The notes under the pieces: generated by a model | Database searches by the model: none | The model's input: only the letters and a program-made list of their open reading frames with translations | What the model was told of the DNA's origin: nothing | Translations under genes and position numbers: made by a program | Shown: piece by piece, positions 1 to 64,000 of the stretch | Position numbering within the stretch: position 1 is the stretch's first letter | How the letters are laid out: every line of letters starts with the position of its first letter | NCBI GenBank assembly: GCA_964608465.1 | Contig: CAZSNI010000001.1 | Coordinates: 16,215 to 80,214 of the forward strand | Direction of reading: 5' to 3' | DNA length: 64,000 bases | Source of the DNA: an uncultured Candidatus Saccharibacteria bacterium | GTDB lineage: Bacteria; Patescibacteriota; Minisyncoccia; Phycocordibacterales; DATDWN01

Positions 1-572
1 TTAAACTCGATAACTGGGAAAATAGCTGGATCTGGTTCGAACATTACGATAGTTCCGTTCTTTTTAGTTGAGCCAACTTTTTTCACAAGTGCTTTTTTCT
101 TTCCTTGTGAATACTCTTGCATGTAAATACCATCGCCAGTTTTGTGAACAGTTACCTTACAGTAAATAGAAAGTGCGTTAACAACTGATGCTCCCACACC
201 GTGCAAACCTCCAGAAACTTTGTAGCCTCCGTCTTCGCCGCCGAATTTTCCTCCCGCGTGAAGTGTTGTCATGATAGTTTCAAGAGCTGAAACTTTTGTT
301 TGTTTGTGAATATCAACTGGGATACCTCGTCCGTTGTCAGTTACTCTGATTCTGTTACCAGGAAGAAGTGTAACTTCAATGTCGTTAGCAAAACCGCCCA
401 TGGCTTCGTCACGAGAGTTGTCAAAAATTTCCCAAATAAGGTGATGCAAACCATCTACACCCGTTGTGCCAATGTACATTCCAGGACGCTTTCTAACAGG
501 CTCAAGACCTTCTAGAATCTGTATCGCATCTGCACCGTAGCTATCTTTTTTCTTTCCTGTTTCCTTGGCCAT
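1..572 (-). CDS. gyrB: DNA gyrase subunit B, N-terminal ATPase part (partial, continues beyond window start)
   Basis: Minus-strand translation reads [60 protein letters not shown]...[17 protein letters not shown]. These are GHKL ATPase motifs typical of GyrB. ATG at 572. Confidence 0.8.
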
Positions 573-719
573 ATTTATTAGTTTTTTAGTTAATTTAACT
601 CGTAAATTATAGCAAATTTACCCTCTTACAACAAGCCGTTTTTTTGCTATTTTAATAGTTAAATATTACTTGACTTTTATACTATTTGGTGTTAATATAT
701 AAAACTTAGGAGGAAACAG

Positions 720-1046
720 ATGAAGGGTGTACGGTGTGGAGGTAAGTTCACCGGAAACCATACGACTCTGGTGCCCCTTGCAGAGATCGTGTGTGATATC
801 GCTAACGCGGTACCGGAAGTGACCAAAATCACTCCAGGGTTCATAAAGGCGGGACTGAAGTCGGTATCGGGACAACGTCGAGTAAAGTTTACCGACGAGA
901 CTCCTCATTGCATTTTTCTTTCTATCAGGGACAATGCATCACACCAGGAAGTGAGAGTGTACGTGACTGACATTCAGTCGGCACGCACAACAATCGCAAG
1001 ACGTCTGCGGGACCGAGCCATCACCATCAGGTTCACCAAAGACTAG
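720..1046 (+). CDS. hypothetical 108-aa protein in GC-rich cassette A
   Basis: Strong RBS taggaggaaacagATG. GC-rich codons contrast with the AT-rich flanks. Followed by a long GC hairpin terminator. Confidence 0.5.
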   Translation: MKGVRCGGKFTGNHTTLVPLAEIVCDIANAVPEVTKITPGFIKAGLKSVSGQRRVKFTDETPHCIFLSIRDNASHQEVRVYVTDIQSARTTIARRLRDRAITIRFTKD

Positions 1047-1048
1047 CA

Positions 1049-1098
1049 CCCCGACCGGGAGCCCCGCGCAATGCGCGGGGCTCGGTACGGGGTTTTTT
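1049..1098 (+). terminator. rho-independent terminator (long GC-rich hairpin + T6)
   Basis: ccccgaccgggagccccgcgcaATGcgcggggctcggtacgggg followed by tttttt. Confidence 0.7.
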
Positions 1099-1130
1099 GA
1101 TACAAAAAAATTTCCGCACTTGCATTGCGT

Positions 1131-1280
1131 CGAACTAACATGATTTCAGAGCATCCGCAGGCCGTGAGCATGGTTTCGTCAACGACTCTATGTAATAAGA
1201 GCTCATTGACGAATCACGACCGAGGACCAGAATAAAACTTTCGCAGGAAAGTTTTATGTCTCTGAAATCATGTTAGTTCG
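1131..1280. repeat. perfect 21-bp inverted repeat pair bracketing the sRNA-like element
   Basis: cgaactaacatgatttcagag (1131-1151) and ctctgaaatcatgttagttcg (1260-1280). Confidence 0.8.
1144..1258 (+). ncRNA. candidate structured sRNA, copy 1 (paralog of 29982-30085)
   Basis: tttcagagcatccgcaggccgtgagcatggtttcgtcaa...ttgacgaatcacgaccgaggaccag plus terminal hairpin aaaactttcgcaggaaagtttt. The motif is shared with the second locus and shows compensatory changes. Confidence 0.35.
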
Positions 1281-1287
1281 TAAGCTT

Positions 1288-3192
1288 TTACCTAATTTCA
1301 AAACCTGACTGAGCCTTAAGTGTCTCATACACCGGATTCATCACCGCATTTATTTCTTCCTCTGTTAAAGTTCTATCGTTTGCTTGGAAAACAAGTCTGA
1401 ATGCATATGAAGTTTTGTCTGCTTTCGTAAATTTATCAAACATAGAAAATCTCACCACGATATCTGTAAGTTTTTCTTTTATCAAACTCTCTACTGCTTC
1501 CCCACTTACTTCGTTTGGTACAAAGACCGCAACATCGCGCACTGCAAAAGGAAAAGCAGAAATAGTTTTGAACGCCAAAGACTTTTCATTTTTTACCCAA
1601 AGGTCTACTGGGTACTCCTCTACTGGCCCCAATTCTTTTGCGACTCTAGCAATATCAAATTCAGCAACACCGCCAACGACAGAAACATTTCCAACAGAAA
1701 CCCCAAGTCCTTCTTCTAGACCTTGAATTGTTTTTGCTATTTCTTCGTCTACACTTAGTTTCTTTGATTTTGGAAACTTAACTCCGAGACAAAGATGTAG
1801 TTCCTCGCCCTTTGCATTAAATACTTTTCCGATTTCAAAAAGTTTTACCTCACTCTCCCCTAACAAATCTAAATATTTGAAATTTCTTTCAAGAGACTCT
1901 TCCACAGCACCACTTAGGTGACTTCGAAGAAACTTTTTATCTCCAGAGAGAGGATTTTCTATTTCCACTTCCCCACTAGGTGTCATTGCGTATGTATAGA
2001 TTTCAGTAAATCCAAGACTTCCCAAAATTCTTCTTGTTTTCTCCGCAATAAATATTTCTTGGTTAACTTTTACTTTTGCAACAACTTCCAGTTTTGCAGG
2101 CTCGACATTTTCATATCCGAACAGTCTGCCGATTTCTTCTACAACATCTTCCTCGATTTTAATATCAAGTCTCTCAAGGGGTGCAGTTACTTTTACTTTG
2201 TCACTTTCTATTAACGCCTTAATATTTTGTCGTGCTAAAAGTTCTACTGCCTTGTCGCCTGATACAGAAACCCCCAGCATTTTAGAAACTTTATCTAGCG
2301 CAACAGTAACTGTCGTTTCTTTTTGTGGATTTTTGTTTAGGTCTACCATTCCTACCACTGTTCCCCCTGCTAGTTCAGTTATGTTTTGTACTGCATATGG
2401 TAAAACACGATCCATAAGACTTTGAGCTATTTCATTTTCAAATCTATATGAAGCATCTGTTCTGACACCCAAAGCTTTTGCAGTTTTTCGAATACTTACA
2501 GGATCAAAAGCAGAGAATGACAAAATAATATCCGTTGTTGTATCACTGACTCCACTATCTTTTCCTCCCATTACTCCCGCCACATCCAAAGGCTTGCTTC
2601 CATCTGCTATAACCATATGAGTAGTATCAAGAGTGTATTCTTTTGTATCTAGCAAAGTGATTTTCTCTCCCTTAGCAGCATCTCGAATATTAAACTCGTA
2701 TTGACCTTTTTTATTAGTAGATACTTTTGATGCATCGAATGCGTGCATTGGTTGGCCGAAAGCAAAAGTAAGATAGTTTGTCATATCTACTATGGCGTTA
2801 ATAGAACGTGAGCCTTGAGTCGCTAGTTTTTCTTTGAGCCACGCAGGACTTTCTGTAACTTTTACTCCTGTAACTAAAACGAACATCTGTCGTGAACAAC
2901 TTTTTGTACTTATGTTTAGATTGATTTTGTCTGTAACTGGAAGAGAAACTTTAGGAAGAAGTTCTTTTCTTTTTAGATTCAAAACACTAGCGACTTCAGA
3001 AGCAACGCCGTAGTGCGACAAACAGTCGTGCGCGCGGTTTGGAAGAATTTTTACGTCCATAATTTTGTCGTCTCCATGCTCTTCAACTCCCTCGATTTCA
3101 AAAGAATGCATAGTCAAAGCCTCCACCACAGTTTCTACTGCTGGTAGTTTATCTTCGATATATTCTTGTAACCAGTTATACGAAATTTTCAT
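1288..3192 (-). CDS. pheT: phenylalanine--tRNA ligase beta subunit
   Basis: 634 aa. N-terminal tRNA-binding region, B3/B4 and FDX-ACB-like C-terminus (MNPVYETLKAQSGFEIR). Immediately downstream of pheS. Confidence 0.9.
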   Translation of the reverse strand: MKISYNWLQEYIEDKLPAVETVVEALTMHSFEIEGVEEHGDDKIMDVKILPNRAHDCLSHYGVASEVASVLNLKRKELLPKVSLPVTDKINLNISTKSCSRQMFVLVTGVKVTESPAWLKEKLATQGSRSINAIVDMTNYLTFAFGQPMHAFDASKVSTNKKGQYEFNIRDAAKGEKITLLDTKEYTLDTTHMVIADGSKPLDVAGVMGGKDSGVSDTTTDIILSFSAFDPVSIRKTAKALGVRTDASYRFENEIAQSLMDRVLPYAVQNITELAGGTVVGMVDLNKNPQKETTVTVALDKVSKMLGVSVSGDKAVELLARQNIKALIESDKVKVTAPLERLDIKIEEDVVEEIGRLFGYENVEPAKLEVVAKVKVNQEIFIAEKTRRILGSLGFTEIYTYAMTPSGEVEIENPLSGDKKFLRSHLSGAVEESLERNFKYLDLLGESEVKLFEIGKVFNAKGEELHLCLGVKFPKSKKLSVDEEIAKTIQGLEEGLGVSVGNVSVVGGVAEFDIARVAKELGPVEEYPVDLWVKNEKSLAFKTISAFPFAVRDVAVFVPNEVSGEAVESLIKEKLTDIVVRFSMFDKFTKADKTSYAFRLVFQANDRTLTEEEINAVMNPVYETLKAQSGFEIR

Positions 3193-3193
3193 A

Positions 3194-3940
3194 TTAAAAT
3201 TGATTTACTAGACGAAGATCACCTTGATACAAAAGCCTCACATCATCCACTCCGTATTTAAGCATCACTAGTCTGTCTACTCCACAACCAAAGGCGAAAC
3301 CGGAGTACTTTTTACTATCTATCCCTGCGCTTTCCAAAACTTTTGGATGAACCAACCCCGCACCCATGATTTCAATATAACCTGTGCCCTTACAAACATT
3401 GCAAGAAGAGTTTTGTCCGCCACATTTGAAACATGTCATGTCTATCTCAACTCCAGGCTCAACGAATGGGAAATAACTTGGTCGCAAACGAATGCCAGTT
3501 TTCTTTCCAAATAATTTTTCGAAAAATTCTTCCAAAGTCCATTTTAGATTTGCGAGAGAAACGTTCTCACCCACGACTAGACCTTCTAGCTGGTAAAACT
3601 GAGCCTCGTGTGTAGCATCTGTTGCTTCGTGTCGGAACACCTTACCCGGTGCAATGATTTTTATAGGTGGCTTATTAGCCTCCATGAAGCGCACTTGCAC
3701 TGGTGAAGTGTGGGTTCTAAGTAGTTTTCGAGCGTTTAGTGGTTTCAGCCAAAAAGTATCCCACATGTCACGAGCTGGGTGGTGTTCCGGTATATTAAGT
3801 GTATCGAAATTATAAAACTCTGTCTCGACTTCTGGACCACCCGCTACCGTAAAACCCATTTCTGTAAAAATCCTGTTTACGTCTTGCAAAATAAGAGTAA
3901 GAGGGTGAATATGCGCCTCCTTTTTACCATCTTTTTCCAT
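3194..3940 (-). CDS. pheS: phenylalanine--tRNA ligase alpha subunit
   Basis: Class II aaRS core motifs (FPFVEPGVE, GAGLVHPKVL, GFAFGCGVDRL). Confidence 0.9.
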   Translation of the reverse strand: MEKDGKKEAHIHPLTLILQDVNRIFTEMGFTVAGGPEVETEFYNFDTLNIPEHHPARDMWDTFWLKPLNARKLLRTHTSPVQVRFMEANKPPIKIIAPGKVFRHEATDATHEAQFYQLEGLVVGENVSLANLKWTLEEFFEKLFGKKTGIRLRPSYFPFVEPGVEIDMTCFKCGGQNSSCNVCKGTGYIEIMGAGLVHPKVLESAGIDSKKYSGFAFGCGVDRLVMLKYGVDDVRLLYQGDLRLVNQF

Positions 3941-3963
3941 ATCACTTCATTGTAGCCCAAAGG

Positions 3964-3992
3964 TTGAAAAACATCCAGAAAAAGGCTAATAT
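3964..3992 (+). promoter_or_regulatory. putative sigma-70 promoter for the glycosyltransferase gene
   Basis: TTGAAA, 17-bp spacer, TAATAT. About 40 bp upstream of the ATG at 4032. Confidence 0.4.
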
Positions 3993-4031
3993 GTAACAAT
4001 AAAAGGCTCGTTGAGTCTACAATAAGATATA

Positions 4032-5288
4032 GTGAATATGAGTGACCTAAATAACTACATCACGTACTTTTTCCTATTCATCTCGCTTAACTTTGAGATT
4101 TTTCTACTTATAACTTATTTCGAAAACCGAAAGGAAATCAAAGCCGAATCAAAGGCACAGTCTAACGTAAAGCTGAAAAAATACCCTTCGGTTACTATTA
4201 TCGTACCTTGCTGGAACGAGCAAAACACAGTGTCTAAAACCGTGCATTCTCTACTTAACCTAGACTACCCTAAAGACAAACTGAAAATCATGGTGGTGGA
4301 CGACGGTAGTACTGACAACACTTGGCAAGCGGTCCAAAAGTTTGCAAATCACCCACAAATAGAACTTCACACAAAAGAGAACGGCGGAAAATATACAGCA
4401 CTAAATTATGGAATATCAAAACTAACCACTGACCTAGTGGGATGCCTTGATGCAGACTCATACGTACACAAAGATAGCATGAAAAAAATTGCTCTTTATT
4501 TTGAGGACAAAGAAACTATGGCAGTAGCGCCGTCTATCAAACTTTGGCAACCAAAAAATATCCTGCAACTATTACAGAAAGTAGAATACGGCTTTGGTAT
4601 CTTTACTAGAAAAATGTACCACTACATGAATGCTATCTACATTACTCCTGGGCCTTTTTCAATTTTCAGACGTGAAGTTTTTGAAAAACTAGGTGGATAC
4701 GAACACGCCCACAACACAGAAGACATCCAGATAGCTCTACGAATGCAGAAAAATGGCTTCAAAATCGCTCATGCTCACGAAGCGATAGTTTACACAGTTC
4801 CCCCGGAAACGGTTAAAAAACTTTTGAAACAAAGAGTTCGATGGTCCTATGGTTTTATTAAAAATGCCTATGATTTTCGAGATATGATTTTCAACAAAAA
4901 GTATGGAAATGTTGGAATGCTTATACTCCCAATGGCTTGTATTTCTATAATCTCGGTTTTATTTGTATCTAGTGTTTCTATTTACAGTATTATCAATGGA
5001 TTAGTAAACTGGTTCGTACGCGTACAAACTGTAGGTATAAGTCCCCACTTTAGTTTGCCTAATTTTGATCTATTCTATATAAACACAGAGCTTATTGCTA
5101 TTGTTGGTGTAGTAGTAGCAACAGGATCAATTCTTATGATACTTATGTCAAAGAGAATGTCTGAAAACAAATTTGATATTGGCCTAGACTTGATTTATTA
5201 CCTATCTTTATATATGTTTATTGCGCCACTATGGATTGGAAAGGCTGCTTGGAATGCGGTCTTCAGCGTAAAGACCACTTGGCGCTAG
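4032..5288 (+). CDS. family 2 glycosyltransferase, membrane-integrated (processive GT2-like)
   Basis: DDGSTDNT motif, QxxRW-like region (QRVRWSYG), N- and C-terminal TM segments. Confidence 0.8.
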   Translation: MNMSDLNNYITYFFLFISLNFEIFLLITYFENRKEIKAESKAQSNVKLKKYPSVTIIVPCWNEQNTVSKTVHSLLNLDYPKDKLKIMVVDDGSTDNTWQAVQKFANHPQIELHTKENGGKYTALNYGISKLTTDLVGCLDADSYVHKDSMKKIALYFEDKETMAVAPSIKLWQPKNILQLLQKVEYGFGIFTRKMYHYMNAIYITPGPFSIFRREVFEKLGGYEHAHNTEDIQIALRMQKNGFKIAHAHEAIVYTVPPETVKKLLKQRVRWSYGFIKNAYDFRDMIFNKKYGNVGMLILPMACISIISVLFVSSVSIYSIINGLVNWFVRVQTVGISPHFSLPNFDLFYINTELIAIVGVVVATGSILMILMSKRMSENKFDIGLDLIYYLSLYMFIAPLWIGKAAWNAVFSVKTTWR

Positions 5289-5300
5289 ACTCGTAAAATC

Positions 5301-5987
5301 ATGAAAAATATAGACTATAAAAAATACATATTCTCTTTTGTATTAACTTCACTTATTTTTGCTACAGCAATTTATCTGAGCAATTATTTTGGACAGAAAA
5401 AACTAGACGAAATAAGAAATATACAAGATAAAATTTCGATTGATATTCTGTCTTCAGAAACACAGTTTTCTCTTCTAGAGCAGTCTAGTTGTAAAGATAT
5501 TGACTCTGGTTCTCTTTCTACTGAACTCGGAAACTTGGAAGCAAAACTTACCTACACAGAAAACCAAAGAGGCACAGAAGATCCTGAGGTTCAAACACTT
5601 AAAAAATACTACTCCCTACTAGAAATTAAAGACTACTTACTAATGAATAAAATCAGTGAGAAGTGTAAAAAAACACCACTATCTATTATCTATTTCTATT
5701 CAAACAATGAAAGTTGCAAAGACTGTGAAAAAGAAGGTTATGTACTAACTAAACTAAGAGAAACCTACCCAGAACTCAGAGTCTACTCTTTCGACTATGA
5801 CATGGATGTATCTGCCGTACAGACCCTGATTTCCATCAACAAAGTCAAAAATGAGCTTCCTGCGATAGTTATAAAGGACCAAGTCTACTATGGTTTCCAA
5901 AGTATAGAAGATATAGAAAAAGCAGTTCCAGAGCTAAAAGTTTTGAAGGCAAAAGCAGAGTCTGCAACAAGCACAAAAACAAATTAG
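5301..5987 (+). CDS. hypothetical membrane-anchored protein with CKDC (CxxC) motif, possibly thioredoxin-like
   Basis: N-terminal TM helix. C-terminal part carries a CxxC motif. Confidence 0.45.
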   Translation: MKNIDYKKYIFSFVLTSLIFATAIYLSNYFGQKKLDEIRNIQDKISIDILSSETQFSLLEQSSCKDIDSGSLSTELGNLEAKLTYTENQRGTEDPEVQTLKKYYSLLEIKDYLLMNKISEKCKKTPLSIIYFYSNNESCKDCEKEGYVLTKLRETYPELRVYSFDYDMDVSAVQTLISINKVKNELPAIVIKDQVYYGFQSIEDIEKAVPELKVLKAKAESATSTKTN

Positions 5988-5989
5988 TT

Positions 5990-6829
5990 TTATAGAGTAT
6001 TTTTAAGAGACAACATTATTTCTTCTAGTCTCGCGTCATTAACTGGTGGCATAGACACCCCCAGACTTTTTGCCTTTTCCATTGAAAGCACGCAATTACT
6101 TCTACCTGTTTTTGTAACGCTCTTTTCTAGTTCTTCTGGAGTAATAAGTTCAAAATTATGTTCTGGATTTACATACTTTTTATATGCTTCTAAAATCTGT
6201 CCGTGCGTTACATAGCCCTCGTTAGTAAGATTTAGAACTCCTAGCGCTTTTTTATTTATTAAATGTTCAATTGCTGGATACATATCTTCTACCAGGGTAA
6301 CTGAGTTAGGAACCGAAATAACTTTAGTATAGGAAATAATTTTGTTTATAGTGTTTCGTGGATTCGACTTATATGAAATAGGCATGCGAAGTCTAAGGTA
6401 TAACACCGGCAACTCCTTAAGAGAATTTTCCAAAACTATTCTCATTCTAGAATAAAAACTTCCATTAAAATTGGGGACATCGTCTTCGGTGAACGGATGA
6501 TTCTCATCCCCGTCGTATACACACCCTGAAGATACCTGAATGGGATGTGCGCCAACCTCTATTGCAGACAACATTGCATTTATCGCCCCAGAAACATTTA
6601 CAGCAACTGTTTCCTGTTTGTGATCTTCACACCAGTCAATATTCGGATATGCCCTGACGCCAGCAAAGTTTATAACAACATCCGGCTTTGTTTTATTGAA
6701 CACTTCTCTTAGTTTAGGCAGGTCAGACACATCTACTCTTTCAGTAAAAACAGTGTGCCCCTTACTAACCAAGTATTCAGCCATTCCGGAACCCATAAAC
6801 CCACTTGCTCCAAGGATATAAATTTTCAT
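5990..6829 (-). CDS. NAD(P)-dependent sugar nucleotide reductase/epimerase, RmlD-like SDR
   Basis: MKIYILGASGFMGSG Rossmann motif. About 280 aa, typical of the dTDP-4-dehydrorhamnose reductase family. Confidence 0.6.
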   Translation of the reverse strand: MKIYILGASGFMGSGMAEYLVSKGHTVFTERVDVSDLPKLREVFNKTKPDVVINFAGVRAYPNIDWCEDHKQETVAVNVSGAINAMLSAIEVGAHPIQVSSGCVYDGDENHPFTEDDVPNFNGSFYSRMRIVLENSLKELPVLYLRLRMPISYKSNPRNTINKIISYTKVISVPNSVTLVEDMYPAIEHLINKKALGVLNLTNEGYVTHGQILEAYKKYVNPEHNFELITPEELEKSVTKTGRSNCVLSMEKAKSLGVSMPPVNDARLEEIMLSLKNTL

Positions 6830-6853
6830 ACTTATATATTACTTTATAAAAAC

Positions 6854-7261
6854 TTAATTAGAAAACGTTCTTTTCCTGCCTTTTCTACCCTTACCTTTAT
6901 TTAGGTTTCTAAAATTATTTGTAAGAGAGTGACAATTAGGGCAAAGCAGTCTTAAATTCTTTTCTGAATTATTTGTTGAATCTCCATCAATATGATCAAC
7001 TTCTAGGGGAACATTGCCAGTTATAGGATTTATTTTAGACCAACCACATTTTAAACACTTGTTATTATACTTTTCTAATAAATACTTCCTAATGTTACTT
7101 GAAATACCTTTATAAATAATTCCCCTACTACCATCAACATTTCCTTTTTTCCAGGAAATTATATATTTTTCATAACGCTTATCCATTTGGCACTTATTAG
7201 AACAAAACTTAACTTGTTTTCTACCTTCTAAAGTTTTATTACAATAGTAACAGTTGCCCAT
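6854..7261 (-). CDS. HNH endonuclease with N-terminal zinc ribbon
   Basis: CYYCN...CSNKC zinc finger, then HNH core DHIDGD...N...LLCPNCH. Confidence 0.7.
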   Translation of the reverse strand: MGNCYYCNKTLEGRKQVKFCSNKCQMDKRYEKYIISWKKGNVDGSRGIIYKGISSNIRKYLLEKYNNKCLKCGWSKINPITGNVPLEVDHIDGDSTNNSEKNLRLLCPNCHSLTNNFRNLNKGKGRKGRKRTFSN

Positions 7262-7359
7262 ATTCTAAGTATACCACATAATCATACATGAGTATGGTAT
7301 ACTCAATATTGATAGTTGAAATATATCTTCAATAATGTTAGATTATTATAGTTAAATTT

Positions 7360-7435
7360 GCCACCTTAGCTCAGTTGGTAGAGCAATTCTTTTGTAAAGA
7401 ATAGGTCGTCAGTTCGAGCCTGACAGGTGGCTCCA
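7360..7435 (+). tRNA. tRNA-Thr (anticodon TGT), CCA encoded
   Basis: GCCACCTTAGCTCAGTTGGTAGAGCAATTCTTTTGTAAAGAATAGGTCGTCAGTTCGAGCCTGACAGGTGGCTCCA. Cloverleaf folds by hand and the anticodon loop is TTTGTAA. Confidence 0.85.
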
Positions 7436-7437
7436 AT

Positions 7438-7465
7438 AAAAAATCCCCTAAAGGGGATTTTTTAC
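7438..7465. terminator. bidirectional rho-independent terminator
   Basis: aaatcccctaaaggggattttt with A/T tracts on both sides. Confidence 0.7.
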
Positions 7466-7821
7466 TTACTATCCTCAGACAATCTCTCTAAGAAAGATGA
7501 GACTGACCCGTCGTTCCTAAGTAGTCTTCTACCTCTAAACTCGTTACCAGCATTGTAGTACCGCTTAGCAACATAGTCCTTAGACTTTACTAAAAACTCA
7601 TACAAAAGTGATGGTAAAAAGTCAAAAACAAAAATATGTGCAACTTTTTTATAGTAGTTATATCGTAGCACTCCACCGTCTATAGCAGAGTTGATATATG
7701 CATCCCCTTTCTCGTAGATCCTTTCCAAAAAAGCCACCTTACCTACTTTATTTTCGAACGCTCTGAGTATTACCAAAGCGCTCAATATAGCAAAAGAACC
7801 TATAAATAATATAGTTTCCAT
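7462..7821 (-). CDS. hypothetical small membrane protein
   Basis: 119-aa ORF with an N-terminal hydrophobic helix. No recognisable family. Confidence 0.4.
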   Translation of the reverse strand: METILFIGSFAILSALVILRAFENKVGKVAFLERIYEKGDAYINSAIDGGVLRYNYYKKVAHIFVFDFLPSLLYEFLVKSKDYVAKRYYNAGNEFRGRRLLRNDGSVSSFLERLSEDSK

Positions 7822-7830
7822 ATATAGAAA

Positions 7831-8418
7831 TTATTGAGTAACAGAGTATCTCACAAAGCGAGATAGCTCGATTTTTTCTCCGAATTTCTGTGTTGCAGAC
7901 TCTAGTAGGTTCTTTATAGTAACGTCAGGGTTTTTAATAAAAGCTTGGTTAAGCAAAACTCTTTCACTCCAGTAAGAAGCAAGTTTTCCTTCAAGGATTT
8001 TAGCCTTCATATCTTCTGGCTTGCCTTCGACCTCTTTTAGGAACATTTCCTTTGCTAAATCATTTGAATGTTCATCTATATCTTCCGCTTTTAGAAACTG
8101 TGGATTTGTAGCTGTAGCATGCATAGCAATATCTCGCGCCAAAGCCTTAAATTCCTCGTTCTTTGCAACGAAATCTGTTTCGCATAGTAGTTCAAGCATA
8201 ACACCAACATTGCCAGTAGAATGCACGTATGTAGAAACCACGCCAGCCCCTAGAGTTCTGTCGCTTTTTTTAGAAGCAATATCTGCACTTTTCTTCATAA
8301 GTAGCATTGTTGCCTTCTCCATATCGCCGCCAGTTTCTTCTAGTGCCTTTTTGCACTGCATAACTGAAACTCCAGTTTTATCTCTTAGTTCCTTAACTAG
8401 TTCTGTTGTAATTTGCAT
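7831..8418 (-). CDS. tsf: elongation factor Ts
   Basis: MQITTELVKELRDKTGVSVMQCKKALEETGGDMEKA matches the EF-Ts N-terminal UBA-like signature. Confidence 0.9.
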   Translation of the reverse strand: MQITTELVKELRDKTGVSVMQCKKALEETGGDMEKATMLLMKKSADIASKKSDRTLGAGVVSTYVHSTGNVGVMLELLCETDFVAKNEEFKALARDIAMHATATNPQFLKAEDIDEHSNDLAKEMFLKEVEGKPEDMKAKILEGKLASYWSERVLLNQAFIKNPDVTIKNLLESATQKFGEKIELSRFVRYSVTQ

Positions 8419-8460
8419 AGTAAAAATGAATATAAAGAATAATCCCCGAACAAACTATAA

Positions 8461-9189
8461 TTATACAGTAGGAGTAACTTTTTTCAACTGCCCGTCTTTG
8501 TAACTTGCTGCAACTTGTTTTAAGAAAAACTCAATACTAGTTCTTGAAGAATCATTACCAGGAATAGGAAAATCAACGTCGTTTAGGTTGTTATCAGTAC
8601 CACACAGAGCGATAACTGGAATTCCCATAGTTTTTGCTTCCTTCAAAGCGATAGACTCTTTTTTACTGTCTATAATGAAAACAACATCTGGAAGTTTCTT
8701 CATAACTGAAAGACCGAAAAAGAATGTTCTAAGTTTTTCAATCTCTCTGTCGATAAGTAGTCTTTCTTTTTTAGTGTATTTTACAAGTTCTCCTTTTTCT
8801 TTTTGAGAAACCCATGATTCTAGTTTATCAACTCTCTTTTTGATCTCAGGGAAATTACTTAAAGTTCCTCCAATAAATCTACCGGCAACGTATGGCATAT
8901 TTATACTTTCAGCTACTGTTGTAATAGCAGCTTTTGCTTCACTTTTACCACTTATGAAAAGAATGTTTGCTCCTCGAGATCCAAGTTCAGATACGAAAGA
9001 AAGTGCTGAATGTAGAGAATCTTTTGTTTTTTCTAGATCGAAAATTTCAATATTGTTTTTAACTCCGAAAATAAATGGTTTTGTACTTGGGTGTCTTCTA
9101 GATTTGATGAAACCGAAGTGAGCACCAGCGTTAAATAGAGCGTCAACTACGCCATTTCCGCTATTTGAAGAATTATCTGTTTTTGTCAT
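8461..9189 (-). CDS. rpsB: 30S ribosomal protein S2
   Basis: HFGF...RRHP..KPFIFG and VAGRFIGGTLSNF motifs. In the rpsB-tsf arrangement. Confidence 0.9.
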   Translation of the reverse strand: MTKTDNSSNSGNGVVDALFNAGAHFGFIKSRRHPSTKPFIFGVKNNIEIFDLEKTKDSLHSALSFVSELGSRGANILFISGKSEAKAAITTVAESINMPYVAGRFIGGTLSNFPEIKKRVDKLESWVSQKEKGELVKYTKKERLLIDREIEKLRTFFFGLSVMKKLPDVVFIIDSKKESIALKEAKTMGIPVIALCGTDNNLNDVDFPIPGNDSSRTSIEFFLKQVAASYKDGQLKKVTPTV

Positions 9190-9242
9190 ATGTCAGGATA
9201 TCCTAGCAAAAACCCCCCATTTACGCAACCCTATGTGGGGCC

Positions 9243-10220
9243 TTATTCAACTTCCTCTACTACTTCCCCCACTTCTCCCGTAAAGCCCGCCATGGCCTCT
9301 ACAATAGGTTCTATTGACCCTGCCAATATCTTCTCAATGTTGTGCCAATTTTGCCTTAGGCGGTGGTCTGTAATACGGTCCTGGAGAATGTTGTAAGTTC
9401 TTATCTTCTCAGACCTATCTGCCGTTCCCACCTGGGATTTTCTATCTGCCGAGTACTTTGCGGCCTCCTCTTCATCCTTTTTAAGCTGTAGTTTAGCAAT
9501 AAGAATGCTCATCGCCGCTTCGCGGTTTTTTAACTGACTTCGCTGTGAAGTAGAACGCACATCGATACCCGTCGCTTTGTGGATAATACGAACAGCTGTT
9601 TCAACTTTGTTAACATTTTGCCCACCAGCACCTCCAGAACGAGATGTTTCAATTTCTATATCAGATGGCTTAATTTCAATTGTTGTCTTTTTTCGAATAG
9701 GAAGCACTGCAACAGTAGCTGTTGAGGTATGAACTCGTCCCAACTTTTCAGTGGCAGGAACACGTTGGACTCTATGCACCCCAGTTTCAAAACGAAGTTT
9801 CTTATACACATCCTTTCCTCGTATTTCAAAAGAAGCCTCTTTGTAGCCACCGACGGCGCTCAGAGACTCATCGATAGGGTTTACAGACCATCCATTATTC
9901 TCTGCATATCTTGTATACATGTGCGCCAATTCATGCGCAAAAATCGAAGCTTCTTCCCCACCCGCACCCGCACGAACTTCTAGAATAATTTCATTTGGAA
10001 ACTCTTCTTCTTTTTCTTCCTCTTTTACTATCTCCTCCATCTGCTTCATAATTTCATTTTTTTGAAGCACTAAAGACTCCAACTCGCCATTTGCCAGTTC
10101 CGCCAAAGCAGGATCAGTTTCTATCATTTTTTTAGTTGCCTCCTCCTCTTTTTCTAACCTTCTATAACTTTCAGCCAGGTAAGATGTTTTTTGGTTGTTT
10201 AAAAATTTTTCTAAGTCCAT
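9243..10220 (-). CDS. prfA: peptide chain release factor 1
   Basis: GGQ motif ([24 protein letters not shown]) and PxT-type recognition region. Confidence 0.9.
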
Positions 10221-10271
10221 TGTATTTAGTATAGCAAAAAAGCGAGTTTGACTCGCCTTTTCACAAAACAG

Positions 10272-10541
10272 TTACTTAGCTGCTTTCTTAGTTTTAGCAG
10301 CTGCCATTTTAGTTTTGAATCTCTCCACTCTTCCAGCTGTATCCATGATCTTCTCGTTTCCAGTGTAGAAAGGGTGTGAAGAACTTGAAATTTCAAGTCT
10401 GTAGATAGGGTATTCCTTTCCGTCCTTTGCCTTGCCTTTTTCTGTAGAATTTACAGTAGACGAAATAACGAACTCAGCTCCGTTTGAGTTGTCGATAAAT
10501 AGAACTGGTCTATAGTTTTGTGGGTGAATGTCTTTTTTCAT
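10272..10541 (-). CDS. rpmE: 50S ribosomal protein L31
   Basis: MKKDIHPQNYRPVLFID... is a typical L31 N-terminus. 89 aa. Confidence 0.85.
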   Translation of the reverse strand: MKKDIHPQNYRPVLFIDNSNGAEFVISSTVNSTEKGKAKDGKEYPIYRLEISSSSHPFYTGNEKIMDTAGRVERFKTKMAAAKTKKAAK

Positions 10542-10621
10542 TACCGGATTACTCTATCAAAAAACCCTATTTTTGGCAACCGTGCTAAGCCTATTACAGC
10601 TCGTATGCACGAAAAATCACC

Positions 10622-11827
10622 CTACATTACCTTTTCTGTAAGCTCTGCCTTTGCTGTCTCAGTTTTACTACTTTTAATCATCTTTATGAATGGATATTCT
10701 ATGTACTGATACGTAACTGATGAAACCACAATAGTAAGAAGTCCACTTAAGGTTATGAGCGACCAAAACTCAAAAGCGGTCATTGTCACAATAGGCTTCC
10801 AGTAATCTGCAGTGTTCAGTACACCATACAAAACTATTCCATGAATAAGGTAAATACTATAACTAAGTGTTCCAAGAAACTTTGCAGTAAATGTCTTTAG
10901 AAAACCAAAAAGGTCTGAACCATAAACAAAACAAAGAAAAACCCCTAGAGAGACTGCGTACTGAGAAAAAGAATATGGTTTATAGTTCATAAAATAAACA
11001 AGCACGATGCCGAGCAGTGGGATAACCGACGATACTTTTCTATGGAAAAATTCAAACTTTGGGTACTTGTTATAAATGTGCGCGGCCATTATTCCAAAGA
11101 AAAATATCGCCCAATAGCCACGATCATCTGAAGACAGTGCATAAAATGCTAGTGGTAATGCCATGATAAGCATTTTTTTACTTCGAAGGAATATTGCGAG
11201 AATAGGAAGCAATAGATAGAAAAACCACTCAAAGTGCAGTGTCCAATGAATACCCGCGTTTACAGGTAAAACACTCACATTGTTTACTGACTGAGTTGTT
11301 ATAAGTCCAATAGTTAGCCACGACAAAATGTCTTTTGCGGTTTGTTTGAAATCAATATCAAAACCAGATTGAATCAGTATCAATAAAACAATAAGTGCTG
11401 CGCAAAAAATATACATTGGGGCTAGGCGCAAGAAACGACTTCTATACAAATACCCTTCATCCACCTGCCCCTTCTGAGCAATCATTTTTGACCAGTACAG
11501 AAAGCTGGTCATGATAAGAAAAAGTATTACAGCCTCCCCACCCAAATGCCTATAAAACCTAATATCTACTATCTCCCAGACCTTGGTCTGAAAATAAAAC
11601 CAACTAGTTACGGCGTGTTGAAAAAAGACATTAATAGCAAGTATTCCTCTCAATCCGTCCAAAGACTCAAAACGGCCTTTCTCTTCCTCACTTACCACCT
11701 TCTTATAAAAAGGCAGCCTATCAAAAAAAAGCTTCGCAAAAACCAAAAGAATTGGCATTACCAGGAAGTAATACAAGACGCTGGTATGACTAAAATCCAT
11801 GTAGGTAATTATAGGATATTTTTTCAA
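10622..11827 (-). CDS. acyltransferase family 3 membrane protein (OatA-like)
   Basis: Ten or more TM helices. LDGLRGILAINVFFQH motif of the acyltransferase-3 family. Confidence 0.75.
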   Translation of the reverse strand: MKKYPIITYMDFSHTSVLYYFLVMPILLVFAKLFFDRLPFYKKVVSEEEKGRFESLDGLRGILAINVFFQHAVTSWFYFQTKVWEIVDIRFYRHLGGEAVILFLIMTSFLYWSKMIAQKGQVDEGYLYRSRFLRLAPMYIFCAALIVLLILIQSGFDIDFKQTAKDILSWLTIGLITTQSVNNVSVLPVNAGIHWTLHFEWFFYLLLPILAIFLRSKKMLIMALPLAFYALSSDDRGYWAIFFFGIMAAHIYNKYPKFEFFHRKVSSVIPLLGIVLVYFMNYKPYSFSQYAVSLGVFLCFVYGSDLFGFLKTFTAKFLGTLSYSIYLIHGIVLYGVLNTADYWKPIVTMTAFEFWSLITLSGLLTIVVSSVTYQYIEYPFIKMIKSSKTETAKAELTEKVM

Positions 11828-11842
11828 ACATACAATATAAAA

Positions 11843-13567
11843 CTAATTCATGACACAAAATTCAGTTGTTGTTGATAGCGACAACATTTCAGATAGTTTA
11901 GAACAAATTGCTTCGTTTTGTGATACACCATTTATTACATGAGCTTGGTTTTTTACAGAGTAGTACTCTATATTCTTACCAGCTTTTAATGCTTCTTTAA
12001 AAAGATACTCTGACTGACTAAATGGAACCTGCTTATCAAGATCCCCATGAAAAACATAAAGTGGCTTATTAAGTTTTGAAAGGTTTTTAACTATACTAGA
12101 TTTTTCATATAAACTCTTATTATTCTGACCATAAATTCCTCGGAAGTGCACCTCAAAAGGAGTAGGAGAAACATCGTCAATTAGTTTTTTCCAATCAGTT
12201 ACCGGTGCCACCGCAACAGAACCCGAAACTTTTGTACCAAGCTCAACAAGAGACTTGATAGACAAGTATCCTCCGTAACTGTTTCCAAATAGATAAACAT
12301 CCCTTACTCCCAAACTTTTCACATAATCTACTGCCAAAGAAACATTTTTCACATCAACATCGCCTATCCGTCCCACAATGCTGTTTGTATATGCTGTTCC
12401 TTGACCCATACTGCCTGGATAATCAAGTTTTAATACAGTTACACCTGACTTAACTAGCTCATCAAGTATCCAGTCAAAAGTTGCGTAACTGCCATACGAA
12501 TGCTTGTCTGGAGATGTCTGTCTGTATGGCCCACCATGTAACCAAATTACGGCTTTTTTTACTGAAGTTCCTTGTTTAGGACTATATAGAACTCCTCTAA
12601 TATTTTTATTGTTAATAATTTTGTAAGGTAGATTTTCCACACTCTCCTGTGACACGCCACTAAAATCTTTGACTAGATTTTCTTTTAAATTATATGCTTT
12701 TATTTTACCCTGCCCTTTATTGTTCTCAGTAAAAACAATATTATCATTCACAAGAGCTAGACCGTTCGTGTACATCACATCAGCACTTACTGTTTTCAAT
12801 TTTCTTGTGTCTAGGTCTAGCTCATACAACCCCCAGTTATATAAACTGGCTCTGTTTGCAATAAAGTAAACACTATTTCCACTCACAACAAAATCCAAAA
12901 CAGTATATTTTTTAAGTATTAGAGCCTCACCAGTTAAATTTTTTGGTGACTTATCGAAATCAACTAAGTAAAGTTTACTACTCCCGTCTCTGTCATCTGT
13001 GTAAACTATCTTTTTACCGTCTGAAGTAAAACCAAACATTCTATATACATCAGTGACTAACTCCCATGGACCATTTGAGGCAAACTTCTCCAAAGTTTTG
13101 CCGTCATCAAAAACAACAACAAAACTTTTAAAAGTTTTTATCATCGTATTATCACTTCTAAAATACGCCAACTTCTTACCATCAGGAGAATACGTCAGAA
13201 ACCTAGCATCAGTAGGTATAACTTTCCCACCGAACACCAAATCCTCTTTCTTTGAAACTGAAGTTTGAGTAACCACTACTGGAGTAGTAGTTGCTTTATT
13301 TTTTTCTTTTTCATCTAGGAATTCTAAAGTAACAAGTTGCAATGGATTTTCTAATCTAGCATTGACCTGCTCTTTTGTTTGCAAACAACTATATGAATTC
13401 AAGTCACAATCATAGGTGACTCTTTTTAGAATAGTATTTATCGAAAATGAAAAACTGTTTGTAGTGGTTGAAGTAGTATTAATAATGGAGTAGGAAACAT
13501 CCGAAGCACTGACTCCTGAAGCTAAAGCCAAACCGATTAAAATAAAAAATAATTTTATAATTTTCAT
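11843..13567 (-). CDS. S9 family serine peptidase (prolyl oligopeptidase/DPP-like) with N-terminal beta-propeller
   Basis: GNSYGGYL nucleophile elbow. C-terminal alpha/beta hydrolase fold. Signal peptide. Confidence 0.8.
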   Translation of the reverse strand: MKIIKLFFILIGLALASGVSASDVSYSIINTTSTTTNSFSFSINTILKRVTYDCDLNSYSCLQTKEQVNARLENPLQLVTLEFLDEKEKNKATTTPVVVTQTSVSKKEDLVFGGKVIPTDARFLTYSPDGKKLAYFRSDNTMIKTFKSFVVVFDDGKTLEKFASNGPWELVTDVYRMFGFTSDGKKIVYTDDRDGSSKLYLVDFDKSPKNLTGEALILKKYTVLDFVVSGNSVYFIANRASLYNWGLYELDLDTRKLKTVSADVMYTNGLALVNDNIVFTENNKGQGKIKAYNLKENLVKDFSGVSQESVENLPYKIINNKNIRGVLYSPKQGTSVKKAVIWLHGGPYRQTSPDKHSYGSYATFDWILDELVKSGVTVLKLDYPGSMGQGTAYTNSIVGRIGDVDVKNVSLAVDYVKSLGVRDVYLFGNSYGGYLSIKSLVELGTKVSGSVAVAPVTDWKKLIDDVSPTPFEVHFRGIYGQNNKSLYEKSSIVKNLSKLNKPLYVFHGDLDKQVPFSQSEYLFKEALKAGKNIEYYSVKNQAHVINGVSQNEAICSKLSEMLSLSTTTEFCVMN

Positions 13568-13585
13568 TTTAGAATATTAACATTA

Positions 13586-14941
13586 TTATCTTCTAGAAAC
13601 ACCGTATTCCTGCAGATACTCAATATCAGCCTGAATAGTATCTTTAAGTTTCATTACACTCCTACTATATGAACATGTCGCACCACCGCTACCATAGTAC
13701 CTACAAGCTGCCCTGGACTCCGAACTAAATGTAGCGCTTTTTGCCCCCAAATCAGCAAGGAAGAGGGCTGACGCCATGAAAGCATGCTCCGGATTCCAAG
13801 GATTAGAGTCTACTCCAAAAATATCCTTGAGTTTATCATCAAAAATTTTCCAAGTAGAAGGTATAAACTGTGCTGGACCCATTGCCCCTCCATAGCCAGC
13901 CACCCCAGCGATAGGACAAGAAACTACGGTTGATTTCCAGTTAAACCCAAGTCTTGATGTAATTTCTAGGAATGGAACTGTGTCTCGGGGAGCCTTCATA
14001 GCATTTGAGAAAGTTTTTGTTCCTGCAGTATTTGATCCGGCGCCAGTCGCAGAATCTGTTAAGTAGCACTTACCGACGTTTGCTCCCAAGCTACTTTCCT
14101 GCGTAAGTATAGCCAAAACGAAAGCAGGAGAGACACCAGTTTTAGCTGAAGCATTTTGCGCATATATTAATGCAGTACCGAAAGGAATAGCTGCTGAACC
14201 TCCGGCAAGTTTGAACAACTTTGATCGTATTTCTCCTGCTTTTGCTTGCCTATCAGCAATAACTTGCTCATATGTTTTTTCCTGAGTTTTATTTACAGAA
14301 ATAAGATACTGTTTTTCTTTTTCATTTTTTTCTACTTCCTTTTTCTGAGCCTCTACTGCTGCTTTTGTATCAAGTTCTTTATCTTGAGCTTTACCAAGTG
14401 ACTCTTTTTCTTTTTCTGTTAGATTTTTTGTTTGACGTATCTCATTAAATAAAACGTGCAACTCTTTTTTTATGGTTTGGAATGAATCTACATCAGAAAA
14501 GAACTCGGAAATATCTTTGTTGCCCAAAACAACCTCAGGCAGAGAAAAGTCGTCAATCTCATTCGTTTTTCGTATTAACTGTGCCAAAGACTCATGTCCT
14601 TTTTCTATACGTGATTCAAGAGTAAGGATGGTTTTTTGTTTATCTTTTATTTGGTTACTTAGCTGAGCAATGTTTATATTTCTTTGTTTAATTGTTGCTT
14701 GAGCTTGTTTAATTTTTGCGTTTAAAGCCGCAGCCTCGTTTTGCAGAGACTTTGTGTTTGCCTTTGTGCCATTTAATATATCTTGCCACTTCGCAATATC
14801 TGCTTCAGTCTGTGCAAGTTCTGCTCTCCATATCGCTTCTTGCTCCTGGGGAGTTATAGCTAAAACAAGTTTTGTATTAATAGAAAAAACACTAATTAAC
14901 ACAAAAAATGCATAGAAAAATAACCGTTTATACATGTACAT
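13586..14941 (-). CDS. secreted coiled-coil protein with C-terminal lysozyme-like (lytic transglycosylase-type) domain
   Basis: Signal/TM region, long heptad-rich region, then AILTQESSLGANVG...YGGAMGPAQF. Confidence 0.55.
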   Translation of the reverse strand: MYMYKRLFFYAFFVLISVFSINTKLVLAITPQEQEAIWRAELAQTEADIAKWQDILNGTKANTKSLQNEAAALNAKIKQAQATIKQRNINIAQLSNQIKDKQKTILTLESRIEKGHESLAQLIRKTNEIDDFSLPEVVLGNKDISEFFSDVDSFQTIKKELHVLFNEIRQTKNLTEKEKESLGKAQDKELDTKAAVEAQKKEVEKNEKEKQYLISVNKTQEKTYEQVIADRQAKAGEIRSKLFKLAGGSAAIPFGTALIYAQNASAKTGVSPAFVLAILTQESSLGANVGKCYLTDSATGAGSNTAGTKTFSNAMKAPRDTVPFLEITSRLGFNWKSTVVSCPIAGVAGYGGAMGPAQFIPSTWKIFDDKLKDIFGVDSNPWNPEHAFMASALFLADLGAKSATFSSESRAACRYYGSGGATCSYSRSVMKLKDTIQADIEYLQEYGVSRR

Positions 14942-14982
14942 AATTATACTATTTTCAGACGGAAATTCATAACCAATATTAC

Positions 14983-15010
14983 AAAAAATCCCCAGACGGG
15001 GATTTTTTGT
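14983..15010. terminator. bidirectional rho-independent terminator
   Basis: aaaaaatccccagacggggattttttg. Confidence 0.7.
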
Positions 15011-15012
15011 AA

Positions 15013-15681
15013 TTACTCTGCTGATTCTGCTCCCTCCTCCTCTTTCTTACCTTTTTTCTCTACCTCAATTGAGCTTAGGTCGATTGGTGCTGATTCTTCT
15101 TCTGTTTCTTCTTTTTGTCTTGCTACCGCAGCAACAACTTCTTCTGGATTCTCTACTAGAGTAACTCCTGATGGAAGTTTTAGGTCACCTGCAACAATTT
15201 TACTATCAAAATCTACAAGTGTTGAAATATCTACATTAATTTCGTGAGGAATGTTTGTTGGATCTGCTGAAATTTTGATTTCGTGTAGGGCCTTAACCAG
15301 GTTACCTGAAAGGTCTTTAACAGCTGGAGAAACTCCGATGAATTCTAGAGGAACGTCAACTTCGATCTTCTTTCCTTTCTCGAATACGTAGAAATCTACG
15401 TGTCTTACGATGTCTGATACCGGATCTAGGTCTACATCTTTAATAAGAGCATCTACAGTGCCTTTTGCTGTTTTAATAGTAACAACTCCTGACTCACCTT
15501 CTTTGTGCCAAGCTGAGATAAAGTCGTTTCTAGATAGTGAAATAGGTGTTGATTCTGTCTTTTTTCCATAATAAACAGCAGGAATTTTACCTCCCGCCCT
15601 AAGAGCTTCGCTGTTTGTAGAACCGTCTCTGATTTCTGCTTCTAAAATAGTCATTCGGCTAGTATAGACTAACTGCCCCAT
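15013..15681 (-). CDS. rplY: 50S ribosomal protein L25 / general stress protein Ctc
   Basis: L25 N-domain (KIPAVYYGKK...) plus acidic C-terminal tail. AGGGG SD precedes the ATG at 15681. Confidence 0.8.
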   Translation of the reverse strand: MGQLVYTSRMTILEAEIRDGSTNSEALRAGGKIPAVYYGKKTESTPISLSRNDFISAWHKEGESGVVTIKTAKGTVDALIKDVDLDPVSDIVRHVDFYVFEKGKKIEVDVPLEFIGVSPAVKDLSGNLVKALHEIKISADPTNIPHEINVDISTLVDFDSKIVAGDLKLPSGVTLVENPEEVVAAVARQKEETEEESAPIDLSSIEVEKKGKKEEEGAESAE

Positions 15682-15692
15682 AAAATCAACCC

Positions 15693-17345
15693 CTAGGACT
15701 TCACAATATGGCTTAGCATATATTCCTTAGTGCCCCCCACCTTTTTACCCGGATTAAATATGTTCTGAGGGTCAAAAATATCCTTTGTTTTCTGGAATAT
15801 TTGGACCATTTCGTGACCAAACATTTGTTCTAGGTATGGAGTACGTATAATACCGTCGTTGTGCTCTGCATCTATAGAACCTCGATACTCTTTCACCAAA
15901 CTGTATATTTTGTCAGAAACTATTGGAATTACTGCCGCATTTTTAGGATCTTTCATATTCATGAGTGGAATAATATGAAAGTTTCCATTTCCAGCATGAC
16001 CAGCAATAGTGTAGACCAGTTTGTGTTCATCCAAAATCTTTCGCATCTTAGGTAGAAATTCTGGCAGATACTGTGGCTTAACGATAACGTCATCTATAAA
16101 AGGTGCAGTTCTCGCTCCCTTAACATGCTGACGCAAAAGGTTGAAGCTCTCGCGACGAATAGTCCAGTATTTACTAGATTCTTCTTCGGAGCGAGACATT
16201 CTAGTTTTCAAACCAAAATGCGCGATCTTTTTCTGCAACTCATACATCTTTTTATCTATCTCCTTTTCATCATTATCAGAAAATTCAACAAGCAAAATAA
16301 GTTTTGGTATTCCCCCAGTTAATATCATCCCCGCTTCTGGCAAGAAACCAAACATTAGTTTGAAAAAGTTGTGAACTTTCATGGTTTTAAGCATAGACGG
16401 GAAAAACTTGAAAGCTAGTTTCATCGTACTGTCATCATATGACTCAAGTGATTCTGGGTTTGTCGTAAGGATTTCGTTTACAAGTTCACTTAGGTGGTCT
16501 AGGTTTCGTAAGAAAATAACAAAAAGTTTTGATTTCTTTTTGATTGGGACTAGTTTGAATTTTATTTCTGTTATTACACAAAGCGTTCCTTGTGAACCAG
16601 TAATAAGTTTGTTTATGTCAAAAGTCTGACCATCCCACACATTCCACAAGTAGTATCCAGCTGAGTTTTTTGAAACATCAGGTTTGGCATACTTTATAGC
16701 GTGTTCATTTTCCTGTAATAAATTCCACAAATTTTTATAAATATTTCCTTCATAGTCGCCCTGAGCAATTTTTCTATCTAACTCTTCTTTGTTTAGTGGT
16801 TTTGTTACATATTCGTTTCCATCAGCAAAAATAACCTTCATTTCTTTTACATATCTTTCAGTCTTTCCATAAGCCAAAGTTTTTTCTCCCGCAGAGTTGT
16901 TACCCACCATTCCGCCCACAGTATTTAGATTTTTAGATGCGGTATATGAAGGCAATATCGCGTCGTGTTTCAGTGTCTCAACTTCAAAATCTCTATAAAA
17001 AGTACCAGGAAGAACAGTAGCTTCTTCAGAAGTGACTTCTTTTATACCGCCCATGTGTTTTGTGATGTCTAGAATAATAGACTCACTTAGAGAGCCTCCG
17101 GACATACATGTTCCAGCAGAACGTGCAGTGATAGAAAGAGCGGGGTTCTCAGATTTATTTTCACCTACAAATTTTACTAGCTTTTGTATATCCTCAGAAT
17201 CTTTTGGAAACAAAACTAGTTCTGGTTTTACCTCAAACAAACTCGCATCTCTACTGTATGTATCTAATGTTTTCACATCAGAATTAACTTCTCCATTAAA
17301 TATTTTTTTAATTTCATCAAGCAACTCTGAATGTGAATATTTCAT
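15693..17345 (-). CDS. FAD-linked oxidase (GlcD / D-lactate dehydrogenase family)
   Basis: FAD-binding PCMH domain followed by FAD-oxidase C-terminal domain. 550 aa. Confidence 0.75.
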   Translation of the reverse strand: MKYSHSELLDEIKKIFNGEVNSDVKTLDTYSRDASLFEVKPELVLFPKDSEDIQKLVKFVGENKSENPALSITARSAGTCMSGGSLSESIILDITKHMGGIKEVTSEEATVLPGTFYRDFEVETLKHDAILPSYTASKNLNTVGGMVGNNSAGEKTLAYGKTERYVKEMKVIFADGNEYVTKPLNKEELDRKIAQGDYEGNIYKNLWNLLQENEHAIKYAKPDVSKNSAGYYLWNVWDGQTFDINKLITGSQGTLCVITEIKFKLVPIKKKSKLFVIFLRNLDHLSELVNEILTTNPESLESYDDSTMKLAFKFFPSMLKTMKVHNFFKLMFGFLPEAGMILTGGIPKLILLVEFSDNDEKEIDKKMYELQKKIAHFGLKTRMSRSEEESSKYWTIRRESFNLLRQHVKGARTAPFIDDVIVKPQYLPEFLPKMRKILDEHKLVYTIAGHAGNGNFHIIPLMNMKDPKNAAVIPIVSDKIYSLVKEYRGSIDAEHNDGIIRTPYLEQMFGHEMVQIFQKTKDIFDPQNIFNPGKKVGGTKEYMLSHIVKS

Positions 17346-17347
17346 TT

Positions 17348-18214
17348 TTATAAATTATTAAAGAATTTTAATTTGTTAGTAACCACTTCTTGTACCGCAA
17401 GCATTCCTGGTTTTAGGAATTTGTATGGCGCAACTTCGTCTGGGTTTTCTTGCAATGCTTTTTTTACTGCATCTCTGAAAGCTAGGCGGATTTCAGTATT
17501 TATATGAACAATATTTATTCCATTTGCTATAGCTTGTTTGAAATCATCTTCTGAGTTTCCTGAACCACCGTGAAGCACAAGTGGAATGCCTGTTGTTTCT
17601 GATACTTGTTTTACTCTTTCTATATTTAGTTTTGGATCAACTCCCCCACGAAGCATGCCGTGAAAGTTCCCTACTGCAGGAGCGAGCATGTCTACGCCCG
17701 TAAGTTCTACAAATTCTTTTGCTTTTGCAGGATCAGTTAGAGAACTTTCATCAAGCATCACACCTTCTGGGATTTCATCCAAAACTTTTGATGATTGCCC
17801 AATATAACCCAGTTCAGCCTCAACCAAAACTTCTCGCCCACTTGCCCTAGCATACTCCACGCATTGTTTTGTAAGTTTTACATTCTCTTCAAAAGAAAGT
17901 TTTGCGCCGTCTACTATGACAGAGTCAAAACCGGCGTCTATCGCTTCTTTTACTCGGTCAAAAGAGTAAGTATGGTCAGCATTTAGGTATATTGGGTAGT
18001 CAAACTCCTCACGAATACTTTTTACTGCAGCTGCTACTAGCTTTACCCCAACAAAATCTCTCTCGCCTTCTGAAACTCCAATAATAACTGGCACATTTAG
18101 ACTCTGTGCTGCCCTGAAAATCCCCCATAATGCCTCCAAGTTAGAAATATTAAAATGTCCTACTGCAACTTTTTTCTCCCTTGCTTCCCAAACGGTTTGT
18201 TTCAATGTTTTCAT
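17348..18214 (-). CDS. fba: class II fructose-bisphosphate aldolase
   Basis: VPVIIGVSEGERDF, NADHTYSFD, LHGGSG motifs. Confidence 0.85.
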   Translation of the reverse strand: MKTLKQTVWEAREKKVAVGHFNISNLEALWGIFRAAQSLNVPVIIGVSEGERDFVGVKLVAAAVKSIREEFDYPIYLNADHTYSFDRVKEAIDAGFDSVIVDGAKLSFEENVKLTKQCVEYARASGREVLVEAELGYIGQSSKVLDEIPEGVMLDESSLTDPAKAKEFVELTGVDMLAPAVGNFHGMLRGGVDPKLNIERVKQVSETTGIPLVLHGGSGNSEDDFKQAIANGINIVHINTEIRLAFRDAVKKALQENPDEVAPYKFLKPGMLAVQEVVTNKLKFFNNL

Positions 18215-18244
18215 GCTAAAAGTATACCATAGGCAACTTTTGTT

Positions 18245-19264
18245 ATGCTACAATATTCCCATATGAATAATGAAAACAAACAGATAGACATGCTCGCTAT
18301 TGGCGACACGGTAGTAGATGCTTTTATTAAAATTAAAGACGCTTCAACACATTGCAAAATTAACAATGAAGAATGTGAACTTTGTGTAAGATACGGTGAC
18401 AAAGTTCCTTTTGAGTCTGTAGAAATATGTTACGCGGTTGGAAACTGTGCAAATGCTGCGGTTTCAGCTAGCCGACTTGGACTTAACTCATCACTATACT
18501 CATACGTAGGTAAAGATAGAGATGGAGAAGATTGTTTAACATCCCTACAAAAAGATGGAGTAGACACTACTTATATGCATGTTGATCCAGATAATAAAAC
18601 AAACTACCACTATGTACTATGGTATGAAGCAAACCGAACTATTTTAGTTAAACACGAGCACTATAAATATGATTTCAGTATGGACGTAGCTCCAAAATGG
18701 ATTTACCTTACTTCACTTGGTGAAAACACTATAGACTTCCAAATGCAAGTTGTAGATTTTGTTGAAAAGCATCCAGAAACAAAACTCGCTTTCCAGCCTG
18801 GAACATTCCAAATGAAAATGGGCAAAGAAGTTTTAGACAGAATATACAAAAATACTGAAATCTTTTTCTGTAATGTAGAAGAGGCTCAGAGAATCCTAGG
18901 AGAAACTAGTCGTGACCCAAAAACTTTGATGAAAGCCCTTGCGAACCTTGGACCAAAGAAAGTTGTGATGACTGATGGTTTTGCTGGAGCATATTCATAC
19001 GACCCAGCTACTGACGAAGCATATTTTATGCCAGTTTATCCTCACACTCCAAAGGAAGCAACGGGTGCTGGAGATGCTTTTGCATCAACTGTTGTATCAG
19101 CATTAATTCTTGGAAAGACTTTGCACGAAGCACTTTCATGGGCACCGATAAACTCAATGTCAGTTGTACAGCAAGTTGGCGCCCAAAAAGGACTGCTTAC
19201 TCGGGAGAAACTAGAAGAATATCTAAAAAACGCTCCTGCTGAATATAAACTTTCAAAAATATAA
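18245..19264 (+). CDS. PfkB-family carbohydrate kinase
   Basis: C-terminal GAGDAFAS motif and ribokinase-like fold. An alternative start is at 18263. Confidence 0.75.
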   Translation: MLQYSHMNNENKQIDMLAIGDTVVDAFIKIKDASTHCKINNEECELCVRYGDKVPFESVEICYAVGNCANAAVSASRLGLNSSLYSYVGKDRDGEDCLTSLQKDGVDTTYMHVDPDNKTNYHYVLWYEANRTILVKHEHYKYDFSMDVAPKWIYLTSLGENTIDFQMQVVDFVEKHPETKLAFQPGTFQMKMGKEVLDRIYKNTEIFFCNVEEAQRILGETSRDPKTLMKALANLGPKKVVMTDGFAGAYSYDPATDEAYFMPVYPHTPKEATGAGDAFASTVVSALILGKTLHEALSWAPINSMSVVQQVGAQKGLLTREKLEEYLKNAPAEYKLSKI

Positions 19265-19267
19265 ATT

Positions 19268-19296
19268 TAAAAAACCGCCACTGGCGGTTTTTTAAT
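19268..19296. terminator. bidirectional rho-independent terminator
   Basis: aaaaaccgccactggcggtttttt. Confidence 0.75.
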
Positions 19297-20293
19297 TTAC
19301 TTTTCTTCCTATGCATTTCTTGCACGCGTCGCGAATGTGAGTTTCGCCCATTTCATAGTGCTCTAGTAGTTCGTCTTGTTTACCTGACTGACCAAACTTG
19401 TCTTTCACACCAATAAACTCTTGTGGTACAGGGAAGTTTTGCGACAGACACTCTGCGACTGCTGATCCAAGTCCCCCAGCGATTTGATGCTCTTCAACAG
19501 AAACTATTGCTCCACAAGTTTTTGCTAAACTGATTACTGCTTCATTATCTAGGGGTTTTATTGTTGATATATTTAAAACTTTCACACTTATCCCCTCACC
19601 CTTCAAAGTTTCTGCGACTTTCAGCGCCTTGTACACAAGTGCTCCAGTTGCAACTATTCCAACATCTGCTTTTCCTTTTTCTTCCCCATAAAATATTTGT
19701 CCCTTTCCTATTTCAAAAGGTGTATCTACTGTTGTGATTACTGGAGTTTTCTCTCGTGCTAAACGTATATATGCTGGCTTACCAAGCTCTGCAGATGCCA
19801 AAGTAATTTTTTTTGCTTCTACAGAATCACAAGGTGAAAAAACTATCATATTTGGTATTACTCTTGTAATAGCCAAGTCTTCTATAGCTTGGTGTGTTCC
19901 CCCATCAGGGCCAACAGAAATACCTGCGTGACTTCCGGCAATAATAACTGGTCTGTCGTTATAACAAATAGTTGTTCGTATCTGTTCCCAGTTTCTTCCA
20001 GGCGAAAACATTGCGTAGCTAGATATAAAAGGAATTTTCCCCATTGCTGACATACCAGAAGCAACAGAAGCCAAGTTTTGTTCTGCGATACCAACTTGCA
20101 CGAATCTTTCTGGAAACTTGTTTGCAAACAAATGCATTTTTGTTGACTCTGTTAAATCAGCACAAAGTCCTACTACTTGAGGATTATTTTCTCCAGCTTC
20201 CAAAAGCCCTTCCCCAAATCCTTGGCGAATCGGAACCTGTTCTACTTTTTTTTGGAAAAGTTGAGGATTTAATTTTTGTGAAGAATTAATCAT
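19292..20293 (-). CDS. transketolase, C-terminal (pyrimidine-binding) subunit
   Basis: AEQNLASVASGMS...GSHAGISVGPDGGTHQAIEDLA. This is the split-type transketolase. Confidence 0.85.
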   Translation of the reverse strand: MINSSQKLNPQLFQKKVEQVPIRQGFGEGLLEAGENNPQVVGLCADLTESTKMHLFANKFPERFVQVGIAEQNLASVASGMSAMGKIPFISSYAMFSPGRNWEQIRTTICYNDRPVIIAGSHAGISVGPDGGTHQAIEDLAITRVIPNMIVFSPCDSVEAKKITLASAELGKPAYIRLAREKTPVITTVDTPFEIGKGQIFYGEEKGKADVGIVATGALVYKALKVAETLKGEGISVKVLNISTIKPLDNEAVISLAKTCGAIVSVEEHQIAGGLGSAVAECLSQNFPVPQEFIGVKDKFGQSGKQDELLEHYEMGETHIRDACKKCIGRKVN

Positions 20294-20499
20294 ATATTTA
20301 TACCGCTAGAAACTGCAAGCATAATAAATCCTAATGCTAAACCAATTATACCAAATATTATTAAAATTATTCCAAATATTCTAAATAAACTTGATAAAGA
20401 ACTTATATTTGGTTTATATATTCTCAAAATTAAAATGCCTCCAACTAAAGCAATGAGAGCTACAATATAAAATTCCAATTCAGTTGGTGTACCTATCAC
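20290..20499 (-). CDS. hypothetical two-TM small membrane protein
   Basis: 69-aa hydrophobic ORF. Weak support. Confidence 0.3.
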   Translation of the reverse strand: MIGTPTELEFYIVALIALVGGILILRIYKPNISSLSSLFRIFGIILIIFGIIGLALGFIMLAVSSGINI

Positions 20500-20510
20500 A
20501 AATTAATTAT

Positions 20511-20547
20511 ACAAAAAAAGGCGTGAGGGGGATAGTCCCCCTCAGCC
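20511..20547 (-). terminator. rho-independent terminator of GC-rich cassette B
   Basis: ggctgagggggactatccccctcacgcc followed by T7 on the minus strand. Confidence 0.7.
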
Positions 20548-20573
20548 CCACATCGCCGACTCAGCGTCAGTTG

Positions 20574-20750
20574 TTAGCGGTACTTACCATTACCGCTGTT
20601 GAACTCAGCGAGTCGGTCGCGTTCCTGGCGAATCGCGAGTTCACGCGCGGAATGCGCCCTGCCGAGTGCCTCCAGCTTCCGCTTCGAAGGGTTCTTCTGC
20701 CGGCGAACAACCTTCGTACCGAAACGACGACCCTTGCTTTTCTTTCCCAC
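20574..20750 (-). CDS. small highly basic protein (58 aa incl. start) in GC-rich cassette B
   Basis: GGAGG SD then GTG. Product GKKSKGRRFGTKVVRRQKNPSKRKLEALGRAHSARELAIRQERDRLAEFNSGNGKYR. About 60% GC. Confidence 0.45.
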   Translation of the reverse strand: MGKKSKGRRFGTKVVRRQKNPSKRKLEALGRAHSARELAIRQERDRLAEFNSGNGKYR

Positions 20751-20813
20751 GAGCACCTCCTAATGCATAAGTGTCCAACATTGAATGCTACACAACCTTA
20801 ACAAACTGGTCAA

Positions 20814-21713
20814 TTATTCGTGTTCGCTGATTATTTGTCCTCCCAGTGTCCTCAAATCATGCAATGCAATTTTTGCTTGTTCGTCTTTTGGTGGCTCTCC
20901 CGCAATTTCTGTTCCTGGTGGATTACCGTGCCATTTATAATCACGCTCCATAAATGAAACTCCTTTTCCAGGAATAGTTCTTGCGATAATTACCGATGGC
21001 CCGTCGAAAACTGCTTGTGCTCGCCCAACAGCCTCCACAATAGATGCAAAGTTGTGACCATCTATCTCCTCTGCATGCCAGCCAAAAGCTTCAAACTTAT
21101 GTGTAAGTGAGTCGAGAGGCATTACATCTTCAGTGTAACCATCTATCTGAATATTATTTCTATCAACTATTGCGATAAGGTTTCCGAGCCTTTCTTTTCC
21201 GGCAAGCATTATTGCTTCCCAGTTTTGTCCTTCATCTAGCTCGCCGTCACCAAGCAAACAGTAAAAAAATCTATCTGATGTTTTTCCCTTATCCATTCTG
21301 TCAGCTATTGCCATACCTACTGCTTGTGACAAACCCGCACCAAGTGGTCCTGAACTCGTTTCTAAAATAGGTAAAAATTCTCTGTGTGGATGTCCCTGCA
21401 GTCTACTTTCAAATTTTCTAAGTGTGAGTAATTCTTTTACGGGAAAGTATCCGACGTGAGCAAGAGTTGCATACAACACAGGATTTATATGACCATTTGA
21501 AAGTATCAATCTGTCTCTTTCTTCCCAAAATGGCTCCTCTGGGTTGTGTCGAAGTATATAAAAGTATAGTGCAGTAAAAATATCTGCCATTCCAAGTGGT
21601 CCAGCAGAGTGACCCGAACCAGCAGAAACTAGCATTTCAATAATTGAAATTCTTATCTCCTTTGCTTTTTCTGTAAGGAACTCTATTTTTTCGTCTGTTA
21701 AATTGTTTAACAT
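20814..21713 (-). CDS. transketolase, N-terminal (TPP-binding) subunit
   Basis: GHSAGPLGMADI...GDGELDEGQNWEA TPP-binding motifs. Confidence 0.85.
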   Translation of the reverse strand: MLNNLTDEKIEFLTEKAKEIRISIIEMLVSAGSGHSAGPLGMADIFTALYFYILRHNPEEPFWEERDRLILSNGHINPVLYATLAHVGYFPVKELLTLRKFESRLQGHPHREFLPILETSSGPLGAGLSQAVGMAIADRMDKGKTSDRFFYCLLGDGELDEGQNWEAIMLAGKERLGNLIAIVDRNNIQIDGYTEDVMPLDSLTHKFEAFGWHAEEIDGHNFASIVEAVGRAQAVFDGPSVIIARTIPGKGVSFMERDYKWHGNPPGTEIAGEPPKDEQAKIALHDLRTLGGQIISEHE

Positions 21714-21723
21714 TTTGTTTAGT

Positions 21724-22395
21724 TTAGAGAGACTCTAAATAATCAAAAACCTCTTTTGGATTAACGGCATTAAGTATTGTTCCGCCCGAAATTAGTTTAT
21801 TTACACCGCTATCTACAAGAGTTTCTGCATTGTCTTCAGTTACACCAATATCAATAGCAATTATACTATCTGGATACTTTGCTCGCAATGACTTTATCAT
21901 TTCTAAACTTTTTTCTTCGAGCTCTACTCCGTGTTTTCCTAAAAGTTGTGAGCCCATGACTTGAATAAAATCAACTTGAGGTACAAATTTTTCTATTTTT
22001 TCTATTTCTGTGTTTGGTTTTATTGCAACACCAACAGAAACATTTTTTTCTCTACAAATATCAATCACTTTTTGAAAGTCTTCTGTTGCTTCTATGTGTG
22101 CGACGATACTGGAGACTCCTGTCGCAATCCACTCAGCCACAACATCTTCTGGCTTACTTACCATTAGATGCAGCTCCACATCTGTTTCTTCCCATTTTGG
22201 CCAACCCTCCTCTTCTGTTTTAAGTTTTTCAAAATAATCTCTGTCCTGACCGTTATATGGCCATGTTCGTGTGTTTGTAAAAACACCGTCTGAAATATCT
22301 ACCTGCACAAGTTCTGCAAAATGCGAGACTTTTTCTATCTCTTCTATAAGTTGTGCTTTATTTACTGGAATTATTGCTGGAAGTACTTTAGTCAT
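21724..22395 (-). CDS. rpe: ribulose-phosphate 3-epimerase-like TIM-barrel protein
   Basis: VQVDISDGVFTNTRTW..., 223 aa. Sits in the pentose-phosphate gene context. Confidence 0.65.
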   Translation of the reverse strand: MTKVLPAIIPVNKAQLIEEIEKVSHFAELVQVDISDGVFTNTRTWPYNGQDRDYFEKLKTEEEGWPKWEETDVELHLMVSKPEDVVAEWIATGVSSIVAHIEATEDFQKVIDICREKNVSVGVAIKPNTEIEKIEKFVPQVDFIQVMGSQLLGKHGVELEEKSLEMIKSLRAKYPDSIIAIDIGVTEDNAETLVDSGVNKLISGGTILNAVNPKEVFDYLESL

Positions 22396-22399
22396 ATTT

Positions 22400-22846
22400 C
22401 TAATTATAATTTTCGATTTTTCTAATTCGTCTTACGTGACGTTCTTCGTTTGTAAATTCTGTATGAAGCCAAAGTTCTACAGCCTGCTTTGCCTCTTGAG
22501 TCGTAACAAAATGCGCGCCAATAGAAAGAATATTTGCGTCATTGTGTTCACGAGACAAAGTTAAAATATGTTTTGTGCCTCCATAAAACACAGCACAGCG
22601 TATGTTTGGGAACCTATTTGCCACCATTGCCTCCCCTTGTCCCGAAAATCCCAAAACAATTCCTTTTGCTTCTGGGTCGTTTGATACTTGTTTTGCCACC
22701 TCAGAAATATAGTCTGGATAGTCATCTTCGTGGTTATACTCGTGGGGACCACAGTCATATGCTTCTACAGATAAAGTTTTAAGATACTCAACGAGCTCTC
22801 CTTTTGTAGCAAACCCCGCATGATCTGATCCTATATAGATTTTCAT
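22400..22846 (-). CDS. rpiB: ribose-5-phosphate isomerase B
   Basis: MKIYIGSDHAGFATKGELVEYL... Start is set to the internal ATG. The longer ORF extension runs into GC-rich cassette C. Confidence 0.85.
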   Translation of the reverse strand: MKIYIGSDHAGFATKGELVEYLKTLSVEAYDCGPHEYNHEDDYPDYISEVAKQVSNDPEAKGIVLGFSGQGEAMVANRFPNIRCAVFYGGTKHILTLSREHNDANILSIGAHFVTTQEAKQAVELWLHTEFTNEERHVRRIRKIENYN

Positions 22847-22861
22847 TAGTATAATTGTATC

Positions 22862-22925
22862 AAATACTTTTACATATAGGAAAACCGCCGACTCTGTCGG
22901 CGGCCCCCCACGGGCCGCCAGTCGG
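22862..22925 (-). terminator. double-hairpin terminator module of cassette C (paralogous to 24626-24680)
   Basis: TAA ccgccgactggcgg...ccgccgacagagtcggcgg ttttcctatatg. Confidence 0.6.
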
Positions 22926-22928
22926 CGG

Positions 22929-23204
22929 TTACTTGTTGCACGAGGTACACTCGCACGGAATCTCATAGCTACTGATTCTACCCCCGCCTCCGCCGTCATT
23001 TCTGGAATGAGTACCGTGGGTACTCTTCAGACAGTTGTGCGGGTGAGAGCCTCTACATCCCTCACAGAGAATAGGTTTCTCTCCGACTCTGAAGGACGTC
23101 GGACGGAGTCGACTCGAGTCAGTGACCACAAAGCAAGAGCCGTTGGCCCCTCCAACCATACGGTGGAACCTCAAGCCATGCATAAGCTGTTCGAACGTGG
23201 GCAT
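22929..23204 (-). CDS. hypothetical Cys-rich 91-aa protein in GC-rich cassette C
   Basis: GGGGAGGG SD 4 nt before the ATG. CEGC...HNC...CECTSC cysteine pattern. Confidence 0.4.
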   Translation of the reverse strand: MPTFEQLMHGLRFHRMVGGANGSCFVVTDSSRLRPTSFRVGEKPILCEGCRGSHPHNCLKSTHGTHSRNDGGGGGRISSYEIPCECTSCNK

Positions 23205-23284
23205 TTTGCCCTCCCCTGAATAAATATAAATTAATTAAACTTTTTTGCAAGAATACCAACACGACCAAACTTTCAAAGTTAGTG

Positions 23285-23545
23285 CTATTGATTATTATTT
23301 CTCAATATCAATCTTTCAAACAAATAACCTACTATTATACTGTAGACCATGTACTCAAAAGGAATGTAGAACAAACTAAATATTTCTCCAACATATTTAC
23401 TTGCAACCTCACGAGAGAAAAAAGTAAAAAAAGAATACATCTTTTGGGAAAGTGCTGGGTTTATACCGTACAAAGCAGTAGGCCCGAACCAAAGAAACAT
23501 ATATGTCACCACTGTACCCACAAATGCGTATTTATTCTTCTCCAT
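23285..23545 (-). CDS. hypothetical small membrane protein
   Basis: 86 aa with two hydrophobic helices. AT-rich. Confidence 0.35.
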   Translation of the reverse strand: MEKNKYAFVGTVVTYMFLWFGPTALYGINPALSQKMYSFFTFFSREVASKYVGEIFSLFYIPFEYMVYSIIVGYLFERLILRNNNQ

Positions 23546-23549
23546 GAAT

Positions 23550-24569
23550 TTACTTTATAGTTTTTGCAGTCTTTACTACATGGTCAATAAGTGTATGAGT
23601 ATAACCCGCCTCGTTGTCATACCATGCCATAACTTTTATTAGATTTCCTCCAACAACTCGAGTCATTTTCAAATCCGCGATAGAACCAAAGTGACTTCCA
23701 AGTATGTCTGAAGAAACTAATTCCTCGTCTGTTGCAGAGAAAATATTATTCCATCTGTCAGACTTAGCTGCTTCTCGCAAAACATTGTTCACTTCTTCAG
23801 CATTTGTAGGTTTTTTAGAAATGAAAGTTACATCAACTATAGAGCCAGCCGGAACAGGAACACGAATAGAAATACCATCGAAAAGTCCTTCGAGACTTGT
23901 AAATGCTTTTGTTACTGCAATCGCAGCTCCAGTAGATGAAGGCACAATGTTTTGTGCAGCCGCTCTCCCTTCTCGTAAATCTTTTTTTGATGGACCATCA
24001 ACAAGTGACTGAGAAGCTGTATAACCATGCACGGTGTTTAGAATTGCTTTTTCAATACCAAAATTTTCATCAAGTATTGCAATAAGTGGTGACGCTGCGT
24101 TTGTAGTACAAGATGCGTTTGACGTCACGTCGCAAGTGCCAAACTTTTCTTCATTCACGCCCATTAAAATAGTTTCCACCTTACCTTCACCACCTTTCGC
24201 CGGAGCAGAGATAACAACTTTTTTTGCTCCAGCTTGTATGTGAACTGCTGCTTTTTCAAAATCTGTAAAAAGTCCAGTAGACTCTACTACAACATCTACT
24301 CCAAGTTCGGCCCAAGGAAGTTTCGTTGGTTCTTTTTCAGAAACAAAACGAACTGTTCTACCGTCTATAACCAAGTTGCCTCCTTCGACTTTTACATCAT
24401 GATTCCAGTTTTTATATACAGTGTCGTATTTAAGTAGATACGCCATATTGTCTACATTTCCAAGATCGTTTACAGCAACTACTTCTATTTCTTCTCTATC
24501 CCATGATCCTTTCAGAAACGCTCTTCCAATTCTACCGAAACCGTTTATTGCAACTTTTGTTTTAGCCAT
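23550..24569 (-). CDS. gap: glyceraldehyde-3-phosphate dehydrogenase
   Basis: MAKTKVAINGFGRIGR and the SNASCTTN active-site Cys. Confidence 0.9.
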   Translation of the reverse strand: MAKTKVAINGFGRIGRAFLKGSWDREEIEVVAVNDLGNVDNMAYLLKYDTVYKNWNHDVKVEGGNLVIDGRTVRFVSEKEPTKLPWAELGVDVVVESTGLFTDFEKAAVHIQAGAKKVVISAPAKGGEGKVETILMGVNEEKFGTCDVTSNASCTTNAASPLIAILDENFGIEKAILNTVHGYTASQSLVDGPSKKDLREGRAAAQNIVPSSTGAAIAVTKAFTSLEGLFDGISIRVPVPAGSIVDVTFISKKPTNAEEVNNVLREAAKSDRWNNIFSATDEELVSSDILGSHFGSIADLKMTRVVGGNLIKVMAWYDNEAGYTHTLIDHVVKTAKTIK

Positions 24570-24625
24570 TTATTTTGGGTTATATATTTTGTAATTTGTC
24601 CTAGAATTATATCATTTCGACATAA

Positions 24626-24680
24626 ATAGGAAAACCGCCGATGTATAGTCGAACGGGTTTCCGTCGACCACCTTCGGCGG
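24626..24680 (-). terminator. terminator module of cassette D (paralogous to 22862-22925)
   Basis: TAA ccgccgaaggtggtcgacggaaacccgttcgactatacatcggcgg ttttcctatttatg. Confidence 0.6.
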
Positions 24681-24791
24681 TTACTTCTTGTTGCGCTTAC
24701 GGTCTGCACAGATACCAATAGCAACGACTGCCAGGATGCAGAAGATCATAAGCGCTGCGTGGTAGTAGGGCAAGAAACGCGGAGGAATCAT
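24681..24791 (-). CDS. 36-aa single-TM peptide (peptide 2 of a coupled pair)
   Basis: MIPPRFLPYYHAALMIFCILAVVAIGICADRKRNKK. GGAGAA SD. Its ATG overlaps the peptide-1 stop (ATGA). Confidence 0.4.
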   Translation of the reverse strand: MIPPRFLPYYHAALMIFCILAVVAIGICADRKRNKK

Positions 24792-24904
24792 GCCCGGGTT
24801 CTCCGAATAACATCTCGGACACGAACATAAGCGAGTACTCGGAACATCAGGAACCCGAGCTGTATTCCCTGCCACAGATTTGGACGTTCAGCATCGAAGT
24901 GCAT
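24788..24904 (-). CDS. 38-aa amphipathic peptide (peptide 1 of a coupled pair)
   Basis: AGGAAGGAG SD 7 nt before the ATG. MHFDAERPNLWQGIQLGFLMFRVLAYVRVRDVIRRTRA. Confidence 0.4.
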   Translation of the reverse strand: MHFDAERPNLWQGIQLGFLMFRVLAYVRVRDVIRRTRA

Positions 24905-24956
24905 TCCAGATCTCCTTCCTGTTTTAAAATATCACAAACTAAATAGTTTTGAAAGG

Positions 24957-25973
24957 TTACTCAGAAACTTGTGCTGTTTCTTTTTTAGCGCTTGTACCAG
25001 CGTGGCCATCTACTTCGTATGAAGTATTTTGTGACTCAAAGAAGTTAACAAGTTCAAACACATCTGTTGCAGTGGACATCCATTTTGCAGGGTTTGTTGC
25101 ATTGTAGTATTTTGGCATTCCAAGTTCAGATAGTCTTCTGTCTGCTACATACTGCACATACTGGTTTACATAGTCAGCGTTTAGTCCCAAGATTCCGTTC
25201 GGGAACAAGTCTTTGTTGTATGCAGTTTCAAGATCCACTCCTTCGATAATTATGTTTCTTATTTCTGCTGCGAACTCTTCTGTCAGAAGTTCTGCATTTT
25301 CTTCTAGAATATTGTGAATAAGGTTAATACCAAATTTTAGGTGTAGTGACTCATCTCGCAGAACCCAGTTGATCATTGAGCCAAAGTTTCGAAGTTGGTT
25401 TCTTTGTCTAAAAGAAAGCATCACCATGAAACCAGAGTAGAACCAGATACCTTCCATCACAATATTGTACGCAACAAGGTTTCGTATAAAATCTTTTTTA
25501 CCTTCAAGAGTTTCAATATCGAGTCTGTCTTCTGTCATTCTCTTCAAATACCTCATTATGTAAGCTTCCTTTGCTTTCATAGAATCAGTCTCTAGGTGGT
25601 TGTTGTAAACCTTACTTCTATCGAAAGGAAAAGTTTCAAGAACGTACTCAAAAGCTACACAGTGGTTTGCCTCTTCCCACATTTGTTTAGCAATATACAA
25701 ATGCGCTTCTGGAGATTTAATATATGGATACACGCCAAGAGCAAGAGTTCTGTTTACTATAAGTTCTGCAGGGTTGAAAAATGACATAATAAACTCTACT
25801 GCATGTCTTTCATCCTCTGTCATTTTTGCAAAATCTTCCAAGTCTTCTTTCAAAGCGATCTCGTGTGGAAACCAAGTATTTCGAACAGCTTGGTTATACA
25901 AATCATAAGCCCACTGATATTTTATGGGGTGCAAATTTACGTCTTCTGGTGATGGTTTTCCTATTAAGCTCAT
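24957..25973 (-). CDS. nrdB: ribonucleotide reductase class I beta subunit
   Basis: Ferritin-like di-iron ligand pattern (EANHCVAFEY..., ESLHLKFG) and C-terminal tail. Confidence 0.85.
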   Translation of the reverse strand: MSLIGKPSPEDVNLHPIKYQWAYDLYNQAVRNTWFPHEIALKEDLEDFAKMTEDERHAVEFIMSFFNPAELIVNRTLALGVYPYIKSPEAHLYIAKQMWEEANHCVAFEYVLETFPFDRSKVYNNHLETDSMKAKEAYIMRYLKRMTEDRLDIETLEGKKDFIRNLVAYNIVMEGIWFYSGFMVMLSFRQRNQLRNFGSMINWVLRDESLHLKFGINLIHNILEENAELLTEEFAAEIRNIIIEGVDLETAYNKDLFPNGILGLNADYVNQYVQYVADRRLSELGMPKYYNATNPAKWMSTATDVFELVNFFESQNTSYEVDGHAGTSAKKETAQVSE

Positions 25974-25995
25974 AGTTTTTTGATTAAATAATAAT

Positions 25996-28734
25996 TTACT
26001 GACAACTTATACAAACGTTATCATCGGCGGGATCCTCGGGATAAATAATATTTGGCTTCTTAGCGGAAACGGTTTCAAGTGGTTTGTATTCATTCCTAGG
26101 AGTCTCTGGCATACTCACACTTGCAAAACCACCTGTAGTAACCGGCGTGGAATCCTCCACAACTTTAACCTGCTCGACAGCTACAGCGACTGGTTGTGTT
26201 GCTACAGCTTGCGCCACAACTTCCTCTTTAACAGCTTTTATAGGAGCGACAACTGGGATTTCTACAGGAACAACTTTTGGAGTAGACTCTGCCACATCCA
26301 TAGTTAGAGATTTCTGAAGTGGTGCAGAAAATGCTGGTGTGTTTGCAAAGTTTAGCGCACCGAAACCAACACGTCCCATTTTCTGTGATTTGTTTACAGC
26401 GGTTGTACTCTGCTCTGCAGTGTGACGAGGCTTCATGTGTAGATAGTATGTAGACTTTAGACCTTTCTCCCAAGCAGTACTGTATATTTTCATAGTCTCA
26501 TCCACGTCTCTTGTTTCTAGATACATATTTCGCGACAGTGCTTGGTCAACCCACTTTTGAGCTCTAGCGGCAACTTCTATATATGCATATGGAGAAGTTG
26601 TGAAAGAAGTTTTATAAACATCTTTTGTGTGCTGAGGGATGCCAGGAATTTCACTGATATCTCCTTGGTTCTCGATTATCGCTTCTTTTACTTCATCCCA
26701 GATTCCCATATTTTTCAAATCCTTAACCAAGTTGTGGTTAATATCCAAATATTTTCCAGAAATTTTATTTCTAGAGAAAACCTGTGCAAAACGTGCATCA
26801 ATACCTGGAGTTGTTGCGGCTACCAAACCAATGTTTGCGTTTGGAGCAACAGCCATAAGTGTTGCGTTTCGAATTCCCTTTTTAACTTTTTCTCGCAATA
26901 TATCCCAGTTGAGTCCCTTGTGTTTACTTACTTTCGAGACTGTTAGTTCTCGTCCTCTGTCTTTTTCCAAAGTAAGGATAGAATCGATTGGCACATGACC
27001 CTTTGACCACTCTGAGCCAGCAAAGTTTTTGTAAGCTCCTCTTTCCTGCGCCAAGTTTGCAGACTCGTCGATCGCCATATATGAAATAAACTCAAAAATT
27101 CTATCTGCAAAATCCCAAGCGTGTGTAGAGTCGTATGACATTCCTAGTTGCTCGATAGTGTCTGAAAATCCCATCACCCCAAGACCCACTGCTCTGTTTT
27201 CTTTGTCAGACTTTGCAGCTTCTGGGATAGGAAGAACGTTGATGTCGATAAGGTTATCCAACTGTCGTATTGCAAGACGCACTGACTCTTCTAGTCGTGA
27301 CCAGTTTACTTCTTTGTTTTTTATGTGAGCTGCTAGGTTTAGTGATGCAAGGTTACACACCGCTACATTTTCTCTATCTTGCGGAAGACAGATTTCTGTA
27401 CACAAGTTACTCATATGAATTGTTCCTGTGTTGTTGTTCAGAGCTCGAAGGTTTATTGTGTCTTTCCAAACAAGCCAAGGATGTGATGTGGTTTGTAGTG
27501 CTACAAGTATTTGTCTGTATTGTTCTGTTGCAGGAACTTTTTTAAATACTCTTAGTTTCTTTGCCTCTGCCATTTCTATGTACTGCTCATATCTAACTTT
27601 GAATGCAGCACCGTAAAGTTCGTTTAGATCTGCTGTTTCTGCAGGGTCAAACATATACCAATCTTCTCCCATAGAAACTCTTCGCATAAATTCGTCAGAA
27701 AGAAACACTGCTGTGTTTGCTGTTCGCATTCTCATGTAGTCGTCACCAGCGTTGTGTTTCCACTCTAGAAACTCAGGAAAATCGTAGTGCCAGTTTTCCA
27801 TATAGAAACAAAGCGCTCCTTTTTTCTTGCCTCCACGTTGTATGGCACGTATCGCAGTATCAATAATTTTTGCAAAAGGTGTTGGGCCAGTAGAAGTTCC
27901 TCCTCCAGAAGTTTTTAACGGTGAGCCACTAGCGCGAAGTTTTGTAACAGCAGCACCGATTCCGCCTGAACCTTTTGAAAGTAGCATCACGTCTGAAACA
28001 GACTTTGCGATGTGGTTCATGTCGTCTTGAATTTCAAGCAAGTAACAGTTTGAAAGTGCTGGACTATTTTTACCAGCTGCTAGGTTTGTAGAACCTCCTG
28101 CAACATACTCGAGGCGTGACATTTTTGCATAAAACTTTTTCGCCATTTCTGTTGGGTTTGCTTCGTTATATGAAAGCCCCATAGCGATTCTCATGAAAAA
28201 GTATTGAGGAGTTTCTAGAGGAATTTGTTTTTCATTCTTTATCAAGTATCTATTGATCAGTCCATCAAGTCCTGCATACTGAAAAAGCTCATCTCTTTGT
28301 ATGGCCAGAGCATTTGAAAGTTCGACAAGGTCAAACTTCTCTTTCATGTTCACATTTAGTTTTCCAGAAGCAACACTTTCAGTAATGTATGTAATGAAAC
28401 TATCCCGGTGTTTCTTTACAAAAACTTCTGCTTCGTCTGAACTTCGAAAATCCCTAACTACTTGTCTATAAACTGTTTTAAGTAAGAGTCTTTTTGCAAC
28501 TGTGTCGTACTCAACGTCTTCTTTAATGTTTTGAACCGCTGCGTTTATCGTTGCTTGGTCCATTTCATATTCCGTGATTCCATCGTATAGAGTAAGTTGT
28601 GTTTCTGTAGCAATCTGAGTGACTTTGGAAACTGGATCAAAAAGTCCACGACAAGCTCTTTCGATGGAACGGTTGATCCTGTCCGCGTTAAACGGCTCTT
28701 TTGTTCCATCTTGTCTTGTTACAGTTATATTCAT
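25996..28734 (-). CDS. nrdA: ribonucleotide reductase class I alpha subunit with ATP-cone and long C-terminal linker
   Basis: N-terminal ATP-cone (VTRQDGTKEPFNADRINRSIERA). Catalytic NLCTEI...Cys loop. About 100-aa Pro/Val/Ala-rich tail ending CISCQ. Confidence 0.9.
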   Translation of the reverse strand: MNITVTRQDGTKEPFNADRINRSIERACRGLFDPVSKVTQIATETQLTLYDGITEYEMDQATINAAVQNIKEDVEYDTVAKRLLLKTVYRQVVRDFRSSDEAEVFVKKHRDSFITYITESVASGKLNVNMKEKFDLVELSNALAIQRDELFQYAGLDGLINRYLIKNEKQIPLETPQYFFMRIAMGLSYNEANPTEMAKKFYAKMSRLEYVAGGSTNLAAGKNSPALSNCYLLEIQDDMNHIAKSVSDVMLLSKGSGGIGAAVTKLRASGSPLKTSGGGTSTGPTPFAKIIDTAIRAIQRGGKKKGALCFYMENWHYDFPEFLEWKHNAGDDYMRMRTANTAVFLSDEFMRRVSMGEDWYMFDPAETADLNELYGAAFKVRYEQYIEMAEAKKLRVFKKVPATEQYRQILVALQTTSHPWLVWKDTINLRALNNNTGTIHMSNLCTEICLPQDRENVAVCNLASLNLAAHIKNKEVNWSRLEESVRLAIRQLDNLIDINVLPIPEAAKSDKENRAVGLGVMGFSDTIEQLGMSYDSTHAWDFADRIFEFISYMAIDESANLAQERGAYKNFAGSEWSKGHVPIDSILTLEKDRGRELTVSKVSKHKGLNWDILREKVKKGIRNATLMAVAPNANIGLVAATTPGIDARFAQVFSRNKISGKYLDINHNLVKDLKNMGIWDEVKEAIIENQGDISEIPGIPQHTKDVYKTSFTTSPYAYIEVAARAQKWVDQALSRNMYLETRDVDETMKIYSTAWEKGLKSTYYLHMKPRHTAEQSTTAVNKSQKMGRVGFGALNFANTPAFSAPLQKSLTMDVAESTPKVVPVEIPVVAPIKAVKEEVVAQAVATQPVAVAVEQVKVVEDSTPVTTGGFASVSMPETPRNEYKPLETVSAKKPNIIYPEDPADDNVCISCQ

Positions 28735-28795
28735 ATTTTGGGATAAAATAAATTGATAAATAATCTTACTTTTTTACTTTTTTTCGAAAAAAATA

Positions 28796-28828
28796 TGCGA
28801 TTTTCAAGTTTTTTAACTCAAAATCGCA
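28796..28828. promoter_or_regulatory. 9-bp inverted repeat (tgcgatttt-N15-aaaatcgca) upstream of nrdA
   Basis: Palindromic element about 60-95 bp upstream of the nrdA ATG. Candidate operator. Confidence 0.3.
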
Positions 28829-28975
28829 AAATTTTTCTGTTTTAGTTCATTTATTGTACTCCAAATTCAAAACAAAAAACTGTGGATAACCCCTTCCAGA
28901 ATACTTCAAAATATAAAACTTTTTATGTAAAGTTTTACCGCTTAAAAAGACCTAAAAAATAGGAAATCGGAGAAA

Positions 28976-29419
28976 TTATTTGTAAAACTCCACAGTGTCG
29001 CCAACTTTCAGTCCTATCAAATCAGCCTGACCCGAGGCGAGCTCTAAAACGTATAAAGAAGGGGTCTCTGGAGCAAAAACTTTAGGGTAAGTTTGTGGGC
29101 TTACAGCCTTTTCTATGTGGTTTACGACAAAATTTTTATCGATCCAGATGATATCTATAGAAAAATTCATATCTTTCATCCAAAAACTGTGTTTATCTTC
29201 ATTTTCAAACAAGAAAATCATTCCTTGGTTCTGTGACAAATACTTTCTACCAGACAGCCCCTTGGTTTTTGTGTATGCAGTATCAGAAACATCGATATTG
29301 TATGTCTTTCCTTTGACTACTACTCTACTTTCGTAGTTAACAGTAGTAAGGTACCCCACAAGAGTTACTGCCACAACCACAAAAAGAATAATAAGCAAAC
29401 GAGCTTTGTTCGAATTCAT
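28976..29419 (-). CDS. DUF192 (COG1430) family protein
   Basis: ...GLSGRKYLSQNQGMIFLF...MKDMNFSIDIIWID... pattern. N-terminal TM. Confidence 0.65.
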   Translation of the reverse strand: MNSNKARLLIILFVVVAVTLVGYLTTVNYESRVVVKGKTYNIDVSDTAYTKTKGLSGRKYLSQNQGMIFLFENEDKHSFWMKDMNFSIDIIWIDKNFVVNHIEKAVSPQTYPKVFAPETPSLYVLELASGQADLIGLKVGDTVEFYK

Positions 29420-29448
29420 ACAAATATTGTACCACTTTTATACACAAC

Positions 29449-29473
29449 AAAAAACCGCCTAGGCGGTTTTTTG
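29449..29473. terminator. bidirectional rho-independent terminator
   Basis: aaaaaaccgcctaggcggtttttt. Confidence 0.75.
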
Positions 29474-29505
29474 TTTATTTAGTTTTTACAAACTAAACGG
29501 AGAGA

Positions 29506-29817
29506 TTACCATGTTCGGCCACCTCTATCGTTTCCACGATCGAAGCCTCCTGTTCTAGGTGCTCTAGGTTCCATAGGTCGAGCTTCATTTACTGTAAGCT
29601 TTCGTCCATCTAGTTCCTGACCATTCCACTTTGCAATTGCTGCATCAGCATCTGCATCGTTTGCGAACTCAACGAATCCGAATCCTTTTGATCGGCCTGT
29701 CATTTTGTCCATGATAATTGTTGCAGAAGTTACTTCTCCAACTTGTGCGAACGCATCCTTAAGACCGTCGTTACTTGTTGAATATGAAATTCCTCCTACG
29801 TATAGCTTCTTTGCCAT
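29506..29817 (-). CDS. RRM-type RNA-binding protein with Gly/Arg-rich tail
   Basis: RNP-2 LYVGGI and RNP-1 KGFGFVEF. C-terminal RGG-like tail. Confidence 0.8.
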   Translation of the reverse strand: MAKKLYVGGISYSTSNDGLKDAFAQVGEVTSATIIMDKMTGRSKGFGFVEFANDADADAAIAKWNGQELDGRKLTVNEARPMEPRAPRTGGFDRGNDRGGRTW

Positions 29818-29923
29818 TATATTTTCTCTAGTCTTTATTTTAAACTGTAAGGCGACTAGCTTCTCTCCTTTTCAACTTTCTCTTCGAAAATACGAAAACA
29901 TTGAGATACTTACATTACCTACT

Positions 29924-29952
29924 ATTATACTCCTGAGAGTCCCAAAAGTCAA
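29924..29952 (-). promoter_or_regulatory. near-consensus sigma-70 promoter driving the RRM gene (about 100-nt 5' UTR)
   Basis: Minus strand reads TTGACT, 17 bp, TATAAT. Confidence 0.55.
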
Positions 29953-29981
29953 GGTGCCAAAATGTGCCTATAAATAGTGTT

Positions 29982-30085
29982 TTTCAGAGCCTCCGCAGGC
30001 CGAAAGCATGGTTCCGTCAAGGCACCCCGTTCTTGACGGATTTGGCCGAGGACTAGCTAAAAAGACCCGCTGGGGTCTTTTTAGG
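29982..30085 (+). ncRNA. candidate structured sRNA, copy 2 (paralog of 1144-1258), with intrinsic terminator
   Basis: tttcagagcctccgcaggccgaaagcatggttccgtcaagg...cttgacggatttggccgaggactag, then agacccgctggggtcttttt. A TATAAA -10 element lies 7 bp upstream. Confidence 0.35.
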
Positions 30086-30111
30086 AAGCGATGAAAAATA
30101 CTATTTAGATA

Positions 30112-30834
30112 TTACTTCACTGAGACGGTTTTCATGATAACAGGCTGTACAGGCTTATCATTCGCTCCAGTCTGCACATTTGCTATCTTATCTACAACAT
30201 CCTGTCCCTCAACGACTTTACCGAAAATAGTATAAGCGTTTGGTAGTGGGTAGTCAGCATGCATTATGAAAAACTGACTGCCGTTTGTATTTGGACCTGC
30301 GTTCGCCATAGCAACTACACCTTTTTTATACCCTGCCTTATATGAAGCTGTGTTTGGGTTTAGTTCATCTTCAAACTTGTAACCAGGACCACCTGTTCCG
30401 TTTCCACTTGGGTCTCCACCTTGAATCATAAAACCTTTTATAACTCGGTGAAATGTAAGTCCGTTATAAAAACCTTTGTCAGCTAGTGTTACAAAGTTCT
30501 TCACTGTGTTTGGTGCATCCTCGTTGTAAGTTTCAAAAACTATTTTTCCGTAATTTGTTTCTAATGTGATCATGTTTGTTTTTTTGTTTGGGCTAATTGT
30601 ATTTGTTGTATTTGTGTTTGTAGTTGTATTTCCTTCTGGTGGCAAAGTGCCATCTTCGAAAACTGGTGTGGTTGTAGAGTACTCAAGCAAAGTATCATCC
30701 AAACCTGGGTCTACTACTTTTTTATCTTCCTTAAACAAATAATATCCTCCAACTATTACTAAACCTGTTACTATAAATCCCAATAATAAATTTTTCATAA
30801 AAAGAAGTTTAACATAAAAATAAAAGGAAACCAC
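30112..30834 (-). CDS. ppiB: cyclophilin-type peptidyl-prolyl cis-trans isomerase with N-terminal TM and Thr/Asn-rich linker
   Basis: FHRVIKGFMIQGGDP...GPNTNGSQFFI. Confidence 0.85.
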   Translation of the reverse strand: MVSFYFYVKLLFMKNLLLGFIVTGLVIVGGYYLFKEDKKVVDPGLDDTLLEYSTTTPVFEDGTLPPEGNTTTNTNTTNTISPNKKTNMITLETNYGKIVFETYNEDAPNTVKNFVTLADKGFYNGLTFHRVIKGFMIQGGDPSGNGTGGPGYKFEDELNPNTASYKAGYKKGVVAMANAGPNTNGSQFFIMHADYPLPNAYTIFGKVVEGQDVVDKIANVQTGANDKPVQPVIMKTVSVK

Positions 30835-30918
30835 TTTTTATCGCATCCCCTAATATTGACTATACTGAAAAAATAATTAGACTATATTTTGGACAAATTT
30901 CAAGGAGTCGCAAGACGC

Positions 30919-31431
30919 ATGAACAGACACGAAGTAATCAGGGCGTTCACCGAACTCGATCGCGAAGCGTTCGGGGACAAGATGCTCAAGTCGCTCGGCC
31001 TCACGGAGCGGGAACTCGAACTTCTCTTGGGGGCACTCAACGCTGTCCCCGATGACAGCTTCGAAATCCCGAACTTCAACGGCCTCGCGAAGAAGCTCAA
31101 GATCAGCAACCCACTCATCCAGATGCTCAAGAAGAAGGGCTACGTCAAGAACGGCTCTGGTCGTGGGAAGTGGGAGGTGACCGAAGGCGGGCTGAAGAAG
31201 ATGGCCAAGTCGATGCAGGTGTCGATCGATGGTGGCGAGAGAATGCCGCCGCCGGAAGTCGTCGAGCTGGAAGACGAGACTCTCCTCTGGCAGAAGTACC
31301 CCATCGACGGCATGACCCTCACGCAGATCGCTGACCGACTCAACGACATCGACAAGTCGGTCGCCGATCTCCTCGCTGAAAAGCGAGCGGTGCAGGGACA
31401 GCTTCGCAAGATGGCGACTCCGATGATGTAG
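30919..31431 (+). CDS. hypothetical 170-aa protein, GC-rich, possible HTH
   Basis: AAGGAG SD. About 55% GC. K/E-rich natural-looking composition, whereas the antisense frame is R/L-rich. Confidence 0.5.
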   Translation: MNRHEVIRAFTELDREAFGDKMLKSLGLTERELELLLGALNAVPDDSFEIPNFNGLAKKLKISNPLIQMLKKKGYVKNGSGRGKWEVTEGGLKKMAKSMQVSIDGGERMPPPEVVELEDETLLWQKYPIDGMTLTQIADRLNDIDKSVADLLAEKRAVQGQLRKMATPMM

Positions 31432-31443
31432 GGAGACAACCCA

Positions 31444-31489
31444 AGAAAAATCGAAAAGGGACTGACAACGCTCGCGCGTTGCCAGTCCC
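31444..31489. terminator. near-palindromic GC hairpin terminator between convergent genes
   Basis: gggactgacaacgctcgcgcgttgccagtccc, with a T-tract on the minus strand. Confidence 0.6.
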
Positions 31490-31510
31490 TCGTTCGTCTC
31501 GAAAGACTTC

Positions 31511-32857
31511 TTACAGATCACTCTCTTTGTACTTGTAACCAGCCGCCTCCAATCTTCTCCAGACTCTAGCGACAACCCTCTTTACGTTATCCTCGCTAAA
31601 GCCAAAATGTTTCGCGGTTTGTGAAAGCCCCTTACATGCTACGTCTGAACGACCGTAGTACGTCAGGAAAACTTCCTGTTCGACGATTGATAAGGGCTGC
31701 AACTTAGCGCCCAGTGAGCGGTAAACCTCGTCGTCCTTTTTTACGGGACTAATAGGTTTCGATTCTCTTGTGACTTCCGGAGCCAGTTCCGCAACAGAAA
31801 CATGATTACTCGGTTCTGGAACGTATGAGGCGAGTTCCTTGAGTTCGTTGAGACCTCTCACGAAGTCCCGCATCTCTCCCTTTCCCATCCTCAAGTAACC
31901 AAGAACCTTGTACTCGATCTGCCTGATGCGTTCCCGGGTAAGAGCAAACCTCTGCCCAACTTCTTCAAGTATTTTGGGATCAAAGGTTCCATCATCCAGA
32001 CCATAAAGCGCAAAGAATTTCTCAGCGTGTTTTGGTACAACACGCAGGACCTTTGCTTTTATGTTCTCCAACTTGAGCATTGCAACCTCGAGCTCCATCC
32101 GAGCCTCGACAGCTACAGCATCACTGTTGTGTCCGACGTCAGCGATAAAGTCGTTTATCACGACCTCTTCGCCATCTTTAGAAGTCCACACCGGCGTTTC
32201 CAATGACGAATCCCCATTAACAAGTTTCGCCCTTCTAACCTTCGCCAGTTTCGACTTACTCCAACCTAACGACGACATTGCTTCGTCATCGTCAGGTTTT
32301 GTACCACTCCCACCTTCGATGTTTCTCTCGAACCTCACAAGCTTTACCACATCACTGTACATGTGCTGTGGCAAACGAATGTTTCTCGAGGTGTTCGCCA
32401 AGGCGCGAGATATTGCCTGTCGTATCCACCACGTGGCATAAGTCGAGAACTTGAAACCTCTTTCCGCTTCAAATTTATCAACTGCCAACATGAGGCCAAT
32501 GTTTCCCTCCTGAATCAAATCCAGGAATTCCAAACCCCAATTGCCATACTTTCTGGCAATACTTACCACAAGTCGAAGGTTATGTCTTATCAACCTCTCC
32601 TTGAGTTTGGGGTCTCTAGTTGTTTGATACTCAGTGAACAACCTCACCTCTTCTGCTTTTTTGAGCAAAGGAAGTTCACCAGCCTCAACGAGGTAACGAT
32701 GAACGATATCATGTGGTTCTTTTGAAACCACGACGTTATCGTCAACATCTTCATCCACATCGAGTAGTTCCCAGACTTTCTCAGCCGGGATCTTGTCCAA
32801 ATCCTCTTCCAAATCATCGGGAGAGGAATAGTCTACTACGGCATCTGCCTCTGACAT
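31511..32857 (-). CDS. sigma-70 family RNA polymerase sigma factor (regions 1.2-4) with an extra C-terminal region-4-like domain
   Basis: Region 2 [39 protein letters not shown]. Region 4 [14 protein letters not shown]. Additional [15 protein letters not shown]...[12 protein letters not shown]. Confidence 0.8.
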
Positions 32858-32911
32858 GTCCCCTCCGTTTTCAAGTTACTTTTGAGTCCGCGACTGATTA
32901 TACATATAATC

Positions 32912-33841
32912 TTAATTTATTCCACAAAGTTTTTTGAGCTCTACAATATCGCTTGCAGTAGCTTTCTCGTTGTAGCCGTTGTTTAGGCGGTACATTATAG
33001 CTTTTGGATCTTCTATGTGATCTAGGCCAAGTGCGTGCCCAAGTTCGTGGGCCAAAACACGAACAAGCTTTGTTCTGTTATCAAACTGATAAATATCTAT
33101 CCTGCGTCCAGTAGAGTCACTAGTGAAACTACCCTCCTCAAACTCCCCACCCAAACTTCGCCCAATTGTGTTGAACTCTTTAACGTTCAAATTCAAATTT
33201 CCCGCCAAAGTGTTTAGAGTTTTTGTCATTTGGTTTATAGCAGAAACTTGTGAGCTCAAATTTTCCTGCATTTGGTTTATTGAAGCAATCTCTTGATTCA
33301 GATAATTCTTTTCTGTGTTTAGCCTTTCAACTGTTTGCTTGTTGGCACCACCCCTACTGTTTATCAGACTCACCTCTGACTCATATGCTTTTTTACGCGC
33401 CTCAAATTTAGAAACTTTTGTATCAAAAGTTGCCTTGGTTTGGTTGTACAAACTGAGCATCGAATTGTACTTCGCTTTTAGATTGTCGTATGAAGCTCTA
33501 CTACTTTCCACCTCAACACCTATTTCCTTCAACTGCAGAGTGGACTCCTGTCTTTCGTCAAAGATGAGGTTTATCTTCAAGTCCCCATCTGCTTTATATT
33601 TAAATAAATCTTTTCCTACAGTCGTTTCCCACAAACTTTCAGCATCTTGCAGAATATTTAGAAACTCATCTTCGCTTAATCCAAACTCTGTATCAAATTC
33701 TCCAAGTGAATAAGCGATTGGGGATCTACAAGGAAAATATGTATGGTAAGACTGCAACCAAATGTTACGCAAAGTATCCTGGTATATGTATACCGCAAAA
33801 ACTACTGCTCCTAAAAAAAGTATGTTGAAAATTCTATTCAC
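32912..33841 (-). CDS. membrane-anchored zinc metalloprotease (HExxHxxGxxH, matrixin/zincin-like) with coiled-coil region
   Basis: AHELGHALGLDH motif. N-terminal TM. Confidence 0.7.
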   Translation of the reverse strand: MNRIFNILFLGAVVFAVYIYQDTLRNIWLQSYHTYFPCRSPIAYSLGEFDTEFGLSEDEFLNILQDAESLWETTVGKDLFKYKADGDLKINLIFDERQESTLQLKEIGVEVESSRASYDNLKAKYNSMLSLYNQTKATFDTKVSKFEARKKAYESEVSLINSRGGANKQTVERLNTEKNYLNQEIASINQMQENLSSQVSAINQMTKTLNTLAGNLNLNVKEFNTIGRSLGGEFEEGSFTSDSTGRRIDIYQFDNRTKLVRVLAHELGHALGLDHIEDPKAIMYRLNNGYNEKATASDIVELKKLCGIN

Positions 33842-33845
33842 GATT

Positions 33846-34301
33846 TTAGTTTTCTCTTTCAGAGATTTCTTTTATTTTCTCTATCGCTTTTGGCCACATC
33901 TCTCCAAACATTTCCTCGTATTGGTCCTCTATATCTTGCATTAGAATAAACTTTGAACCTTCACCATCTTTTTCTATAGTGTAGTTCTCGTATGCTGGAG
34001 CCCATGCCTTTACCGCATCGCTAGTAGTATCCACTACACCGTTTTGCATATAACCCAAGTGTCGTATAGAAACATACTCTGGTTTTCTACTTTCTGCTAT
34101 TTCAGAAACCATTCCACCTTTTTCTCCTTTTTCATCTACTCCTACAAAGTTTATCTTATCCCCAGTATTCCACCCTCCTTCAAAGTAAGATGTAGGTTGA
34201 AACACAGACGTCCATTCTCTGTATTTTTTGTCGTCAGTTATTGTGTCCCAAACTTTTTCCTGACTAGCATTTATGTGTATTTCTAAATTTAATTTTTTCA
34301 T
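33846..34301 (-). CDS. SRPBCC-superfamily (AHSA1-like) protein
   Basis: 151 aa. N-terminal KVWDTITD pattern typical of the Aha1/SRPBCC fold. Confidence 0.55.
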   Translation of the reverse strand: MKKLNLEIHINASQEKVWDTITDDKKYREWTSVFQPTSYFEGGWNTGDKINFVGVDEKGEKGGMVSEIAESRKPEYVSIRHLGYMQNGVVDTTSDAVKAWAPAYENYTIEKDGEGSKFILMQDIEDQYEEMFGEMWPKAIEKIKEISEREN

Positions 34302-34324
34302 ATTATTTTTGATTAAATATAATT

Positions 34325-34915
34325 TTATTCACAAACAGCATTTACATCATTTTTATATGTTTCAGTCACAAAACCTAAATTATTTGTACACCAAAACTTT
34401 CCGGCTCCAGACGTCACTGAAAGATTGTATTCGTATTGCGAACTATCGCACTTGATTTCAACATTCGGAGTAGCTCGCAAATCAGCATAAACCTTGGCGA
34501 GTGGATCTGTTTTTGCATTACACATATCTTTATAACTATTTTTGTTCGACTTATAGTAAGTCTCTGCATTTGCCCTGAAGCCATAAATATACGAGCGAAT
34601 AAATGCTTCTTCCTTGTCCTCGGGTGGAAGTGTGGGAAGCATAACAGGTTCAGTTATATCACTATTATATGACGCTCTATAAATGCCCTGCATTATAAGT
34701 GATGGCAAAAAAAGCATTGCAACAATAGCTATCAATATACTAGATACCTTTGTTCCCTTTCCGGACCCTGAAACTGCAGCACTGGGTATACCAGTTATGC
34801 CAGCAGAAATCTCTGCCTCACTCCAGCCTCCACCACGCAAATCCTGCGCTATCTGCGCATCTGGCTTTCCTGCCAGTCTCGCAGCATCTACATATTTTTT
34901 TACTTCTGGGTTCAT
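34325..34915 (-). CDS. hypothetical single-TM protein, C-terminal disulfide-containing pilin-like region
   Basis: Central TM helix (VSSILIAIVAMLFL). C-terminal Cys pair. Confidence 0.4.
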   Translation of the reverse strand: MNPEVKKYVDAARLAGKPDAQIAQDLRGGGWSEAEISAGITGIPSAAVSGSGKGTKVSSILIAIVAMLFLPSLIMQGIYRASYNSDITEPVMLPTLPPEDKEEAFIRSYIYGFRANAETYYKSNKNSYKDMCNAKTDPLAKVYADLRATPNVEIKCDSSQYEYNLSVTSGAGKFWCTNNLGFVTETYKNDVNAVCE

Positions 34916-34954
34916 ATTTTTATTTATACAATTTAATTATTCTAGTATATTGAG

Positions 34955-35347
34955 CTACTTTACTCGAACAAGCTTCCCTTTCATCTTAACTATATTTTTA
35001 TAATCCCACTGTATGAGTTTACTTTTTTTAAGCCATCTCTTTAAATATTTTTCATTTACCTCATTTACATTGTTGTAAATAATCCGCGCGTCTTTAAACC
35101 TTCCCTTACTTGGAACAAGTAAAGGTTCATCAAAATCCCTTCCACTCCAAAACATAAGACTAATCCCCGCTTTGAGTTTTGAATAGCCCACTATTGGGTT
35201 ACCCTCCAAAAACCAAACCGCTGTCCTGTGCCATACTTTATTTTCTGCCTTTGGTAATCCAGCATCTATTTCTTTTGCCAAAAGGTTACATATCTTTTTA
35301 TCTGACACAGACATCTTTTCGTTGTACTCTCTAATTTCAGTATTCAT
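34955..35347 (-). CDS. DUF1801/YdhG-like domain protein
   Basis: 130 aa. Weak family pattern. Confidence 0.4.
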   Translation of the reverse strand: MNTEIREYNEKMSVSDKKICNLLAKEIDAGLPKAENKVWHRTAVWFLEGNPIVGYSKLKAGISLMFWSGRDFDEPLLVPSKGRFKDARIIYNNVNEVNEKYLKRWLKKSKLIQWDYKNIVKMKGKLVRVK

Positions 35348-35360
35348 AATTTTATATAGA

Positions 35361-35783
35361 TTAACTATTCTCTACGTGCTTTTTAAAATTGTTCATGAAT
35401 GCCTGCCAACCAGATCTCTGCAACTCCTCAGAGTTTTCATTTTCCATTTCAAATTCTTCTACAACTTTTACAGAACCATCTCCGATCTTTTGGAAATCAA
35501 CAGAAACTGTTCTTCCGTCATCCAATGTAAACTCTATTTTTTCCATAGGAACTACATTTGTATATACACCAGTGAAATCAAAGCCGGATGACCCGTCCTT
35601 TGCTGACAATCGTGTTAGAAACCTTCCTCCTGTTTTTAAATCATTTTCTGCGTGTGGCGCTTCCCAAGTTTCATCGGCAAAAGCCCACTTTGTAATATGT
35701 TCTGGACTAGTCCAGAATTCCCACACTTTTTCCATACCAGCGTTAATCACCGCCTCAACTGTTATTTTTTTCATATAGACCAT
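35361..35783 (-). CDS. SRPBCC-superfamily (AHSA1-like) protein
   Basis: ITVEAVINAGMEKVWEFWTSPEHITKW signature. Confidence 0.6.
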   Translation of the reverse strand: MVYMKKITVEAVINAGMEKVWEFWTSPEHITKWAFADETWEAPHAENDLKTGGRFLTRLSAKDGSSGFDFTGVYTNVVPMEKIEFTLDDGRTVSVDFQKIGDGSVKVVEEFEMENENSEELQRSGWQAFMNNFKKHVENS

Positions 35784-35839
35784 ATTGTACCAAAAATCGG
35801 CTTGGATATTAAATAGAATAAAGTCTATAATAAATACCG

Positions 35840-36271
35840 ATGAATACTTTTTTTAATAAGTTTGGTTTTGTTACTTGGCAACTTCCTGGAATATTTCTTC
35901 TTACAATAGCTTTCTGGCTAAACGGGATTCGTATAGTAAAAATAATGAACTACTATTCATTCTGGGGAGGCGTTGGAAGTATTATTATTTACGTACTCAG
36001 TTTCCCTGTCGCTTTTCTTGCAATAAAAGCTGTAAGCAAAATTTTGAAACTAACAGAGAAACAAGTGTATCCAGCTATCATTTTAATAGTATCGCTGGTT
36101 GGACTACTACATGGAGTAGCTCTTACATATAAACCAGAAATGTACCGAGCCACTGGTGAGTCGCTTATATTTGCGACTGCATGGATTATTTGGTTCTGTG
36201 GCGCAACCATACTCACATTGTTTTACATTCAACAAAAAGATTCTCCCTCAGAGAAAATTAATCAAAGTTAA
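35840..36271 (+). CDS. hypothetical 4-TM membrane protein
   Basis: 143 aa with four hydrophobic helices. Confidence 0.45.
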   Translation: MNTFFNKFGFVTWQLPGIFLLTIAFWLNGIRIVKIMNYYSFWGGVGSIIIYVLSFPVAFLAIKAVSKILKLTEKQVYPAIILIVSLVGLLHGVALTYKPEMYRATGESLIFATAWIIWFCGATILTLFYIQQKDSPSEKINQS

Positions 36272-36282
36272 AAACGGCGCCG

Positions 36283-36312
36283 GGGTGTAAACCCTGACGC
36301 CGTTCCGGCTTG
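36283..36312 (-). terminator. GC-rich hairpin terminator of cassette E
   Basis: cggcgccgggg...ccctgacgccg plus T-tract on the minus strand. Confidence 0.5.
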
Positions 36313-36324
36313 GTGCGAACTGGA

Positions 36325-36486
36325 CTAAATCTTCCAGATCGCGTGCTCGTAGCCGTTGTTGGCGGGAACGACCTTGGTCGCTTCCACACCGTGGCCCGTG
36401 CTGGGCTGGCCGAAGTTCTTGTCCATGTAGGACAGGATGCCGACGACCAGCACACACACAACCACAAACAGAACGTTATCTCGCAA
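36325..36486 (-). CDS. 53-aa exported/membrane-anchored peptide in GC-rich cassette E (TTG start)
   Basis: AAGGAGA SD, 6 nt, then TTG. MRDNVLFVVVCVLVVGILSYMDKNFGQPSTGHGVEATKVVPANNGYEHAIWKI. Confidence 0.4.
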   Translation of the reverse strand: MRDNVLFVVVCVLVVGILSYMDKNFGQPSTGHGVEATKVVPANNGYEHAIWKI

Positions 36487-36567
36487 TACCTGTCTCCTTG
36501 AAAGACGTTTGTAGTATTATAGCACATAATACTACTTTGTCAACTTTTCACTATGAATATCCTCTGG

Positions 36568-37281
36568 CTAATTATTCCCCCAGCCTCTTCCACTTCCGCC
36601 TGAACCATTTTCTTTCGGTGACGCTATTATACTTTCATACTCCTGTTCTGTTATGTATTCTGGCTTATATGTAACTCCTCGTGACTTCAACTGAGAAACA
36701 AAAGACCTCAAGTGGTTTCTAGATCCTCGCATCAAATTTTCATATACCAGTTTTATATCCTCGTTGTCTGTTTTAGAAATATTATTTTGTAAGTCCATTA
36801 TGTCCAGGTCTTCAATAAACGCACCAACAGACAGCGCTTCTTCTACAGAAACTTCTCCTCGTTTTACTAGATCATCAAAAAGTTTTTTCAATTCTGCATT
36901 TACAAACACTCCCACCGTATCGTTAGTTACCGGATCTTTAATATTGTATTTCACAAGTATCGCTCGCACAGCTTCGGTGTGAGTTTGTTCACTTTGTGAA
37001 ATGTTTGAAAATATTGGCACTCCCCACTTTTCAAATAATGTTATGTACACATCTCGCGCCAGCTTCTCCTCCTCTCGCATATATAGTAGCCCTTGTTTTT
37101 CATCTTCTGATATAGCTTGTGTAGGCAGAGCACTTACTCCAGGTCTTACTGACAAGAAATCCGAAGGCAACGGCACACTATCCGATGCCTGGTCCACATC
37201 AGCACTATTTTGCTTAGTAAACACATACGCTGAGGTTAATAAAACCACAAGAATTATGATAATTTTGGTTGTTGTTTTCAT
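36568..37281 (-). CDS. DUF2202 ferritin-like-superfamily protein with N-terminal TM
   Basis: LYMREEEKLARDVY...RGSRNHLRSF. Start set at MKTTTKIIIIL. Confidence 0.65.
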   Translation of the reverse strand: MKTTTKIIIILVVLLTSAYVFTKQNSADVDQASDSVPLPSDFLSVRPGVSALPTQAISEDEKQGLLYMREEEKLARDVYITLFEKWGVPIFSNISQSEQTHTEAVRAILVKYNIKDPVTNDTVGVFVNAELKKLFDDLVKRGEVSVEEALSVGAFIEDLDIMDLQNNISKTDNEDIKLVYENLMRGSRNHLRSFVSQLKSRGVTYKPEYITEQEYESIIASPKENGSGGSGRGWGNN

Positions 37282-37297
37282 ACCTACATTATACCAC

Positions 37298-38560
37298 TTA
37301 TAGGAAAAGTAAGTCGCGGTCGAGATCATCGGAGTCTGTGCCAAGAGTTTTAGTTTTTATTGCTTTGTCGGTGCTACCTAGATGCACCACACCTTTGCCG
37401 AACTTTTTTTCTAGATTGTCTATCTGTTTGTGTATGGTTTCAAACTTCGTGGTTTTTTCTATTGTGCCAAACAAGTCCCCTTGTTTTACATCTTCTGGTT
37501 CAAGCTCGTGCAAAGTGACTCCGGTGGTGCGATACAGCACACCCGCACGCCAAAGTTTAGGCAAATGGAACTTCGCAATGCTGACCAGAGTTTCTGGTGC
37601 GTTTGAGGGTGTTGTCAGCGCAACTGTGTGTGAGAAATATTTGAAATCTTTTGTTTTCAAAAAGAAAGAAAACTTTTTTGGCACGAGGTTAAAGTAGCGA
37701 GCTTTGCGACAAGCTTCTTCTGTGTGTTTGGATATCTGCGACATGAGAAATGTCTTGTCGTTCGTATTGGGGTGAAACGAGCGAGTTTTCTGGACTGACG
37801 AGTAAGTTGTTTTTGGTTTTGGATCAACATTGTGGACACAGACACCGTTTAACTCCAGCCATATTTCTATATATGGTTTTGAAAAGTTGTCACGAACCCA
37901 TGTCATATCTTTGCTGGCAAAATCCTGTGCTGTTTTTATTCCGCGGTGTACCAAGTTTTCTCCAGTACGAGGACCAATCCCCCAGATTTTATCTATTGCT
38001 GTTTGCGAAAGGAACTCTGAAATGTTTTCTTTTTCTATTATTGTTAGTCCATCTGGCTTTTTCCATTTGGATGCAACTTTTGCCAAAACTTTTGTGGGAG
38101 CGAGTCCAATAGAAACAGAAAGTCCAAGCTCCTCCGTCACTTCTTTTTTTATTCTCTCGGCGATTTGTCTGTATGACATGTACAGCGGTTTATCGAGTCC
38201 AGTCAGATCTGCAAAACATTCATCTATGCTGTATTCCTCCACATCGTCGGCGTATCTGCGAACGATATCAAACATTTTTTCGGAATACATTACGTATGAG
38301 GCGTAGTCACCAGGCAAAACCAAAACTGTCGGGAAATTTTTCTTCACACGGAAAATAGGCATACCTCGTGTTATGCCGAGAGCTTTGGCTTCGTATGAAA
38401 GTGCAGAAACAATCCCACGCTCCTGCCCGGTCACAACTGGAAGTCCTTTTAGTTTCGGATTTTTCGCCACCTCGCATCCGACAAAAAAGGCATCCCCATC
38501 CATATGAAAAATTACCCTATTCCGTTTCACCCCTATATTATACAGTGAACTATAGTTCAC
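37298..38560 (-). CDS. dinB: Y-family DNA polymerase IV
   Basis: FHMDGDAFFVGCEV...SIDECFAD...SVSIGLAPTKVLAKVAS. Confidence 0.85.
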   Translation of the reverse strand: MNYSSLYNIGVKRNRVIFHMDGDAFFVGCEVAKNPKLKGLPVVTGQERGIVSALSYEAKALGITRGMPIFRVKKNFPTVLVLPGDYASYVMYSEKMFDIVRRYADDVEEYSIDECFADLTGLDKPLYMSYRQIAERIKKEVTEELGLSVSIGLAPTKVLAKVASKWKKPDGLTIIEKENISEFLSQTAIDKIWGIGPRTGENLVHRGIKTAQDFASKDMTWVRDNFSKPYIEIWLELNGVCVHNVDPKPKTTYSSVQKTRSFHPNTNDKTFLMSQISKHTEEACRKARYFNLVPKKFSFFLKTKDFKYFSHTVALTTPSNAPETLVSIAKFHLPKLWRAGVLYRTTGVTLHELEPEDVKQGDLFGTIEKTTKFETIHKQIDNLEKKFGKGVVHLGSTDKAIKTKTLGTDSDDLDRDLLFL

Positions 38561-38587
38561 TGATACAAGAGGTCCCCTGCCGAGAAG

Positions 38588-38806
38588 TTAAAACAATATT
38601 CCCCACCATTTAAAATACGACCAAACCCCGGCCCAAATTAAAATAACTGCCGTTAATACATATGCTATGAACCATTCTATTTTTGGAGGGATTTCAATGC
38701 CCATCTTTTCGCATAATTTAAATATTAAAAATCGAAGTGTCCAATGAGTGACACTTCCGATCATACTGTTTATCTGAGATATGACGCCTCGATTTTTACG
38801 ACTCAT
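38588..38806 (-). CDS. hypothetical small membrane protein
   Basis: 72-aa, 2-TM ORF. Weak support. Confidence 0.3.
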   Translation of the reverse strand: MSRKNRGVISQINSMIGSVTHWTLRFLIFKLCEKMGIEIPPKIEWFIAYVLTAVILIWAGVWSYFKWWGILF

Positions 38807-38873
38807 AGCGAAAGATTACAGTAGGATAAGCCTATTGGTCAAATAATAGGTATAGGAGTAAAATTAGTGGCAT

Positions 38874-39434
38874 ATGAATGAAGAAATAAAAAGACTTGAA
38901 GATAAAATAGATGACCTATTTCAGAAGTTAACTAATAAGCAGAACTCTCAGTTTACAGAGCTTATTACTGAAATAAGAAGAGTTGGTGACATAGTTGAAA
39001 GTAAGAAAGAAGATTCATACGAAGAGGGTGTATTTGACGATCTCTATGATGAGGCTAAAGAAATTGTAATTGAAGAACAAAAAGCTTCATCGTCATATCT
39101 ACAAAGAAAACTTGGAATTGGATACTCTAGAGCTGTTGCACTTATTGACGCACTAGAGAAAGAAGGAATTATCGGATCTAGTGATGGTGCAAAACCGAGA
39201 GAAGTCTTAGAGAAATCTACTGAACCTAAAGTCTTTACTGATACAAGTGATGATGATTTATATGAAGAAGCAAAAAAGATAACATTAGAAGCCGGTAAAG
39301 TTTCAACTTCTTATTTACAAAGAAAACTTGGTATTGGATATGCTCGTTCTGCTCGTCTAATGGATATGTTGGAAGAAAATGGAGTAATTGAACCTGGTAA
39401 TGGAGCGGGTACAAGAAAGGTAATTGCTAGTTAA
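38874..39434 (+). CDS. standalone protein with N-terminal coiled coil and two tandem FtsK-gamma (winged-helix) domains
   Basis: Two repeats of D.LY.EAK..V......S.SYLQRKLGIGY.R.A.L.D.LE..G.IG...GAKPREVL. Confidence 0.7.
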   Translation: MNEEIKRLEDKIDDLFQKLTNKQNSQFTELITEIRRVGDIVESKKEDSYEEGVFDDLYDEAKEIVIEEQKASSSYLQRKLGIGYSRAVALIDALEKEGIIGSSDGAKPREVLEKSTEPKVFTDTSDDDLYEEAKKITLEAGKVSTSYLQRKLGIGYARSARLMDMLEENGVIEPGNGAGTRKVIAS

Positions 39435-39449
39435 AAAACCCATCCATTT

Positions 39450-40211
39450 TTATTTTGAAACAATATCGTCATAATATCTTGTAACCTCTTCATCCATCAG
39501 TGAAGCAAAAAGATATGTTGTTTCAACTATGCTTTTATGGAGCATAAAACTCTCATTACTAAACTTATTCAAAGTCGCCTCAAGCTTAGATTTATGCTTT
39601 TGTAATTCATAAAGTGCTAACTCACCAAATGGGCCACCATGTACGCTTGATGACATATTCGTATACTCAATTAGTCTTTCTAACAGATATTCTTCTTTAT
39701 ATCTTTTTATAATTTCACTGCCTTTTTCGTTATTATTGTTTATTAAATAATGAAAAATTTCTTTGATATCAAATTTTTTAGCAACATCCCCCAATGCCTT
39801 ATTGTGTTCACCTTTAGTATTCCACTCTGTTTTTTCTGGATAAACTAATTTATTGTAATTAATAATTTTTTGAAAAGATTTCAAATCTTCATAACCTTTA
39901 AGAGATTTGTAATATGCCTCACCGATAGAATCATCATTATCGTTCAAAGCTTTCGCAAAAATATATAGATGCTTAAAACTATGCTCAATAAGAGATCGAA
40001 ACAAAATTGAAGCAGAATATGCGTCTCCATTTTTACAAGAAAGTAGAATTGAATTTGTTAAATAACCACTTTTTGGTATAAAAGATACAAGTGCCTTTCC
40101 TGAATATTTAAATTTAGTCTTTTGTAAAGATTCTATAATGAAGGGGAGTGATTCTTGAATTTTTTTAGATAAAACTTCATTCAATACTAAATTATTATCG
40201 ATATCATTCAT
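39450..40211 (-). CDS. hypothetical protein of the candidate defence operon; Rx4H (HEPN-like) motif
   Basis: 253 aa. FRSLIEH motif. No other recognisable signature. Fourth gene of the tight operon. Confidence 0.45.
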   Translation of the reverse strand: MNDIDNNLVLNEVLSKKIQESLPFIIESLQKTKFKYSGKALVSFIPKSGYLTNSILLSCKNGDAYSASILFRSLIEHSFKHLYIFAKALNDNDDSIGEAYYKSLKGYEDLKSFQKIINYNKLVYPEKTEWNTKGEHNKALGDVAKKFDIKEIFHYLINNNNEKGSEIIKRYKEEYLLERLIEYTNMSSSVHGGPFGELALYELQKHKSKLEATLNKFSNESFMLHKSIVETTYLFASLMDEEVTRYYDDIVSK

Positions 40212-40229
40212 ATGTTCTTAAAATTTTTC

Positions 40230-41156
40230 CTATAAAACAATATCTACGAATCTTACTATTTTATTTTTCTCCCAATCCATAATTTTGACATACTTTCCAT
40301 TGTGTTTATCTGGTCGATTAAATTTACAACCTTCACACTCATGTTCTTCAACAATAGCTGGTATTTCCCCGAACAGTGTAAGTTTACTTGGAGTAACCGT
40401 ATTTTCGTGATGACAGCTCATAGGAACTACATACTTAAGTCCATCCATTTGAAAAATATTCCAGCTTATAATTTCAGCAAACTCCTTTTGAATTGAAATT
40501 GATGGAGGTATTTTAAACTTTGCCTCATGATAATCTATAAGAGTGTAGAGTAAATTTTCACGTGCAAGTAGTACATTATCCCCTTGCCATTCATATCCAT
40601 AACTTGCTTTGAATGCTTCTTTTGCCCAAAAAATCCAATCATCCTTATCTTTGCAATATTTAGATACGACTTTTAATTTTTTATCTAAAAAACCCACTCG
40701 ATTATCTAATTTTATTATTCTGTCAGTATTTGCAGTTGGATTGTATCTAGTTACAATAAATGGAGCCTCTCCGCATGTAATTTCTAGTTTGAGCTCATGA
40801 ACATAATTTTGCCAATTCTTTTTATCCACCCTTTTCCCATGTAAATCCATAACCTTATTTATCCGGTCAATAATCTTGAGCGGAGTAAAAACCTCAGCCT
40901 TATCTTTTGTACGTTTACGTTGTTCCACTATATTCTTAGCGGCACGCGGCTGAATAAGCATTCCGTATTTGCCAGTTACAAATTCTGACAAAATGTGATT
41001 TTTAGGCAAAAATTTATTGCCACGATCTTCATAAGAATCGGTTGCCCAAATGATATTCTTCTTAGTTGTACGATCAATTAGTAAAATGCTCAGCAAATCA
41101 CCTGTTCTGCGCAGATAACTTTCTATAATATCAATATTTGGCAGGAGTACATTCAT
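40230..41156 (-). CDS. hypothetical protein of the candidate defence operon; possible PD-(D/E)xK nuclease with C-terminal Cys/His cluster
   Basis: 308 aa. ...PLKIID...HELKLE... and CHHEN...ECEGCK. Sits 3 nt downstream of the giant gene. Confidence 0.45.
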   Translation of the reverse strand: MNVLLPNIDIIESYLRRTGDLLSILLIDRTTKKNIIWATDSYEDRGNKFLPKNHILSEFVTGKYGMLIQPRAAKNIVEQRKRTKDKAEVFTPLKIIDRINKVMDLHGKRVDKKNWQNYVHELKLEITCGEAPFIVTRYNPTANTDRIIKLDNRVGFLDKKLKVVSKYCKDKDDWIFWAKEAFKASYGYEWQGDNVLLARENLLYTLIDYHEAKFKIPPSISIQKEFAEIISWNIFQMDGLKYVVPMSCHHENTVTPSKLTLFGEIPAIVEEHECEGCKFNRPDKHNGKYVKIMDWEKNKIVRFVDIVL

Positions 41157-41159
41157 AAC

Positions 41160-44100
41160 TTAAGCCATAGGTTTTACATTCTTATCAATAAATTCAATTT
41201 CATTTTTATCTAGATTATATTTCTTATACAACTGCTTATCTATTTCAGGAATAGATTTAGACCAATCAATATCCGATTTTTTTGTAAAATCTTGAATTGG
41301 TACTTTTAACCAGGTTCTGGGTGAATTATCTTGTGTAATTTTAAGCACACCCAACATAATCCTTGAGAACTTTGTTTTAATATACTTCTGTAAATTCTCG
41401 GCTTCTTTTTTATTATTAAACGCGCCCATACTTAAAAAGGTTTGGGTATGTCCGACATTTTCACCCTCAATAGTTGAAGTTCCTAAAGTTCCGAAATCAC
41501 CACTACCATTTGATTTTGGTATTAAAACTTTAAATTTATCTAAGTTTAGGTGTTTTTCTAGATATTTTCGAGAGACCCACTTATAGACACGTTTACCATT
41601 AATTAATCCAAGAATTTTTGCGTCACTATCAGAATTTGAATCATCCCTAAATATATTGATTTGTTCGAATATAGAAGTGGTTAAACGTTTTTCCTTACCA
41701 CCACTTCCAATTATTTTTTTAAAATGAGGATGCTCTTTATATAAAACCCCAAGATTAAATTTATTCTGTAGATACATTATTTTATTCAATGACTCAAAAT
41801 ACTTATGATCTTCGACTTTTTCTCGTATTGTGTTAAGTTCTGGGTGGCTAGTAAAAGAACCTATTTCCCCAAAATCTTTGTTAGTATCACGGTAAGTTAT
41901 TGCAATCCCCCCTTTAATGTCCGTGTTTGGAAAAACTTTGGATGATTGTTGCTCGTAAAAAATAACTTTAATATGTCTATCATTTAATATCTTATTATTC
42001 CATTCTTTTGGGGTTTTTCCTGCATTAAATAAAAAACGTGCTGGATGGATTAATGCTACCTTGTCAGACAATTTGTAAGATTCATCCATAAATAGATGGT
42101 AAATTGGCTTATCGCTAGTATCCTTAGTCTGTTCTTGATACGGTGGATTTCCTACTATGGCAGTAAATTTCATTTCTTTATTATTAAAATTAAATTTTTC
42201 TAATAATTCTACACTAATATTATAATCCTTATAGCTACCTTTATGCTGAAGTTTTTTTACCAAATCTTCAATATAAACAATATTTGTCTCAAAACTTTGA
42301 TTATACCCTGCCAATGTTCTCCGAGTAATACTTTTGGCCATTGGACTCTTGCATAGCACATAAATATTTTCTTGTAACACTTTACTCCACAACTGTTTAT
42401 ATATTTTTTCCTCCGGTTTTTTATTCTTTTTGTCTTTTATCAGCTGTCTTGAATACACATTATAAGCCGCTAGTAATGGATACAGACCAGATTTTGAATT
42501 TATCTCAAGTATCTTTGTGTTGTCTTGTGACCAGATACTAGTATCGACACCATGACTACTTTTCCATTCGGGTTTTTCTCTAGACTTGTCCATTCCACCG
42601 CTAGCAAAATCGTGGCCGCCGAAAGCTTTGGTCATATGCATATTCACGACACTCCATGGGGTAAGAACTGTTTCTTTATCTGGGTTCTTAAATGTTTTAA
42701 ATATTTCGGAGATAGCTTGTATTCTCTCTGTTGGTAATAGATCATCACAATCAAATGCCTTGGCACGGATACTGTGTGCTACACCCTTAAATACATCCTC
42801 GTCGTAATATTTTATGAACTCACCGAAACCTTTTTTAGTCAGTCCAGGTGGCATAAATTCTTGCCAGGACTCTTCGTCAACTAGGTCAATAAATTTTTGA
42901 AGCGTAATATTTTCTCGAATAGACACATCGGCACCATAGACTAACATTGGCATACGAATACTCACTGCGCGCAATATGCTAATGGCCGTTTTCTTTTGAT
43001 CACGAACTTCTTTTAGTTTTTTTAATACTTCTTTTTGTTCTTCGGTTAAATCTTGTTTTTTCTTCCGCTCGACTTCTTCAGCTTTTTGAATTTTGAGGTC
43101 ATCCATACCAAGTTCATTAACCTTGATTTCATTCACTTTTTCAGTTGAGGATTTACCAACGATAGCTTTAAGTGCATTAAACCTGTCGATGTCCACTTTG
43201 TCGAGTTTCAACAATTCATCGTTATATAGCTTTGGATCGTCAAAGCCGTTTCGACTCACGCGTTCGATAATTGCTTTTTTAAGCTGACTAAGCATATTCT
43301 CAACATCATAAGGTTTCATTGATCCACCTTTCGCAGAAAGAATCGGACAGAAATTTAGAAACTCCCTCATCGCATCTTTCTGCTCAGGTGAATTTATTTT
43401 TCCTGATTTATGGCTAAGCTCCACAGCTTCAGCAATTAATTTTAGGGTCCGATCTGGTGCAAAATCAAACACATATCCTTGAGTCTTTAGTCTCCCATTT
43501 ATTATTGCAGGGGTCTGACAGCGAAATGCTGTTTGCAAATATGTAGTAGCAGAGCTAGTGTCTGACATCATGAAAACTGCTGTCCATTCAGGAACAGAAG
43601 CTCCTGTTGTGAGACGTTGGCCTGTCAGTGTAATAGTATACTCATGATTTTTAATTGCTTTAGTTACACGGTCCTTTGCAACTTTATCCTCCTCATCATC
43701 GCGACTATCACCAGAAATATTTACAACACCAAATTCATTAGAACCAAAAACTTGGTGGCCTTTAAGTAGCTTTTCCATTGCCTCTATAACTTTTACACGA
43801 TTTGGCAGCAGCCATAGCGAATGTTTATTGTAATTTCGATATTCTTCTGTCACATATGGAAACTTTGTTTGTAACTTATCATCCACTAGTAAATCTAAAA
43901 ATTTTTTTACCATTGCCTCGTGAACAAATTCAGCTATATCATTTTCATCTTCATCCTTGCGTACTCGGAAAAATTCATGAAATTTAAAAGCACCATCAAG
44001 AGAGTCATGAAAATTTTCACCTATACTACCAATATGATTGGCGAATGTATCCACATCATAAGTAAATATACTTAATGCTGGAAGTCCCGCATATGGATTT

Positions 44101-45176
44101 GGTACACCAGGATTTTTTTCATCCCATGTAAGCTTTGCTTCTTGCTCCATAACATAATCCCATGTAAAAATATCCTCCTTTTCGTGCTTATGCAGAATAT
44201 TGAATGGGGTCCCAGAAAGTTGAAGAGTAAACTTGGTTGGTATTTTTAAGAAAGTGGTATCGCCAAGGTTACTTTGAGTTCCTTCATGAGCCTCATCAAT
44301 AATTAACATATCCCAACTGGTATCAAAAACTTCATCATTTTTATCAAATCCCTTAGCCTTAGATCCAGATGATTCATCTTCCACTACACGTTTCGACAAG
44401 CGTAAATCTTGCAATGAAGCAAAATATACAAAAGGTTTATTTCCTCTGCTAAGAGTTTTTATATGCTCTCCTACTGTTACAGAAGAAAAATCGTAATTTG
44501 CACCTGCTAATATTTTATTATAATCATCATACCAATCACTACTAACACTCGGACGGTGTGTGACGATAAGAACCTTTTTCATTTCATTCTCTTTTGCAAC
44601 TTGCATAGCTGCGGAGGTTTTACCAAATCGCATCTTTGCATTCCAAAGAAAGTGTTTACGATTTTTCTTTATTGCTTGAGTAGTTTTATTTATAGCTTCA
44701 AGTTGATTTGGTCTAAATTGAAAATCAGAAATAACTGGAATTGCTTTCTCTTTTGTTGATAAAGCAATTCTATCTTCTTTTACAGCTTGAATTGCATTTT
44801 TTGCAATTTCTAAACTAATCTCAAACCATTCAGAATGTGAATTTTTAATATTTTCTGCCTTACGCTCAAAGCCAGAACGCTTAAGAACTTCATGTACGTC
44901 ATAGTCTGAAAAATATTTACCATCGTTTGTGATCGCTATTTCAACATGTTCAAGAGTGTAAGGTATATCTGCAGTTTTTGTTTGTTGTTCTATACGCTTA
45001 CGTGCAGCAGCATTTAACTCATCAAGTGTTGGGTTTTTAGAATTAATTGTTGCAGCACCAATTTTTAGTCTACCTTTATGCACTTCGCCCGGAATTGAAT
45101 ACACATAAATCAATCCAAAAGAAAAAGTTTCATGTATATTATTATTTAGAATAATTTCTTTAACATTTGTATTCAT
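41160..45176 (-). CDS. 1338-aa fusion of T5orf172 (GIY-YIG-like) domain, SF2 helicase (Res-like) and N6-adenine methyltransferase-like domain, with C-terminal extension. Type ISP-like R-M candidate.
   Basis: N-terminus GLIYVYSIPGEVHKGRLKIGAAT...EWFEI. Walker A FGKTSAAM. DEAH LIIDEAHEG. SGTPF. QTAFRCQT. Motif I-like ILEINSKSGLYPL. Motif IV IVGNPPYQ. About 320 aa follow the NPPY. Confidence 0.8.
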   Translation of the reverse strand: MNTNVKEIILNNNIHETFSFGLIYVYSIPGEVHKGRLKIGAATINSKNPTLDELNAAARKRIEQQTKTADIPYTLEHVEIAITNDGKYFSDYDVHEVLKRSGFERKAENIKNSHSEWFEISLEIAKNAIQAVKEDRIALSTKEKAIPVISDFQFRPNQLEAINKTTQAIKKNRKHFLWNAKMRFGKTSAAMQVAKENEMKKVLIVTHRPSVSSDWYDDYNKILAGANYDFSSVTVGEHIKTLSRGNKPFVYFASLQDLRLSKRVVEDESSGSKAKGFDKNDEVFDTSWDMLIIDEAHEGTQSNLGDTTFLKIPTKFTLQLSGTPFNILHKHEKEDIFTWDYVMEQEAKLTWDEKNPGVPNPYAGLPALSIFTYDVDTFANHIGSIGENFHDSLDGAFKFHEFFRVRKDEDENDIAEFVHEAMVKKFLDLLVDDKLQTKFPYVTEEYRNYNKHSLWLLPNRVKVIEAMEKLLKGHQVFGSNEFGVVNISGDSRDDEEDKVAKDRVTKAIKNHEYTITLTGQRLTTGASVPEWTAVFMMSDTSSATTYLQTAFRCQTPAIINGRLKTQGYVFDFAPDRTLKLIAEAVELSHKSGKINSPEQKDAMREFLNFCPILSAKGGSMKPYDVENMLSQLKKAIIERVSRNGFDDPKLYNDELLKLDKVDIDRFNALKAIVGKSSTEKVNEIKVNELGMDDLKIQKAEEVERKKKQDLTEEQKEVLKKLKEVRDQKKTAISILRAVSIRMPMLVYGADVSIRENITLQKFIDLVDEESWQEFMPPGLTKKGFGEFIKYYDEDVFKGVAHSIRAKAFDCDDLLPTERIQAISEIFKTFKNPDKETVLTPWSVVNMHMTKAFGGHDFASGGMDKSREKPEWKSSHGVDTSIWSQDNTKILEINSKSGLYPLLAAYNVYSRQLIKDKKNKKPEEKIYKQLWSKVLQENIYVLCKSPMAKSITRRTLAGYNQSFETNIVYIEDLVKKLQHKGSYKDYNISVELLEKFNFNNKEMKFTAIVGNPPYQEQTKDTSDKPIYHLFMDESYKLSDKVALIHPARFLFNAGKTPKEWNNKILNDRHIKVIFYEQQSSKVFPNTDIKGGIAITYRDTNKDFGEIGSFTSHPELNTIREKVEDHKYFESLNKIMYLQNKFNLGVLYKEHPHFKKIIGSGGKEKRLTTSIFEQINIFRDDSNSDSDAKILGLINGKRVYKWVSRKYLEKHLNLDKFKVLIPKSNGSGDFGTLGTSTIEGENVGHTQTFLSMGAFNNKKEAENLQKYIKTKFSRIMLGVLKITQDNSPRTWLKVPIQDFTKKSDIDWSKSIPEIDKQLYKKYNLDKNEIEFIDKNVKPMA

Positions 45177-45178
45177 AA

Positions 45179-46015
45179 TTATTTTCTCAAATTATCATCC
45201 AAGGTATTTCCAGCATCATCTTTCCAAGCTGTCCAACCATTAATTGGCCTCCCCGTGGTGGTTGCAGCTGCCGCAGATGGACTTTTAAATAAAATATCTT
45301 TTGTATAAACGTATGACATTTTATCACCTACTTCTACAAAGGTACCATCTTCCAGAAATCGTTTGCGAGCAGCTTGTGACCATCCCCAAAAAGCTTCCGT
45401 TTCTCTTATGCGAGCAGTAGATCCCTTTAATACATTAAGACTGCCATCTGCAAGTAGTTGGGCCTTTGCATCTGCCCCTTCTGCTTTCAGGAAATAAATT
45501 TTTTCATCAGTAATTGATTCGGCGACAGTTTCAAATACTTCATAACCAATTGCGCCAAGTATAAATTGCATATTCTCAAAATACTGCTCAACTGTGACTT
45601 TTTCAAATTCTGATAGAGTATTTTCTTGTGGTTGAACTTTATTCTGCACAAGCATTCGGTTTGCGTCGTGAGCAGTTGTTGTAGTTTTGTATTCTAGATA
45701 TTTAACAAATGCTCTATTTAATCCACCTGTAAAAACAACCGCAATGTTCCAAAAATCTTTATTTGAATCATGGTTAGAAATCCTACTATAAAAATTTTCA
45801 GATTCACCGATATAAACAAGCTCATCTGAAGAACTCTCGTCTATTCCAAATAATAAATAGAGTCCTGGCTTATTTACCTCAGGGCGATCTTTTAATTCCT
45901 TTAAACTTTGACGAGGCACTACAAAACACTTGCCTGACCAACCTGCAAGATCAATTATTTTCATTCCATTTGGATTTCCTTCAGGAACGAGCATTTGTAA
46001 GGCCTTAGATTTCAT
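45179..46015 (-). CDS. GIY-YIG nuclease-family protein (DUF4357-like C-terminus), first gene of the candidate defence operon
   Basis: KPGLYLLFG...DELVYIGESENFYSRISNHD. Start trimmed to MKSKALQ so the ORF no longer overlaps the upstream gene. A 2-nt gap separates it from the next gene. Confidence 0.65.
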   Translation of the reverse strand: MKSKALQMLVPEGNPNGMKIIDLAGWSGKCFVVPRQSLKELKDRPEVNKPGLYLLFGIDESSSDELVYIGESENFYSRISNHDSNKDFWNIAVVFTGGLNRAFVKYLEYKTTTTAHDANRMLVQNKVQPQENTLSEFEKVTVEQYFENMQFILGAIGYEVFETVAESITDEKIYFLKAEGADAKAQLLADGSLNVLKGSTARIRETEAFWGWSQAARKRFLEDGTFVEVGDKMSYVYTKDILFKSPSAAAATTTGRPINGWTAWKDDAGNTLDDNLRK

Positions 46016-46115
46016 ATTGTTCCAAAACTGTACCACTTTTATCCCCAGCAATCCAGTTAGTGAAAATCTACTCAACCGGACAAGCATTCCCGCCAATTGC
46101 GGTTTAAAACCAAAA

Positions 46116-46763
46116 TTATTTAATATCCACCTGAACCTCATTCCGAAGCATAAAAGGCAAGGTCCAAGGAGGGTTGAATCTAGCAATGTTTACCGCGCCC
46201 ACTGGCACTACACCATCTCGTTTGAGTGATGCCAAAAGTGACTCTTCGTTCTTGCGAAGTCTTGTTTCATTTACTACCCAAGTAAACCTCCTTACTGCGA
46301 CTTTTCTAGATGGAACCTGTATAAGTGACACGCGAGAGTCGTTTGGTATTGGCAGGGCATCCATAGTGTATTCACTTGGCAAAACAAATGATACTTTATA
46401 TGAACCCTTCTCCGCCTGCTCAGTATTCACCGGAACTGTCATCGCTATTTTTTCAGAATTTGTTTTTTCTGTATTTACTGGAGCCGTCATTGCTATCTTA
46501 TCTTTCTTTTTGTTGTCTCCAAAAATGTATCCGGCAACTATTGGGAAGCCTTTCCTTACCGCATCATCTCTGTCTACCGCACCAGAAATAACTGTTTCAG
46601 CAAGTATGTATGAGTTGTACTGCCGTATCTCGTATCCATCTGCCTTACTCACCACAGAGTACTTTGGCTCTTCAATATTTCTAACAGAAAGCCAACTATA
46701 TAGAAACCAAATAAGGAGCACTAAACCCAAAGTAATTAAAATATACATTGTTTTATTATTCAT
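46116..46763 (-). CDS. SOUL heme-binding-family protein with N-terminal TM
   Basis: EEPKYSVVSKADGYEIRQY...FGDNKKKDKIAMTAPV pattern of the SOUL/HBP family. Confidence 0.65.
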   Translation of the reverse strand: MNNKTMYILITLGLVLLIWFLYSWLSVRNIEEPKYSVVSKADGYEIRQYNSYILAETVISGAVDRDDAVRKGFPIVAGYIFGDNKKKDKIAMTAPVNTEKTNSEKIAMTVPVNTEQAEKGSYKVSFVLPSEYTMDALPIPNDSRVSLIQVPSRKVAVRRFTWVVNETRLRKNEESLLASLKRDGVVPVGAVNIARFNPPWTLPFMLRNEVQVDIK

Positions 46764-46802
46764 ACCTACATTCTAGCATTTTTGAATAGGTTTTATCTGA
46801 AA

Positions 46803-47252
46803 CTATTTCTCGGTCTTGTATTTCTTTTTCATATCTACAAGTGATTTCTTTATTACAATTTTCAAAACCTTTAGGTCAATATCTTCAACGCTCTTTATTG
46901 CAAGACAAGATATACCCGACAGCTTGTACTTACCTATTTTCTCAATATCTTTTTTATATGCTTTCCAGCTCATCATGTTGTAGAGAGTGAAACCGGTACT
47001 AGATACAGCAAAACCAGTAACAAGGTGTACGTGTTCCCCGCCCTTGCTGTCGAAATAGTGATATTTCCCGAAACCAAAAATCTTATTCCACATTACACAC
47101 TCAGAACCAGTCGCTTTTGTATATAAATCTACTAGCTGTAGCGCTTCTTTCTGTAGTTTAGGATTGCCCTTGAAATTTTTCTCTAGAAAACTTTTTGGTG
47201 TTAATTTTGTTGGCTGTGTCTTGTTTGTGTATGTCATATTTATTTTAAACAA
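46803..47252 (-). CDS. DUF1801/YdhG-like domain protein
   Basis: 149 aa. Weak family pattern. Confidence 0.4.
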   Translation of the reverse strand: MFKINMTYTNKTQPTKLTPKSFLEKNFKGNPKLQKEALQLVDLYTKATGSECVMWNKIFGFGKYHYFDSKGGEHVHLVTGFAVSSTGFTLYNMMSWKAYKKDIEKIGKYKLSGISCLAIKSVEDIDLKVLKIVIKKSLVDMKKKYKTEK

Positions 47253-47679
47253 TATTAAAATTAAAATGGTTTACCGCCACTTCCTCTCCTCCAATTTTTC
47301 TATAAAACTCAACTGCTCCAACATCTTCTGACTCTGCTTCAACAAAAATAGTTTTTACCCCTCTACTTTTTGCCTCCTCTTTTAATTGTTCAATAAGTTC
47401 TTTCCCAATTCCTTTTTGCTGATTCTCTGGATGAACTGCAATGTCATAGATGTAAAACTCTTTTGCTCCATGTATCGGCGACATTTCCATCGCCACTAAA
47501 CCACCGACGATTTTTTCTTCTTGTTCAGCACCGAGCACTAGAGTTGTGCCACTTTCTAACATTTTTGAAAGATACTCGTCAGTCACTTCGTATTCTGTTT
47601 CAAAAGCTACAGAAAAGACTGAGATGAGTTTGCGTAACTGTTCAACACTATTTATTTTCACTATTGAAATGTTACTCAT
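47245..47679 (-). CDS. GNAT family N-acetyltransferase
   Basis: Q.KGIG..L acetyl-CoA-binding motif (HPENQQKGIGKELI). Confidence 0.8.
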   Translation of the reverse strand: MSNISIVKINSVEQLRKLISVFSVAFETEYEVTDEYLSKMLESGTTLVLGAEQEEKIVGGLVAMEMSPIHGAKEFYIYDIAVHPENQQKGIGKELIEQLKEEAKSRGVKTIFVEAESEDVGAVEFYRKIGGEEVAVNHFNFNIV

Positions 47680-47706
47680 ATAAATATTATACCAAAGTAT
47701 ACGTGA

Positions 47707-47735
47707 CAGCCCCGCGCACGTGTGTGGCGGGGCTG
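47707..47735 (-). terminator. GC hairpin terminator of cassette F, gene 1
   Basis: cagccccgcgcacgtgtgtggcggggctg. Confidence 0.5.
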
Positions 47736-47753
47736 AGTGATGGTCGGACTTGG

Positions 47754-47981
47754 CTATGCGAGCCGGGGACTGATCATGTCGAAGTGCAGGCAGGCGACTT
47801 TTCTGTCACCGCCGACATACACGTAGACATAACGCCCAATGCGCCGCGTAGCAACTCCGTTCTTTGTTCGGCGCATGAGAACTTGCGAGAGATGGTCTAG
47901 CGAGTCCTGCGGTATCTTTGCGGACCACAGACCAATGAAGTTCATATCCGGAACTGTCTGAACCGAAGCTGGCTCCTGCAT
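47754..47981 (-). CDS. hypothetical 75-aa protein in GC-rich cassette F
   Basis: AGAAAGGA SD 5 nt before the ATG. About 57% GC. Confidence 0.45.
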   Translation of the reverse strand: MQEPASVQTVPDMNFIGLWSAKIPQDSLDHLSQVLMRRTKNGVATRRIGRYVYVYVGGDRKVACLHFDMISPRLA

Positions 47982-48046
47982 GCTTGTCCTTTCTTATTTG
48001 TACGGTTTCGTTTTTCAGTCTACAAAAAAGTTAAGAGGCTGTCTAT

Positions 48047-48085
48047 TAAAATGCGAAACGGCTCCACGTATGCGTACGTGGAGCC
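48047..48085 (-). terminator. perfect 11-bp-stem hairpin terminator of cassette F, gene 2
   Basis: ggctccacgta tgcg tacgtggagcc, then T-rich on the minus strand. Confidence 0.6.
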
Positions 48086-48104
48086 GAGTCGAGCGTTTGC
48101 TCGA

Positions 48105-48386
48105 TTAGTTGTTTTCGGTCGCGCGGTAGATTGAGATACCTTCGCTTTCGTGATCGGGGAGAAATTCGACGATCAAATCCATCACGAACTCGACTTCGCC
48201 GGTTGTGAGGATGGTCGGGTACTTGTTGACGTACTGCCAGTCGACTGACTCGCCACTGATCGCACACACTGCCTGTACGAACCTTTCGACATCCTCCGTG
48301 AGTGCATCTCGGAGCTGGCAGACGATCACACCTTCCCTGTCGATATCGGGATCACACGCCTGCACTTCCATGTCCGCAACGGCCAT
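48105..48386 (-). CDS. hypothetical acidic 93-aa protein in GC-rich cassette F
   Basis: AAAGGA SD. Natural-looking composition. About 55% GC. Confidence 0.5.
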   Translation of the reverse strand: MAVADMEVQACDPDIDREGVIVCQLRDALTEDVERFVQAVCAISGESVDWQYVNKYPTILTTGEVEFVMDLIVEFLPDHESEGISIYRATENN

Positions 48387-48463
48387 TTTACTATCCTTTC
48401 AGGGATAATATTCCCGATGAGAGTCTACAATAGAACGCACACCTTGTCTATTGAGAATTTAAC

Positions 48464-48970
48464 CTAGAGATTATTTTTTAAAGTGGTAGCTCTTTCAATA
48501 ATCTTTTCACCGATAACTCCCCAATCAAAATATTTTTTATGATCTTTTGGATTTATTAATTTCATTTCAGTTATAGTTCCAGCTGGATCAGAAACAAATG
48601 TCCCATATGGTCGGGCGGTGCAAGCATAGCGCAACTGATAAATATAAGAACTGTCACGAGTATCTATACATTTTTGGTATCCTACAGGTGCAAAATTCAG
48701 AACTTCCATATTTGATTCTTCTTTTATTTCTCTCTTAAGAGTTTGTTCAAATGTTTCACCTTTTTCAATACTGCCACCAACAAGGCCCCAAGTATTTTTA
48801 TTTCCATGATATACAATAACTATCTCCTCTCCATAAAAACACGCAGCATAAGTTTGTCTGCATAAGTCGTAGTCTAAATGTTCAAATGAATCAGTCTCAA
48901 AGTATTCAAAAATATATTTAACTCCAGAATGTCCGATATATTCATTTGTGGCAAGTGGTTTTAATTCCAT
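48464..48970 (-). CDS. NUDIX hydrolase (AT-rich copy)
   Basis: Nudix box GGSIEKGETFEQTLKREIKEESN. Confidence 0.8.
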   Translation of the reverse strand: MELKPLATNEYIGHSGVKYIFEYFETDSFEHLDYDLCRQTYAACFYGEEIVIVYHGNKNTWGLVGGSIEKGETFEQTLKREIKEESNMEVLNFAPVGYQKCIDTRDSSYIYQLRYACTARPYGTFVSDPAGTITEMKLINPKDHKKYFDWGVIGEKIIERATTLKNNL

Positions 48971-49033
48971 AATAAAATTATAACAAATTATTCTTTCTGC
49001 GGATGGTACAGGACTTAAACCTTATAAACAAAG

Positions 49034-49120
49034 CGGAGAGTAGGAGATTTGAACTCCTGAGGGAATTTCTTCCCTACCCGCTTTCCAAGCGAGCGCACTA
49101 GACCGCTATGCGAACTCTCC
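49034..49120 (-). tRNA. tRNA-Ser (anticodon GGA), long variable arm, CCA not encoded
   Basis: GGAGAGTTCGCATAGCGGTCTAGTGCGCTCGCTTGGAAAGCGGGTAGGGAAGAAATTCCCTCAGGAGTTCAAATCTCCTACTCTCCG. All four stems pair. Confidence 0.8.
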
Positions 49121-49237
49121 GCTTTATTTATAAACTTTCCAACGTAGGTCACGAATAATTTTTTGCTAAAAATTTTCTTGACCACACCTCGCACCGACGT
49201 GCTCCGGTTTTGAAATGTCCCTAACCCACATTTCAAC

Positions 49238-49262
49238 ACCAGACCGCTATGCGAACCATCCA
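49238..49262 (-). repeat. duplicate of the tRNA-Ser 5' half (acceptor 5' strand plus D-arm), 22/25 identical
   Basis: Minus strand GGATGGTTCGCATAGCGGTCTGGTG versus the tRNA GGAGAGTTCGCATAGCGGTCTAGTG. Followed by an unrelated 9-bp-stem hairpin. Confidence 0.7.
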
Positions 49263-49278
49263 AAATAATATTCTATAT

Positions 49279-49313
49279 TAAAAACGAGGAGGTGACGAAC
49301 GTGTCACCTCCTC
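49279..49313 (-). terminator. 11-bp-stem hairpin terminator of the GC-rich NUDIX gene
   Basis: gaggaggtgac gaacg tgtcacctcctc, then TTTT on the minus strand. Confidence 0.7.
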
Positions 49314-49840
49314 TACTCATCCGCCGCACAAACGACAACTACGTCCGAGAGCAGACGATAGTTGTGGTCCTGCTCGACCCAGGCGTGCATGTTGCGACCG
49401 TGGAGGAACTGCGGGAGCCAGAACTTGTCTCCCGGCAAAAGGTTCAGTCGTGGAATGCTGTGTACGCGATGGAAACCAGGACTACGCATTTCCTCTGTTG
49501 AACGGATCTCCCCGTACCAGAACTGTGTGACGTAAACATACACGTCGCAATTGACCACACGGCCGTCTTCTTTGTGGTTTGCGAAATGCACCACACCAAC
49601 ACAGTTGAACACATCCTGCTCGACTGCTTCGTCGGGAATAGTTGCGCCTCCAGTTTCTTCCTTGAACTCGCGCATGGCACACTCGTGGATTGACTCACCA
49701 GGCTCTACTCCACCTCCCCACCCGTTGAGATACCCCACCCCGATGCCACGCATTTTCGTTGCGAGCATCAGGTTGTTACCACGACGCGGAAACACGAGAG
49801 TCGCTACAAGCGGTGGATCACCATTTGCCTGCATAGGCAC
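49313..49840 (-). CDS. NUDIX hydrolase (GC-rich copy, cassette G)
   Basis: Nudix box GGGVEPGESIHECAMREFKEETGG. About 55% GC. Confidence 0.75.
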   Translation of the reverse strand: MPMQANGDPPLVATLVFPRRGNNLMLATKMRGIGVGYLNGWGGGVEPGESIHECAMREFKEETGGATIPDEAVEQDVFNCVGVVHFANHKEDGRVVNCDVYVYVTQFWYGEIRSTEEMRSPGFHRVHSIPRLNLLPGDKFWLPQFLHGRNMHAWVEQDHNYRLLSDVVVVCAADE

Positions 49841-49890
49841 CCTTTCCTTTCTTTTGAAAATACTATACTTATTTACAACTTTTTCAAGAA

Positions 49891-50250
49891 CTATTTAGTA
49901 TTTAAATTTTCTCTAACGTTCTTAATATTTCTAATGTTTAATCTAAAAAAATAAATTAAAACTAAACTGTACAGACTAAAAAATAAGCCTTTATACCCAA
50001 ACCCTAATAAGCTAGAAATTAAATAGATCCAGGCAATTACCCATAAACAAATATTTAAAAAAATCATTAAACGATACATCCACCTCCATTCAAATAAAAC
50101 TCCTAGTATAATAGGCAAAATTAAAATAAAAATTGCAATAACTGTGGAAAAATATATTGAATCTAAATTAGTATCACTAATTAAAAATAATATAAATGGT
50201 GAAAGTACTGCTATAGTGGTCCAATATTTTGAATTTTTATCTTTAATCAT
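49891..50250 (-). CDS. hypothetical 4-TM membrane protein
   Basis: 119 aa, very AT-rich, hydrophobic. Confidence 0.35.
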   Translation of the reverse strand: MIKDKNSKYWTTIAVLSPFILFLISDTNLDSIYFSTVIAIFILILPIILGVLFEWRWMYRLMIFLNICLWVIAWIYLISSLLGFGYKGLFFSLYSLVLIYFFRLNIRNIKNVRENLNTK

Positions 50251-50280
50251 AGTATTTATTTAATAAATATTCTAATCTAA

Positions 50281-50700
50281 CTAGTCAATTAAGTCACTGA
50301 GATCCGGAGAAAAATATTTTGGACCTTTTAAAACTTTGCCATCTTCTCTAAAAATAGGTTTTCCATCCTCACCCAGCTTACTCATATTTGACTCACAAAC
50401 TCGCACAAAAGCTTCACCCAACTTTGCTAGGGGTTTTAGCGCTACAGATGTTCCTGAAAGCACAAGCTGAACGTCAGCCATTTCTTTGAGAATATTTAGA
50501 TACAACTCCTGTGGAACTTCTTCTCCTTTTTCCAAGTGTAGAATCGCTTCGTCTATGTCAGAAAAAAGTTCTTTTACTTCTTCACCAATTAAAGTCTTTC
50601 TGAGTTGCAAAATTTTCACTGTAGGGTCTTCGTTCACATCCAAACCAAAAGCTTCATGAAATTCTTTTATATATTCTTCTCGAGTTTTATTTTCTTTCAT
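50281..50700 (-). CDS. MazG-like nucleotide pyrophosphohydrolase-family protein
   Basis: ...EVKELFSDIDEA...VCESNMSKLGEDGKPIFREDGKVLKGPKYFSPDL pattern. Confidence 0.55.
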   Translation of the reverse strand: MKENKTREEYIKEFHEAFGLDVNEDPTVKILQLRKTLIGEEVKELFSDIDEAILHLEKGEEVPQELYLNILKEMADVQLVLSGTSVALKPLAKLGEAFVRVCESNMSKLGEDGKPIFREDGKVLKGPKYFSPDLSDLID

Positions 50701-50701
50701 T

Positions 50702-51304
50702 TTATTTTATTTCTGAATAAGTAGTAACTTTATTCCTCCCTGTTTCTTTTGCACTGTATAAGGCCTCATCCGCATGTCTTACCATATCTTCAAAGGTTTT
50801 ACCCTCTTCAAACTCTGCTACACCAATACTGATGGTGATTTTAAGTTCGCTTGGATTTTCAAAAACCATTTGCTCTACCTCGCCACGGATCTGCTCTGCC
50901 TTCTTTTTCGCCTGCTCTTCGTTAGCACCAAGCAAAATCGCCACAAACTCCTCACCGCCCCATCTTGCAACTATGTCGCCAACTCGCAGATCTTTTTTAA
51001 GAGTGTCTGCAACTTTTTGCAAAACCGAGTCTCCCACTGAATGACCATATGTATCGTTTATTTTTTTGAAATGATCTATATCAAAAAATAGAAAAGAAAT
51101 ATCGTTGAAACCAGCCCACTCTCTTCTGTGGTTTTCTTTTATTTTTTGTGTGTTACCTAAATAACCTTTTGATTTCTCTTCAAAGTATCCTCTGTTTTTT
51201 AGAGATGTTAGTTTGTCATGCGACAAATTGTGTTCGAGTTCTCGAACTTTCTCCTCTAATTCTAGAGCTTTCTTTAGTAATTCTTCGTGTGTTAAATCTT
51301 TCAT
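50702..51304 (-). CDS. GGDEF-domain diguanylate cyclase with N-terminal coiled coil
   Basis: ARWGGEEFVAILLG (GGEEF) and DIDHFKKINDTYGH. Confidence 0.8.
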   Translation of the reverse strand: MKDLTHEELLKKALELEEKVRELEHNLSHDKLTSLKNRGYFEEKSKGYLGNTQKIKENHRREWAGFNDISFLFFDIDHFKKINDTYGHSVGDSVLQKVADTLKKDLRVGDIVARWGGEEFVAILLGANEEQAKKKAEQIRGEVEQMVFENPSELKITISIGVAEFEEGKTFEDMVRHADEALYSAKETGRNKVTTYSEIK

Positions 51305-51486
51305 ACTAGGATTCTAACATATGTGCAGAGTGTGAATGGTCAGACCCTTGCACACCCTATAGAAACTTTCATAATTTGGATGAGATACGATGTTGAGTAA
51401 TTGAAAATACGAGAAGCCTTACAAGTAGTAAGGTGACGAGAATTTTTAATTACAAAACAAGTAGATCGCCAAATTTGGAAGTTTCA

Positions 51487-52365
51487 CTACCAAGATCCAG
51501 ACGATCCTCCTCCTCCGGAACTACCCCCACCAAATCCACCAAACCCTCCCCCTCCGGAGCCACCTCTTCCTCCACCACTCATCCACCAAGGGTTCACGCC
51601 GTTTGCGCGTGCATTTGTGTATGACTTTGAAACAAGATAGTCAAACAACAGCCCAAGAAGCACGAGAACAATGACCATTGGAACAGCGATGATAAATGAG
51701 GCGACAAAAAAGTTCCACAAAATAATTCCGAGTACGCCCCCAACAACTCCTCCTCCCCACCATGATTTTGATCTAGAAAGTAGTGACAGAATTATTTGGA
51801 AGAAGATAATAAATATCCAAAAAATAAATTCAAAGTTAAAACCCGAACTACTTTTTTCTGAATAGTTTTCTGGAACAATATTGTTTCCACCAAGCGCCTC
51901 TATCATTTTATCCACCGCCCCGTTTATTCCCAAGTTATAGTCCCCCACTCGAAACGCCGGAGTGACAATGTCTCTCTGTATATATGAAGTACCAATATCA
52001 GTAAGATCCCCCTCGACACCATAGCCAGTGTGAATACGAGTTTTTCGGTCAGTCAGAGAAACAAGAAAAAGCACCCCGTTGTTTTTGTCTGCTTTTCCTA
52101 TGCCCCATTTTGTAAAAATTTCTTGTGCAACGTTTTCTACCGTATCTCCATCTAGTGAGTTTATGGTCACAACCGCGATTTCATTTGTGCTGTTTTTCTC
52201 AAAGCTCTGAAGTTTATTCTCCAATGCAGTTACCTGCTCTGCCGTAAGTATTCCAGCGTAGTCCTGTACAAAACCAGTCGGCTTTTCTGGCACAGTAAAA
52301 GCAAAAGTAACAATTGGAATAACAAAAGCAAATATGGTTAGAAATATTTTTGAAGAAAAACGCAT
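51487..52365 (-). CDS. TPM-domain (TLP18.3/Psb32-type) phosphatase with TM region and Gly-rich tail
   Basis: YAGILTAEQV...NEIAVVTINSLDGD...GVLFLVSLTDRKTRIHTGYG. C-terminal GGGSGGGG repeats. Confidence 0.75.
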   Translation of the reverse strand: MRFSSKIFLTIFAFVIPIVTFAFTVPEKPTGFVQDYAGILTAEQVTALENKLQSFEKNSTNEIAVVTINSLDGDTVENVAQEIFTKWGIGKADKNNGVLFLVSLTDRKTRIHTGYGVEGDLTDIGTSYIQRDIVTPAFRVGDYNLGINGAVDKMIEALGGNNIVPENYSEKSSSGFNFEFIFWIFIIFFQIILSLLSRSKSWWGGGVVGGVLGIILWNFFVASFIIAVPMVIVLVLLGLLFDYLVSKSYTNARANGVNPWWMSGGGRGGSGGGGFGGFGGGSSGGGGSSGSW

Positions 52366-52378
52366 AGTTTTTTCTGTT

Positions 52379-53218
52379 TTAAAGTACAGGAGACTCTGCA
52401 GTCACACTTTTCAAGTTAACCCAAACTACTACAAGAAGAATAAGTGTCGGCACTAGCATAGGCATTGGCATTCCCAAAAAGAAGAACAGAACTGACAGAA
52501 GTGTTGGCAAAGTAACAGCGTACATAGAAACACTGTATGACTTTTTGTAACTTAGGTTTACTTTTTTCAATTTTGAAAGAAGCATAACTAGCAGTGCTGC
52601 AACAAGTAGATAAACTAATTTGAACATGTATGCAACAAGAACTCCCACCAAGATAAGTAGTGGTACCGCGCCAGAAAGCACTCTTGAAATTGAATCTGTT
52701 TTTAAGAACCATCTTGTTAAGTTTTCATAGTTCACAGTAAAGTCTGGAATATCTTTAAGTGGAGTAATATTTACTCTGCCATCACTACCCTCCACAACAA
52801 AACTATCTTTAGTTAAAAGTATAATTGTTTTATAACTTCTGAATTTTTCTAAGTTAAAATCATTTTTGGTGTCGATAACCAAAACATTATCAAAATCCTC
52901 TACTTCTTTATCCATCGCTTTCAGATTTGCAGGAGCAGGTACAAAGTAAGGTTCTGTAGCGTTTGTTGAAGCGATACCACCTTGAATTTTAACTTCTAGA
53001 TCTTTCGGGTAGTTCTGCTCTATTTTATTTCTTGCATCAACTAGAAATTCCTTTATGTTTGGAACTACCATAAAAGAACTAGTTAGTGAAAAAACCAAAG
53101 CCAAAACTAAAGAAAGTTTCAGAAAATATTTGAATGGGCCTTTTTCTCTGCCTTCCACTACATCAGAATAAAACGCAGGATTATATACACTAGATTTAAT
53201 TTTGTTTAAAAAACTCAT
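52379..53218 (-). CDS. hypothetical polytopic membrane protein
   Basis: 279 aa. Lies between the TPM and LemA genes. Confidence 0.45.
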   Translation of the reverse strand: MSFLNKIKSSVYNPAFYSDVVEGREKGPFKYFLKLSLVLALVFSLTSSFMVVPNIKEFLVDARNKIEQNYPKDLEVKIQGGIASTNATEPYFVPAPANLKAMDKEVEDFDNVLVIDTKNDFNLEKFRSYKTIILLTKDSFVVEGSDGRVNITPLKDIPDFTVNYENLTRWFLKTDSISRVLSGAVPLLILVGVLVAYMFKLVYLLVAALLVMLLSKLKKVNLSYKKSYSVSMYAVTLPTLLSVLFFFLGMPMPMLVPTLILLVVVWVNLKSVTAESPVL

Positions 53219-53239
53219 TATATTGCACCTAAAGGTGAG

Positions 53240-53833
53240 TTAGTTAGTAAAATCTACTACAGGGTTAACTTGTGCTGCATCAGAAACCTCAAAGTATGCT
53301 CTCTCGTCTACTCCAAAAATCATAGCGACAAGAGATGATGGGAATACTTTTACACTTGTGTTAAAAACTTTTACCAAGTCATTGTATTTCATTCTTTCAA
53401 CTGAAATTCTGTTTTCTGTTCCTTCTAGAGAAACGATAAGATCTCTGTAAGCTTGAGAAGACTGAAGTGTAGGGTAAGCCTCTGCGATAACAAGTAGTCT
53501 TCCTAGAGCACCTTCTACTTGTGATGCTGCCTGAGCTTTTTGGTCTGGAGTTGTTGCACCAGAGTATTTTGTTCTAGCATCAGCAATAGCAGTGAAAACT
53601 GCTGTTTCCTGAGCTGCTACTCCTTTTACTGTGTTTACAATGTTTGGGATAAGGTCGAAGCGTCTTTGGTACTGGTTTTCTACTTGTGACCACTGTGCTG
53701 TGATAGATTCGTTACTTTTTACAAAGCCGTTTTTAATACCAACAGCCCAGAAAGCTAAAACTACCAAAACCGCCAAAACTACTAGCCATTTCATGTTTCT
53801 CTGTAAAAATCCTTTTTCTTGTGTTTGTTCCAT
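53240..53833 (-). CDS. LemA family protein
   Basis: N-terminal TM plus the LemA signature (NQYQRRFDLIPNIVNTVKG...). Confidence 0.8.
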   Translation of the reverse strand: MEQTQEKGFLQRNMKWLVVLAVLVVLAFWAVGIKNGFVKSNESITAQWSQVENQYQRRFDLIPNIVNTVKGVAAQETAVFTAIADARTKYSGATTPDQKAQAASQVEGALGRLLVIAEAYPTLQSSQAYRDLIVSLEGTENRISVERMKYNDLVKVFNTSVKVFPSSLVAMIFGVDERAYFEVSDAAQVNPVVDFTN

Positions 53834-53952
53834 ATTTATAAGTTTATTTGTTAAGTTTTAATCCCTGGCATTATACCATATTTCCCCCAAAGGAAAATCC
53901 GTCACCACCATGGAGACGAATCCCCTTGTGTGACGGACGCTTTGAGTCAGAA

Positions 53953-54288
53953 CTACCAGAACTCGAGAGGGCCTCCAAAATTCCTTCGTAGGACCCTTTT
54001 TAGTTTGACTCTTTCTGAATCTGACAGCAGTTTTACTTTAACTGCCATAACCCCCTTACTGGACCCTCTGAGCTGGTACTCTTTGCCGACCACTATGCCG
54101 GCGACGACTACAAAACTCCTCCGCCCGACCGAGACATGATGACCGACGATCGTTCCGTACTTGCGAGACTTGTATCGGTAAGTAAGACCGTGGGTCTCGG
54201 GCACATCAATCCAGTCTGAAGTGACTTCATCCCGGATAATGTACTCATCAAATCTCACCTGGGGCCTCTTTGGAATGGTTCTGGGCAC
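53953..54288 (-). CDS. hypothetical 111-aa protein in GC-elevated cassette H (GTG start)
   Basis: GGAGG SD, 8 nt, then GTG. VPRTIPKRPQVRFDEYIIRDEV... About 48% GC. Confidence 0.4.
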   Translation of the reverse strand: MPRTIPKRPQVRFDEYIIRDEVTSDWIDVPETHGLTYRYKSRKYGTIVGHHVSVGRRSFVVVAGIVVGKEYQLRGSSKGVMAVKVKLLSDSERVKLKRVLRRNFGGPLEFW

Positions 54289-54401
54289 TTTTATCACCTC
54301 CTTCCAAAAACAAAATAACACCGAATTACTTGTTCGTCAATTAACACAGGATGACAAGACCGGTTGCATTATTTCACAAATCTAGTACTATAGTATTCAT
54401 T

Positions 54402-54641
54402 ATGAGTATTGTTCAGAGTTTCCCGCAGTTAATACCGATAGTCCAGATAGTGCTATCTATACTACTTATAGGAGGAATCCTACTACAACAATCAGAATCT
54501 GGTTTGGGTAGTGCAATGGGTGGAGGAGATGGTTTTTCATCTGGTCATCATACAAAAAGAGGAGCTGAGAAGTTCATCTTTGTTTCTACTATAGTTGTTG
54601 CGGTACTATTCGTAGCCGTATCGTTCAGCCTCTTATTCTAA
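54402..54641 (+). CDS. secG: preprotein translocase subunit SecG-like
   Basis: Two TM helices with a Gly-rich loop (LLQQSESGLGSAMGGGDGF). About 79 aa. The longer ORF begins at 54351. Confidence 0.6.
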   Translation: MSIVQSFPQLIPIVQIVLSILLIGGILLQQSESGLGSAMGGGDGFSSGHHTKRGAEKFIFVSTIVVAVLFVAVSFSLLF

Positions 54642-54820
54642 TAAATTTTCCAAATCTAGCGCACTTCTTTGTCGCTTCAATTTTTTACTCCCGCACTGTA
54701 CTAAATGTACAGCTTGGTCCTAAAAAATCTTGCTTCTCGAATTGCATCTAGATTTTAAAAATTCTTATTTATCTGAGTTGGCTAGTAGAAATACTCTAAT
54801 TTATCATTAAATAATCAATT

Positions 54821-56569
54821 GTGAACAGAGAAAAATTTCAAGAACTATTACACAAAGAGTGGAATATTGGGGTTTTAGAAAAAATAATGAACGTAGTTAG
54901 GTCTTTCTCACTAACAGAGAAAACCTTATTCGTTATATTTTCTATCATTTTTATAGGAAGCGGTCTGTCTATGCTTTATAAAGTTAACAGGTCTTTTCTT
55001 GTAGAAGTTCCTGACTACGGTGGATCTCTAACAGAAGGAGTGGTTGGCGCACCAAGATTTATCAACCCTCTTTTGGCAACTAGTGACACTGACAGAGACT
55101 TAACTACACTTATTTACTCTGGACTAATGAAAATCGACGATCAGGGAAAACTTATTCCAGACATAGCAGAGAGCTATACAGTCTCTGATGACGAACTAAA
55201 TTATGTTTTTACTATCAAAGATAATGTGTACTTTCATGATGGAGAAAAACTTACAGTAGACGATGTAATTTACACAATTGAAAAAGCCCAAGACCCAGAA
55301 CTTAAAAGCCCACGCGAGGCAAACTGGGTAGGTGTTAAAGTTGAAAGAATAGACGATAAAACTATAGCTTTCAATTTGAAACAAGCTTACGCACCTTTTT
55401 TACAAAACACTACGCTGGGTATTCTTCCTAGACACATTTGGAAAGATGCTAGTCTAGAAGAGTTCCCTTTTAGTCAGTACAATATAAAACCTGTCGGGAC
55501 TGGACCGTACAAAATAGAATCGATTGCTTACAACGACAGTGGACTTCCAAAAGAATACCACCTACAGTCTTTCAATAAATATGCTCTTGGAAAACCATTT
55601 ATAACAAACATAAACATCAAATCGTATTCAAACGAGAATGAAGTTATCAGCGCATACAAAAATGGTGATATAGAAAGTTTGCACAGCATCTCGCCAAAAC
55701 AACTTCCAAATCTAAAAATAGAGAAAGACGAGATCTTACTTTCACCGCTACCAAGAATATTCGGACTATTTTTCAACCAAAACGTAGCAGGAGTTTTTGT
55801 TTATAAAGAAGTTAGACAGGCACTAGATATGGCGGCAGACAAAGACGCCATCATAGAAGAAGTTCTGGACGGATATGGAAAATCTATAAATAGCCCTGTT
55901 CCAACAAAAGACATAGAAACGAAAGTTGCAGTAGAAGATATCGCGTTAAGAGTTGAGAAGGCAAAAGAGCTTCTAACAAAAAATGGATGGAAACAAAACG
56001 CTGGAGGAATTTTTGAAAAGAAAGAAACAAAAGGAACTACACGACTTTCATTTTCGATTTCTACAGGAAATGCCCCAGAGTTAAAAGAAGCGGCCTATCT
56101 TTTACAGAAACAATGGCAACTTATCGGAGCAGATGTTGAGGTTAAAATATTTGAAATTGGAGACTTAAACCAAAATATAATTAAACCAAGAAAGTATGAC
56201 GCCCTGTTGTTTGGAGTAATAGTCGGCAGAGATATGGATATATACCCTTTCTGGCATTCATCTGGAAGAGTTAGCCCAGGACTCAACATTGCAATGTATG
56301 CAAACGTAAAAGCAGATAGACTACTAGAGAACATAAGAAAGACGAGTGACGAAGCGGAGAAACAGACATACATAGACAGTTTCAATGCTGAAATTAAAAA
56401 TGATATGCCTGCCGTGTTTACATACTCACCTTATTTCATCTATATAGTCCCGAAAAAAGTTCAGAATGTTAACCTTGGACTACTTACCAATCCAGGTGAA
56501 AGGTTTGTGGATGTAAACAAGTGGTATATAGAAACAAATGATGTTTGGGAAATATTTAAAAAAAATTAA
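54821..56569 (+). CDS. ABC transporter substrate-binding protein, family 5 (peptide/nickel type)
   Basis: N-terminal TM anchor. SBP_bac_5 architecture. 582 aa. Confidence 0.8.
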   Translation: MNREKFQELLHKEWNIGVLEKIMNVVRSFSLTEKTLFVIFSIIFIGSGLSMLYKVNRSFLVEVPDYGGSLTEGVVGAPRFINPLLATSDTDRDLTTLIYSGLMKIDDQGKLIPDIAESYTVSDDELNYVFTIKDNVYFHDGEKLTVDDVIYTIEKAQDPELKSPREANWVGVKVERIDDKTIAFNLKQAYAPFLQNTTLGILPRHIWKDASLEEFPFSQYNIKPVGTGPYKIESIAYNDSGLPKEYHLQSFNKYALGKPFITNINIKSYSNENEVISAYKNGDIESLHSISPKQLPNLKIEKDEILLSPLPRIFGLFFNQNVAGVFVYKEVRQALDMAADKDAIIEEVLDGYGKSINSPVPTKDIETKVAVEDIALRVEKAKELLTKNGWKQNAGGIFEKKETKGTTRLSFSISTGNAPELKEAAYLLQKQWQLIGADVEVKIFEIGDLNQNIIKPRKYDALLFGVIVGRDMDIYPFWHSSGRVSPGLNIAMYANVKADRLLENIRKTSDEAEKQTYIDSFNAEIKNDMPAVFTYSPYFIYIVPKKVQNVNLGLLTNPGERFVDVNKWYIETNDVWEIFKKN

Positions 56570-56590
56570 TAATAAATAACAGTAAAGAAA

Positions 56591-58456
56591 ATGGAAAAAA
56601 ACGAAAAAACGACAGACTTAGATAGAAGTATAGAAAAAGTGACGGCTGGAACATCTAGCACGCCTGCTCCACGAGCACACGGAGCATCTCCAAAACCAAG
56701 ATCATTTGGAAAGAGATCTTTTGGTAGAAGAGATACACCTACTGTACGAGGTACAGCAAGAAAGGTGGAAGATATTATCCCCCCACTTGAAGGAAACAAC
56801 ATCCGAATCATACCGCTAGGAGGAGTAGAAGAAATCGGCAGAAACATGACAATGATCGAATACAAGGGAGATATCATCGTGATTGATATTGGTTTTCAAT
56901 TCAAAGACGAAGATACGCCTGGTATCGACTATATTTTGCCAAACACAAAATACCTTGAAGACAACAAAGAAAGAATCAAAGCTGTTTTCATCACACACGG
57001 ACACTTGGACCACATTGGAGGTATTCCTTTCGTTATCGATAGAATTGGTTACCCAAAAATCTACACGAGACAGTTCGGAGCGATAATGGTTCAAAAAAGA
57101 CAAGATGAGTTCCCTCACCTTAAACCACTTGATATACAAGTTATTGAAGGAAACGAAACTATTACAGTAGGTTCACTGAAAGTAAAAACTTTCCCTATTT
57201 CTCACACAATCCCAGACTCAATGGGACTAGTTATAGAAACAGAGCAAGGAAACATTGTTTTTATCGAAGACGTGCGTGTAGACAATATGAACGGAGTTCC
57301 GACAGAAGAAGAAGTCGAGCAATACAAGAGATTTAAAGACATGAACGTTCTTCTGCTTACTATGGACTCTACTTCAATTGAAAAACCTGGCTTTTCACTT
57401 TCTGAAAACGTTGTGGTAGACAACATAGATAAGTTTATTAAAGACACAAAAAGTAGACTTATTATCGCGACTTTCGCTTCCCAAGTAGAAAGAATCATCG
57501 CTATCATAAAATCTGCAGAGAAATACGGCAAGAAACTTGTTATTGAGGGACGCTCAATGAAATCAAACATTGAAATCATCAAACAACTTAAGTTGGTGGA
57601 AGTAAGTAATATTATTCCTCTAGAGGATATCGAAAACTACCCTCCAGACAGAATCATTATGCTTGTTACTGGCGCACAAGGAGAAGAATTCGCAGCGCTT
57701 ATGAGAATTGCAAACAAAACTCACAAGTATGTTCGCCTAAAACCAACAGACACAGTTCTACTTTCAGCATCAGTTATTCCAACAAACCACAAGTCAGTTG
57801 TGAACTTGAAAGATAACCTATACAGGTCTGGTGCAAAAATCGTTACTTATCTAGACTCAGATATTCACGCTTCTGGTCACGGAAACAGAGACGAGCTGAA
57901 GTGGATTCACCAACAGATTCCTTACAAGTTCTTTATGCCTGTTCACGGACAACACTACATGTTGTGCCAACACGCAGAACTTTCTTACTCACTTGGCCAC
58001 GCAAAAGAAGATATCGTTATCCCAGACAACGGTTCTATTGTTGAGATTTATGACAACGGTGCAAAGATCAGAATACTAAAAGAAAAAGTACCAGCAAGCT
58101 TGGTTCTAGTTGATGGTTTTGCAGTTGGAAACATACAGGAAATGGTTATCCGTGACAGAAAAATGCTGGCACAAGATGGAATCTTCCTTATCGTTGTAAG
58201 TCTAAACACGAAAACAGGAAAGCTTAAAAAGTCCCCTGACATTATTTCTAGAGGTTTCGTTTACTTGCGAGAGTCACAAGACCTACTAAACCACACAAGA
58301 ATGATAATCAAAAAGACAGTGGAAGATACAACAAAAGGTATGAACCCTATCGACTTTGACCTTATCAAGGGTGCGCTAGTAGATGATGTTGGAAGATACT
58401 TGTTCCAGCAAACAGCTAAAAAACCTATTGTGATTCCAGTAATACTTGGAGTTTAA
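56591..58456 (+). CDS. rnj: ribonuclease J
   Basis: Metallo-beta-lactamase HGHLDHIGG plus beta-CASP and C-terminal domain. About 60-aa low-complexity N-terminal extension. Confidence 0.85.
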   Translation: MEKNEKTTDLDRSIEKVTAGTSSTPAPRAHGASPKPRSFGKRSFGRRDTPTVRGTARKVEDIIPPLEGNNIRIIPLGGVEEIGRNMTMIEYKGDIIVIDIGFQFKDEDTPGIDYILPNTKYLEDNKERIKAVFITHGHLDHIGGIPFVIDRIGYPKIYTRQFGAIMVQKRQDEFPHLKPLDIQVIEGNETITVGSLKVKTFPISHTIPDSMGLVIETEQGNIVFIEDVRVDNMNGVPTEEEVEQYKRFKDMNVLLLTMDSTSIEKPGFSLSENVVVDNIDKFIKDTKSRLIIATFASQVERIIAIIKSAEKYGKKLVIEGRSMKSNIEIIKQLKLVEVSNIIPLEDIENYPPDRIIMLVTGAQGEEFAALMRIANKTHKYVRLKPTDTVLLSASVIPTNHKSVVNLKDNLYRSGAKIVTYLDSDIHASGHGNRDELKWIHQQIPYKFFMPVHGQHYMLCQHAELSYSLGHAKEDIVIPDNGSIVEIYDNGAKIRILKEKVPASLVLVDGFAVGNIQEMVIRDRKMLAQDGIFLIVVSLNTKTGKLKKSPDIISRGFVYLRESQDLLNHTRMIIKKTVEDTTKGMNPIDFDLIKGALVDDVGRYLFQQTAKKPIVIPVILGV

Positions 58457-58538
58457 AAATAAAAATGTTTACTGAAAAATCTCCGAAAGGAGATTTTTCC
58501 TTTAACTATGAAGAAAAGTTTATTATAATGTATACAGT

Positions 58539-59714
58539 ATGGACAGAGTTCTACTTCCTTTTAAACAAAACAAACTCCTCAACACTCTTTTTCTTTCAAA
58601 CATTTTTGTTTCTTTTCACTATGCATTGGTTATTTATCTAAACTCCTCATTTTTGAGTAACTATTTTGAAGACTCTCAGATATCTACACTGTATATTATT
58701 GGTTCTATACTAAATGTTGTAATACTTCTTAACGCCTCAAAAATTCTAGAAAAGGTAAGCAACTACAAATTTTCACTTTACACGATTGGAATAGAGTTTA
58801 CAGCCATACTTTGTTTAGCTTTTACAAACAGCCCCTTTCTTATAGCACTCAGTTTTATTACCCACCTTTCTGCAATATCGACTCTACTTTTCAACCTAGA
58901 TGTTTTCGTTGAAAGTGTTTCAGATGACGAATCTTTAACTGGAAGCATACGTGGAACATACCTCACCATAACAAACATCATGATTGTTCTCGCTCCGCTT
59001 TCGATTTCCTTCCTTTTGGCAAACGGAAACTATTCTTCGGTTTACATTCTTTCAGCTTTACTTTTAATACCTCTCTACCTGATAGTTAGAAAGTTTAAAC
59101 ATGTAAACGAGGCAAAGATGCACCATATTGAAATACAAAAGACAGTTGGTGAATATATAAAAGATAGTAACTTATACAATGTATTTGTATCCCATACCCT
59201 ACTCCAACTTTTTTATGGTTTTATGGTTATTTATACTCCACTATATTTAGAAAAGTATATTGGTTTTGCATGGTCTGAAATTGGAATCATATTCACCATA
59301 ATGCTACTGCCATTTGTAATTTTTGAACTTCCTGTTGGAGAACTCGCTGATGACAAGTATGGAGAAAAAGAATTTATGACTATAGGTTTTGCGATTATGG
59401 GACTTTTTACTCTAGTGATAAGTTTTATAACTGTAAAAAACTTTTGGCTGTGGGCGATAATACTTTTTATTACTAGAATCGGAGCAAGTTTAGTGGAAGT
59501 TAGTACTGAAAGCTATTTCTTTAAAAAAGTTAACAAAAAAAGAACCGACGTTGTCAGTCTTTTTAGAATTAGTAGACCTCTAGCACTCGTTATTGCACCA
59601 GTTATTGCAACCGTAGCGTTCGGCTTCATTCCATTTAAGTATATTTTCATAATCGTAGGATCGATTATGATTATGGGGACACATTATTCGTTAGCCTTGC
59701 GAGACACTAAATAA
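58539..59714 (+). CDS. polytopic membrane transporter (MFS-like, about 12 TM)
   Basis: Hydropathy pattern only. Confidence 0.5.
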   Translation: MDRVLLPFKQNKLLNTLFLSNIFVSFHYALVIYLNSSFLSNYFEDSQISTLYIIGSILNVVILLNASKILEKVSNYKFSLYTIGIEFTAILCLAFTNSPFLIALSFITHLSAISTLLFNLDVFVESVSDDESLTGSIRGTYLTITNIMIVLAPLSISFLLANGNYSSVYILSALLLIPLYLIVRKFKHVNEAKMHHIEIQKTVGEYIKDSNLYNVFVSHTLLQLFYGFMVIYTPLYLEKYIGFAWSEIGIIFTIMLLPFVIFELPVGELADDKYGEKEFMTIGFAIMGLFTLVISFITVKNFWLWAIILFITRIGASLVEVSTESYFFKKVNKKRTDVVSLFRISRPLALVIAPVIATVAFGFIPFKYIFIIVGSIMIMGTHYSLALRDTK

Positions 59715-60370
59715 TGATTTCCTTCGGAATCTTTTTCTGAATCAATTGTAAGTTGAGCAAAATCTGGAAATTCAATAAGAATATCCTCGACAATATCTGT
59801 CTGTCCATCTTTTAGTGCAAGGTAATATGCTTCTCTAGCGGCACTTGTCGCCTCCTCTAATTTTCCCCCAGTCCTTAACAAATCCATGACTCTTAAATTG
59901 TGTACAATATTGGCACGAACAGTGTTCTCAGCTGTAACTGCTTTCATACTTTGAACAATCCACTCTTCCATTAACTCTGCTGACCGAGCATCTTCAAAAC
60001 CGTAAGTTTCTATGTACTTTTGTACTGCAAGTTTATTTTTCTTAATTACATCTGGAGTTAATGCTTCAACTTTATTACTGCCATTAATTTCAATATGTTT
60101 TGCCAATATTGCATCAGCGACAGACTCAAGATCGGTTTTATCCGAAACTTGAACTCCAAGTGCTAACAATTCTTGTGCATATTTTACTGAGATATTTATA
60201 CCTCTCTTAACTAAAATGCTATCTTTTTTTCCAGTAATAACACCAATCTCTTCAACGGTTAATTCCAAGTTACTCAAAGACTCAGCTTTATCTAGCTTAG
60301 TTTCTTCAGGTTTCTTCTCCTCTTCAGGCTCAGGTGGCAAAACTGGCGCTCCGAAATCTTCTATTCCCAT
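59684..60370 (-). CDS. hypothetical acidic protein
   Basis: 228 aa. No recognisable motif. Confidence 0.4.
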   Translation of the reverse strand: MGIEDFGAPVLPPEPEEEKKPEETKLDKAESLSNLELTVEEIGVITGKKDSILVKRGINISVKYAQELLALGVQVSDKTDLESVADAILAKHIEINGSNKVEALTPDVIKKNKLAVQKYIETYGFEDARSAELMEEWIVQSMKAVTAENTVRANIVHNLRVMDLLRTGGKLEEATSAAREAYYLALKDGQTDIVEDILIEFPDFAQLTIDSEKDSEGNHYLVSRKANE

Positions 60371-60371
60371 T

Positions 60372-62279
60372 TTATTTTGTAGTTAGTACGTCCAGTAATT
60401 TCTTAAGTGATATTGAGGCAACATCTATAACAGAATCCCCGCCTCCGTAGTACATATATATGTAACTATTTCTAACTATAGCACCGCAAGGAAACACAAC
60501 ATAGTTTACCTGACCCTCTATCTCATAGGCCTCTCTAGGCTCAAAAATAGGGTCTGTGGTACGCGCTAGAACCTTTGTTGGGTCTTTCAAGTCTAGTAAA
60601 ACAGCCCCTACTCTATAACGAGAACGTCCTGATACTCCGTGATACAAAAGTATCCAGCCTTTGCTTGTTTTAATTGGTGGAACAGACATCCCAACTTTTA
60701 CAGAATCCCACATACCCTTACGAGCTTTTATAAGTGGAATGTTTTTAAAGTTATTTCTTTCTGGAAAAGCAGGTGTCGAACCATAGTCTACACAAACATA
60801 GTTGTGCACTCTGTGATACAAAAGATACTTCCCATTCACTCTCTCAGGATGCAAACATCCGTCCTTATCATCAACTCCATCTGCAGTAACCAGAACCGGC
60901 TTAGTCCATTTCCATTTTCTATTTTTTAAGTCACTTTCTTTTATACTAGACATAGCAACGGATGGAGGAGTTATGCCGTTATATGCTGTGTAGTAGATAT
61001 ATATTGTATTACCGATCTTTATCAACCTCGGATCTTCACAACCTGAGTTTCCGTTCGGGACGCCCTTTGCTTCAAAACCTTCACGTGGTACATAAGCTGG
61101 CTTGTCAGAAATATATGAAATATCCGTAGCGTTTACACTCTCTGCATAACCCACAACTGAAGTATTGTCGTTGCCCATAGCTCTATAAAAAATTCTTGCT
61201 GTTCCATCTACATCAATAGCAGCAGGATTGAAAATTGCTTTTTCCTCCCACGGAATATTTTTTCTTGGCTTCATTAAAGCACCCTCGCCAATACGATGAA
61301 AACCTATTTCTCTGTACGGATACTCCATAACATCTAGCAACTGATCTAGGTTTACTTTTGCCATAGCGATAGTTGTATCTGTGGCTCCATAGTAAATATG
61401 CAGATCCCCCCCTTTTATCATTGCGCCACTAGGGAAAATAGTATTCCCTATAGTACCGTTTATTTCATATGGCTCCTCTGGAACAACAAGAGCTCCACGT
61501 GTTTTACCTATAATTTTTTTAGGATCTTTAAGATCAAGCAGAAGCGCTTCAATAGCGAAAACTCTATCATGCGACTTGTGGTTTTGAATTCTGCATGTAA
61601 CCAATAGCCAACCTCTCTCTGTTTTTATAGGACAACTACCGATTTCAATTCTGTCTATATCATCACCGTGTATAAAAATATGTTTATCCAGCTTGTCATA
61701 CCATTTTTTCCAGTACTTTTCATCCCACATGTCTTCAATTTTTGAAAACTCTGCAATAGCAAGGTGAGTCGGTAGTCTGTCTGGGTTTACAGTAAGAAGC
61801 GCGACGTACTTGCCGTTTATTTTTTCAGGAAACAATGTCATCGCCTTAGCATTAAAAGGAGTTACTAGGTGCTTCTCAGAAACTTTCTTCATATCACGAC
61901 TTATTGCAAGCCCCACCTTAATACCCTCAGGAATATTCAGTGGAAATGCAGAAATCGCTGTATAGAATATAAAATACTTTCCATCAATTTTTGTAACGCG
62001 AGGATCTTCACACCCATATCTTTCCCATGGATGCTCTGGAGAAATAAATACTTCTCTGTTTTTAAAATTCACACCATCCCTACTTTCTGCTTTGCCAATA
62101 ACAGACATTGAAAATGTATTACCCTCAACACGCTCAGGAGTACACTGTGCTCGGTATACCATATGTATCTTATCTTTTATTTGAATCGGGTTACCATTGA
62201 ATACAGCATAATTCTCCCAAGAATTTTCTTGATTTGGTGCCAGTATTGGATTTAGTTTTGATCTTTTTACTACGTACAT
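60372..62279 (-). CDS. tandem double GH130-family (beta-propeller glycoside phosphorylase/hydrolase-like) protein
   Basis: Two repeats of the ...IFP.GA....Y.YYGG.D......A... propeller module. 635 aa. Confidence 0.65.
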   Translation of the reverse strand: MYVVKRSKLNPILAPNQENSWENYAVFNGNPIQIKDKIHMVYRAQCTPERVEGNTFSMSVIGKAESRDGVNFKNREVFISPEHPWERYGCEDPRVTKIDGKYFIFYTAISAFPLNIPEGIKVGLAISRDMKKVSEKHLVTPFNAKAMTLFPEKINGKYVALLTVNPDRLPTHLAIAEFSKIEDMWDEKYWKKWYDKLDKHIFIHGDDIDRIEIGSCPIKTERGWLLVTCRIQNHKSHDRVFAIEALLLDLKDPKKIIGKTRGALVVPEEPYEINGTIGNTIFPSGAMIKGGDLHIYYGATDTTIAMAKVNLDQLLDVMEYPYREIGFHRIGEGALMKPRKNIPWEEKAIFNPAAIDVDGTARIFYRAMGNDNTSVVGYAESVNATDISYISDKPAYVPREGFEAKGVPNGNSGCEDPRLIKIGNTIYIYYTAYNGITPPSVAMSSIKESDLKNRKWKWTKPVLVTADGVDDKDGCLHPERVNGKYLLYHRVHNYVCVDYGSTPAFPERNNFKNIPLIKARKGMWDSVKVGMSVPPIKTSKGWILLYHGVSGRSRYRVGAVLLDLKDPTKVLARTTDPIFEPREAYEIEGQVNYVVFPCGAIVRNSYIYMYYGGGDSVIDVASISLKKLLDVLTTK

Positions 62280-62283
62280 ATAT

Positions 62284-63354
62284 TTATATTTTATCAGTAA
62301 ACCAGAAAATTATATATGGTTTGTTCTTAGGATAAGGATAATCACCTAAATACCGAAGAAACGGCCATCTCCATTTACTTATACTTTTTGTTGGGTAAGT
62401 TACAAGCATGCGGGGATAGAACTTTCTTAGATCATTAAATGTATTGAATGTTTCAATTCTCTTAACAACTCTTTCAAATGCTGGGATAGGCCATTTTTTA
62501 AAACTAACTCCGGATCTCTTAAAAATTAGCGTGTCTCCAACCTTAATTTTACTATAATCAACATACTTTTCATTTACTAACCGAGTTTCGTATTGCTTTT
62601 TATTTAAATAAACTAGTTTATGAATCCACAGATCTGGTTTATAACTATGAATTGTATGAACTGTGCCGTCGTAAATAGGATATTTACGCATTAAATTCAT
62701 ATAATCATCATATTTTATTCTGAACTTATCCTTGTACTGTGGATTTTTAACCAACCAATTCGAAATATCAGTATACCCGCCATGAAATCCAAACTGATTA
62801 TTCCATACTATAGTTCTCTCATTCCCTTCCCAAGAGAAAACAGATGCTACAGATTCAGGAGCAAATCGCATTCCATCTTTTTCTAAATATTCACGAGCAT
62901 ATCGAGAAATAAATATGTCTTCTGGATCAATCTTATTATTTATTATTGACCAATTCTCGCTTAGCCATTTAATAAGTCTTTTACTCCTCAGACTAAAACC
63001 ACCATTTCCAACTCTTAAGTCACCAATGTGATACCAGCAAGCGCCAATGTAATCATAATTTAAAAAATCATCAGACCAAGCCTTGGGATTCAAAATAAAA
63101 CCGTCATATTGAAAAACTAATGCATATTCAGTATCAATATACTTATCTAGTTCTTTTATCATGAAACTAGAATACTCGTCTCTATTTTTAATTTTTTTTA
63201 TGTGTACTACTCTAGGATCAGTACTCGCAATTGAAGTCAGAATTTTTACCTCCGCGAACTTAATCTCTTTAGTGCATATATCTGCTGCAAGTAAAACCCT
63301 ATCTAGATCAACACAATCAACTGCTACTAAAGTAACATTATCAAGTACTTTCAT
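62284..63354 (-). CDS. hypothetical protein (possible sugar-nucleotide transferase-like)
   Basis: 356 aa. Lies between GH130-type genes. No firm motif. Confidence 0.45.
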   Translation of the reverse strand: MKVLDNVTLVAVDCVDLDRVLLAADICTKEIKFAEVKILTSIASTDPRVVHIKKIKNRDEYSSFMIKELDKYIDTEYALVFQYDGFILNPKAWSDDFLNYDYIGACWYHIGDLRVGNGGFSLRSKRLIKWLSENWSIINNKIDPEDIFISRYAREYLEKDGMRFAPESVASVFSWEGNERTIVWNNQFGFHGGYTDISNWLVKNPQYKDKFRIKYDDYMNLMRKYPIYDGTVHTIHSYKPDLWIHKLVYLNKKQYETRLVNEKYVDYSKIKVGDTLIFKRSGVSFKKWPIPAFERVVKRIETFNTFNDLRKFYPRMLVTYPTKSISKWRWPFLRYLGDYPYPKNKPYIIFWFTDKI

Positions 63355-64000
63355 TATGCCTTTTTAAGCTGATAACTTTTTGCATTTCCAGTAACTAGAT
63401 ATTTCAAAAACTGTTTTAGAGGTGTCGTTGCAACACACACAACCTTATCTCCTCCCCCATAGTACACGTACAAGTCATCTCCACGAATAACTGTACCGGA
63501 TGCATAAACCACACCAGGCTTGCCATCGTTTTCGTAATGCATATCTGGTGAAAGTATTGGATGCTCTGATCGATACAAAACTTTTGTTGGATCGTTTTCA
63601 TCCAATATCATAGCGCCAAGTCTATACTTTCCAGTATCGTTTTTCTCTAATGCATGATAAAGAAGTAACCAGCCAAGTTCTGTTTTAACAGGTGGAGGTC
63701 CTGAACCTTTTAGCAAATGTGCCCAAGAATTTTTAGGACCTGGTTGTGGACCCTCAGGTCTTGGGCTGTGAATAATATCATCAAAAGTATCTAGATCATC
63801 AACATAGTCAACTAATACTTTTGGGTAAATACTGTGAAGCACAGCGAACTTTCCATTTATTTTTTCTGGGAATATCAGCCAGTTTTTGCTTCTATTTTTT
63901 GGTGATGAAATAAGTTTTGGTTTTTTCCATGTCCATCTACCAGCCTTAAAATCTTCAACACTGATTGAGGTAAGTGCTATTCTCATTGAGTCCCAACCTT
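63354..64000 (-). CDS. GH130-family protein, C-terminal part (probably continues beyond window end)
   Basis: ...VVYASGTVIRGDDLYVYYGGGDKVVCVATT. No stop lies upstream of the first Met before the window edge. Confidence 0.55.
   Translation of the reverse strand, partial: GWDSMRIALTSISVEDFKAGRWTWKKPKLISSPKNRSKNWLIFPEKINGKFAVLHSIYPKVLVDYVDDLDTFDDIIHSPRPEGPQPGPKNSWAHLLKGSGPPPVKTELGWLLLYHALEKNDTGKYRLGAMILDENDPTKVLYRSEHPILSPDMHYENDGKPGVVYASGTVIRGDDLYVYYGGGDKVVCVATTPLKQFLKYLVTGNAKSYQLKKA

Follow-up and report, generated by a model that had tools for sequence, protein, structure and literature searches.

The window, the 64,000-nucleotide stretch of DNA analysed here, has a GC content of 38.0% and contains nine segments with a GC content of 0.51-0.62 which are the top matches of a maximum-scoring-segment scan (725-1092, 20520-20760, 22885-23218, 24635-24921, 30904-32437, 36275-36465, 47702-48384, 49285-49842 and 53884-54288). 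A tenth GC peak at 51497-51612 is just the Gly-rich tail of a protein. The nine are exactly those that a first-pass annotation had described as small ORFs with a strong Shine-Dalgarno (SD) motif, often lacking in native genes, and a long GC hairpin, and the description holds for the sizes of the ORFs (108, 58, 91, 38 + 36, 170 plus a sigma factor of 448, 53, 75, 93, 175 for a NUDIX protein and 111 aa) and for their positions in the tktN-tktC, gap-rpiB and nrdB-gap intervals and beside tRNA-Ser. The cassette ORFs have a GC3 of 0.46-0.81 compared with 0.294 +/- 0.053 (maximum 0.41) in the 54 native window ORFs of at least 130 aa, equivalent to z-scores of 3.9 to 9.8 for the scored cassette ORFs, and candidate highly expressed native genes of the window have an ordinary GC3. 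The dinucleotide signature of the pooled cassettes lies at a distance of 0.164 from the backbone, whereas native chunks of equal size lie at 0.052 +/- 0.016 (maximum 0.093). The mean duplex energy with the anti-SD is -9.9 kcal/mol for cassettes and -1.1 kcal/mol for native genes (Mann-Whitney p = 3e-7), of which only 10% reach -6. All ten cassette hairpins directly follow a stop codon with a dG of -22 to -40 kcal/mol (z -2.9 to -6.9) and are stronger than the best downstream folds of native genes (mean -11.8 kcal/mol, p = 2e-7). Composition, SD strength, terminators and dinucleotide signature each independently mark the units as a class that is distinct from native genes in composition and architecture. 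The set is nevertheless heterogeneous, since one unit belongs to a widely conserved family, the 170-aa and sigma factor genes are a conserved pair and one segment consists of two separate units. The promoters and terminators given below are consensus-based predictions.

Unit A (670-1098, plus strand, GC 0.51) has a predicted promoter TTGACT..TAATAT, the SD AGGAGG, an ORF (720-1046) for a 108-aa DUF2103 protein (Pfam, 7e-10) and a GC hairpin of about 20 bp and -39.9 kcal/mol followed by T6. A 100% identical copy is found on five contigs and the protein has at least 99 homologs at 50-83% identity whose sources are named Parcubacteria or Paceibacterota. Unit A thus shares the architecture of the other units but is an old, conserved gene of the Parcubacteria lineage and no orphan. 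Unit B (20513-20813, minus strand) lies between tktN and tktC and encodes a very basic protein of 58 aa with a GTG start (20574-20750), with a predicted promoter TTGACC-17-TAGCAT, the SD AGGAGG and a hairpin followed by T7. Its ortholog in the same slot of L088 (P0019) has an amino acid identity of 67% compared with 94% for the flanks, a GC3 of 0.72, a dS of 0.48 and a dN/dS of 0.58; like all dS values given here, the latter are NG86 estimates on short genes. Unit E (36270-36543, minus strand) combines a predicted perfect promoter TTGACA-16(TG)-TATAAT with the SD AAGGAGA, a hairpin followed by T5 and an ORF (36325-36486, TTG start, GC3 0.81) for a 53-aa peptide with an N-terminal hydrophobic segment, which has the homologs P0012 (74%) and P0015 (71%). 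In L089 the promoter of unit E is unchanged and the unit directly follows the g37298 ortholog without the intervening DUF2202 gene; its dS in this comparison is 0.21 against 0.51 for the flank.

Unit C (22876-23250, minus strand) is located between gap and rpiB, has a predicted promoter TTGCAA-16-TATATT and the SD GGGGAGGG, and encodes a Cys-rich protein of 91 aa (22929-23204) whose family comprises only five proteins among 5.8 billion. Its 3' end forms a two-tier hairpin, AACCGCCGA..TCGGCGGTT, followed by TTCCTAT. Unit D (24626-24925, minus strand), in the nrdB-gap slot, has the SD AGGAAGGAG and encodes two peptides which overlap at ATGA, pep1 of 38 aa (24788-24904) and the transmembrane pep2 of 36 aa (24681-24791); unit D has no evident promoter and is probably co-transcribed with nrdB. 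Units C and D carry the same kind of 3' module, which also occurs with other cargo in L094 and L056; in all four cases its AAC...GTT base is conserved and its interior varies with compensating changes. Such a module shared by different cargo, and the succession of a small ORF and an imperfect two-tier hairpin, would be expected if the hairpins were attC-like sites and the units gene cassettes moved by an integron integrase. The boxes AAGTAAC and GTTTTCC, however, misfit R'' RYYYAAC or R' GTTRRRY, T-runs follow the hairpins as in intrinsic terminators, the hairpins of the remaining units are mutually unrelated, and the units, which bring promoters of their own, are scattered instead of forming an array. 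With no tyrosine recombinase found among the scanned ORFs either, integron-type cassettes are largely refuted and we give them very little credence.

The 170-aa ORF of unit I5a (30919-31431, GC3 0.81; unit 30856-31431, plus strand) is preceded by a predicted promoter TTGACT-16-TAGACT. Its product has about 25 homolog clusters and a predicted fold (pLDDT 82) made up of a MarR-like winged-helix N-terminal domain and a long C-terminal helix; the top 50 Foldseek matches of the model all belong to the MarR family, at TM scores of 0.34-0.45. I5a is convergent with a gene for an RpoD-like protein of the sigma-70 family (31511-32857, minus strand, 448 aa, GC 0.47, GC3 0.50), which has Pfam r2/r4 domains and scores below every NCBIfam equivalog cut-off. 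A predicted bidirectional terminator hairpin of 16 bp (31456-31491, -26.5 kcal/mol, z -6.1) is common to both genes and L087 has a similar one. The pair is syntenic in L087, where the sigma factor shares 57% of its amino acids with the copy of the window and the neighbouring PPIase 79%, which shows that the sigma gene evolves faster. In L001 the sigma gene is missing from its slot, which instead holds tRNAs and a GC-rich PEP-CTERM-like gene that adjoins tRNA-Ser and tRNA-Gly. Since unit A is conserved and the I5a/sigma pair is syntenic, at least part of the set is old, and a cause of GC-richness other than horizontal transfer may apply to all of it. The units may then be native, strongly expressed small genes of the lineage in which GC, SD and terminator have been selected, perhaps as a means to a stable mRNA or to high, insulated expression in a genome in which an SD is absent from most genes, and which have become patchy by frequent loss during streamlining; that unit A has the full architecture and is still conserved across Parcubacteria agrees with this. 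The ordinary GC3 of the candidate highly expressed genes and a dinucleotide signature that deviates beyond GC content do not.

A further group of units is found around the functional tRNA-Ser (49033-49120). Unit G (49280-49887, minus strand) has a promoter-like TTGAAA..TATAGT, an ORF for a NUDIX protein of 175 aa (49313-49840, GC3 0.60) and a hairpin of 11 bp followed by T5. It is situated upstream of a pseudo-tRNA and tRNA-Ser(gga), and its ortholog in L099 occupies the same position beside tRNA-Ser, with 54% amino acid identity and a GC3 of 0.58. The pseudo-tRNA, between unit G and the functional gene, is a partial copy, covering the 5' part of tRNA-Ser, that has decayed (49165-49261, minus strand, 24/27 nt, repeat family D11), which neither ARAGORN nor Rfam calls as a tRNA. 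Units F75 (47703-48045) and F93 (48048-48450), both on the minus strand, have the same predicted promoter TAGACA-17-TAGACT, and the unusual TAGACT -10 element is common to three of the unit families. F75 has a conserved 5' leader, a 75-aa ORF (47754-47981, GC3 0.63) and a hairpin CAGCCCCGC..GCGGGGCTG; F93 encodes an acidic protein of 93 aa (48105-48386, GC3 0.69) with about ten homolog clusters and a generic ferredoxin-like predicted fold, followed by a 12-bp hairpin. L099 contains F75 and lacks F93, and its promoter and leader are 100% identical to those of the window while the protein is 71% identical; a 19-nt direct repeat of the 3' end of tRNA-Ser, reminiscent of an att site, immediately precedes the unit. 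In L097, F75 lies between genes for VanW and an acyltransferase, with a protein identity of 42%, an unchanged promoter, 50 of 52 leader nucleotides matching and a conserved terminator. Conversely, L092 and L093 lack F75 and contain F93 at 67% identity beside a neighbour that is 99-100% identical, and L095 has an F93 homolog at 42% with the same promoter in an unrelated restriction-modification neighbourhood. Both F75 and F93 therefore recur in unrelated neighbourhoods as complete blocks, -35 box through terminator, which, like the att-like repeat, is poorly accounted for by native genes that are frequently lost.

Unit H (53891-54340, minus strand) has a predicted promoter TTGACG-17-TATTTT, the SD GGAAGGAGGTGA and a two-tier hairpin followed by TTTTCCT, and encodes a basic protein of 111 aa with a GTG start (53953-54288). 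The independent assembly L086 contains a 100% identical copy, and in L096 a homolog at 40% (P0047) follows groEL, precedes the LemA gene and is mildly GC-elevated. As the window is from a metagenome-derived genome, and GC-rich patches of AT-rich genomes are often RNAs, the segments could in principle be assembly chimeras or structured RNAs. Chimeras are excluded by H and A, which are 100% identical in independent assemblies, and by orthologs of B, D, E, F75, F93, G and I5a in the same slots of other assemblies. The segments show a GC1/2/3 periodicity of the coding type, Rfam has no match in them, every orphan has a small homolog family of matching length, and frame and length are kept in homologs down to 40% identity. 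An artefact or non-coding origin is thereby refuted and its probability is negligible. The dN/dS of the cassettes is 0.29-0.72 compared with 0-0.11 for the flanks, and the units encode real, fast-evolving proteins.

The same intergenic slots differ among close relatives. Units B, C and D are missing from L001 and L037; in L001 the tktN-tktC gap is 4 bp and the nrdB-gap gap 100 bp, and in L037 the spacers at these slots are AT-rich. The nrdB-gap slot holds unit D in the window, a gene of the C family in L056, L081 and L085 (where it follows nrdB), and nothing in L001; in L094 it holds the pep2 homolog P0045 (64-66% identity), with another ORF, of 99 aa, and a 3' module of the C/D type behind it. 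L081 has one additional GC-rich gene compared with the near-identical L085. A given slot can thus hold a unit, lack it or hold another one, and the units assort independently; one slot with different cargo, or one family in different slots, is not what native genes would lead one to expect. Once in place, units are inherited with their flanks within sub-lineages, and for B and F93 the dS is similar to that of the flanks. The case of an ancestral origin, with orthologs at the same positions in all relatives, therefore applies in part, as several units are orthologous and co-inherited in a sub-lineage, yet the similarly close L001 and L037 are without B, C and D. The 'repeated acquisition' proposed in the first-pass annotation fares likewise: slot polymorphism and the recurrence of F75 and F93 make repeated acquisition of portable small genes a fair description, while the conserved unit A and the syntenic I5a/sigma pair run counter to it. 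A 'dedicated family' finds no support, as the proteins show no relationship and the islands share no similar DNA other than the C/D 3' module and the tRNA remnant. The products, held to be unannotatable, remain so apart from DUF2103 (A), NUDIX (G), the RpoD-like sigma factor and the MarR-like fold of the 170-aa protein.

The annotation had also suggested a GC-rich donor, possibly the host of an episymbiont, from which genes were transferred directly and repeatedly, their GC, SD motifs and terminators being in the style of the donor and fading. That the units deviate in GC, codon usage and dinucleotide signature would fit this, as would SD-led translation and long GC hairpins unlike those of native genes, and the PEP-CTERM-like gene in the sigma slot of L001 is typical of other phyla. 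However, an exhaustive HMMER search of 1.84 billion representatives yielded small families only and no GC-rich donor or host. Every homolog with retrieved DNA is GC-elevated relative to its own locus, the backbone around it is AT-rich and CPR-like (GC 32-43%, reaching 51% on short contigs), and none of the 11 contexts recovered, which cover some of the family members and many of which are contigs of 1-6 kb, is GC-rich. Among the CPR copies, promoters and leaders have been conserved and travel with the ORF, and a published survey finds HGT in Patescibacteria of an aquifer to be mostly intra-phylum (PMC12455944). Nor does GC3 fade as expected. It stays high across orthologs with saturated dS, and for E, F75 and G it is retained above the limit of a neutral amelioration model, a crude two-state calculation; the dS of E and F75 is about 0.4-0.5 times that of the flanks where about 1.4 times is predicted under neutrality. 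We therefore consider a GC-rich cellular donor highly unlikely. Since GC exceeds what neutral amelioration allows, it would be either maintained or renewed by lateral spread after the lineages split. Persistent GC3, a low dS consistent with constraint on synonymous sites and the lack of a donor are all compatible with selected native genes; tiny families with a dN/dS of 0.3-0.7 are hard to reconcile with core genes that are important and highly expressed, and this explanation seems to us rather unlikely, though it is to be taken seriously.

In our judgement the units are probably accessory elements of a moron-like kind, carried on the chromosome of a Nomurabacteria-like Parcubacterium (CPR), with each forming a self-contained transcription unit. 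A typical unit would comprise a near-consensus promoter of the sigma-70 type, a strong SD, one small ORF and a long GC-rich intrinsic terminator, with D and I5a/sigma as exceptions with two ORFs, and would be placed between conserved housekeeping genes or beside tRNA-Ser. We propose that horizontal transfer brought the units in from a pool of genes that circulates among related Patescibacteria, or among mobile elements of these bacteria that are yet to be discovered, rather than from a GC-rich cellular host. Such units may have recombined into, or close to, junctions of a terminator and a promoter, and in some cases at least their integration may have been targeted to a tRNA. With signals of their own they would be expressed and insulated at any landing site, and GC-richness may be actively maintained or renewed as units spread among relatives. 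The putative accessory products are small and diverse: besides membrane peptides there are a basic protein, one that resembles a Zn finger, a NUDIX hydrolase, and a regulator of the MarR type whose partner is an alternative sigma factor. No phage, plasmid, integrase or transposase gene was found (recombinases are absent from the ~30 window ORFs scanned with Pfam), viral collections have no matches to the units, and PHROG and PADLOC return nothing specific for them. Overall, the observation behind the first-pass annotation is confirmed and its interpretation supported in part only.

Several known systems resemble these units. Integron gene cassettes likewise consist of a small ORF and a structured imperfect inverted repeat, with one 3' module serving different cargo, but they differ in having attC consensus boxes, intI and an array, where the units have promoters of their own and terminator-like hairpins. 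As in tRNA-targeted integrative islands, G, F93 and F75 cluster around tRNA-Ser, with the 19-nt repeat of L099, the pseudo-tRNA beside G and the tRNA-adjacent gene of L001 as further parallels; in contrast, no integrase was found, the window is without a 3'-end repeat and most units (A-E, H) are away from tRNAs. Transferred genes and islets of Patescibacteria are similar in being accessory genes acquired by HGT in streamlined CPR genomes, exchanged mainly within the phylum and often from unrecovered donors; the parts of that study considered here detect transfers by phylogeny/BLAST and IslandViewer, focus on metabolic genes and larger islands, and do not describe recurrent promoter-SD-ORF-terminator units, GC-rich mini-units or their persistence (PMC12455944). 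The closest resemblance is to phage morons, the 'more DNA' of HK97/HK022-type phages (Juhala/Hendrix; PMC3594210), which are also single small ORFs with their own promoter and factor-independent terminator, differ in GC from their neighbours, are inserted between genes that are adjacent in related genomes, are present or absent among relatives and carry diverse accessory cargo. Unlike morons in their phage setting, the units described here lie among housekeeping genes (tkt, gap, rpiB, nrdAB, pheT) in the chromosome of a cell, a CPR bacterium, with no phage genes nearby, three of their families share the TAGACT -10 promoter, and their GC-richness persists across deep divergence, longer than a simple decay of foreign DNA predicts.

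The first-pass annotation had singled out nine GC-rich segments of the window, which has an overall GC content of 38.0%, and a maximum-scoring-segment scan returns the same nine as its strongest hits, with GC fractions of 0.51-0.62. The ORFs found in them match the sizes and descriptions first reported. Segment A (725-1092) encodes a protein of 108 aa, B (20520-20760) a very basic 58-aa protein with a GTG start codon, C (22885-23218) a Cys-rich 91-aa protein and D (24635-24921) two peptides of 38 and 36 aa (pep1 and pep2) whose reading frames overlap in an ATGA motif. The fifth segment (30904-32437) holds I5a, a 170-aa ORF (30919-31431) which is convergent with the gene for a 448-aa sigma factor (31511-32857). 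Segment E (36275-36465) encodes a 53-aa peptide, F (47702-48384) two proteins of 93 and 75 aa (F93 and F75), G (49285-49842) a 175-aa NUDIX protein and H (53884-54288) a protein of 111 aa; the membrane peptides of D and E contain transmembrane-like segments. The units add up to 5.5 kb, which is 8.6% of the window. A tenth candidate island at 51497-51612 was rejected as its GC peak stems from the GGN codons for the Gly-rich C-terminus of a TPM-domain protein; this tail is retained in the related locus L099, carries no RNA-structure signal and served as a negative control. The units differ clearly in composition from native genes, as had been proposed: the GC content at third codon positions (GC3) of the cassette ORFs is 0.46-0.81 compared to 0.294 +/- 0.053 (maximum 0.41) for 54 native ORFs that are 130 aa or longer, with z-scores of 3.9-9.8 for the ORFs so scored, and the base-composition-corrected dinucleotide relative abundance distance (delta*) of the pooled cassettes is 0.164 compared to 0.052 +/- 0.016 (maximum 0.093) for native chunks of matching length. 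At the other extreme, positions 39450-46186 form an unusually AT-rich stretch (GC 0.27-0.34). It holds the genes for a DUF5677 protein and a restriction-associated GIY-YIG/DUF4357 protein together with ORFs of 308 aa (unannotated) and 1338 aa, with an FtsK-gamma-domain gene adjoining, and gives the impression of a low-GC accessory or defence island in its own right.

The units are also set apart by their predicted expression signals. Near-consensus -35/-10 pairs are predicted upstream of A, B, C, I5a, E, F93, F75, G and H, of which the E promoter matches the consensus perfectly at 12/12 positions, and no promoter of its own was predicted for D. The claim of strong Shine-Dalgarno (SD) sites and strong terminator hairpins is upheld quantitatively. 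The mean SD/anti-SD duplex energy is -9.9 kcal/mol for the cassettes and -1.1 kcal/mol for native genes, only 10% of which reach -6 kcal/mol (p = 3e-7). Ten hairpins of -22 to -40 kcal/mol are located directly 3' of the cassette stop codons, and most of the ten are followed by a T-run, which is not clearly present at F75. The best downstream hairpin has -23 to -40 kcal/mol for the cassettes compared to a mean of -11.8 kcal/mol for native genes (p = 2e-7). Searches of the islands for known RNA families yielded no Rfam match. A 150-nt element is located at 1131-1280, between the terminator of unit A and the stop codon of pheT (1288); it ends in a perfect 21-bp inverted repeat (CGAACTAACATGATTTCAGAG) and folds into a Y-shape with a dG of -82 kcal/mol (z -8.8). 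It has no match in Rfam and no other copy in the window or in the loci retrieved from relatives, and may represent either a structured RNA not described before or a MITE-like element.

The units encode genuine proteins and are not artefacts. Assembly chimerism, which had been raised as a concern, does not account for the segments: H recurs with 100% identity over 3.3 kb on L086, which was assembled independently from a different sequencing run, and five contigs carry the A protein at 100% identity. When 1.84 billion cluster representatives were scanned exhaustively with HMMER, each orphan searched proved to have a small family of matching length. These families comprise ~25 clusters for I5a, ~10 clusters for F93, three members each for E (71-76% identity) and F75, two for pep2 of unit D, one identical member and one at 40% for H, and one member (68%) for B; the family of C is limited to five of 5.8 billion proteins. 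A word-indexed protein search with seven concatenated orphans had returned no homologs, which is a false negative since HMMER found families for all of them; negatives from this type of search with long concatenated queries are not to be trusted, as it missed even a 100% identical sequence. Reading frames are conserved in homologs down to ~40% identity with dN/dS below 1.

The flanks of the units are housekeeping genes (pheT, the split transketolase genes tktN and tktC, rpiB, gap, nrdAB and similar). Among 185,579 species genomes, the GAPDH loci closest to that of the window belong to Patescibacteria MAGs labelled Saccharibacteria, Nomurabacteria or Paceibacterota, with a best full-length match of 90% identity (L001) followed by 78%, and the homologs of unit A, a DUF2103 protein, are named Parcubacteria or Paceibacterota by their sources. 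The organism is therefore a Nomurabacteria-like Parcubacterium. L001 shares the gene order of the window over 21 kb; its tktN-tktC spacer is 4 bp long, its nrdB-gap spacer is 100 bp with an ordinary AT-rich terminator and its gap-rpiB spacer is 270 bp, and therefore B, D and C, respectively, are absent. The B and C slots are likewise short AT-rich spacers in L037, whose GAPDH and tkt are 93% and 94-95% identical to those of the window, and B is present in L088, the transketolase genes of which are as similar as those of L037. Occupation of the same slots in all relatives, which would have pointed to ancestral genes, is thus not seen for these units. The nrdB-gap slot contains D in the window, a pep2 homolog with a 99-aa membrane ORF in L094, and a C-family gene in L056, L081 and L085. 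F93 occurs without F75 and the GNAT gene in L092 and L093, and in L092 no F75 is found between F93 and the next gene; G and F75 occur without F93 and the native-type NUDIX gene in L099. The units therefore assort independently. An extra 165-aa gene at 7423-7920 of L081 (GC 0.51, GC3 0.60) is not found in the near-identical L085, and the GC-rich small-gene phenomenon is lineage-wide. GC-rich genes are also seen 3' of E in L089 (163 aa, CPBP-like) and at 314-688 of L097 (124 aa). An AT-rich 69-aa membrane ORF on the reverse strand at 20290-20499, between B and tktC, is absent from L088, and AT-rich small membrane ORFs are found between gap and rpiB in L085 (four, 8463-9671) and L037 (one). These ORFs are polymorphic as well and therefore the turnover of small genes in the slots is not limited to the GC-rich units.

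F75 and F93 move as blocks, with homologs that keep the control regions of the unit among unrelated neighbours. The F75 homolog in L097 is located between a VanW gene and an acyltransferase gene and encodes a protein that is 42% identical. Across the -10 box and 5' leader this homolog agrees with the window at 50/52 positions, and its last ten codons and terminator are conserved, while the interior of the ORF has ~50% nucleotide identity; homology between the F75 units of the window, L099 and L097 starts exactly at the -35 hexamer. Similarly, L095 carries an F93 homolog (42% identity) among restriction-modification genes, at a locus with 32% GC, and this homolog has the same promoter as F93 in the window, TAGACAAGG-N-TGTAGACTC. 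At the opposite end, C and D share a 3' module in the window where no match is expected by chance, and the module is also found in the nrdB-gap cassettes of L056, L081, L085 and L094 behind unrelated ORFs. The module consists of GTAACCGCCGA, a variable inner hairpin, TCGGCGGTTTTCCTAT and the TATAAT of the next gene, and the D cassette takes the place of the native nrdB terminator. D is not a decayed copy of a C-family gene, since the likeness is restricted to the ~70-90-nt module and the coding parts are unrelated. Nor do the islands form a single repeat family, as a window-wide repeat search linked only the C/D module and a tRNA remnant. The remnant (49165-49261, reverse strand) is located between G and the functional tRNA-Ser(gga), of whose 5' acceptor/D-arm it is a partial, decayed copy with 24/27 matching nt; it is not recognised as a tRNA and matches no Rfam family. 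In L099 an exact 19-nt copy of the tRNA-Ser 3' end (GAATCTCCCCGTTTCCGCA) is directly repeated at 4356-4374 and 4581-4599 (reverse strand), enclosing ~200 bp, and its second copy abuts the F75 promoter. This repeat is a putative att-like integration scar in the relative. The window has no second copy of the tRNA-Ser 3' end within three mismatches; a candidate att remnant upstream of F75 matches at 8/11 nt only and was not relied upon.

Comparison of the cassettes with their closest relatives shows that dS is similar to that of the flanking genes and dN is 4-10 times higher. B has a dS of 0.48 compared to 0.39 for tktC, F93 has 0.46 compared to 0.24 and 0.38 for its flanks, and E has 0.21 compared to 0.51; dN/dS is 0.46-0.72 for these three units and 0-0.11 for their flanks. 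The dS of F75 relative to L099 is 0.60, with flanks at 1.1-1.4. Because cassette dS resembles flank dS and only dN is high, the low identity of cassettes next to neighbours that are 94-100% identical is due to fast protein evolution of co-inherited orthologs and not to imported alleles, and this rules out the swapping of alleles from an external pool for B and F93. Around B (19295-21185), the comparison with L088 gives a dS of 2.03 for a tktN fragment and 0.39 for tktC, both with 94% protein identity, and this discordance points to a possible recombination breakpoint at the cassette or close to it. All homologs with retrievable DNA are GC-elevated relative to their own locus (GC3 0.37-0.84, neighbours 0.2-0.4). 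A rough two-state amelioration model was applied with an equilibrium GC3 of 0.29, flank dS serving as the measure of elapsed time. Even if the genes had started at 100% GC3 when the lineages split, neutral decay would have left E, F75, G and the F93 of L092 with a lower GC3 than they have; short genes, NG86 estimates of dS and the assumption of one equilibrium GC3 make the model crude. The dS of E and F75 is ~0.4-0.5 times that of their flanks where the neutral expectation is ~1.4 times. Two readings fit the excess of GC, namely that synonymous-site GC is maintained by selection or a biased process, or that the units spread laterally among relatives after the split.

This persistence of GC also strengthens the main rival explanation, according to which the units are native small genes that are selected for GC-richness and frequently lost. 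Unit A is a further point in its favour, having at least 99 homologs of ~109 aa with 50-83% identity; A is an old, well-conserved gene of the lineage which happens to share the cassette architecture. The portability of whole units and their distinct dinucleotide signature, however, weaken the native-gene explanation. The first-pass observation is confirmed, and its reading of the units as repeatedly acquired small foreign genes is partly supported. All loci of the homologs retrieved are AT-rich CPR-like backbones, with none in a GC-rich genome, and no relative of the units was found in IMG/VR. The idea of a host donor is therefore unsupported, although the databases may lack the donor. A phage origin was rejected since INPHARED gave only generic similarity to the sigma factor, with I5a unmatched, and viral scans were empty; locus scans of viral and metagenome contigs with the I5a profile found no confirmed relative, as degenerate patterns swamped the signal. 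No PHROG structural or replication family matches, PADLOC and PHROG gave nothing specific to a defence or anti-defence role, which was thus discarded, and NCBIfam added nothing specific.

The sigma/I5a pair is syntenic in L087, where the order is PPIase, sigma (349 aa), I5a, convergent sigma (452 aa) and peptidase M10; the I5a homolog is thus flanked by two sigma genes. The GC3 values of the L087 pair (0.52 and 0.42) lie between those of the backbone and the window, and the sigma factor diverges faster than the neighbouring PPIase (57% and 79% identity between window and L087). The pair is absent from the closest syntenic relative, L001, where the corresponding slot (2199-3523) contains tRNA-Ser(cga), tRNA-Gly(ccc) and a gene of 60% GC encoding 291 aa. 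The protein encoded by the latter combines a signal peptide with a PEP-CTERM-like tail (PVPEP...LLRRKKS); to our knowledge this sorting signal is not expected in CPR bacteria. The sigma factor is RpoD-like, yet it falls under every NCBIfam equivalog cut-off. Its residues ~325-448 form a C-terminal extension of ~125 aa past region 4 in which a second region-4-like helix-turn-helix can be seen by eye. The predicted structure of I5a (pLDDT 82) consists of a winged-helix N-terminal domain and a long C-terminal helix; its top 50 Foldseek matches all belong to the MarR family with a probability of ~1 but with TM scores of 0.34-0.45 and E-values of ~1e-3, and I5a matches no Pfam or NCBIfam model including that of Pfam MarR. 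F93 is predicted to adopt a generic ferredoxin-like fold only. The promoter pattern T[AT]GAC[ATC]-N16-18-TAGACT occurs three times in the window compared to a null mean of 0.18, and all three sites are located at I5a, F93 and F75; in relatives it is found only upstream of their homologs. We consider it unlikely that the units constitute a coordinated mobile system of small-protein cassettes of episymbiotic CPR bacteria, with a TAGACT regulon driven by the sigma factor and its partner, selected GC and proteins acting as interaction factors. Under such a scheme dispersed portable cassettes would be driven by the pair at 30.9-32.9 kb, an alternative sigma factor that had been acquired and its MarR-like partner, and the TAGACT -10 element common to I5a, F93, F75 and homologs in five other genomes would be the regulon promoter. 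Selection would keep GC high, for example because it stabilises mRNAs or insulates the units in a genome that is AT-rich and poor in SD sites, and the proteins would be rapidly diversifying factors for interaction with hosts or competitors.

The genomes of CPR/Patescibacteria are tiny and streamlined, and how they gain and test new functions is poorly understood. The recurrent 'plug-and-play' format of promoter, strong SD, small ORF and strong terminator lets single genes drop between essential genes without disturbing these, and plausibly their own signals would allow the units to be expressed and insulated wherever they land. Insertion may have occurred by recombination where terminators and promoters meet, by homologous exchange of relatives through their conserved flanks, or by tRNA-targeted integration. 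As the cassette proteins evolve 4-10 times faster than their neighbours, the combination of GC3, SD and hairpin, seen against an AT-rich genome with few SD sites, provides a signature for finding fast-evolving small proteins, some of which may mediate the interaction between symbiont and host. The persistence of GC beyond neutral amelioration raises the question of whether deviant composition always denotes recent transfer or can be maintained. In the available portion of a study on aquifer Patescibacteria, horizontal gene transfer is described as abundant and mostly within the phylum, and a promoter-SD-ORF-terminator mini-unit architecture is not described there (PMC12455944).

Three known types of accessory element invite comparison. 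A tRNA-targeted island is bounded by a repeat of the tRNA 3' end, which is present in two exact 19-nt copies in L099 and lacks a second copy in the window, where only the remnant of the tRNA 5' part was found; no cognate integrase was found among the scanned ORFs near tRNA-Ser, nor any recombinase or integrase among the ~30 window ORFs scanned in all. Integron cassettes are rejected since the units have no attC boxes, no intI among the ORFs scanned and no array but have promoters of their own. An attC site is expected to carry R'' (RYYYAAC) and R' (GTTRRRY) boxes, where the C/D module reads AAGTAAC...GTTTTCC and the other hairpins are unrelated to the module; integron arrays are tandem and promoterless, and the units are dispersed over 54 kb with their own promoters. 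The closest parallel is the phage moron, which by definition has its own promoter and terminator, departs from its neighbours in GC content and lies between two genes that adjoin in related genomes (PMC3594210). All units except D have a predicted promoter, predicted hairpins provide their own factor-independent terminators, their composition is unlike that of their neighbours, and they are located between genes that adjoin in relatives, such as tktN and tktC in L001 (4 bp apart) or the genes flanking F75, which is missing from L092. Morons reside in phages or prophages, whereas the units are flanked by housekeeping genes, and because they are not in a phage they are moron-like but not morons in the strict sense. 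The best-supported description of the units is thus that of moron-like accessory units in a CPR chromosome.

Follow-up and report, generated by a model that had tools for sequence, protein, structure and literature searches.

Next to pheT in the genome of an uncultured Saccharibacteria bacterium lies an intergenic element that is almost certainly a conserved structured RNA. With a probability of about 0.6 we regard it as an independent gene for a trans-acting, stable RNA of ~150 nt (140-200 nt in the family), which would be read from the plus strand and would be one of two paralogues in the window, i.e. the whole 64-kb stretch of DNA that was analysed (64,000 nt). Judged by sequence comparison, it adds a new family to the stand-alone structured RNAs known from bacteria, with no match in Rfam 15.

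The first copy of the element is enclosed by two arms, which a sequence-only reading of the window had described as a 21-bp inverted repeat. Indeed, the arms are complementary at 21 of 21 positions and lie 108 nt apart. Nowhere else does the 64-kb window contain a perfect inverted repeat of at least 20 nt whose arms are separated by a long spacer, and a hand estimate, using a match probability of ~0.27 per base and ~1.7e7 position pairs, puts the chance expectation for such a repeat at ~1e-5. Folding of the 150 nt of copy 1 yielded -67.8 kcal/mol compared with -31.2 +/- 3.9 kcal/mol in dinucleotide shuffles (z = -9.5), and a covariance model of the family matched positions 1133-1278 with 142.7 bits (E = 1e-34). 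The location between convergent genes and after a strong terminator also agrees with the earlier description: The DUF2103 gene (720-1046, +), with a GC-rich hairpin and a T-run at its 3' end (~1049-1098), is found on one side and the convergent pheT gene (1288-3192, -) on the other. The genes near copy 1 comprise gyrB, DUF2103, pheT and pheS. The DUF2103 gene has a strong Shine-Dalgarno sequence and encodes a 108-aa product annotated as 'predicted metal-binding'; the hairpin at its 3' end is unusually GC-rich and long, with 80 % GC in the core (1059-1083) in a genome of ~37 % GC.

A second occurrence with compensatory substitutions had been pointed out as well, and it proved to be a further copy of the same RNA. 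The 5' core TTTCAGAGCNTCCGCAGGCCG has just two occurrences in the window (1144 and 29982) and none in 100 shuffles. The cores of the two copies share 79 % identity, and the differences between them are compensatory pairs within helices. Copy 2, whose core begins with CAGAG at 29985, also has a closing helix of its own that had been overlooked: UAAAUAGUGUUUUUCA (29971-29986) pairs with UGAAAAAUACUAUUUA (30092-30107) over 16 bp, including one G·U pair (G29979·U30099), and its sequence is unrelated to the arms of copy 1. An exhaustive covariance-model scan with all filters switched off found two copies in the 64-kb window, and each related locus contains one. Copy 2 is located between the gene of an RRM protein (29506-29817, -) and a cyclophilin gene (30112-30834, -), with DUF192 also nearby. 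The RRM-domain RNA-binding protein (103 aa) is encoded divergently from copy 2, behind a near-consensus promoter on the minus strand (TTGACT-17-TATAAT, 29952-29924). As a partner of the RNA it was dismissed, because the adjacency exists at copy 2 only and no homologue occurs near any other family member. A little further on, the interval 31001-31500 reaches 58 % GC compared with the window average of ~37 % and overlaps the ORFs 30877-31575 (-) and 30889-31431 (+).

In total, 23 distinct homologues were collected. Metagenome contigs contributed 17 of them, Parcubacteria genomes three and a Saccharibacteria genome one, the window copies being the other two; together with strong covariation in four helices this bears out the earlier assignment to a small-RNA family. 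The metagenome sequences were retrieved from JGI and ENA contigs with a corrected search pattern, checked first on the window; its 22 true matches collapse to 17 distinct sequences. The scan of genome contigs returned 35 chance matches in GC-rich genomes and one true homologue in a Saccharibacteria MAG (L024); its pattern had 7 N between CCGCAGG and GCATGG where the window copies have 6, and the taxonomic breadth is therefore under-sampled. Diverged members were found with pheT homologues as anchors and a covariance model built from the family. In these Parcubacteria genomes, the RNA adjoins pheT in L099, as in the window, dnaE in L101/L102 and gyrB in L104. In the following, the core set denotes the 20 sequences of the family before the diverged L099, L101 and L104 were added. 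Homologues of the flanking pheT and RuvC carry the names Parcubacteria, Paceibacterota or Zambryskibacteria; these names assign the window to the Parcubacteria group and other members to Zambryskibacteria or Paceibacterota. The RNA family is one that occurs, as far as sampled, in the Patescibacteria (Parcubacteria and Saccharibacteria).

Across the loci the flanking genes are housekeeping genes (pheT, gyrB, ruvC, yebC, lepA/fusA, pnp, a comM-like gene, mreB and msrA/B), and all four combinations of orientation were seen. We found no gene common to the neighbourhoods of the members, and the loci with called genes or Pfam annotation (~4-10 kb) contained no conserved partner protein, reverse transcriptase or transposase. 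The corresponding syntenic gaps of the relatives L096-L098, L100 and L103 lack the RNA, which indicates that it moves about or is not universal. Synteny with ruvC was rejected as a general feature: the RNA adjoins ruvC in L024, L060 and L077, but not in the close RuvC relatives L096-L098. The same applies to DUF2103 as a partner, since no homologue was found adjoining the RNA in other genomes and the small ORFs beside it in L101, L104, L100 and L103 share only 15-24 % identity with the DUF2103 protein of the window and are not homologous to it. Nor is there homology among the small ORFs that adjoin the RNA in the various genomes.

All members fold individually to one shape, a three-way junction with a long closing stem, whose parts are listed for copy 1 in Table 1. 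The closing stem P0 ranges from 16 to 43 bp (median ~28) in elements of 137-198 nt, and its top, UUUUCAGAG/CUCUGAAAA, is conserved in sequence in the core set. The bulge follows the consensus GC(A/U)UGG(U/C), with GCUUGGU in L099 and GCUUGGC in L101, and the second junction strand has the family form GAGGAC(N)AGA. In P3, the outer three pairs covary (UA<->CG) and the inner GUCAA/UUGAC is nearly invariant. The pairs at the base of the P4 stem are mostly A·G/G·A (tandem) in other members. Altogether, ~40 positions are invariant, and they are concentrated in the unpaired residues of junction and bulge.

Table 1. Positions of the predicted RNA elements in the window (numbering from the first nucleotide of the stretch).
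Feature	Position	Strand	Remarks
Whole element, copy 1	1127..1285	+	~159 nt including two outer base pairs (1127-1128/1284-1285); MFE fold and closing-stem walk
P0 closing stem, 5' arm, CGAACTAACATGATTTCAGAG	1131..1151	+	21/21 complementarity; ends with CAGAG (1147-1151), invariant in the 20-sequence core set
Junction strand CAU-CCGCA	1152..1159	+	CCGCA invariant in 23/23 members
P1	C1155/G1225, C1156/G1224	+	CC/GG; never varies, so that covariation neither supports nor contradicts it
3x2 internal loop GCA/GA	G1157-C1158-A1159 facing G1222-A1223	+	Part of arm A
P2, 5' strand GGCCGUGA	1160..1167 with 1214-1221	+	8 bp; one C·A mismatch (1162/1219)
7-nt bulge GCAUGGU	1168..1174	+	Separates P2 from P3 on the 5' strand; no variation among the 20 core members
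P3, 5' strand UUCGUCAA	1175..1182 with 1206-1213	+	Covariation
Variable apical hairpin, arm A	1183..1205	+	Length and sequence not conserved; ~10 to ~50 nt (A4 columns 53-101)
3' strands of P3 (1206-1213) and P2 (1214-1221)	1206..1221	+	Fold, covariation, RNAalifold
Junction strand GAGGACCAGA	1222..1231	+	GAGGA invariant in 23/23; G1224 and G1225 pair with C1156 and C1155
P4 hairpin (arm B)	1232..1257	+	11-bp stem, loop GCAG (1243-1246), invariant closing C-G; inverted repeat
P0 closing stem, 3' arm, CTCTGAAATCATGTTAGTTCG	1260..1280	+	Inverted repeat, covariation; two nt separate P4 from the arm
UUUU run after copy 1	1286-1289	+	Directly 3' of the element
Copy 2, same RNA	29971..30107	+	Covariance-model match (109.5 bits, E = 4e-26); fold

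Some details of the fold differ in the diverged members. In the pheT-adjacent orthologue L099 (11951-12083, -), UGAUGA ... CUGA, which is box C/D-like and compatible with a K-turn, replaces CAGAG/CUCUG at the top of P0, and a tandem G·A occupies this position in L101. A box C/D K-turn was nevertheless rejected for the family, as the main family has plain Watson-Crick CAGAG/CUCUG at this position. A canonical K-turn in the basal internal loop does not fit either, because the extra nucleotides lie on the strand without the bulge. We also considered an alternative pairing of P0 with P4, based on CUUUUC/GAAAAG present in both in many members, and discarded it since L024, L060 and copy 2 show no covariation for it.

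The fold was then judged by covariation on a MAFFT alignment of the 20 core sequences that was built without structural input (A4), and the collection of homologues with a covariation check, which the sequence-only reading had proposed, came out clearly in favour of a structured RNA: 91.6 % of the cells pair, and 32 of 49 pairs are changed on both sides. The covariation score of A4 was 0.474 compared with 0.160 in column shuffles, none of 500 reaching the observed value, and it dropped to at most 0.10 with the partners slid by 1-3 columns. RNAalifold arrived de novo at the same fold with 30 of 44 pairs compensatory. An alignment of all 23 sequences to the model, which is biased in favour of that model, had 38 compensatory pairs out of 48. 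Covariation thus firmly supports P0, P2, P4 and the outer part of P3. Double changes affect six of the eight pairs of P2 in the 20 sequences of A4 and all eight in the 23 sequences of A6, with 98 % of the cells paired, and nine of the 11 pairs of P4. In addition, the helices contain 32 G·U/U·G pairs and 10 A·C/C·A pairs, which favours an RNA read from the plus strand; a G·U is also found in P0 of copy 2.

P0 itself discriminates between an RNA helix and the end of a DNA element. Its pairs are changed on both sides at 14 of 19 positions in the 20 sequences and at 18 of 19 in the 23 sequences. The long closing helix proposed earlier thus stands, with arms that differ in sequence between the copies, a pairing that is kept and G·U pairs on the plus strand, and the conservation of pairing without conservation of sequence points to an RNA helix and not to a transposon end. 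The alternative suggestion of a MITE-like boundary fails on the same evidence. More generally, a DNA-level mobile or repeat element, be it a MITE, some other element with inverted repeats at its borders or a retron-like msr/msd with a1/a2 arms, could account for the perfect 21-bp repeat of copy 1, for two copies 29 kb apart and for a place within the pheT-gyrB region that differs, inverted, between relatives. We nevertheless consider it highly improbable. A transposase needs conserved termini, but the arms (CGAACTAACATGAT... in copy 1, TAAATAGTGTTT... in copy 2) are unrelated, differing wholly from copy to copy and from genome to genome. A target-site duplication is missing, the flanks ...gcattgcgt/CGAAC and GTTCG/taagctttt being devoid of a direct repeat, and the copy number is only one or two. 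The annotated loci, as described above, have neither a transposase nor a reverse transcriptase within ~4-10 kb. BLAST against phages and plasmids found nothing, and two pattern scans of the IMG/VR viral contigs (the first with the 7-N pattern) yielded chance matches only. A retron msr/msd in particular was rejected as no RT gene was found beside the two window copies or at the other loci, although P0 pairs both ends, a feature that is not specific to retrons.

Transcription, strand and ends of the RNA are what we infer from sequence features. Upstream of copy 2 a candidate sigma-70 promoter on the plus strand (TTGAGA-16-TATTAT, 29901-29928) has 10 of 12 matches, and no clear sigma-70 promoter was found upstream of copy 1. 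In several loci a same-strand gene ends just 0-50 nt before P0. This proximity, together with the lack of a clear promoter at copy 1, makes co-transcription and processing from a longer RNA possible. Most members have a U-run at the end of the 3' arm of P0 or after it (GAGAUUUU in many of them, the UUUU of Table 1 in copy 1), so that the whole stem could be a terminator.

The hairpin AAAACTTTCGCAGGAAAGTTTT, with which the sequence-only reading had let the element end, is present as P4, which is more than a terminator. Four of the 20 core members, among them both window copies, have a P4 that is extended by A/U pairs and followed by U's; in the remaining 16 of 20 there is no U-run after it, and a terminator scan around copies 1 and 2 did not call P4. 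Conservation of loop and closing pair, combined with the rarity of the U-run, identifies P4 as a structural arm. In copies 1 and 2 it nonetheless looks like a (weak) terminator in front of the 3' arm of P0, and if it were efficient, P0 could not form. An element consisting of an intrinsic terminator only was rejected on these grounds and because of the ~40 further invariant positions.

A broader cis-acting role, as a bidirectional terminator with a long hairpin, an insulator or a site for processing or stabilising the mRNAs of the flanking genes (pheT and DUF2103 in the window), is in our view quite unlikely. The position of the members would suit it, as the intergenic gaps that hold them are always short and in many cases separate convergent genes or follow directly on a same-strand gene; moreover, the closing stem usually has an A-run before and a U-run after it, and P0 and P4 would fold in an antisense transcript, too. 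However, a terminator has no need of ~40 invariant unpaired and junction nucleotides or of a covarying three-way junction, and the DUF2103 gene already possesses its own strong GC-rich terminator. The 32:10 ratio of G·U to A·C pairs and the strand-specific core also show one strand under selection, whatever the orientation of the neighbours. A cis-regulator of the riboswitch or T-box type was rejected as well, given that about half of the loci have a convergent gene downstream, the neighbours are unrelated and Rfam gives no match.

The earlier statement that the element matches no familiar riboswitch or housekeeping RNA holds after the Rfam check: no family of Rfam 15 reached its gathering score, and there was no meaningful match even at E <= 10. 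ARAGORN called only tRNA-Thr and tRNA-Ser in the window, both elsewhere than the element. Likenesses to tmRNA, 5S rRNA, SRP RNA and the CR-I of RNase P RNA were not supported by ARAGORN or Rfam and were dropped. A hidden small ORF was rejected, too. In some members GAGGA followed by GUG opens a frame of 15 aa, but L058 and the two window copies have retained neither the start codon nor the frame, and the pattern of substitutions is that of base pairing, not of codons. Among the RNAs known from other bacteria, the raiA motif, ROOL, GOLLD, OLE and HEARO are similar in being defined by covariation and conserved unpaired nucleotides, restricted to lineages and intergenic with unrelated neighbours. 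In contrast to OLE, GOLLD and ROOL, our element is much smaller, has another fold and gives no match to the Rfam models. Searches of the literature uncovered no non-coding RNAs described for Patescibacteria beyond the universal ones, and among the papers listed by text searches none described such an RNA in Parcubacteria or Saccharibacteria.

The nearest analogy, and an unproven one, is 6S RNA (ssrS; RF00013 and related models), a stand-alone gene of ~150-200 nt with an end-to-end closing stem, a hairpin on the 3' side, a bulged apical stem and sometimes two paralogues. The Patescibacteria RNA might be the counterpart of 6S RNA, that is, a rod-shaped mimic of an open promoter that would sequester the sigma-70 RNA polymerase holoenzyme and be released by templating a short product RNA, with the template running from the junction strand on the 5' side into P0. 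We rate this as rather unlikely. It would agree with the size of 140-200 nt, with the very long closing stem and the bulged apical stem and with a partly unpaired centre between the stems that carries a hairpin on its 3' side. Comparable traits are known from Bacillus 6S-1 and 6S-2, where the closing stem is long, the bubble has a hairpin on its 3' side and the genome contains two paralogues. A conserved top of P0 is what one would expect of a template for a product RNA, and among the best literature matches listed none pairs 6S RNA with these lineages.

Several observations oppose a 6S counterpart. The '6S-type' label given by the sequence-only reading remains an analogy, and membership in the 6S family is not supported by the scores or by the core, which is a three-way junction and not a large open bubble. 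None of the Rfam 6S-type models matched the window element or four other members at gathering score or at E <= 10. Of the parts of a rod shape, a closing stem of 16-43 bp and an apical stem are present, but the centre is a compact three-way junction with CCGCA/GAGGA, and the 5' junction strand has only ~5-8 unpaired nucleotides, maybe fewer via P1, which is far below the central bubble of 6S RNA (12-16 nt or more). Invariant residues in a three-way junction are more typical of a specific binding pocket. Furthermore, the closing stem of our element, unlike that of 6S RNA, is often perfectly paired for 20-30 bp, and in L099 and L101 CAGAG/CUCUG gives way to non-Watson-Crick pairs. If the 6S analogy were true, it would fill a gap in the transcription regulation of Patescibacteria.

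Two further comparisons concern parts of the molecule. With Y RNA/YrlA, the element shares a long basal stem, which in many members includes a conserved internal loop (left GUCGA, right GAGAAA), and sibling RNAs in related genomes that have the basal module in common and differ in the inner part. In contrast to Y RNA, it lacks a model match, a Ro/TROVE neighbour and a tRNA-like domain. An assignment to Y RNA/YrlA was therefore rejected: Rfam gave no match, and TROVE is not among the Pfam families listed for the annotated loci. The second comparison is with the T-box antiterminator and L15 of RNase P. The bulge of the former and the loop of the latter pair with the RCCA-3' end of tRNA, and the 7-nt bulge on the 5' strand of our element, situated between two short helices, contains an invariant UGGY. 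In contrast to the T-box, UGGY is found at the 3' end of the bulge instead of the 5' end, and a specifier, a regulated downstream gene and a T-box sequence are missing. By this analogy one could imagine a stand-alone, trans-acting sensor or binder of tRNA 3' ends specific to Patescibacteria, in which UGGY of the bulge would pair with RCCA-3' and CCGCA/GAGGA would complete the pocket. We consider this a long shot. Such an RNA may be one of a small set of siblings sharing the closing-stem module and the GAGGA junction motif.

The reading we favour, an independent gene for a stable RNA, would involve a transcription unit of its own and a product acting in trans. Most likely this product would be the RNA part of a ribonucleoprotein or else a regulator. 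The recognition surface for a protein or another RNA could then consist of the invariant residues left unpaired around the junction, namely CCGCA, GAGGA, the bulge and the loop of P4. P0 would serve as a generic packaging module in which both ends of the RNA are brought together and shielded from exonucleases. Combined with the usual U-run downstream, it might act as the intrinsic terminator of the RNA and perhaps also as a processing stem for a double-strand-specific enzyme of the RNase III type. The idea of a generic module is suggested by the free sequence and length of P0, by the stem extension of tRNA-Ser and by similar stems on two other RNAs (see below). No partner protein emerges from the gene neighbourhoods, and the idea of a ribonucleoprotein is thus without direct support. 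Much of the diversity of bacteria belongs to the Patescibacteria (candidate phyla radiation), whose genomes are minimal. An RNA kept in genomes so reduced is likely to have an important function, and this one is duplicated in the present genome and has ~40 nucleotides that are invariant from Parcubacteria to Saccharibacteria. If the RNA binds something other than the targets of 6S RNA, it would define a new ribonucleoprotein.

Long closing stems were also observed on other RNAs. A second, smaller three-way-junction RNA is located between rpmE and prfA in two Parcubacteria genomes, where it is syntenic (L101:3418-3542, -; L103:3088-3208, -). It contains the basal motif of the main family, ..UCUCGUCGA.. 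/ ..GAGRAAAGAGAC.. (right ..GAGRAAAGAGA..), and a junction of GAGGAAAA/AAGGAAAA. This RNA is missing from the corresponding gap of the window (10221-10273) and had no match in Rfam. A third structured RNA of ~165 nt lies between a pilB-like gene and ruvB (L098:1003-1168, -; L096:553-722, -); its closing stem measures ~25 bp, its multi-helix junction contains ACGAGGAC, and Rfam gave no meaningful match at E <= 10. Both RNAs carry a GAGGA or AAGGA junction motif. Finally, the window itself provides an example in tRNA-Ser (49033-49120, -; stretch 49017-49138), where a helix of leader and trailer, UUUAUAAAUAAAGC / GCUUUGUUUAUAAG, extends the acceptor stem by ~14 bp; together with this helix, the tRNA folds with -58.6 kcal/mol (z = -6.0). 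The same long-stem packaging on tRNA-Ser and on the two other RNAs is a hint that the lineage as a whole may produce or stabilise its small RNAs in this manner.

Follow-up and report, generated by a model that had tools for sequence, protein, structure and literature searches.

An uncatalogued family of intergenic elements with a conserved three-way-junction fold in Paceibacteria-type Patescibacteria

Results

Copy 2 belongs to a large family of structured intergenic elements

The region around position 30 000 of the 64 000-nucleotide stretch of Candidatus Saccharibacteria DNA that we analysed (the window) contains copy 2, which belongs to a large and so far uncatalogued family of folded elements in intergenic DNA. 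Members are 135–230 nt long, typically about 140–190 nt, and fold as a three-way junction in which a long helix (P0) surrounds two hairpins, A and B. Covariance-model searches identified 63 copies, spread over 53 Patescibacteria loci on genome contigs, and a further 54 in 80 metagenome loci. The density is roughly one element per 30–40 kb, with a local maximum of four copies within 8 kb (locus L120). Within the data searched, members occur only in Paceibacteria-type Patescibacteria (Zambryskibacteria, Paceibacterota, 'Parcubacteria'). We are highly confident of the family, fold, extent and distribution taken together.

Viral contigs gave a single pattern match, which the covariance model rejected (10 bits), so that no element was confirmed there. 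Seven matches on high-GC genome contigs (Desulfopila, Phycisphaerales, Haliangiales, Janibacter, Streptomyces and Oleiharenicola) were dismissed as chance. An Rfam 15 scan of the whole window at the gathering threshold returned two tRNAs only, and when the two window copies and a canonical one (L079) were searched at E up to 10, all matches were chance ones of ≤ 20 bits, far below gathering scores. The models of self-cleaving ribozymes (hammerhead, twister, twister-sister, pistol, hatchet, hairpin, HDV-like and glmS) had no match at E up to 10, and a full-text literature search found no description of the element.

Extent and parts of the two copies in the window

A shared motif occurs twice in the window, at 1144–1164 and 29982–30002, on the + strand in both cases (repeat family D14; none expected from 100 shuffles). 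The longer segments 1144–1230 and 29982–30085 have a motif in common, and the differences between them preserve helix pairing. The first-pass annotation had recognized this motif correctly but closed copy 2 at 30085; the covariance model (R1) carries the element to 30107/30109, and the outer 16-bp helix P0 had been overlooked. Copy 2 runs from 29969/29971 to 30107/30109. The parts are as follows.

29969–30109, + strand: copy 2, whole element (R1, 112.5 bits, E = 1.4e-27, model positions 1–142 of 142)
29971–29986, + strand: 5′ arm of P0 (UAAAUAGUGUUUUUCA), pairing with 30092–30107 in 16 bp including one G-U
29992–29994, + strand: 5′ strand of P1 (UCC), partner GGA at 30050–30052
29995–29997, + strand: conserved GCA bulge, facing GA at 30048–30049
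29998–30004, + strand: 5′ strand of P2 (GGCCGAA), partner at 30041–30047
30005–30012, + strand: conserved 8-nt bulge AGCAUGGU, family consensus AGCWYGGU, unpaired in every fold
30013–30040, + strand: P3 hairpin, stem 30013–30022 with 30031–30040, loop 30023–30030
30041–30047 and 30050–30052, + strand: 3′ strands of P2 and P1, with the GA bulge 30048–30049 between them (family consensus CCGAGGA)
30057–30084, + strand: hairpin B (CUAAAAAGACCC-GCUG-GGGUCUUUUUAG), conserved C-GCNG-G loop and covarying stem
30092–30107, + strand: 3′ arm of P0 (UGAAAAAUACUAUUUA), ending 5 nt from the PPIase stop codon (30112–30114, − strand)
1131–1280, + strand: copy 1, full element (R1, 133.7 bits); P0 is a perfect 21-bp helix, the inverted repeat 1131–1151/1260–1280 (I17), and 8 nt separate the end of the element from the pheT stop codon (1288)
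29924–29952, − strand: RRM-gene promoter TTGACT-17-TATAAT, 11/12 matches, context outside the element
29901–29928, + strand: best promoter-like site for a + transcript, TTGAGA-16-TATTAT, 10/12 matches (a consensus match alone), overlapping the −10 of the RRM promoter on the other strand

The fold is maintained by compensatory change

Hairpin A consists, in order, of P1, the GCA/GA loop, P2, the AGCWYGGU bulge and P3. The covariation claimed for two of its helices is real. In P2, copy 2 pairs GGCCGAA with UUUGGCC where copy 1 pairs GGCCGUG with CACGACC; the difference comes to a pair of double changes, a change from G-U to G-C, and a C.A mismatch that is found in copy 1. P3 shows a single double change between UCCGUCAAGG/UCUUGACGGA (copy 2) and UUCGUCAA/UUGACGAA (copy 1), and its loop sequences are unrelated in the two copies, as had been noted. 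Both copies are far more stable than shuffled sequence, with folding energies of −46.9 kcal/mol for copy 2 (z = −4.3; none of 200 shuffles as good) and −70 kcal/mol for copy 1 (z = −10).

The proposal that the pattern reflects a selected RNA secondary structure gains strength from the further copies, which leave the proposed pairings intact and add many compensatory changes. Both sides are altered in 33 of the 47 pairs of the family alignment. The alignment holds 473 compensatory cells, compared with 160 ± 12 in shuffles (0 of 500 reach 473) and 102–141 in slid registers; paired cells make up 86.8% against 68.7% in shuffles, and the covariation score is 0.488 against 0.09–0.16 for slid registers. 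The independent metagenome copies align to the same structure as the copies from genome contigs. P2 is the strongest covarying helix, with 23–28 double changes in each of its upper three pairs. P1 changes from UCC/GGA to UGC/GCA or UCU/AAG, also in hits found independently of the search pattern, and eight of the nine pairs in the hairpin B stem covary. In P3 the outer three pairs covary and the inner GUCAA/UUGAC is fixed in sequence, while its loop tolerates insertions of up to 73 nt in orthologues.

The bulges (GCA, AGCWYGGU and GA) are the most conserved parts of the element and are unpaired in all copies; GCA is invariant in the 51-sequence alignment A2 and nearly so in the pattern-independent hits. 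The C-GCNG-G loop of hairpin B is likewise conserved across the family. Roughly 35 of 61 copies (about 60%) also carry an outer box, AAAAUCUC-GUYGAR ... UGAGWAA-GAGAUUUU (A4-UCUC ... GAGA-U4). The AAAAUCUC/GAGAUUUU box is absent from copy 2 and degenerate in copy 1, and the GUYGAR/UGAGWAA internal loop is absent from both; the outer arms are otherwise copy-specific. The AGCWYGGU bulge does not covary with the GCNG loop, and a pseudoknot joining the two was rejected. The GCA/GA and GUYGAR/UGAGWAA loops do not fit the registers of a canonical K-turn, and we refer to them as tandem G.A-type loops. A search of the element for a tRNA-like domain found none.

Genomic position and neighbours

Position statistics were compiled from 101 non-identical copies. 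On the 3′ side, 63 of 86 copies face a convergent gene, whose stop codon is a median of 16 nt away from where the model ends (54 of these 63 fall between −9 and 31 nt). Elements abut a stop codon in this orientation in 54 copies versus 11 in the other, about a quarter of copies being oriented the opposite way. On the 5′ side there is no orientation bias and spacing is loose. The abutting genes PPIase and pheT have no other terminator ahead of the element. Upstream co-directional genes usually retain their own terminators, e.g. the DUF2103 gene at 1046–1098, which also has its own promoter, so that termination in the + direction does not require the element.

The genes that recur beside the copies have housekeeping functions (mreB, tkt, rpe, rpiB, tsaD, typA and tpiA). 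The element stands beside mreB in several species, where some copies lie very close to the start codon. Transposase, integrase, reverse transcriptase and RAYT genes were not among the recurrent neighbours in the stretches of up to 8 kb around the copies, nor was Ro/Rsr or another partner gene found near them. A conserved neighbour gene was rejected as an explanation, as was an RRM partner, the RRM adjacency being restricted to the window's lineage.

GC-rich small ORFs (ORFans) without Pfam matches precede about 20% of copies and come with a promoter and terminator of their own. We considered the element as an attC-like 3′ module of such gene cassettes and read the association instead as co-location in permissive spacers; at L085 the small genes vary and the element remains. 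Of the attC features, GTTGAAC occurs in the 5′ arm but has no RYYYAAC partner, and arrays, R/L boxes and a nearby integrase were not seen. A small ORF or type I toxin starting at the conserved AUG was also rejected: the AUG varies (AGCUUGG, AGCACGG, AGCUCGG), predicted peptides are unrelated, and the frame is broken by a 1-nt P3 insertion in JACQNQ01 copies and by loop lengths that are not multiples of three. The upstream motif CACCACUAA was discarded as an ORF end (His-His-stop), the open frames before it having just 1–49 codons.

Gain, loss and retention of copies

Ten related loci encode an identical RRM protein. Copy 2 is present in five of them and missing from five, four of which (L132, L134, L137 and L138) are empty PPIase–RRM loci; the fifth, L141, has a different long-hairpin insert at the same spot. 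In the empty loci, the PPIase stop codon is followed by a hairpin (−4.8 to −11.5 kcal/mol) with a U tract. In element-bearing loci the 5′ half of this terminator-like hairpin has been replaced by the element, and −1.0 to −3.4 kcal/mol remains. Filled and empty sites differ by a replacement without a direct repeat. No target-site duplication was found, the flanks being reverse-complementary extensions of the stem rather than direct repeats. Copy 1 has an orthologue at the same gyrB–pheT site in L085, a more distant relative with a pheT identity of 72%; P2, P3 and the junction differ throughout and the fold is kept. Copies come and go on short time scales, and some sites are kept over long ones.

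Promoters and terminators

Copy 2 had been annotated as an independently transcribed sRNA of ∼ 105 nt with its own −10 element and terminator, beginning 7 bp beyond TATAAA and ending at agacccgctggggtcttttt. Our data do not support this. The presumed −10 element TATAAA (29969–29974) falls in the 5′ arm of P0, a helix that the orthologues L136 and L133 retain through a compensatory switch from A-U to U-A. The presumed terminator is hairpin B and internal to the fold, and most copies lack the U tract 3′ of hairpin B. The family has no promoter in common, there are dozens of copies per genome, and copy 2 is missing from close relatives. The annotated promoter on the opposite strand, TTGACT-17-TATAAT, was found as described (29952 to 29924).

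Sigma-70-like promoters show no enrichment ahead of family members (found for 14 of 61 copies, compared with 14 in a mirror control and 11.8 expected from shuffles), and there is no conserved column 5′ of the AAAAUCUC box or the element. An internal promoter starting from the conserved TTGACA of P3 was discarded, the downstream −10-like hexamer not being conserved. The candidate TTGAGA-16-TATTAT site, which copy 2 alone has, lies 40 nt upstream of it, ahead of the whole fold, and a + strand transcript through copy 2 could possibly start from it. The GC stem of hairpin B in copy 2 has an A5 run on one side and a U5 run on the other, and either strand therefore reads as a hairpin followed by U5. 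The U run is paired with the A run and the fold continues for a further 25 nt. A terminator scan of 29700–30300 called no terminators, neither hairpin B nor P0; hairpin B was missed because its U run is paired.

Strand of the fold, and RNA or DNA

Strand assignment was based on alignment-based counts and on energies, since raw G-U counts from single-sequence folds (191 vs 194) are misleading. The best-folding strand is antisense to the abutted gene. In an alternative reading the reverse complement would be the functional strand, acting as a 3′-UTR or intercistronic terminator and stabilizer hairpin of that gene. On this reading the element is certainly transcribed as part of the abutted gene's mRNA. 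The excess of convergent stop codons would follow the same logic, as would the lack of another terminator after PPIase and pheT and the replacement of the PPIase terminator of element-free relatives. Two fixed positions, at the ends of P1 and P3, are C.A on the + strand and would become U.G on the − strand, and both strands can form P0 and, in copy 2, hairpin B. The energies nevertheless point to the + strand, which has the lower minimum free energy in 48 of 61 copies; with the structure given, the values are −41.9 kcal/mol on + and −36.3 kcal/mol on −. Outside the two C.A positions, the ratio of G-U to A-C favours + by about 3:1 in P0, P2 and hairpin B. On the − strand three or four conserved tandem G.A motifs would turn into U.C/U.C and the GAA loops into UUC, and about a quarter of copies are oriented the other way. 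We consider a functional − strand improbable. A palindrome acting at the DNA level, with no role for RNA, is more improbable still. It could arise by template-switch correction or gene conversion, or serve as a single-stranded DNA site (attC, REP/RAYT, single-strand origin). Many copies have perfect 30–45-bp arms without G-U pairs, and at the place of an internal loop in L085 the 3′ arm of copy 1 has been 'corrected' so as to be perfectly complementary. However, correction of this kind would erase the asymmetric bulges, which are the most conserved parts, and the wobble pairs are strand-asymmetric. By GC skew, the better-folding strand in the window is the leading-strand template and not the strand exposed in lagging-strand synthesis, and the arrays, R/L boxes, integrase or RAYT of such sites were not seen nearby. 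Some P3 extensions include GCGAAGC, a very stable DNA mini-hairpin, which would suit a DNA-level role. Beyond the window, leading-strand placement is implied only by the tendency of the elements to lie antisense to neighbouring genes.

Discussion

Possible working of the element

Our tentative preference, held with less than even confidence, is that the element is a module of intergenic punctuation that terminates transcription and yields a stable folded RNA, rather than an sRNA gene running from promoter to terminator. The 3′ end would adjoin a convergent gene's stop codon, in the position of the ordinary terminator of element-free relatives. There the geometry of A tract, long helix and U tract (hairpin B with A5/U5 in copy 2) could halt transcription from either side. 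The + RNA would be made from neighbouring or divergent promoters, the candidate for copy 2 being TTGAGA-16-TATTAT, and is predicted to fold into a very stable Y-shaped molecule whose long perfect stem would be a natural RNase III substrate. The invariant purine-rich bulges and tandem G.A motifs may form a selected surface, presumably for a conserved protein partner. A pure terminator leaves the antisense position of the best-folding strand unexplained, and copies hugging start codons, e.g. upstream of mreB, must be read through, so that a strong terminator would be harmful there. The shared lineage-specific features and the polymorphism of copy 2 would also fit a proliferating selfish element.

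Such an element, non-autonomous and either MITE-like or RNA-mediated, would use its fold for its own propagation, through recognition by a transposase or reverse transcriptase or through self-processing. The position at stop codons may then reflect target choice and purifying selection, with any terminator effect incidental. Copy 2 comes and goes amid identical neighbour genes, and L141 has another hairpin insert instead; genomes hold dozens of copies, up to four in 8 kb. All copies of one genome share lineage-specific features, for example an extra U in P3 (JACQNQ01) or GAGGCU...UCAGCCUC (CAIOTC01). Near-identical cores bear unrelated, perfect 30–35-bp outer arms, the AAAAUCUC/GAGAUUUU box resembles terminal inverted repeats, and assemblies break at copies (L105, L128, L073 and L075). 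We nonetheless think this reading fairly unlikely: there is no target-site duplication, the flanks instead lengthening the palindrome, no mobility enzyme is a recurrent neighbour, viral contigs gave no confirmed copy, and copies within one genome are not near-identical overall. The site of copy 1 has been kept, with many structure-preserving substitutions, at 72% pheT identity, and elements stand beside mreB in several species. A family of stable trans-acting small RNAs, in which each copy is a + strand gene trimmed at P0 and all bind the same protein or target, seems to us improbable. It may be pictured on the model of multi-copy Y RNAs or of CsrB/RsmY-type sponges. RNP-forming RNAs typically have invariant unpaired nucleotides and a helix fixed in sequence (here GUCAA/UUGAC) among stems that covary, the + strand folds better, and sRNA genes are often convergent with a neighbour with which they share a bidirectional terminator. 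The looser 5′ spacer has room for a promoter, copy 2 has a promoter-like site upstream (10/12), and the shared lineage-specific changes could mean co-evolution with one partner. Against this, promoters are not enriched and no upstream motif is conserved, copy 2 is dispensable in close relatives, the density reaches four copies per 8 kb, and no neighbouring protein gene is conserved, RRM adjoining in the window's lineage only. The −10 box and terminator that had suggested an sRNA gene are parts of the fold itself.

We give little credence at present to a further idea, by which the conserved Y-shaped core could be a new, Paceibacteria-specific class of functional RNA, either an RNP scaffold or a self-processing, ribozyme-like RNA. 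The GCA/GA loop, AGCWYGGU bulge, GUCAA/UUGAC helix, GCNG loop and tandem G.A motifs may be its defining features. If the scaffold form were true, each genome of roughly 1 Mb would have dozens of genes for an abundant RNA. In the ribozyme-like form the RNA would also drive the spread of the element, and the long variable outer stem would mark the site of processing or circularization.

Non-coding DNA is scarce in the genomes of Paceibacteria and other Patescibacteria, which measure about 1 Mb, and to our knowledge almost nothing is known of the RNA biology of these bacteria beyond peculiarities of rRNA and tRNA. An element of ∼ 150 nt every 30–40 kb, with invariant bulges, is a sizeable investment for such small genomes and implies either an unrecognized RNA–protein system or a very old and successful genomic parasite. 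It also accounts for assembly breaks in these MAGs, and the covariance model is ready for use in annotation.

Comparison with known systems

Multi-copy small RNAs that form RNPs, such as bacterial Y RNAs and 6S RNA, resemble the element in that their 5′ and 3′ ends pair in a long stem, in their conserved internal loops and in having several paralogues per genome. The element differs from them in having no Rfam match (E up to 10), no tRNA-like domain and no central bubble, and in its dozens of copies without a nearby Ro/Rsr or a conserved promoter. RNase III processing stalks, such as the stems of rRNA precursors and the R1.1-type intercistronic hairpins of phage T7, likewise combine a long, near-perfect helix with an asymmetric internal loop (here GUYGAR/UGAGWAA), bracketing a structured RNA or lying between cistrons. 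For the element, by contrast, cleavage is a prediction, and the GUYGAR/UGAGWAA loop is missing from both window copies. With bidirectional intrinsic terminators the element shares a helix between an A tract and a U tract (AAAAUCUC...GAGAUUUU, or the A5-stem-U5 of hairpin B in copy 2), a location few nucleotides from a stop codon and the site of the ordinary terminator of element-free relatives. It is, however, five to ten times larger, is biased in orientation, is not called by a consensus scan and contains a conserved, asymmetric internal structure of 110 nt that goes beyond the needs of termination.

Dispersed intergenic palindromic repeats include ERIC/IRU of enterobacteria, BOX and RUP of pneumococcus, Correia of Neisseria and bcr1 of the Bacillus cereus group, and can serve as terminators, as RNase III or RNase E sites or as mRNA stabilizers. 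As usually described, they are 100–200 nt long, occur in tens of copies per genome, are strictly intergenic and often lie at gene ends, and in all of this the present family is like them. The likeness extends to a long imperfect hairpin, a terminal box that in about 60% of copies resembles inverted repeats, presence/absence polymorphism between strains and compensatory substitutions between copies. The present family differs in having no Rfam match, in outer arms that vary from copy to copy without a target-site duplication, in conservation over a class-level clade rather than a genus, and in an apex that is an elaborate three-way junction with invariant bulges rather than a simple hairpin.

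The two window copies and the extent of the element

On the + strand of the window the 21-nt core TTTCAGAGCMTCCGCAGGCCG is present twice (1144 and 29982), and it is absent from shuffled sequence; a repeat finder gives 90% identity between 1144-1182 and 29982-30020. Folding predicts the same helix stack for copy 1 in the gyrB–pheT spacer (1131-1280, +; -70 kcal/mol, z = -10) and copy 2 in the PPIase–RRM spacer (29969-30109, +; -46.9 kcal/mol, z = -4.3), and the differences that the first-pass annotation had listed between the aligned copies are borne out. The motif and helices drawn there stand, but not their extent. The family element is larger, and its outer helix, P0, had been missed; in copy 1 it is a perfect 21-bp inverted repeat (1131-1151 with 1260-1280). 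P0 pairs the 5' flank of the core (…CUUUUCAGAG) with bases downstream of the supposed terminator (CUCUGAAAAG…), enclosing hairpin A (P1, a GCA/GA loop, P2, a bulge and P3) and hairpin B. In copy 2 its arms are:

29971-29986 (+), P0 5' arm, UAAAUAGUGUUUUUCA, pairs with 30092-30107
30092-30107 (+), P0 3' arm, UGAAAAAUACUAUUUA, pairs with 29971-29986

A covarying family

Relatives of the element were sought with the pattern CCGCAGG-N5-AGCATGGT-N25-55-CCGAGGA (verified on the window) and with R1, a covariance model built from A2, our 51-copy alignment. In the genome_contigs collection the pattern returned 60 loci, 53 in low-GC Patescibacteria MAGs (labelled Zambryskibacteria, Paceibacterota, 'Parcubacteria' or 'Saccharibacteria'), with up to seven matches from a single genome; the 7 in high-GC genomes are chance matches and were rejected. 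R1 finds just two copies in the window (133.7 and 112.5 bits) and 63 in the 53 Patescibacteria loci, with four in 8 kb of L120, three in L075, and two each in L113, L089, L073, L095 and L122. The ten extra copies in ∼ 389 kb, like the two in the 64-kb window, correspond to about one copy per 30-40 kb. In metagenomes the pattern matched at least 120 times, and R1 confirmed 54 copies among the 80 loci listed; no viral contig held an R1-confirmed copy. The element has no match in Rfam 15, at gathering thresholds or at E up to 10, and a full-text literature search found no description of it. In the collections searched the family is large and restricted to Paceibacteria-type genomes.

The fold is real and strongly covarying. 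RNAalifold recovers P0, P1, P2 and hairpin B from A2; 22 of 29 pairs show compensatory changes. When a hand-drawn structure of 47 pairs (P0, P1, P2, P3 and hairpin B) was tested, 86.8% of cells were paired (68.7% in shuffles), 33 pairs had changed on both sides, and the covariation score was 0.488, against 0.09-0.16 with registers slid by 1-3 columns. The 473 compensatory cells, compared with 160 ± 12 in shuffles (none of 500 reached 473), uphold the original claim of a selected RNA secondary structure.

Most of the letters that are invariant or nearly so in A2 lie outside helices, in the GCA bulge (which faces GA), the 8-nt bulge AGCAUGGU and the loop C-GCNG-G of hairpin B. The inner helix of P3, GUCAA/UUGAC, pairs without varying in sequence. 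In most copies, tandem G.A/G.A motifs occur in the P3 extension and in hairpin B's lower stem. In copies that R1 detected independently of the pattern, the bulge consensus is AGCWYGGU, and covariation is seen in P1 (UCC/GGA to UGC/GCA or UCU/AAG) and at the base of P2 (GG/CC to GA/UU). P0 ranges from 16 to 53 bp, its distal part differing from copy to copy. Of two reduced variants (L182:9609-9704 and L214:5978-6087), one lacks the distal hairpin A and the other hairpin B. About 60% of copies conserve an outermost box, AAAAUCUC-GUYGAR … UGAGWAA-GAGAUUUU, an 8-bp helix between A and U tracts with an asymmetric internal loop; it is degenerate in copy 1 and absent from copy 2. About 13 of 61 copies (L087, L113, L120, L122, L131 and others) have a (U)CACCACUAR / CACYAR motif 5-8 nt before the AAAAUCUC box; it was rejected as an ORF end, the open frames being just 1-49 codons.

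Strand, position and promoters

Raw G-U counts from single-sequence folds were uninformative (191 vs 194). The + strand is the more stable in 48 of 61 copies (mean difference 6.7 kcal/mol), and the given structure scores -41.9 kcal/mol on + against -36.3 on -. In the A2 alignment G-U outnumbers A-C by 81:28 in P0 and by 10:3 in hairpin B; the independent metagenome set gives 39:17 (P0), 7:2 (P2) and 23:4 (hairpin B). Only the + strand makes sense of the tandem G.A motifs and purine-rich bulges. The ends of P1 and P3 are contrary, carrying C.A on + and hence U.G on -. From these comparisons the + strand, antisense to the gene that the element abuts, is probably the one that folds. A 3'-UTR element of the minus strand would suit the positions next to stop codons and the two contrary pairs, but the energies and G-U bias make it quite unlikely.

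The element is positioned against stop codons. In a set of 101 non-identical copies, 63 of 86 genes on the 3' side converge on the element, with a median of 16 nt between their stop codon and the model end, which is at the outer box; the 5' side has no orientation bias (39 vs 36) and is broadly spaced (medians 88 and 66 nt). In the window, 5 nt separate the end of copy 2 from the stop codon of PPIase, and 8 nt separate the end of copy 1 from that of pheT. No neighbouring gene is conserved across the family; the neighbours that recur have housekeeping roles (mreB, split transketolase, rpe, rpiB, tsaD, typA, tpiA), and the RRM gene adjoins the element in the window's lineage only. The ∼ 100-nt RRM leader (29818-29917, -) is near-invariant in ten related loci, where the adjacent spacer varies, and may be autoregulatory.

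Copy 2 had been read as an independent sRNA gene of ∼ 105 nt with its own -10 element and terminator. The TATAAA in question (29969-29974) is instead the beginning of the P0 5' arm. P0 is kept in the orthologues L136 and L133 with a compensatory A-U to U-A change, so an RNA starting 7 nt past TATAAA would have only half of this conserved helix. What had been taken for a terminator is hairpin B, which covaries and lies inside the fold; outside copy 2's subtype it is not followed by a U tract. Upstream sigma-70-like sites are not enriched family-wide (14 of 61, vs 14 in the mirror control and 11.8 in shuffles), and no columns are conserved 5' of the outer box. The family has no conserved promoter, and the sRNA gene failed the own-promoter test. 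A consensus scan confirmed the opposite-strand RRM promoter and gave a candidate + strand promoter, TTGAGA-16-TATTAT (29901-29928), upstream of the entire copy 2 fold and overlapping the RRM -10.

Turnover

Searching for exact matches to the window's RRM protein gave ten loci with PPIase–RRM synteny.

Table. State of the PPIase–RRM spacer in related loci
L140 (identical to window), L136: element present
L133, L135, L139: element with a 73-nt structured insertion in the P3 loop
L132, L134, L137, L138: element absent
L141: another long-hairpin insert, ∼ 120 nt, same spot

Copy 2 is polymorphic between relatives. In empty loci an ordinary hairpin and U tract (-4.8 to -11.5 kcal/mol, mRNA strand) come after the PPIase stop codon; in filled loci the element replaces the 5' half of this hairpin, leaving -1.0 to -3.4 kcal/mol. 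The junctions carry no direct repeat. The P3 loop tolerates large additions (L133:3638-3849, likewise L135 and L139; the L122:5962-6174 copy is 213 nt long). The L141 insert (L141:985-1150, -; -60 kcal/mol, z = -8.7) lies exactly at copy 2's spot, and more than one hairpin-insert family appears to follow stop codons in these genomes.

Copy 1 has been retained long-term: it is kept at the gyrB–pheT site in L085, where pheT is 72% identical, and P2, P3 and the junction differ throughout with the fold preserved. Where L085 has an internal loop, the 3' arm of copy 1 is perfectly complementary, an example of the quasi-palindrome correction that probably explains the perfect outer arms. The small genes alongside have changed. 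The window has a DUF2103 gene, whose identical protein recurs at the same spacing in five further contigs; in L085 this ORF is gone, its promoter and terminator remain, and another 60-aa gene stands alongside. The spacer is a hotspot of small-gene turnover. The DUF2103 gene (720-1046; region 670-1098) is ∼ 50% GC in a 37% GC genome. Its promoter, TTGACT-17-TAATAT, is host-like; its ribosome-binding site is AGGAGG and its terminator (1046-1098) is GC-rich.

Sequences near the elements

GC-rich ORFans (79-264 aa; GC 0.50-0.58 vs host 0.33-0.42) lie upstream on the same strand in ∼ 20% of copies (L078, L080, L086, L087, L098, L113, L114, L118, L109), within 1.3 kb and mostly in the adjacent 500 nt. 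None has a Pfam match; those of L098 and L087 seem mutually homologous. Next to a class II aldolase gene, at a position syntenic between two loci (L113:2392-3420, L120:6421-7357), a pair of elements in inverted orientation flanks a variable spacer, which holds a GC-rich 144-aa ORF in L113 and no ORF in L120. The GC-rich repeat cacccggtgaccgcgttgctgcgccgccgacaccaggtgagaaaaaa, which may be a second repeated or structured element, adjoins elements in genome CAIOTC01 (upstream in L076 and L131, downstream in L106). In the window, a 53% GC island (30877-32000) contains a 180-aa ORF (30889-31431, +) with no Pfam match and the 3' part of a 448-aa sigma-70 gene (31511-32857, -) with an extra C-terminal region-4-like tail; the sigma gene at this site encodes 310 aa in L132 and L133 and is missing from L134 and L137.

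Interpretation

Its A-tract/helix/U-tract geometry, and the ordinary terminator that it replaces, suggest that the element may serve as intergenic punctuation and a terminator module. A + strand transcript would yield a stable RNA, probably a substrate for RNase III trimming and for protein binding. Features common to all copies of a genome (an extra U in P3 in JACQNQ01; GAGGCU…UCAGCCUC in CAIOTC01) suggest that the copies have proliferated, undergone gene conversion or co-evolved with a single partner. Proliferation would suit a selfish mobile element, MITE-like or RNA-mediated, as would the polymorphism of copy 2; with junctions free of direct repeats and copy 1 long retained, we consider this somewhat unlikely. 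A shared partner would be expected if the copies were a family of trans-acting RNP RNAs, which the lack of a conserved promoter and the absence of copy 2 from close relatives render distinctly improbable. That the element is a pure DNA palindrome with no RNA role would accommodate the perfect arms of copy 1, but strict conservation of asymmetric bulges leaves this hardly credible. It is unlikely that the core represents a genuinely new functional RNA class.

Comparison with known systems

The element fails the promoter test for a classical sRNA gene and the target duplication test for a MITE; membership tests also failed for attC sites, small-protein genes, known ribozyme classes, 6S RNA and Y RNA. 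ERIC, BOX, RUP, Correia and bcr1 are dispersed intergenic hairpin repeats with an RNA-level fold. They are the closest in behaviour, with no sequence relation. The present element differs from them in its conservation across a class-level clade, in an apex built as an elaborate three-way junction with invariant bulges, and in outer arms that are specific to each copy.
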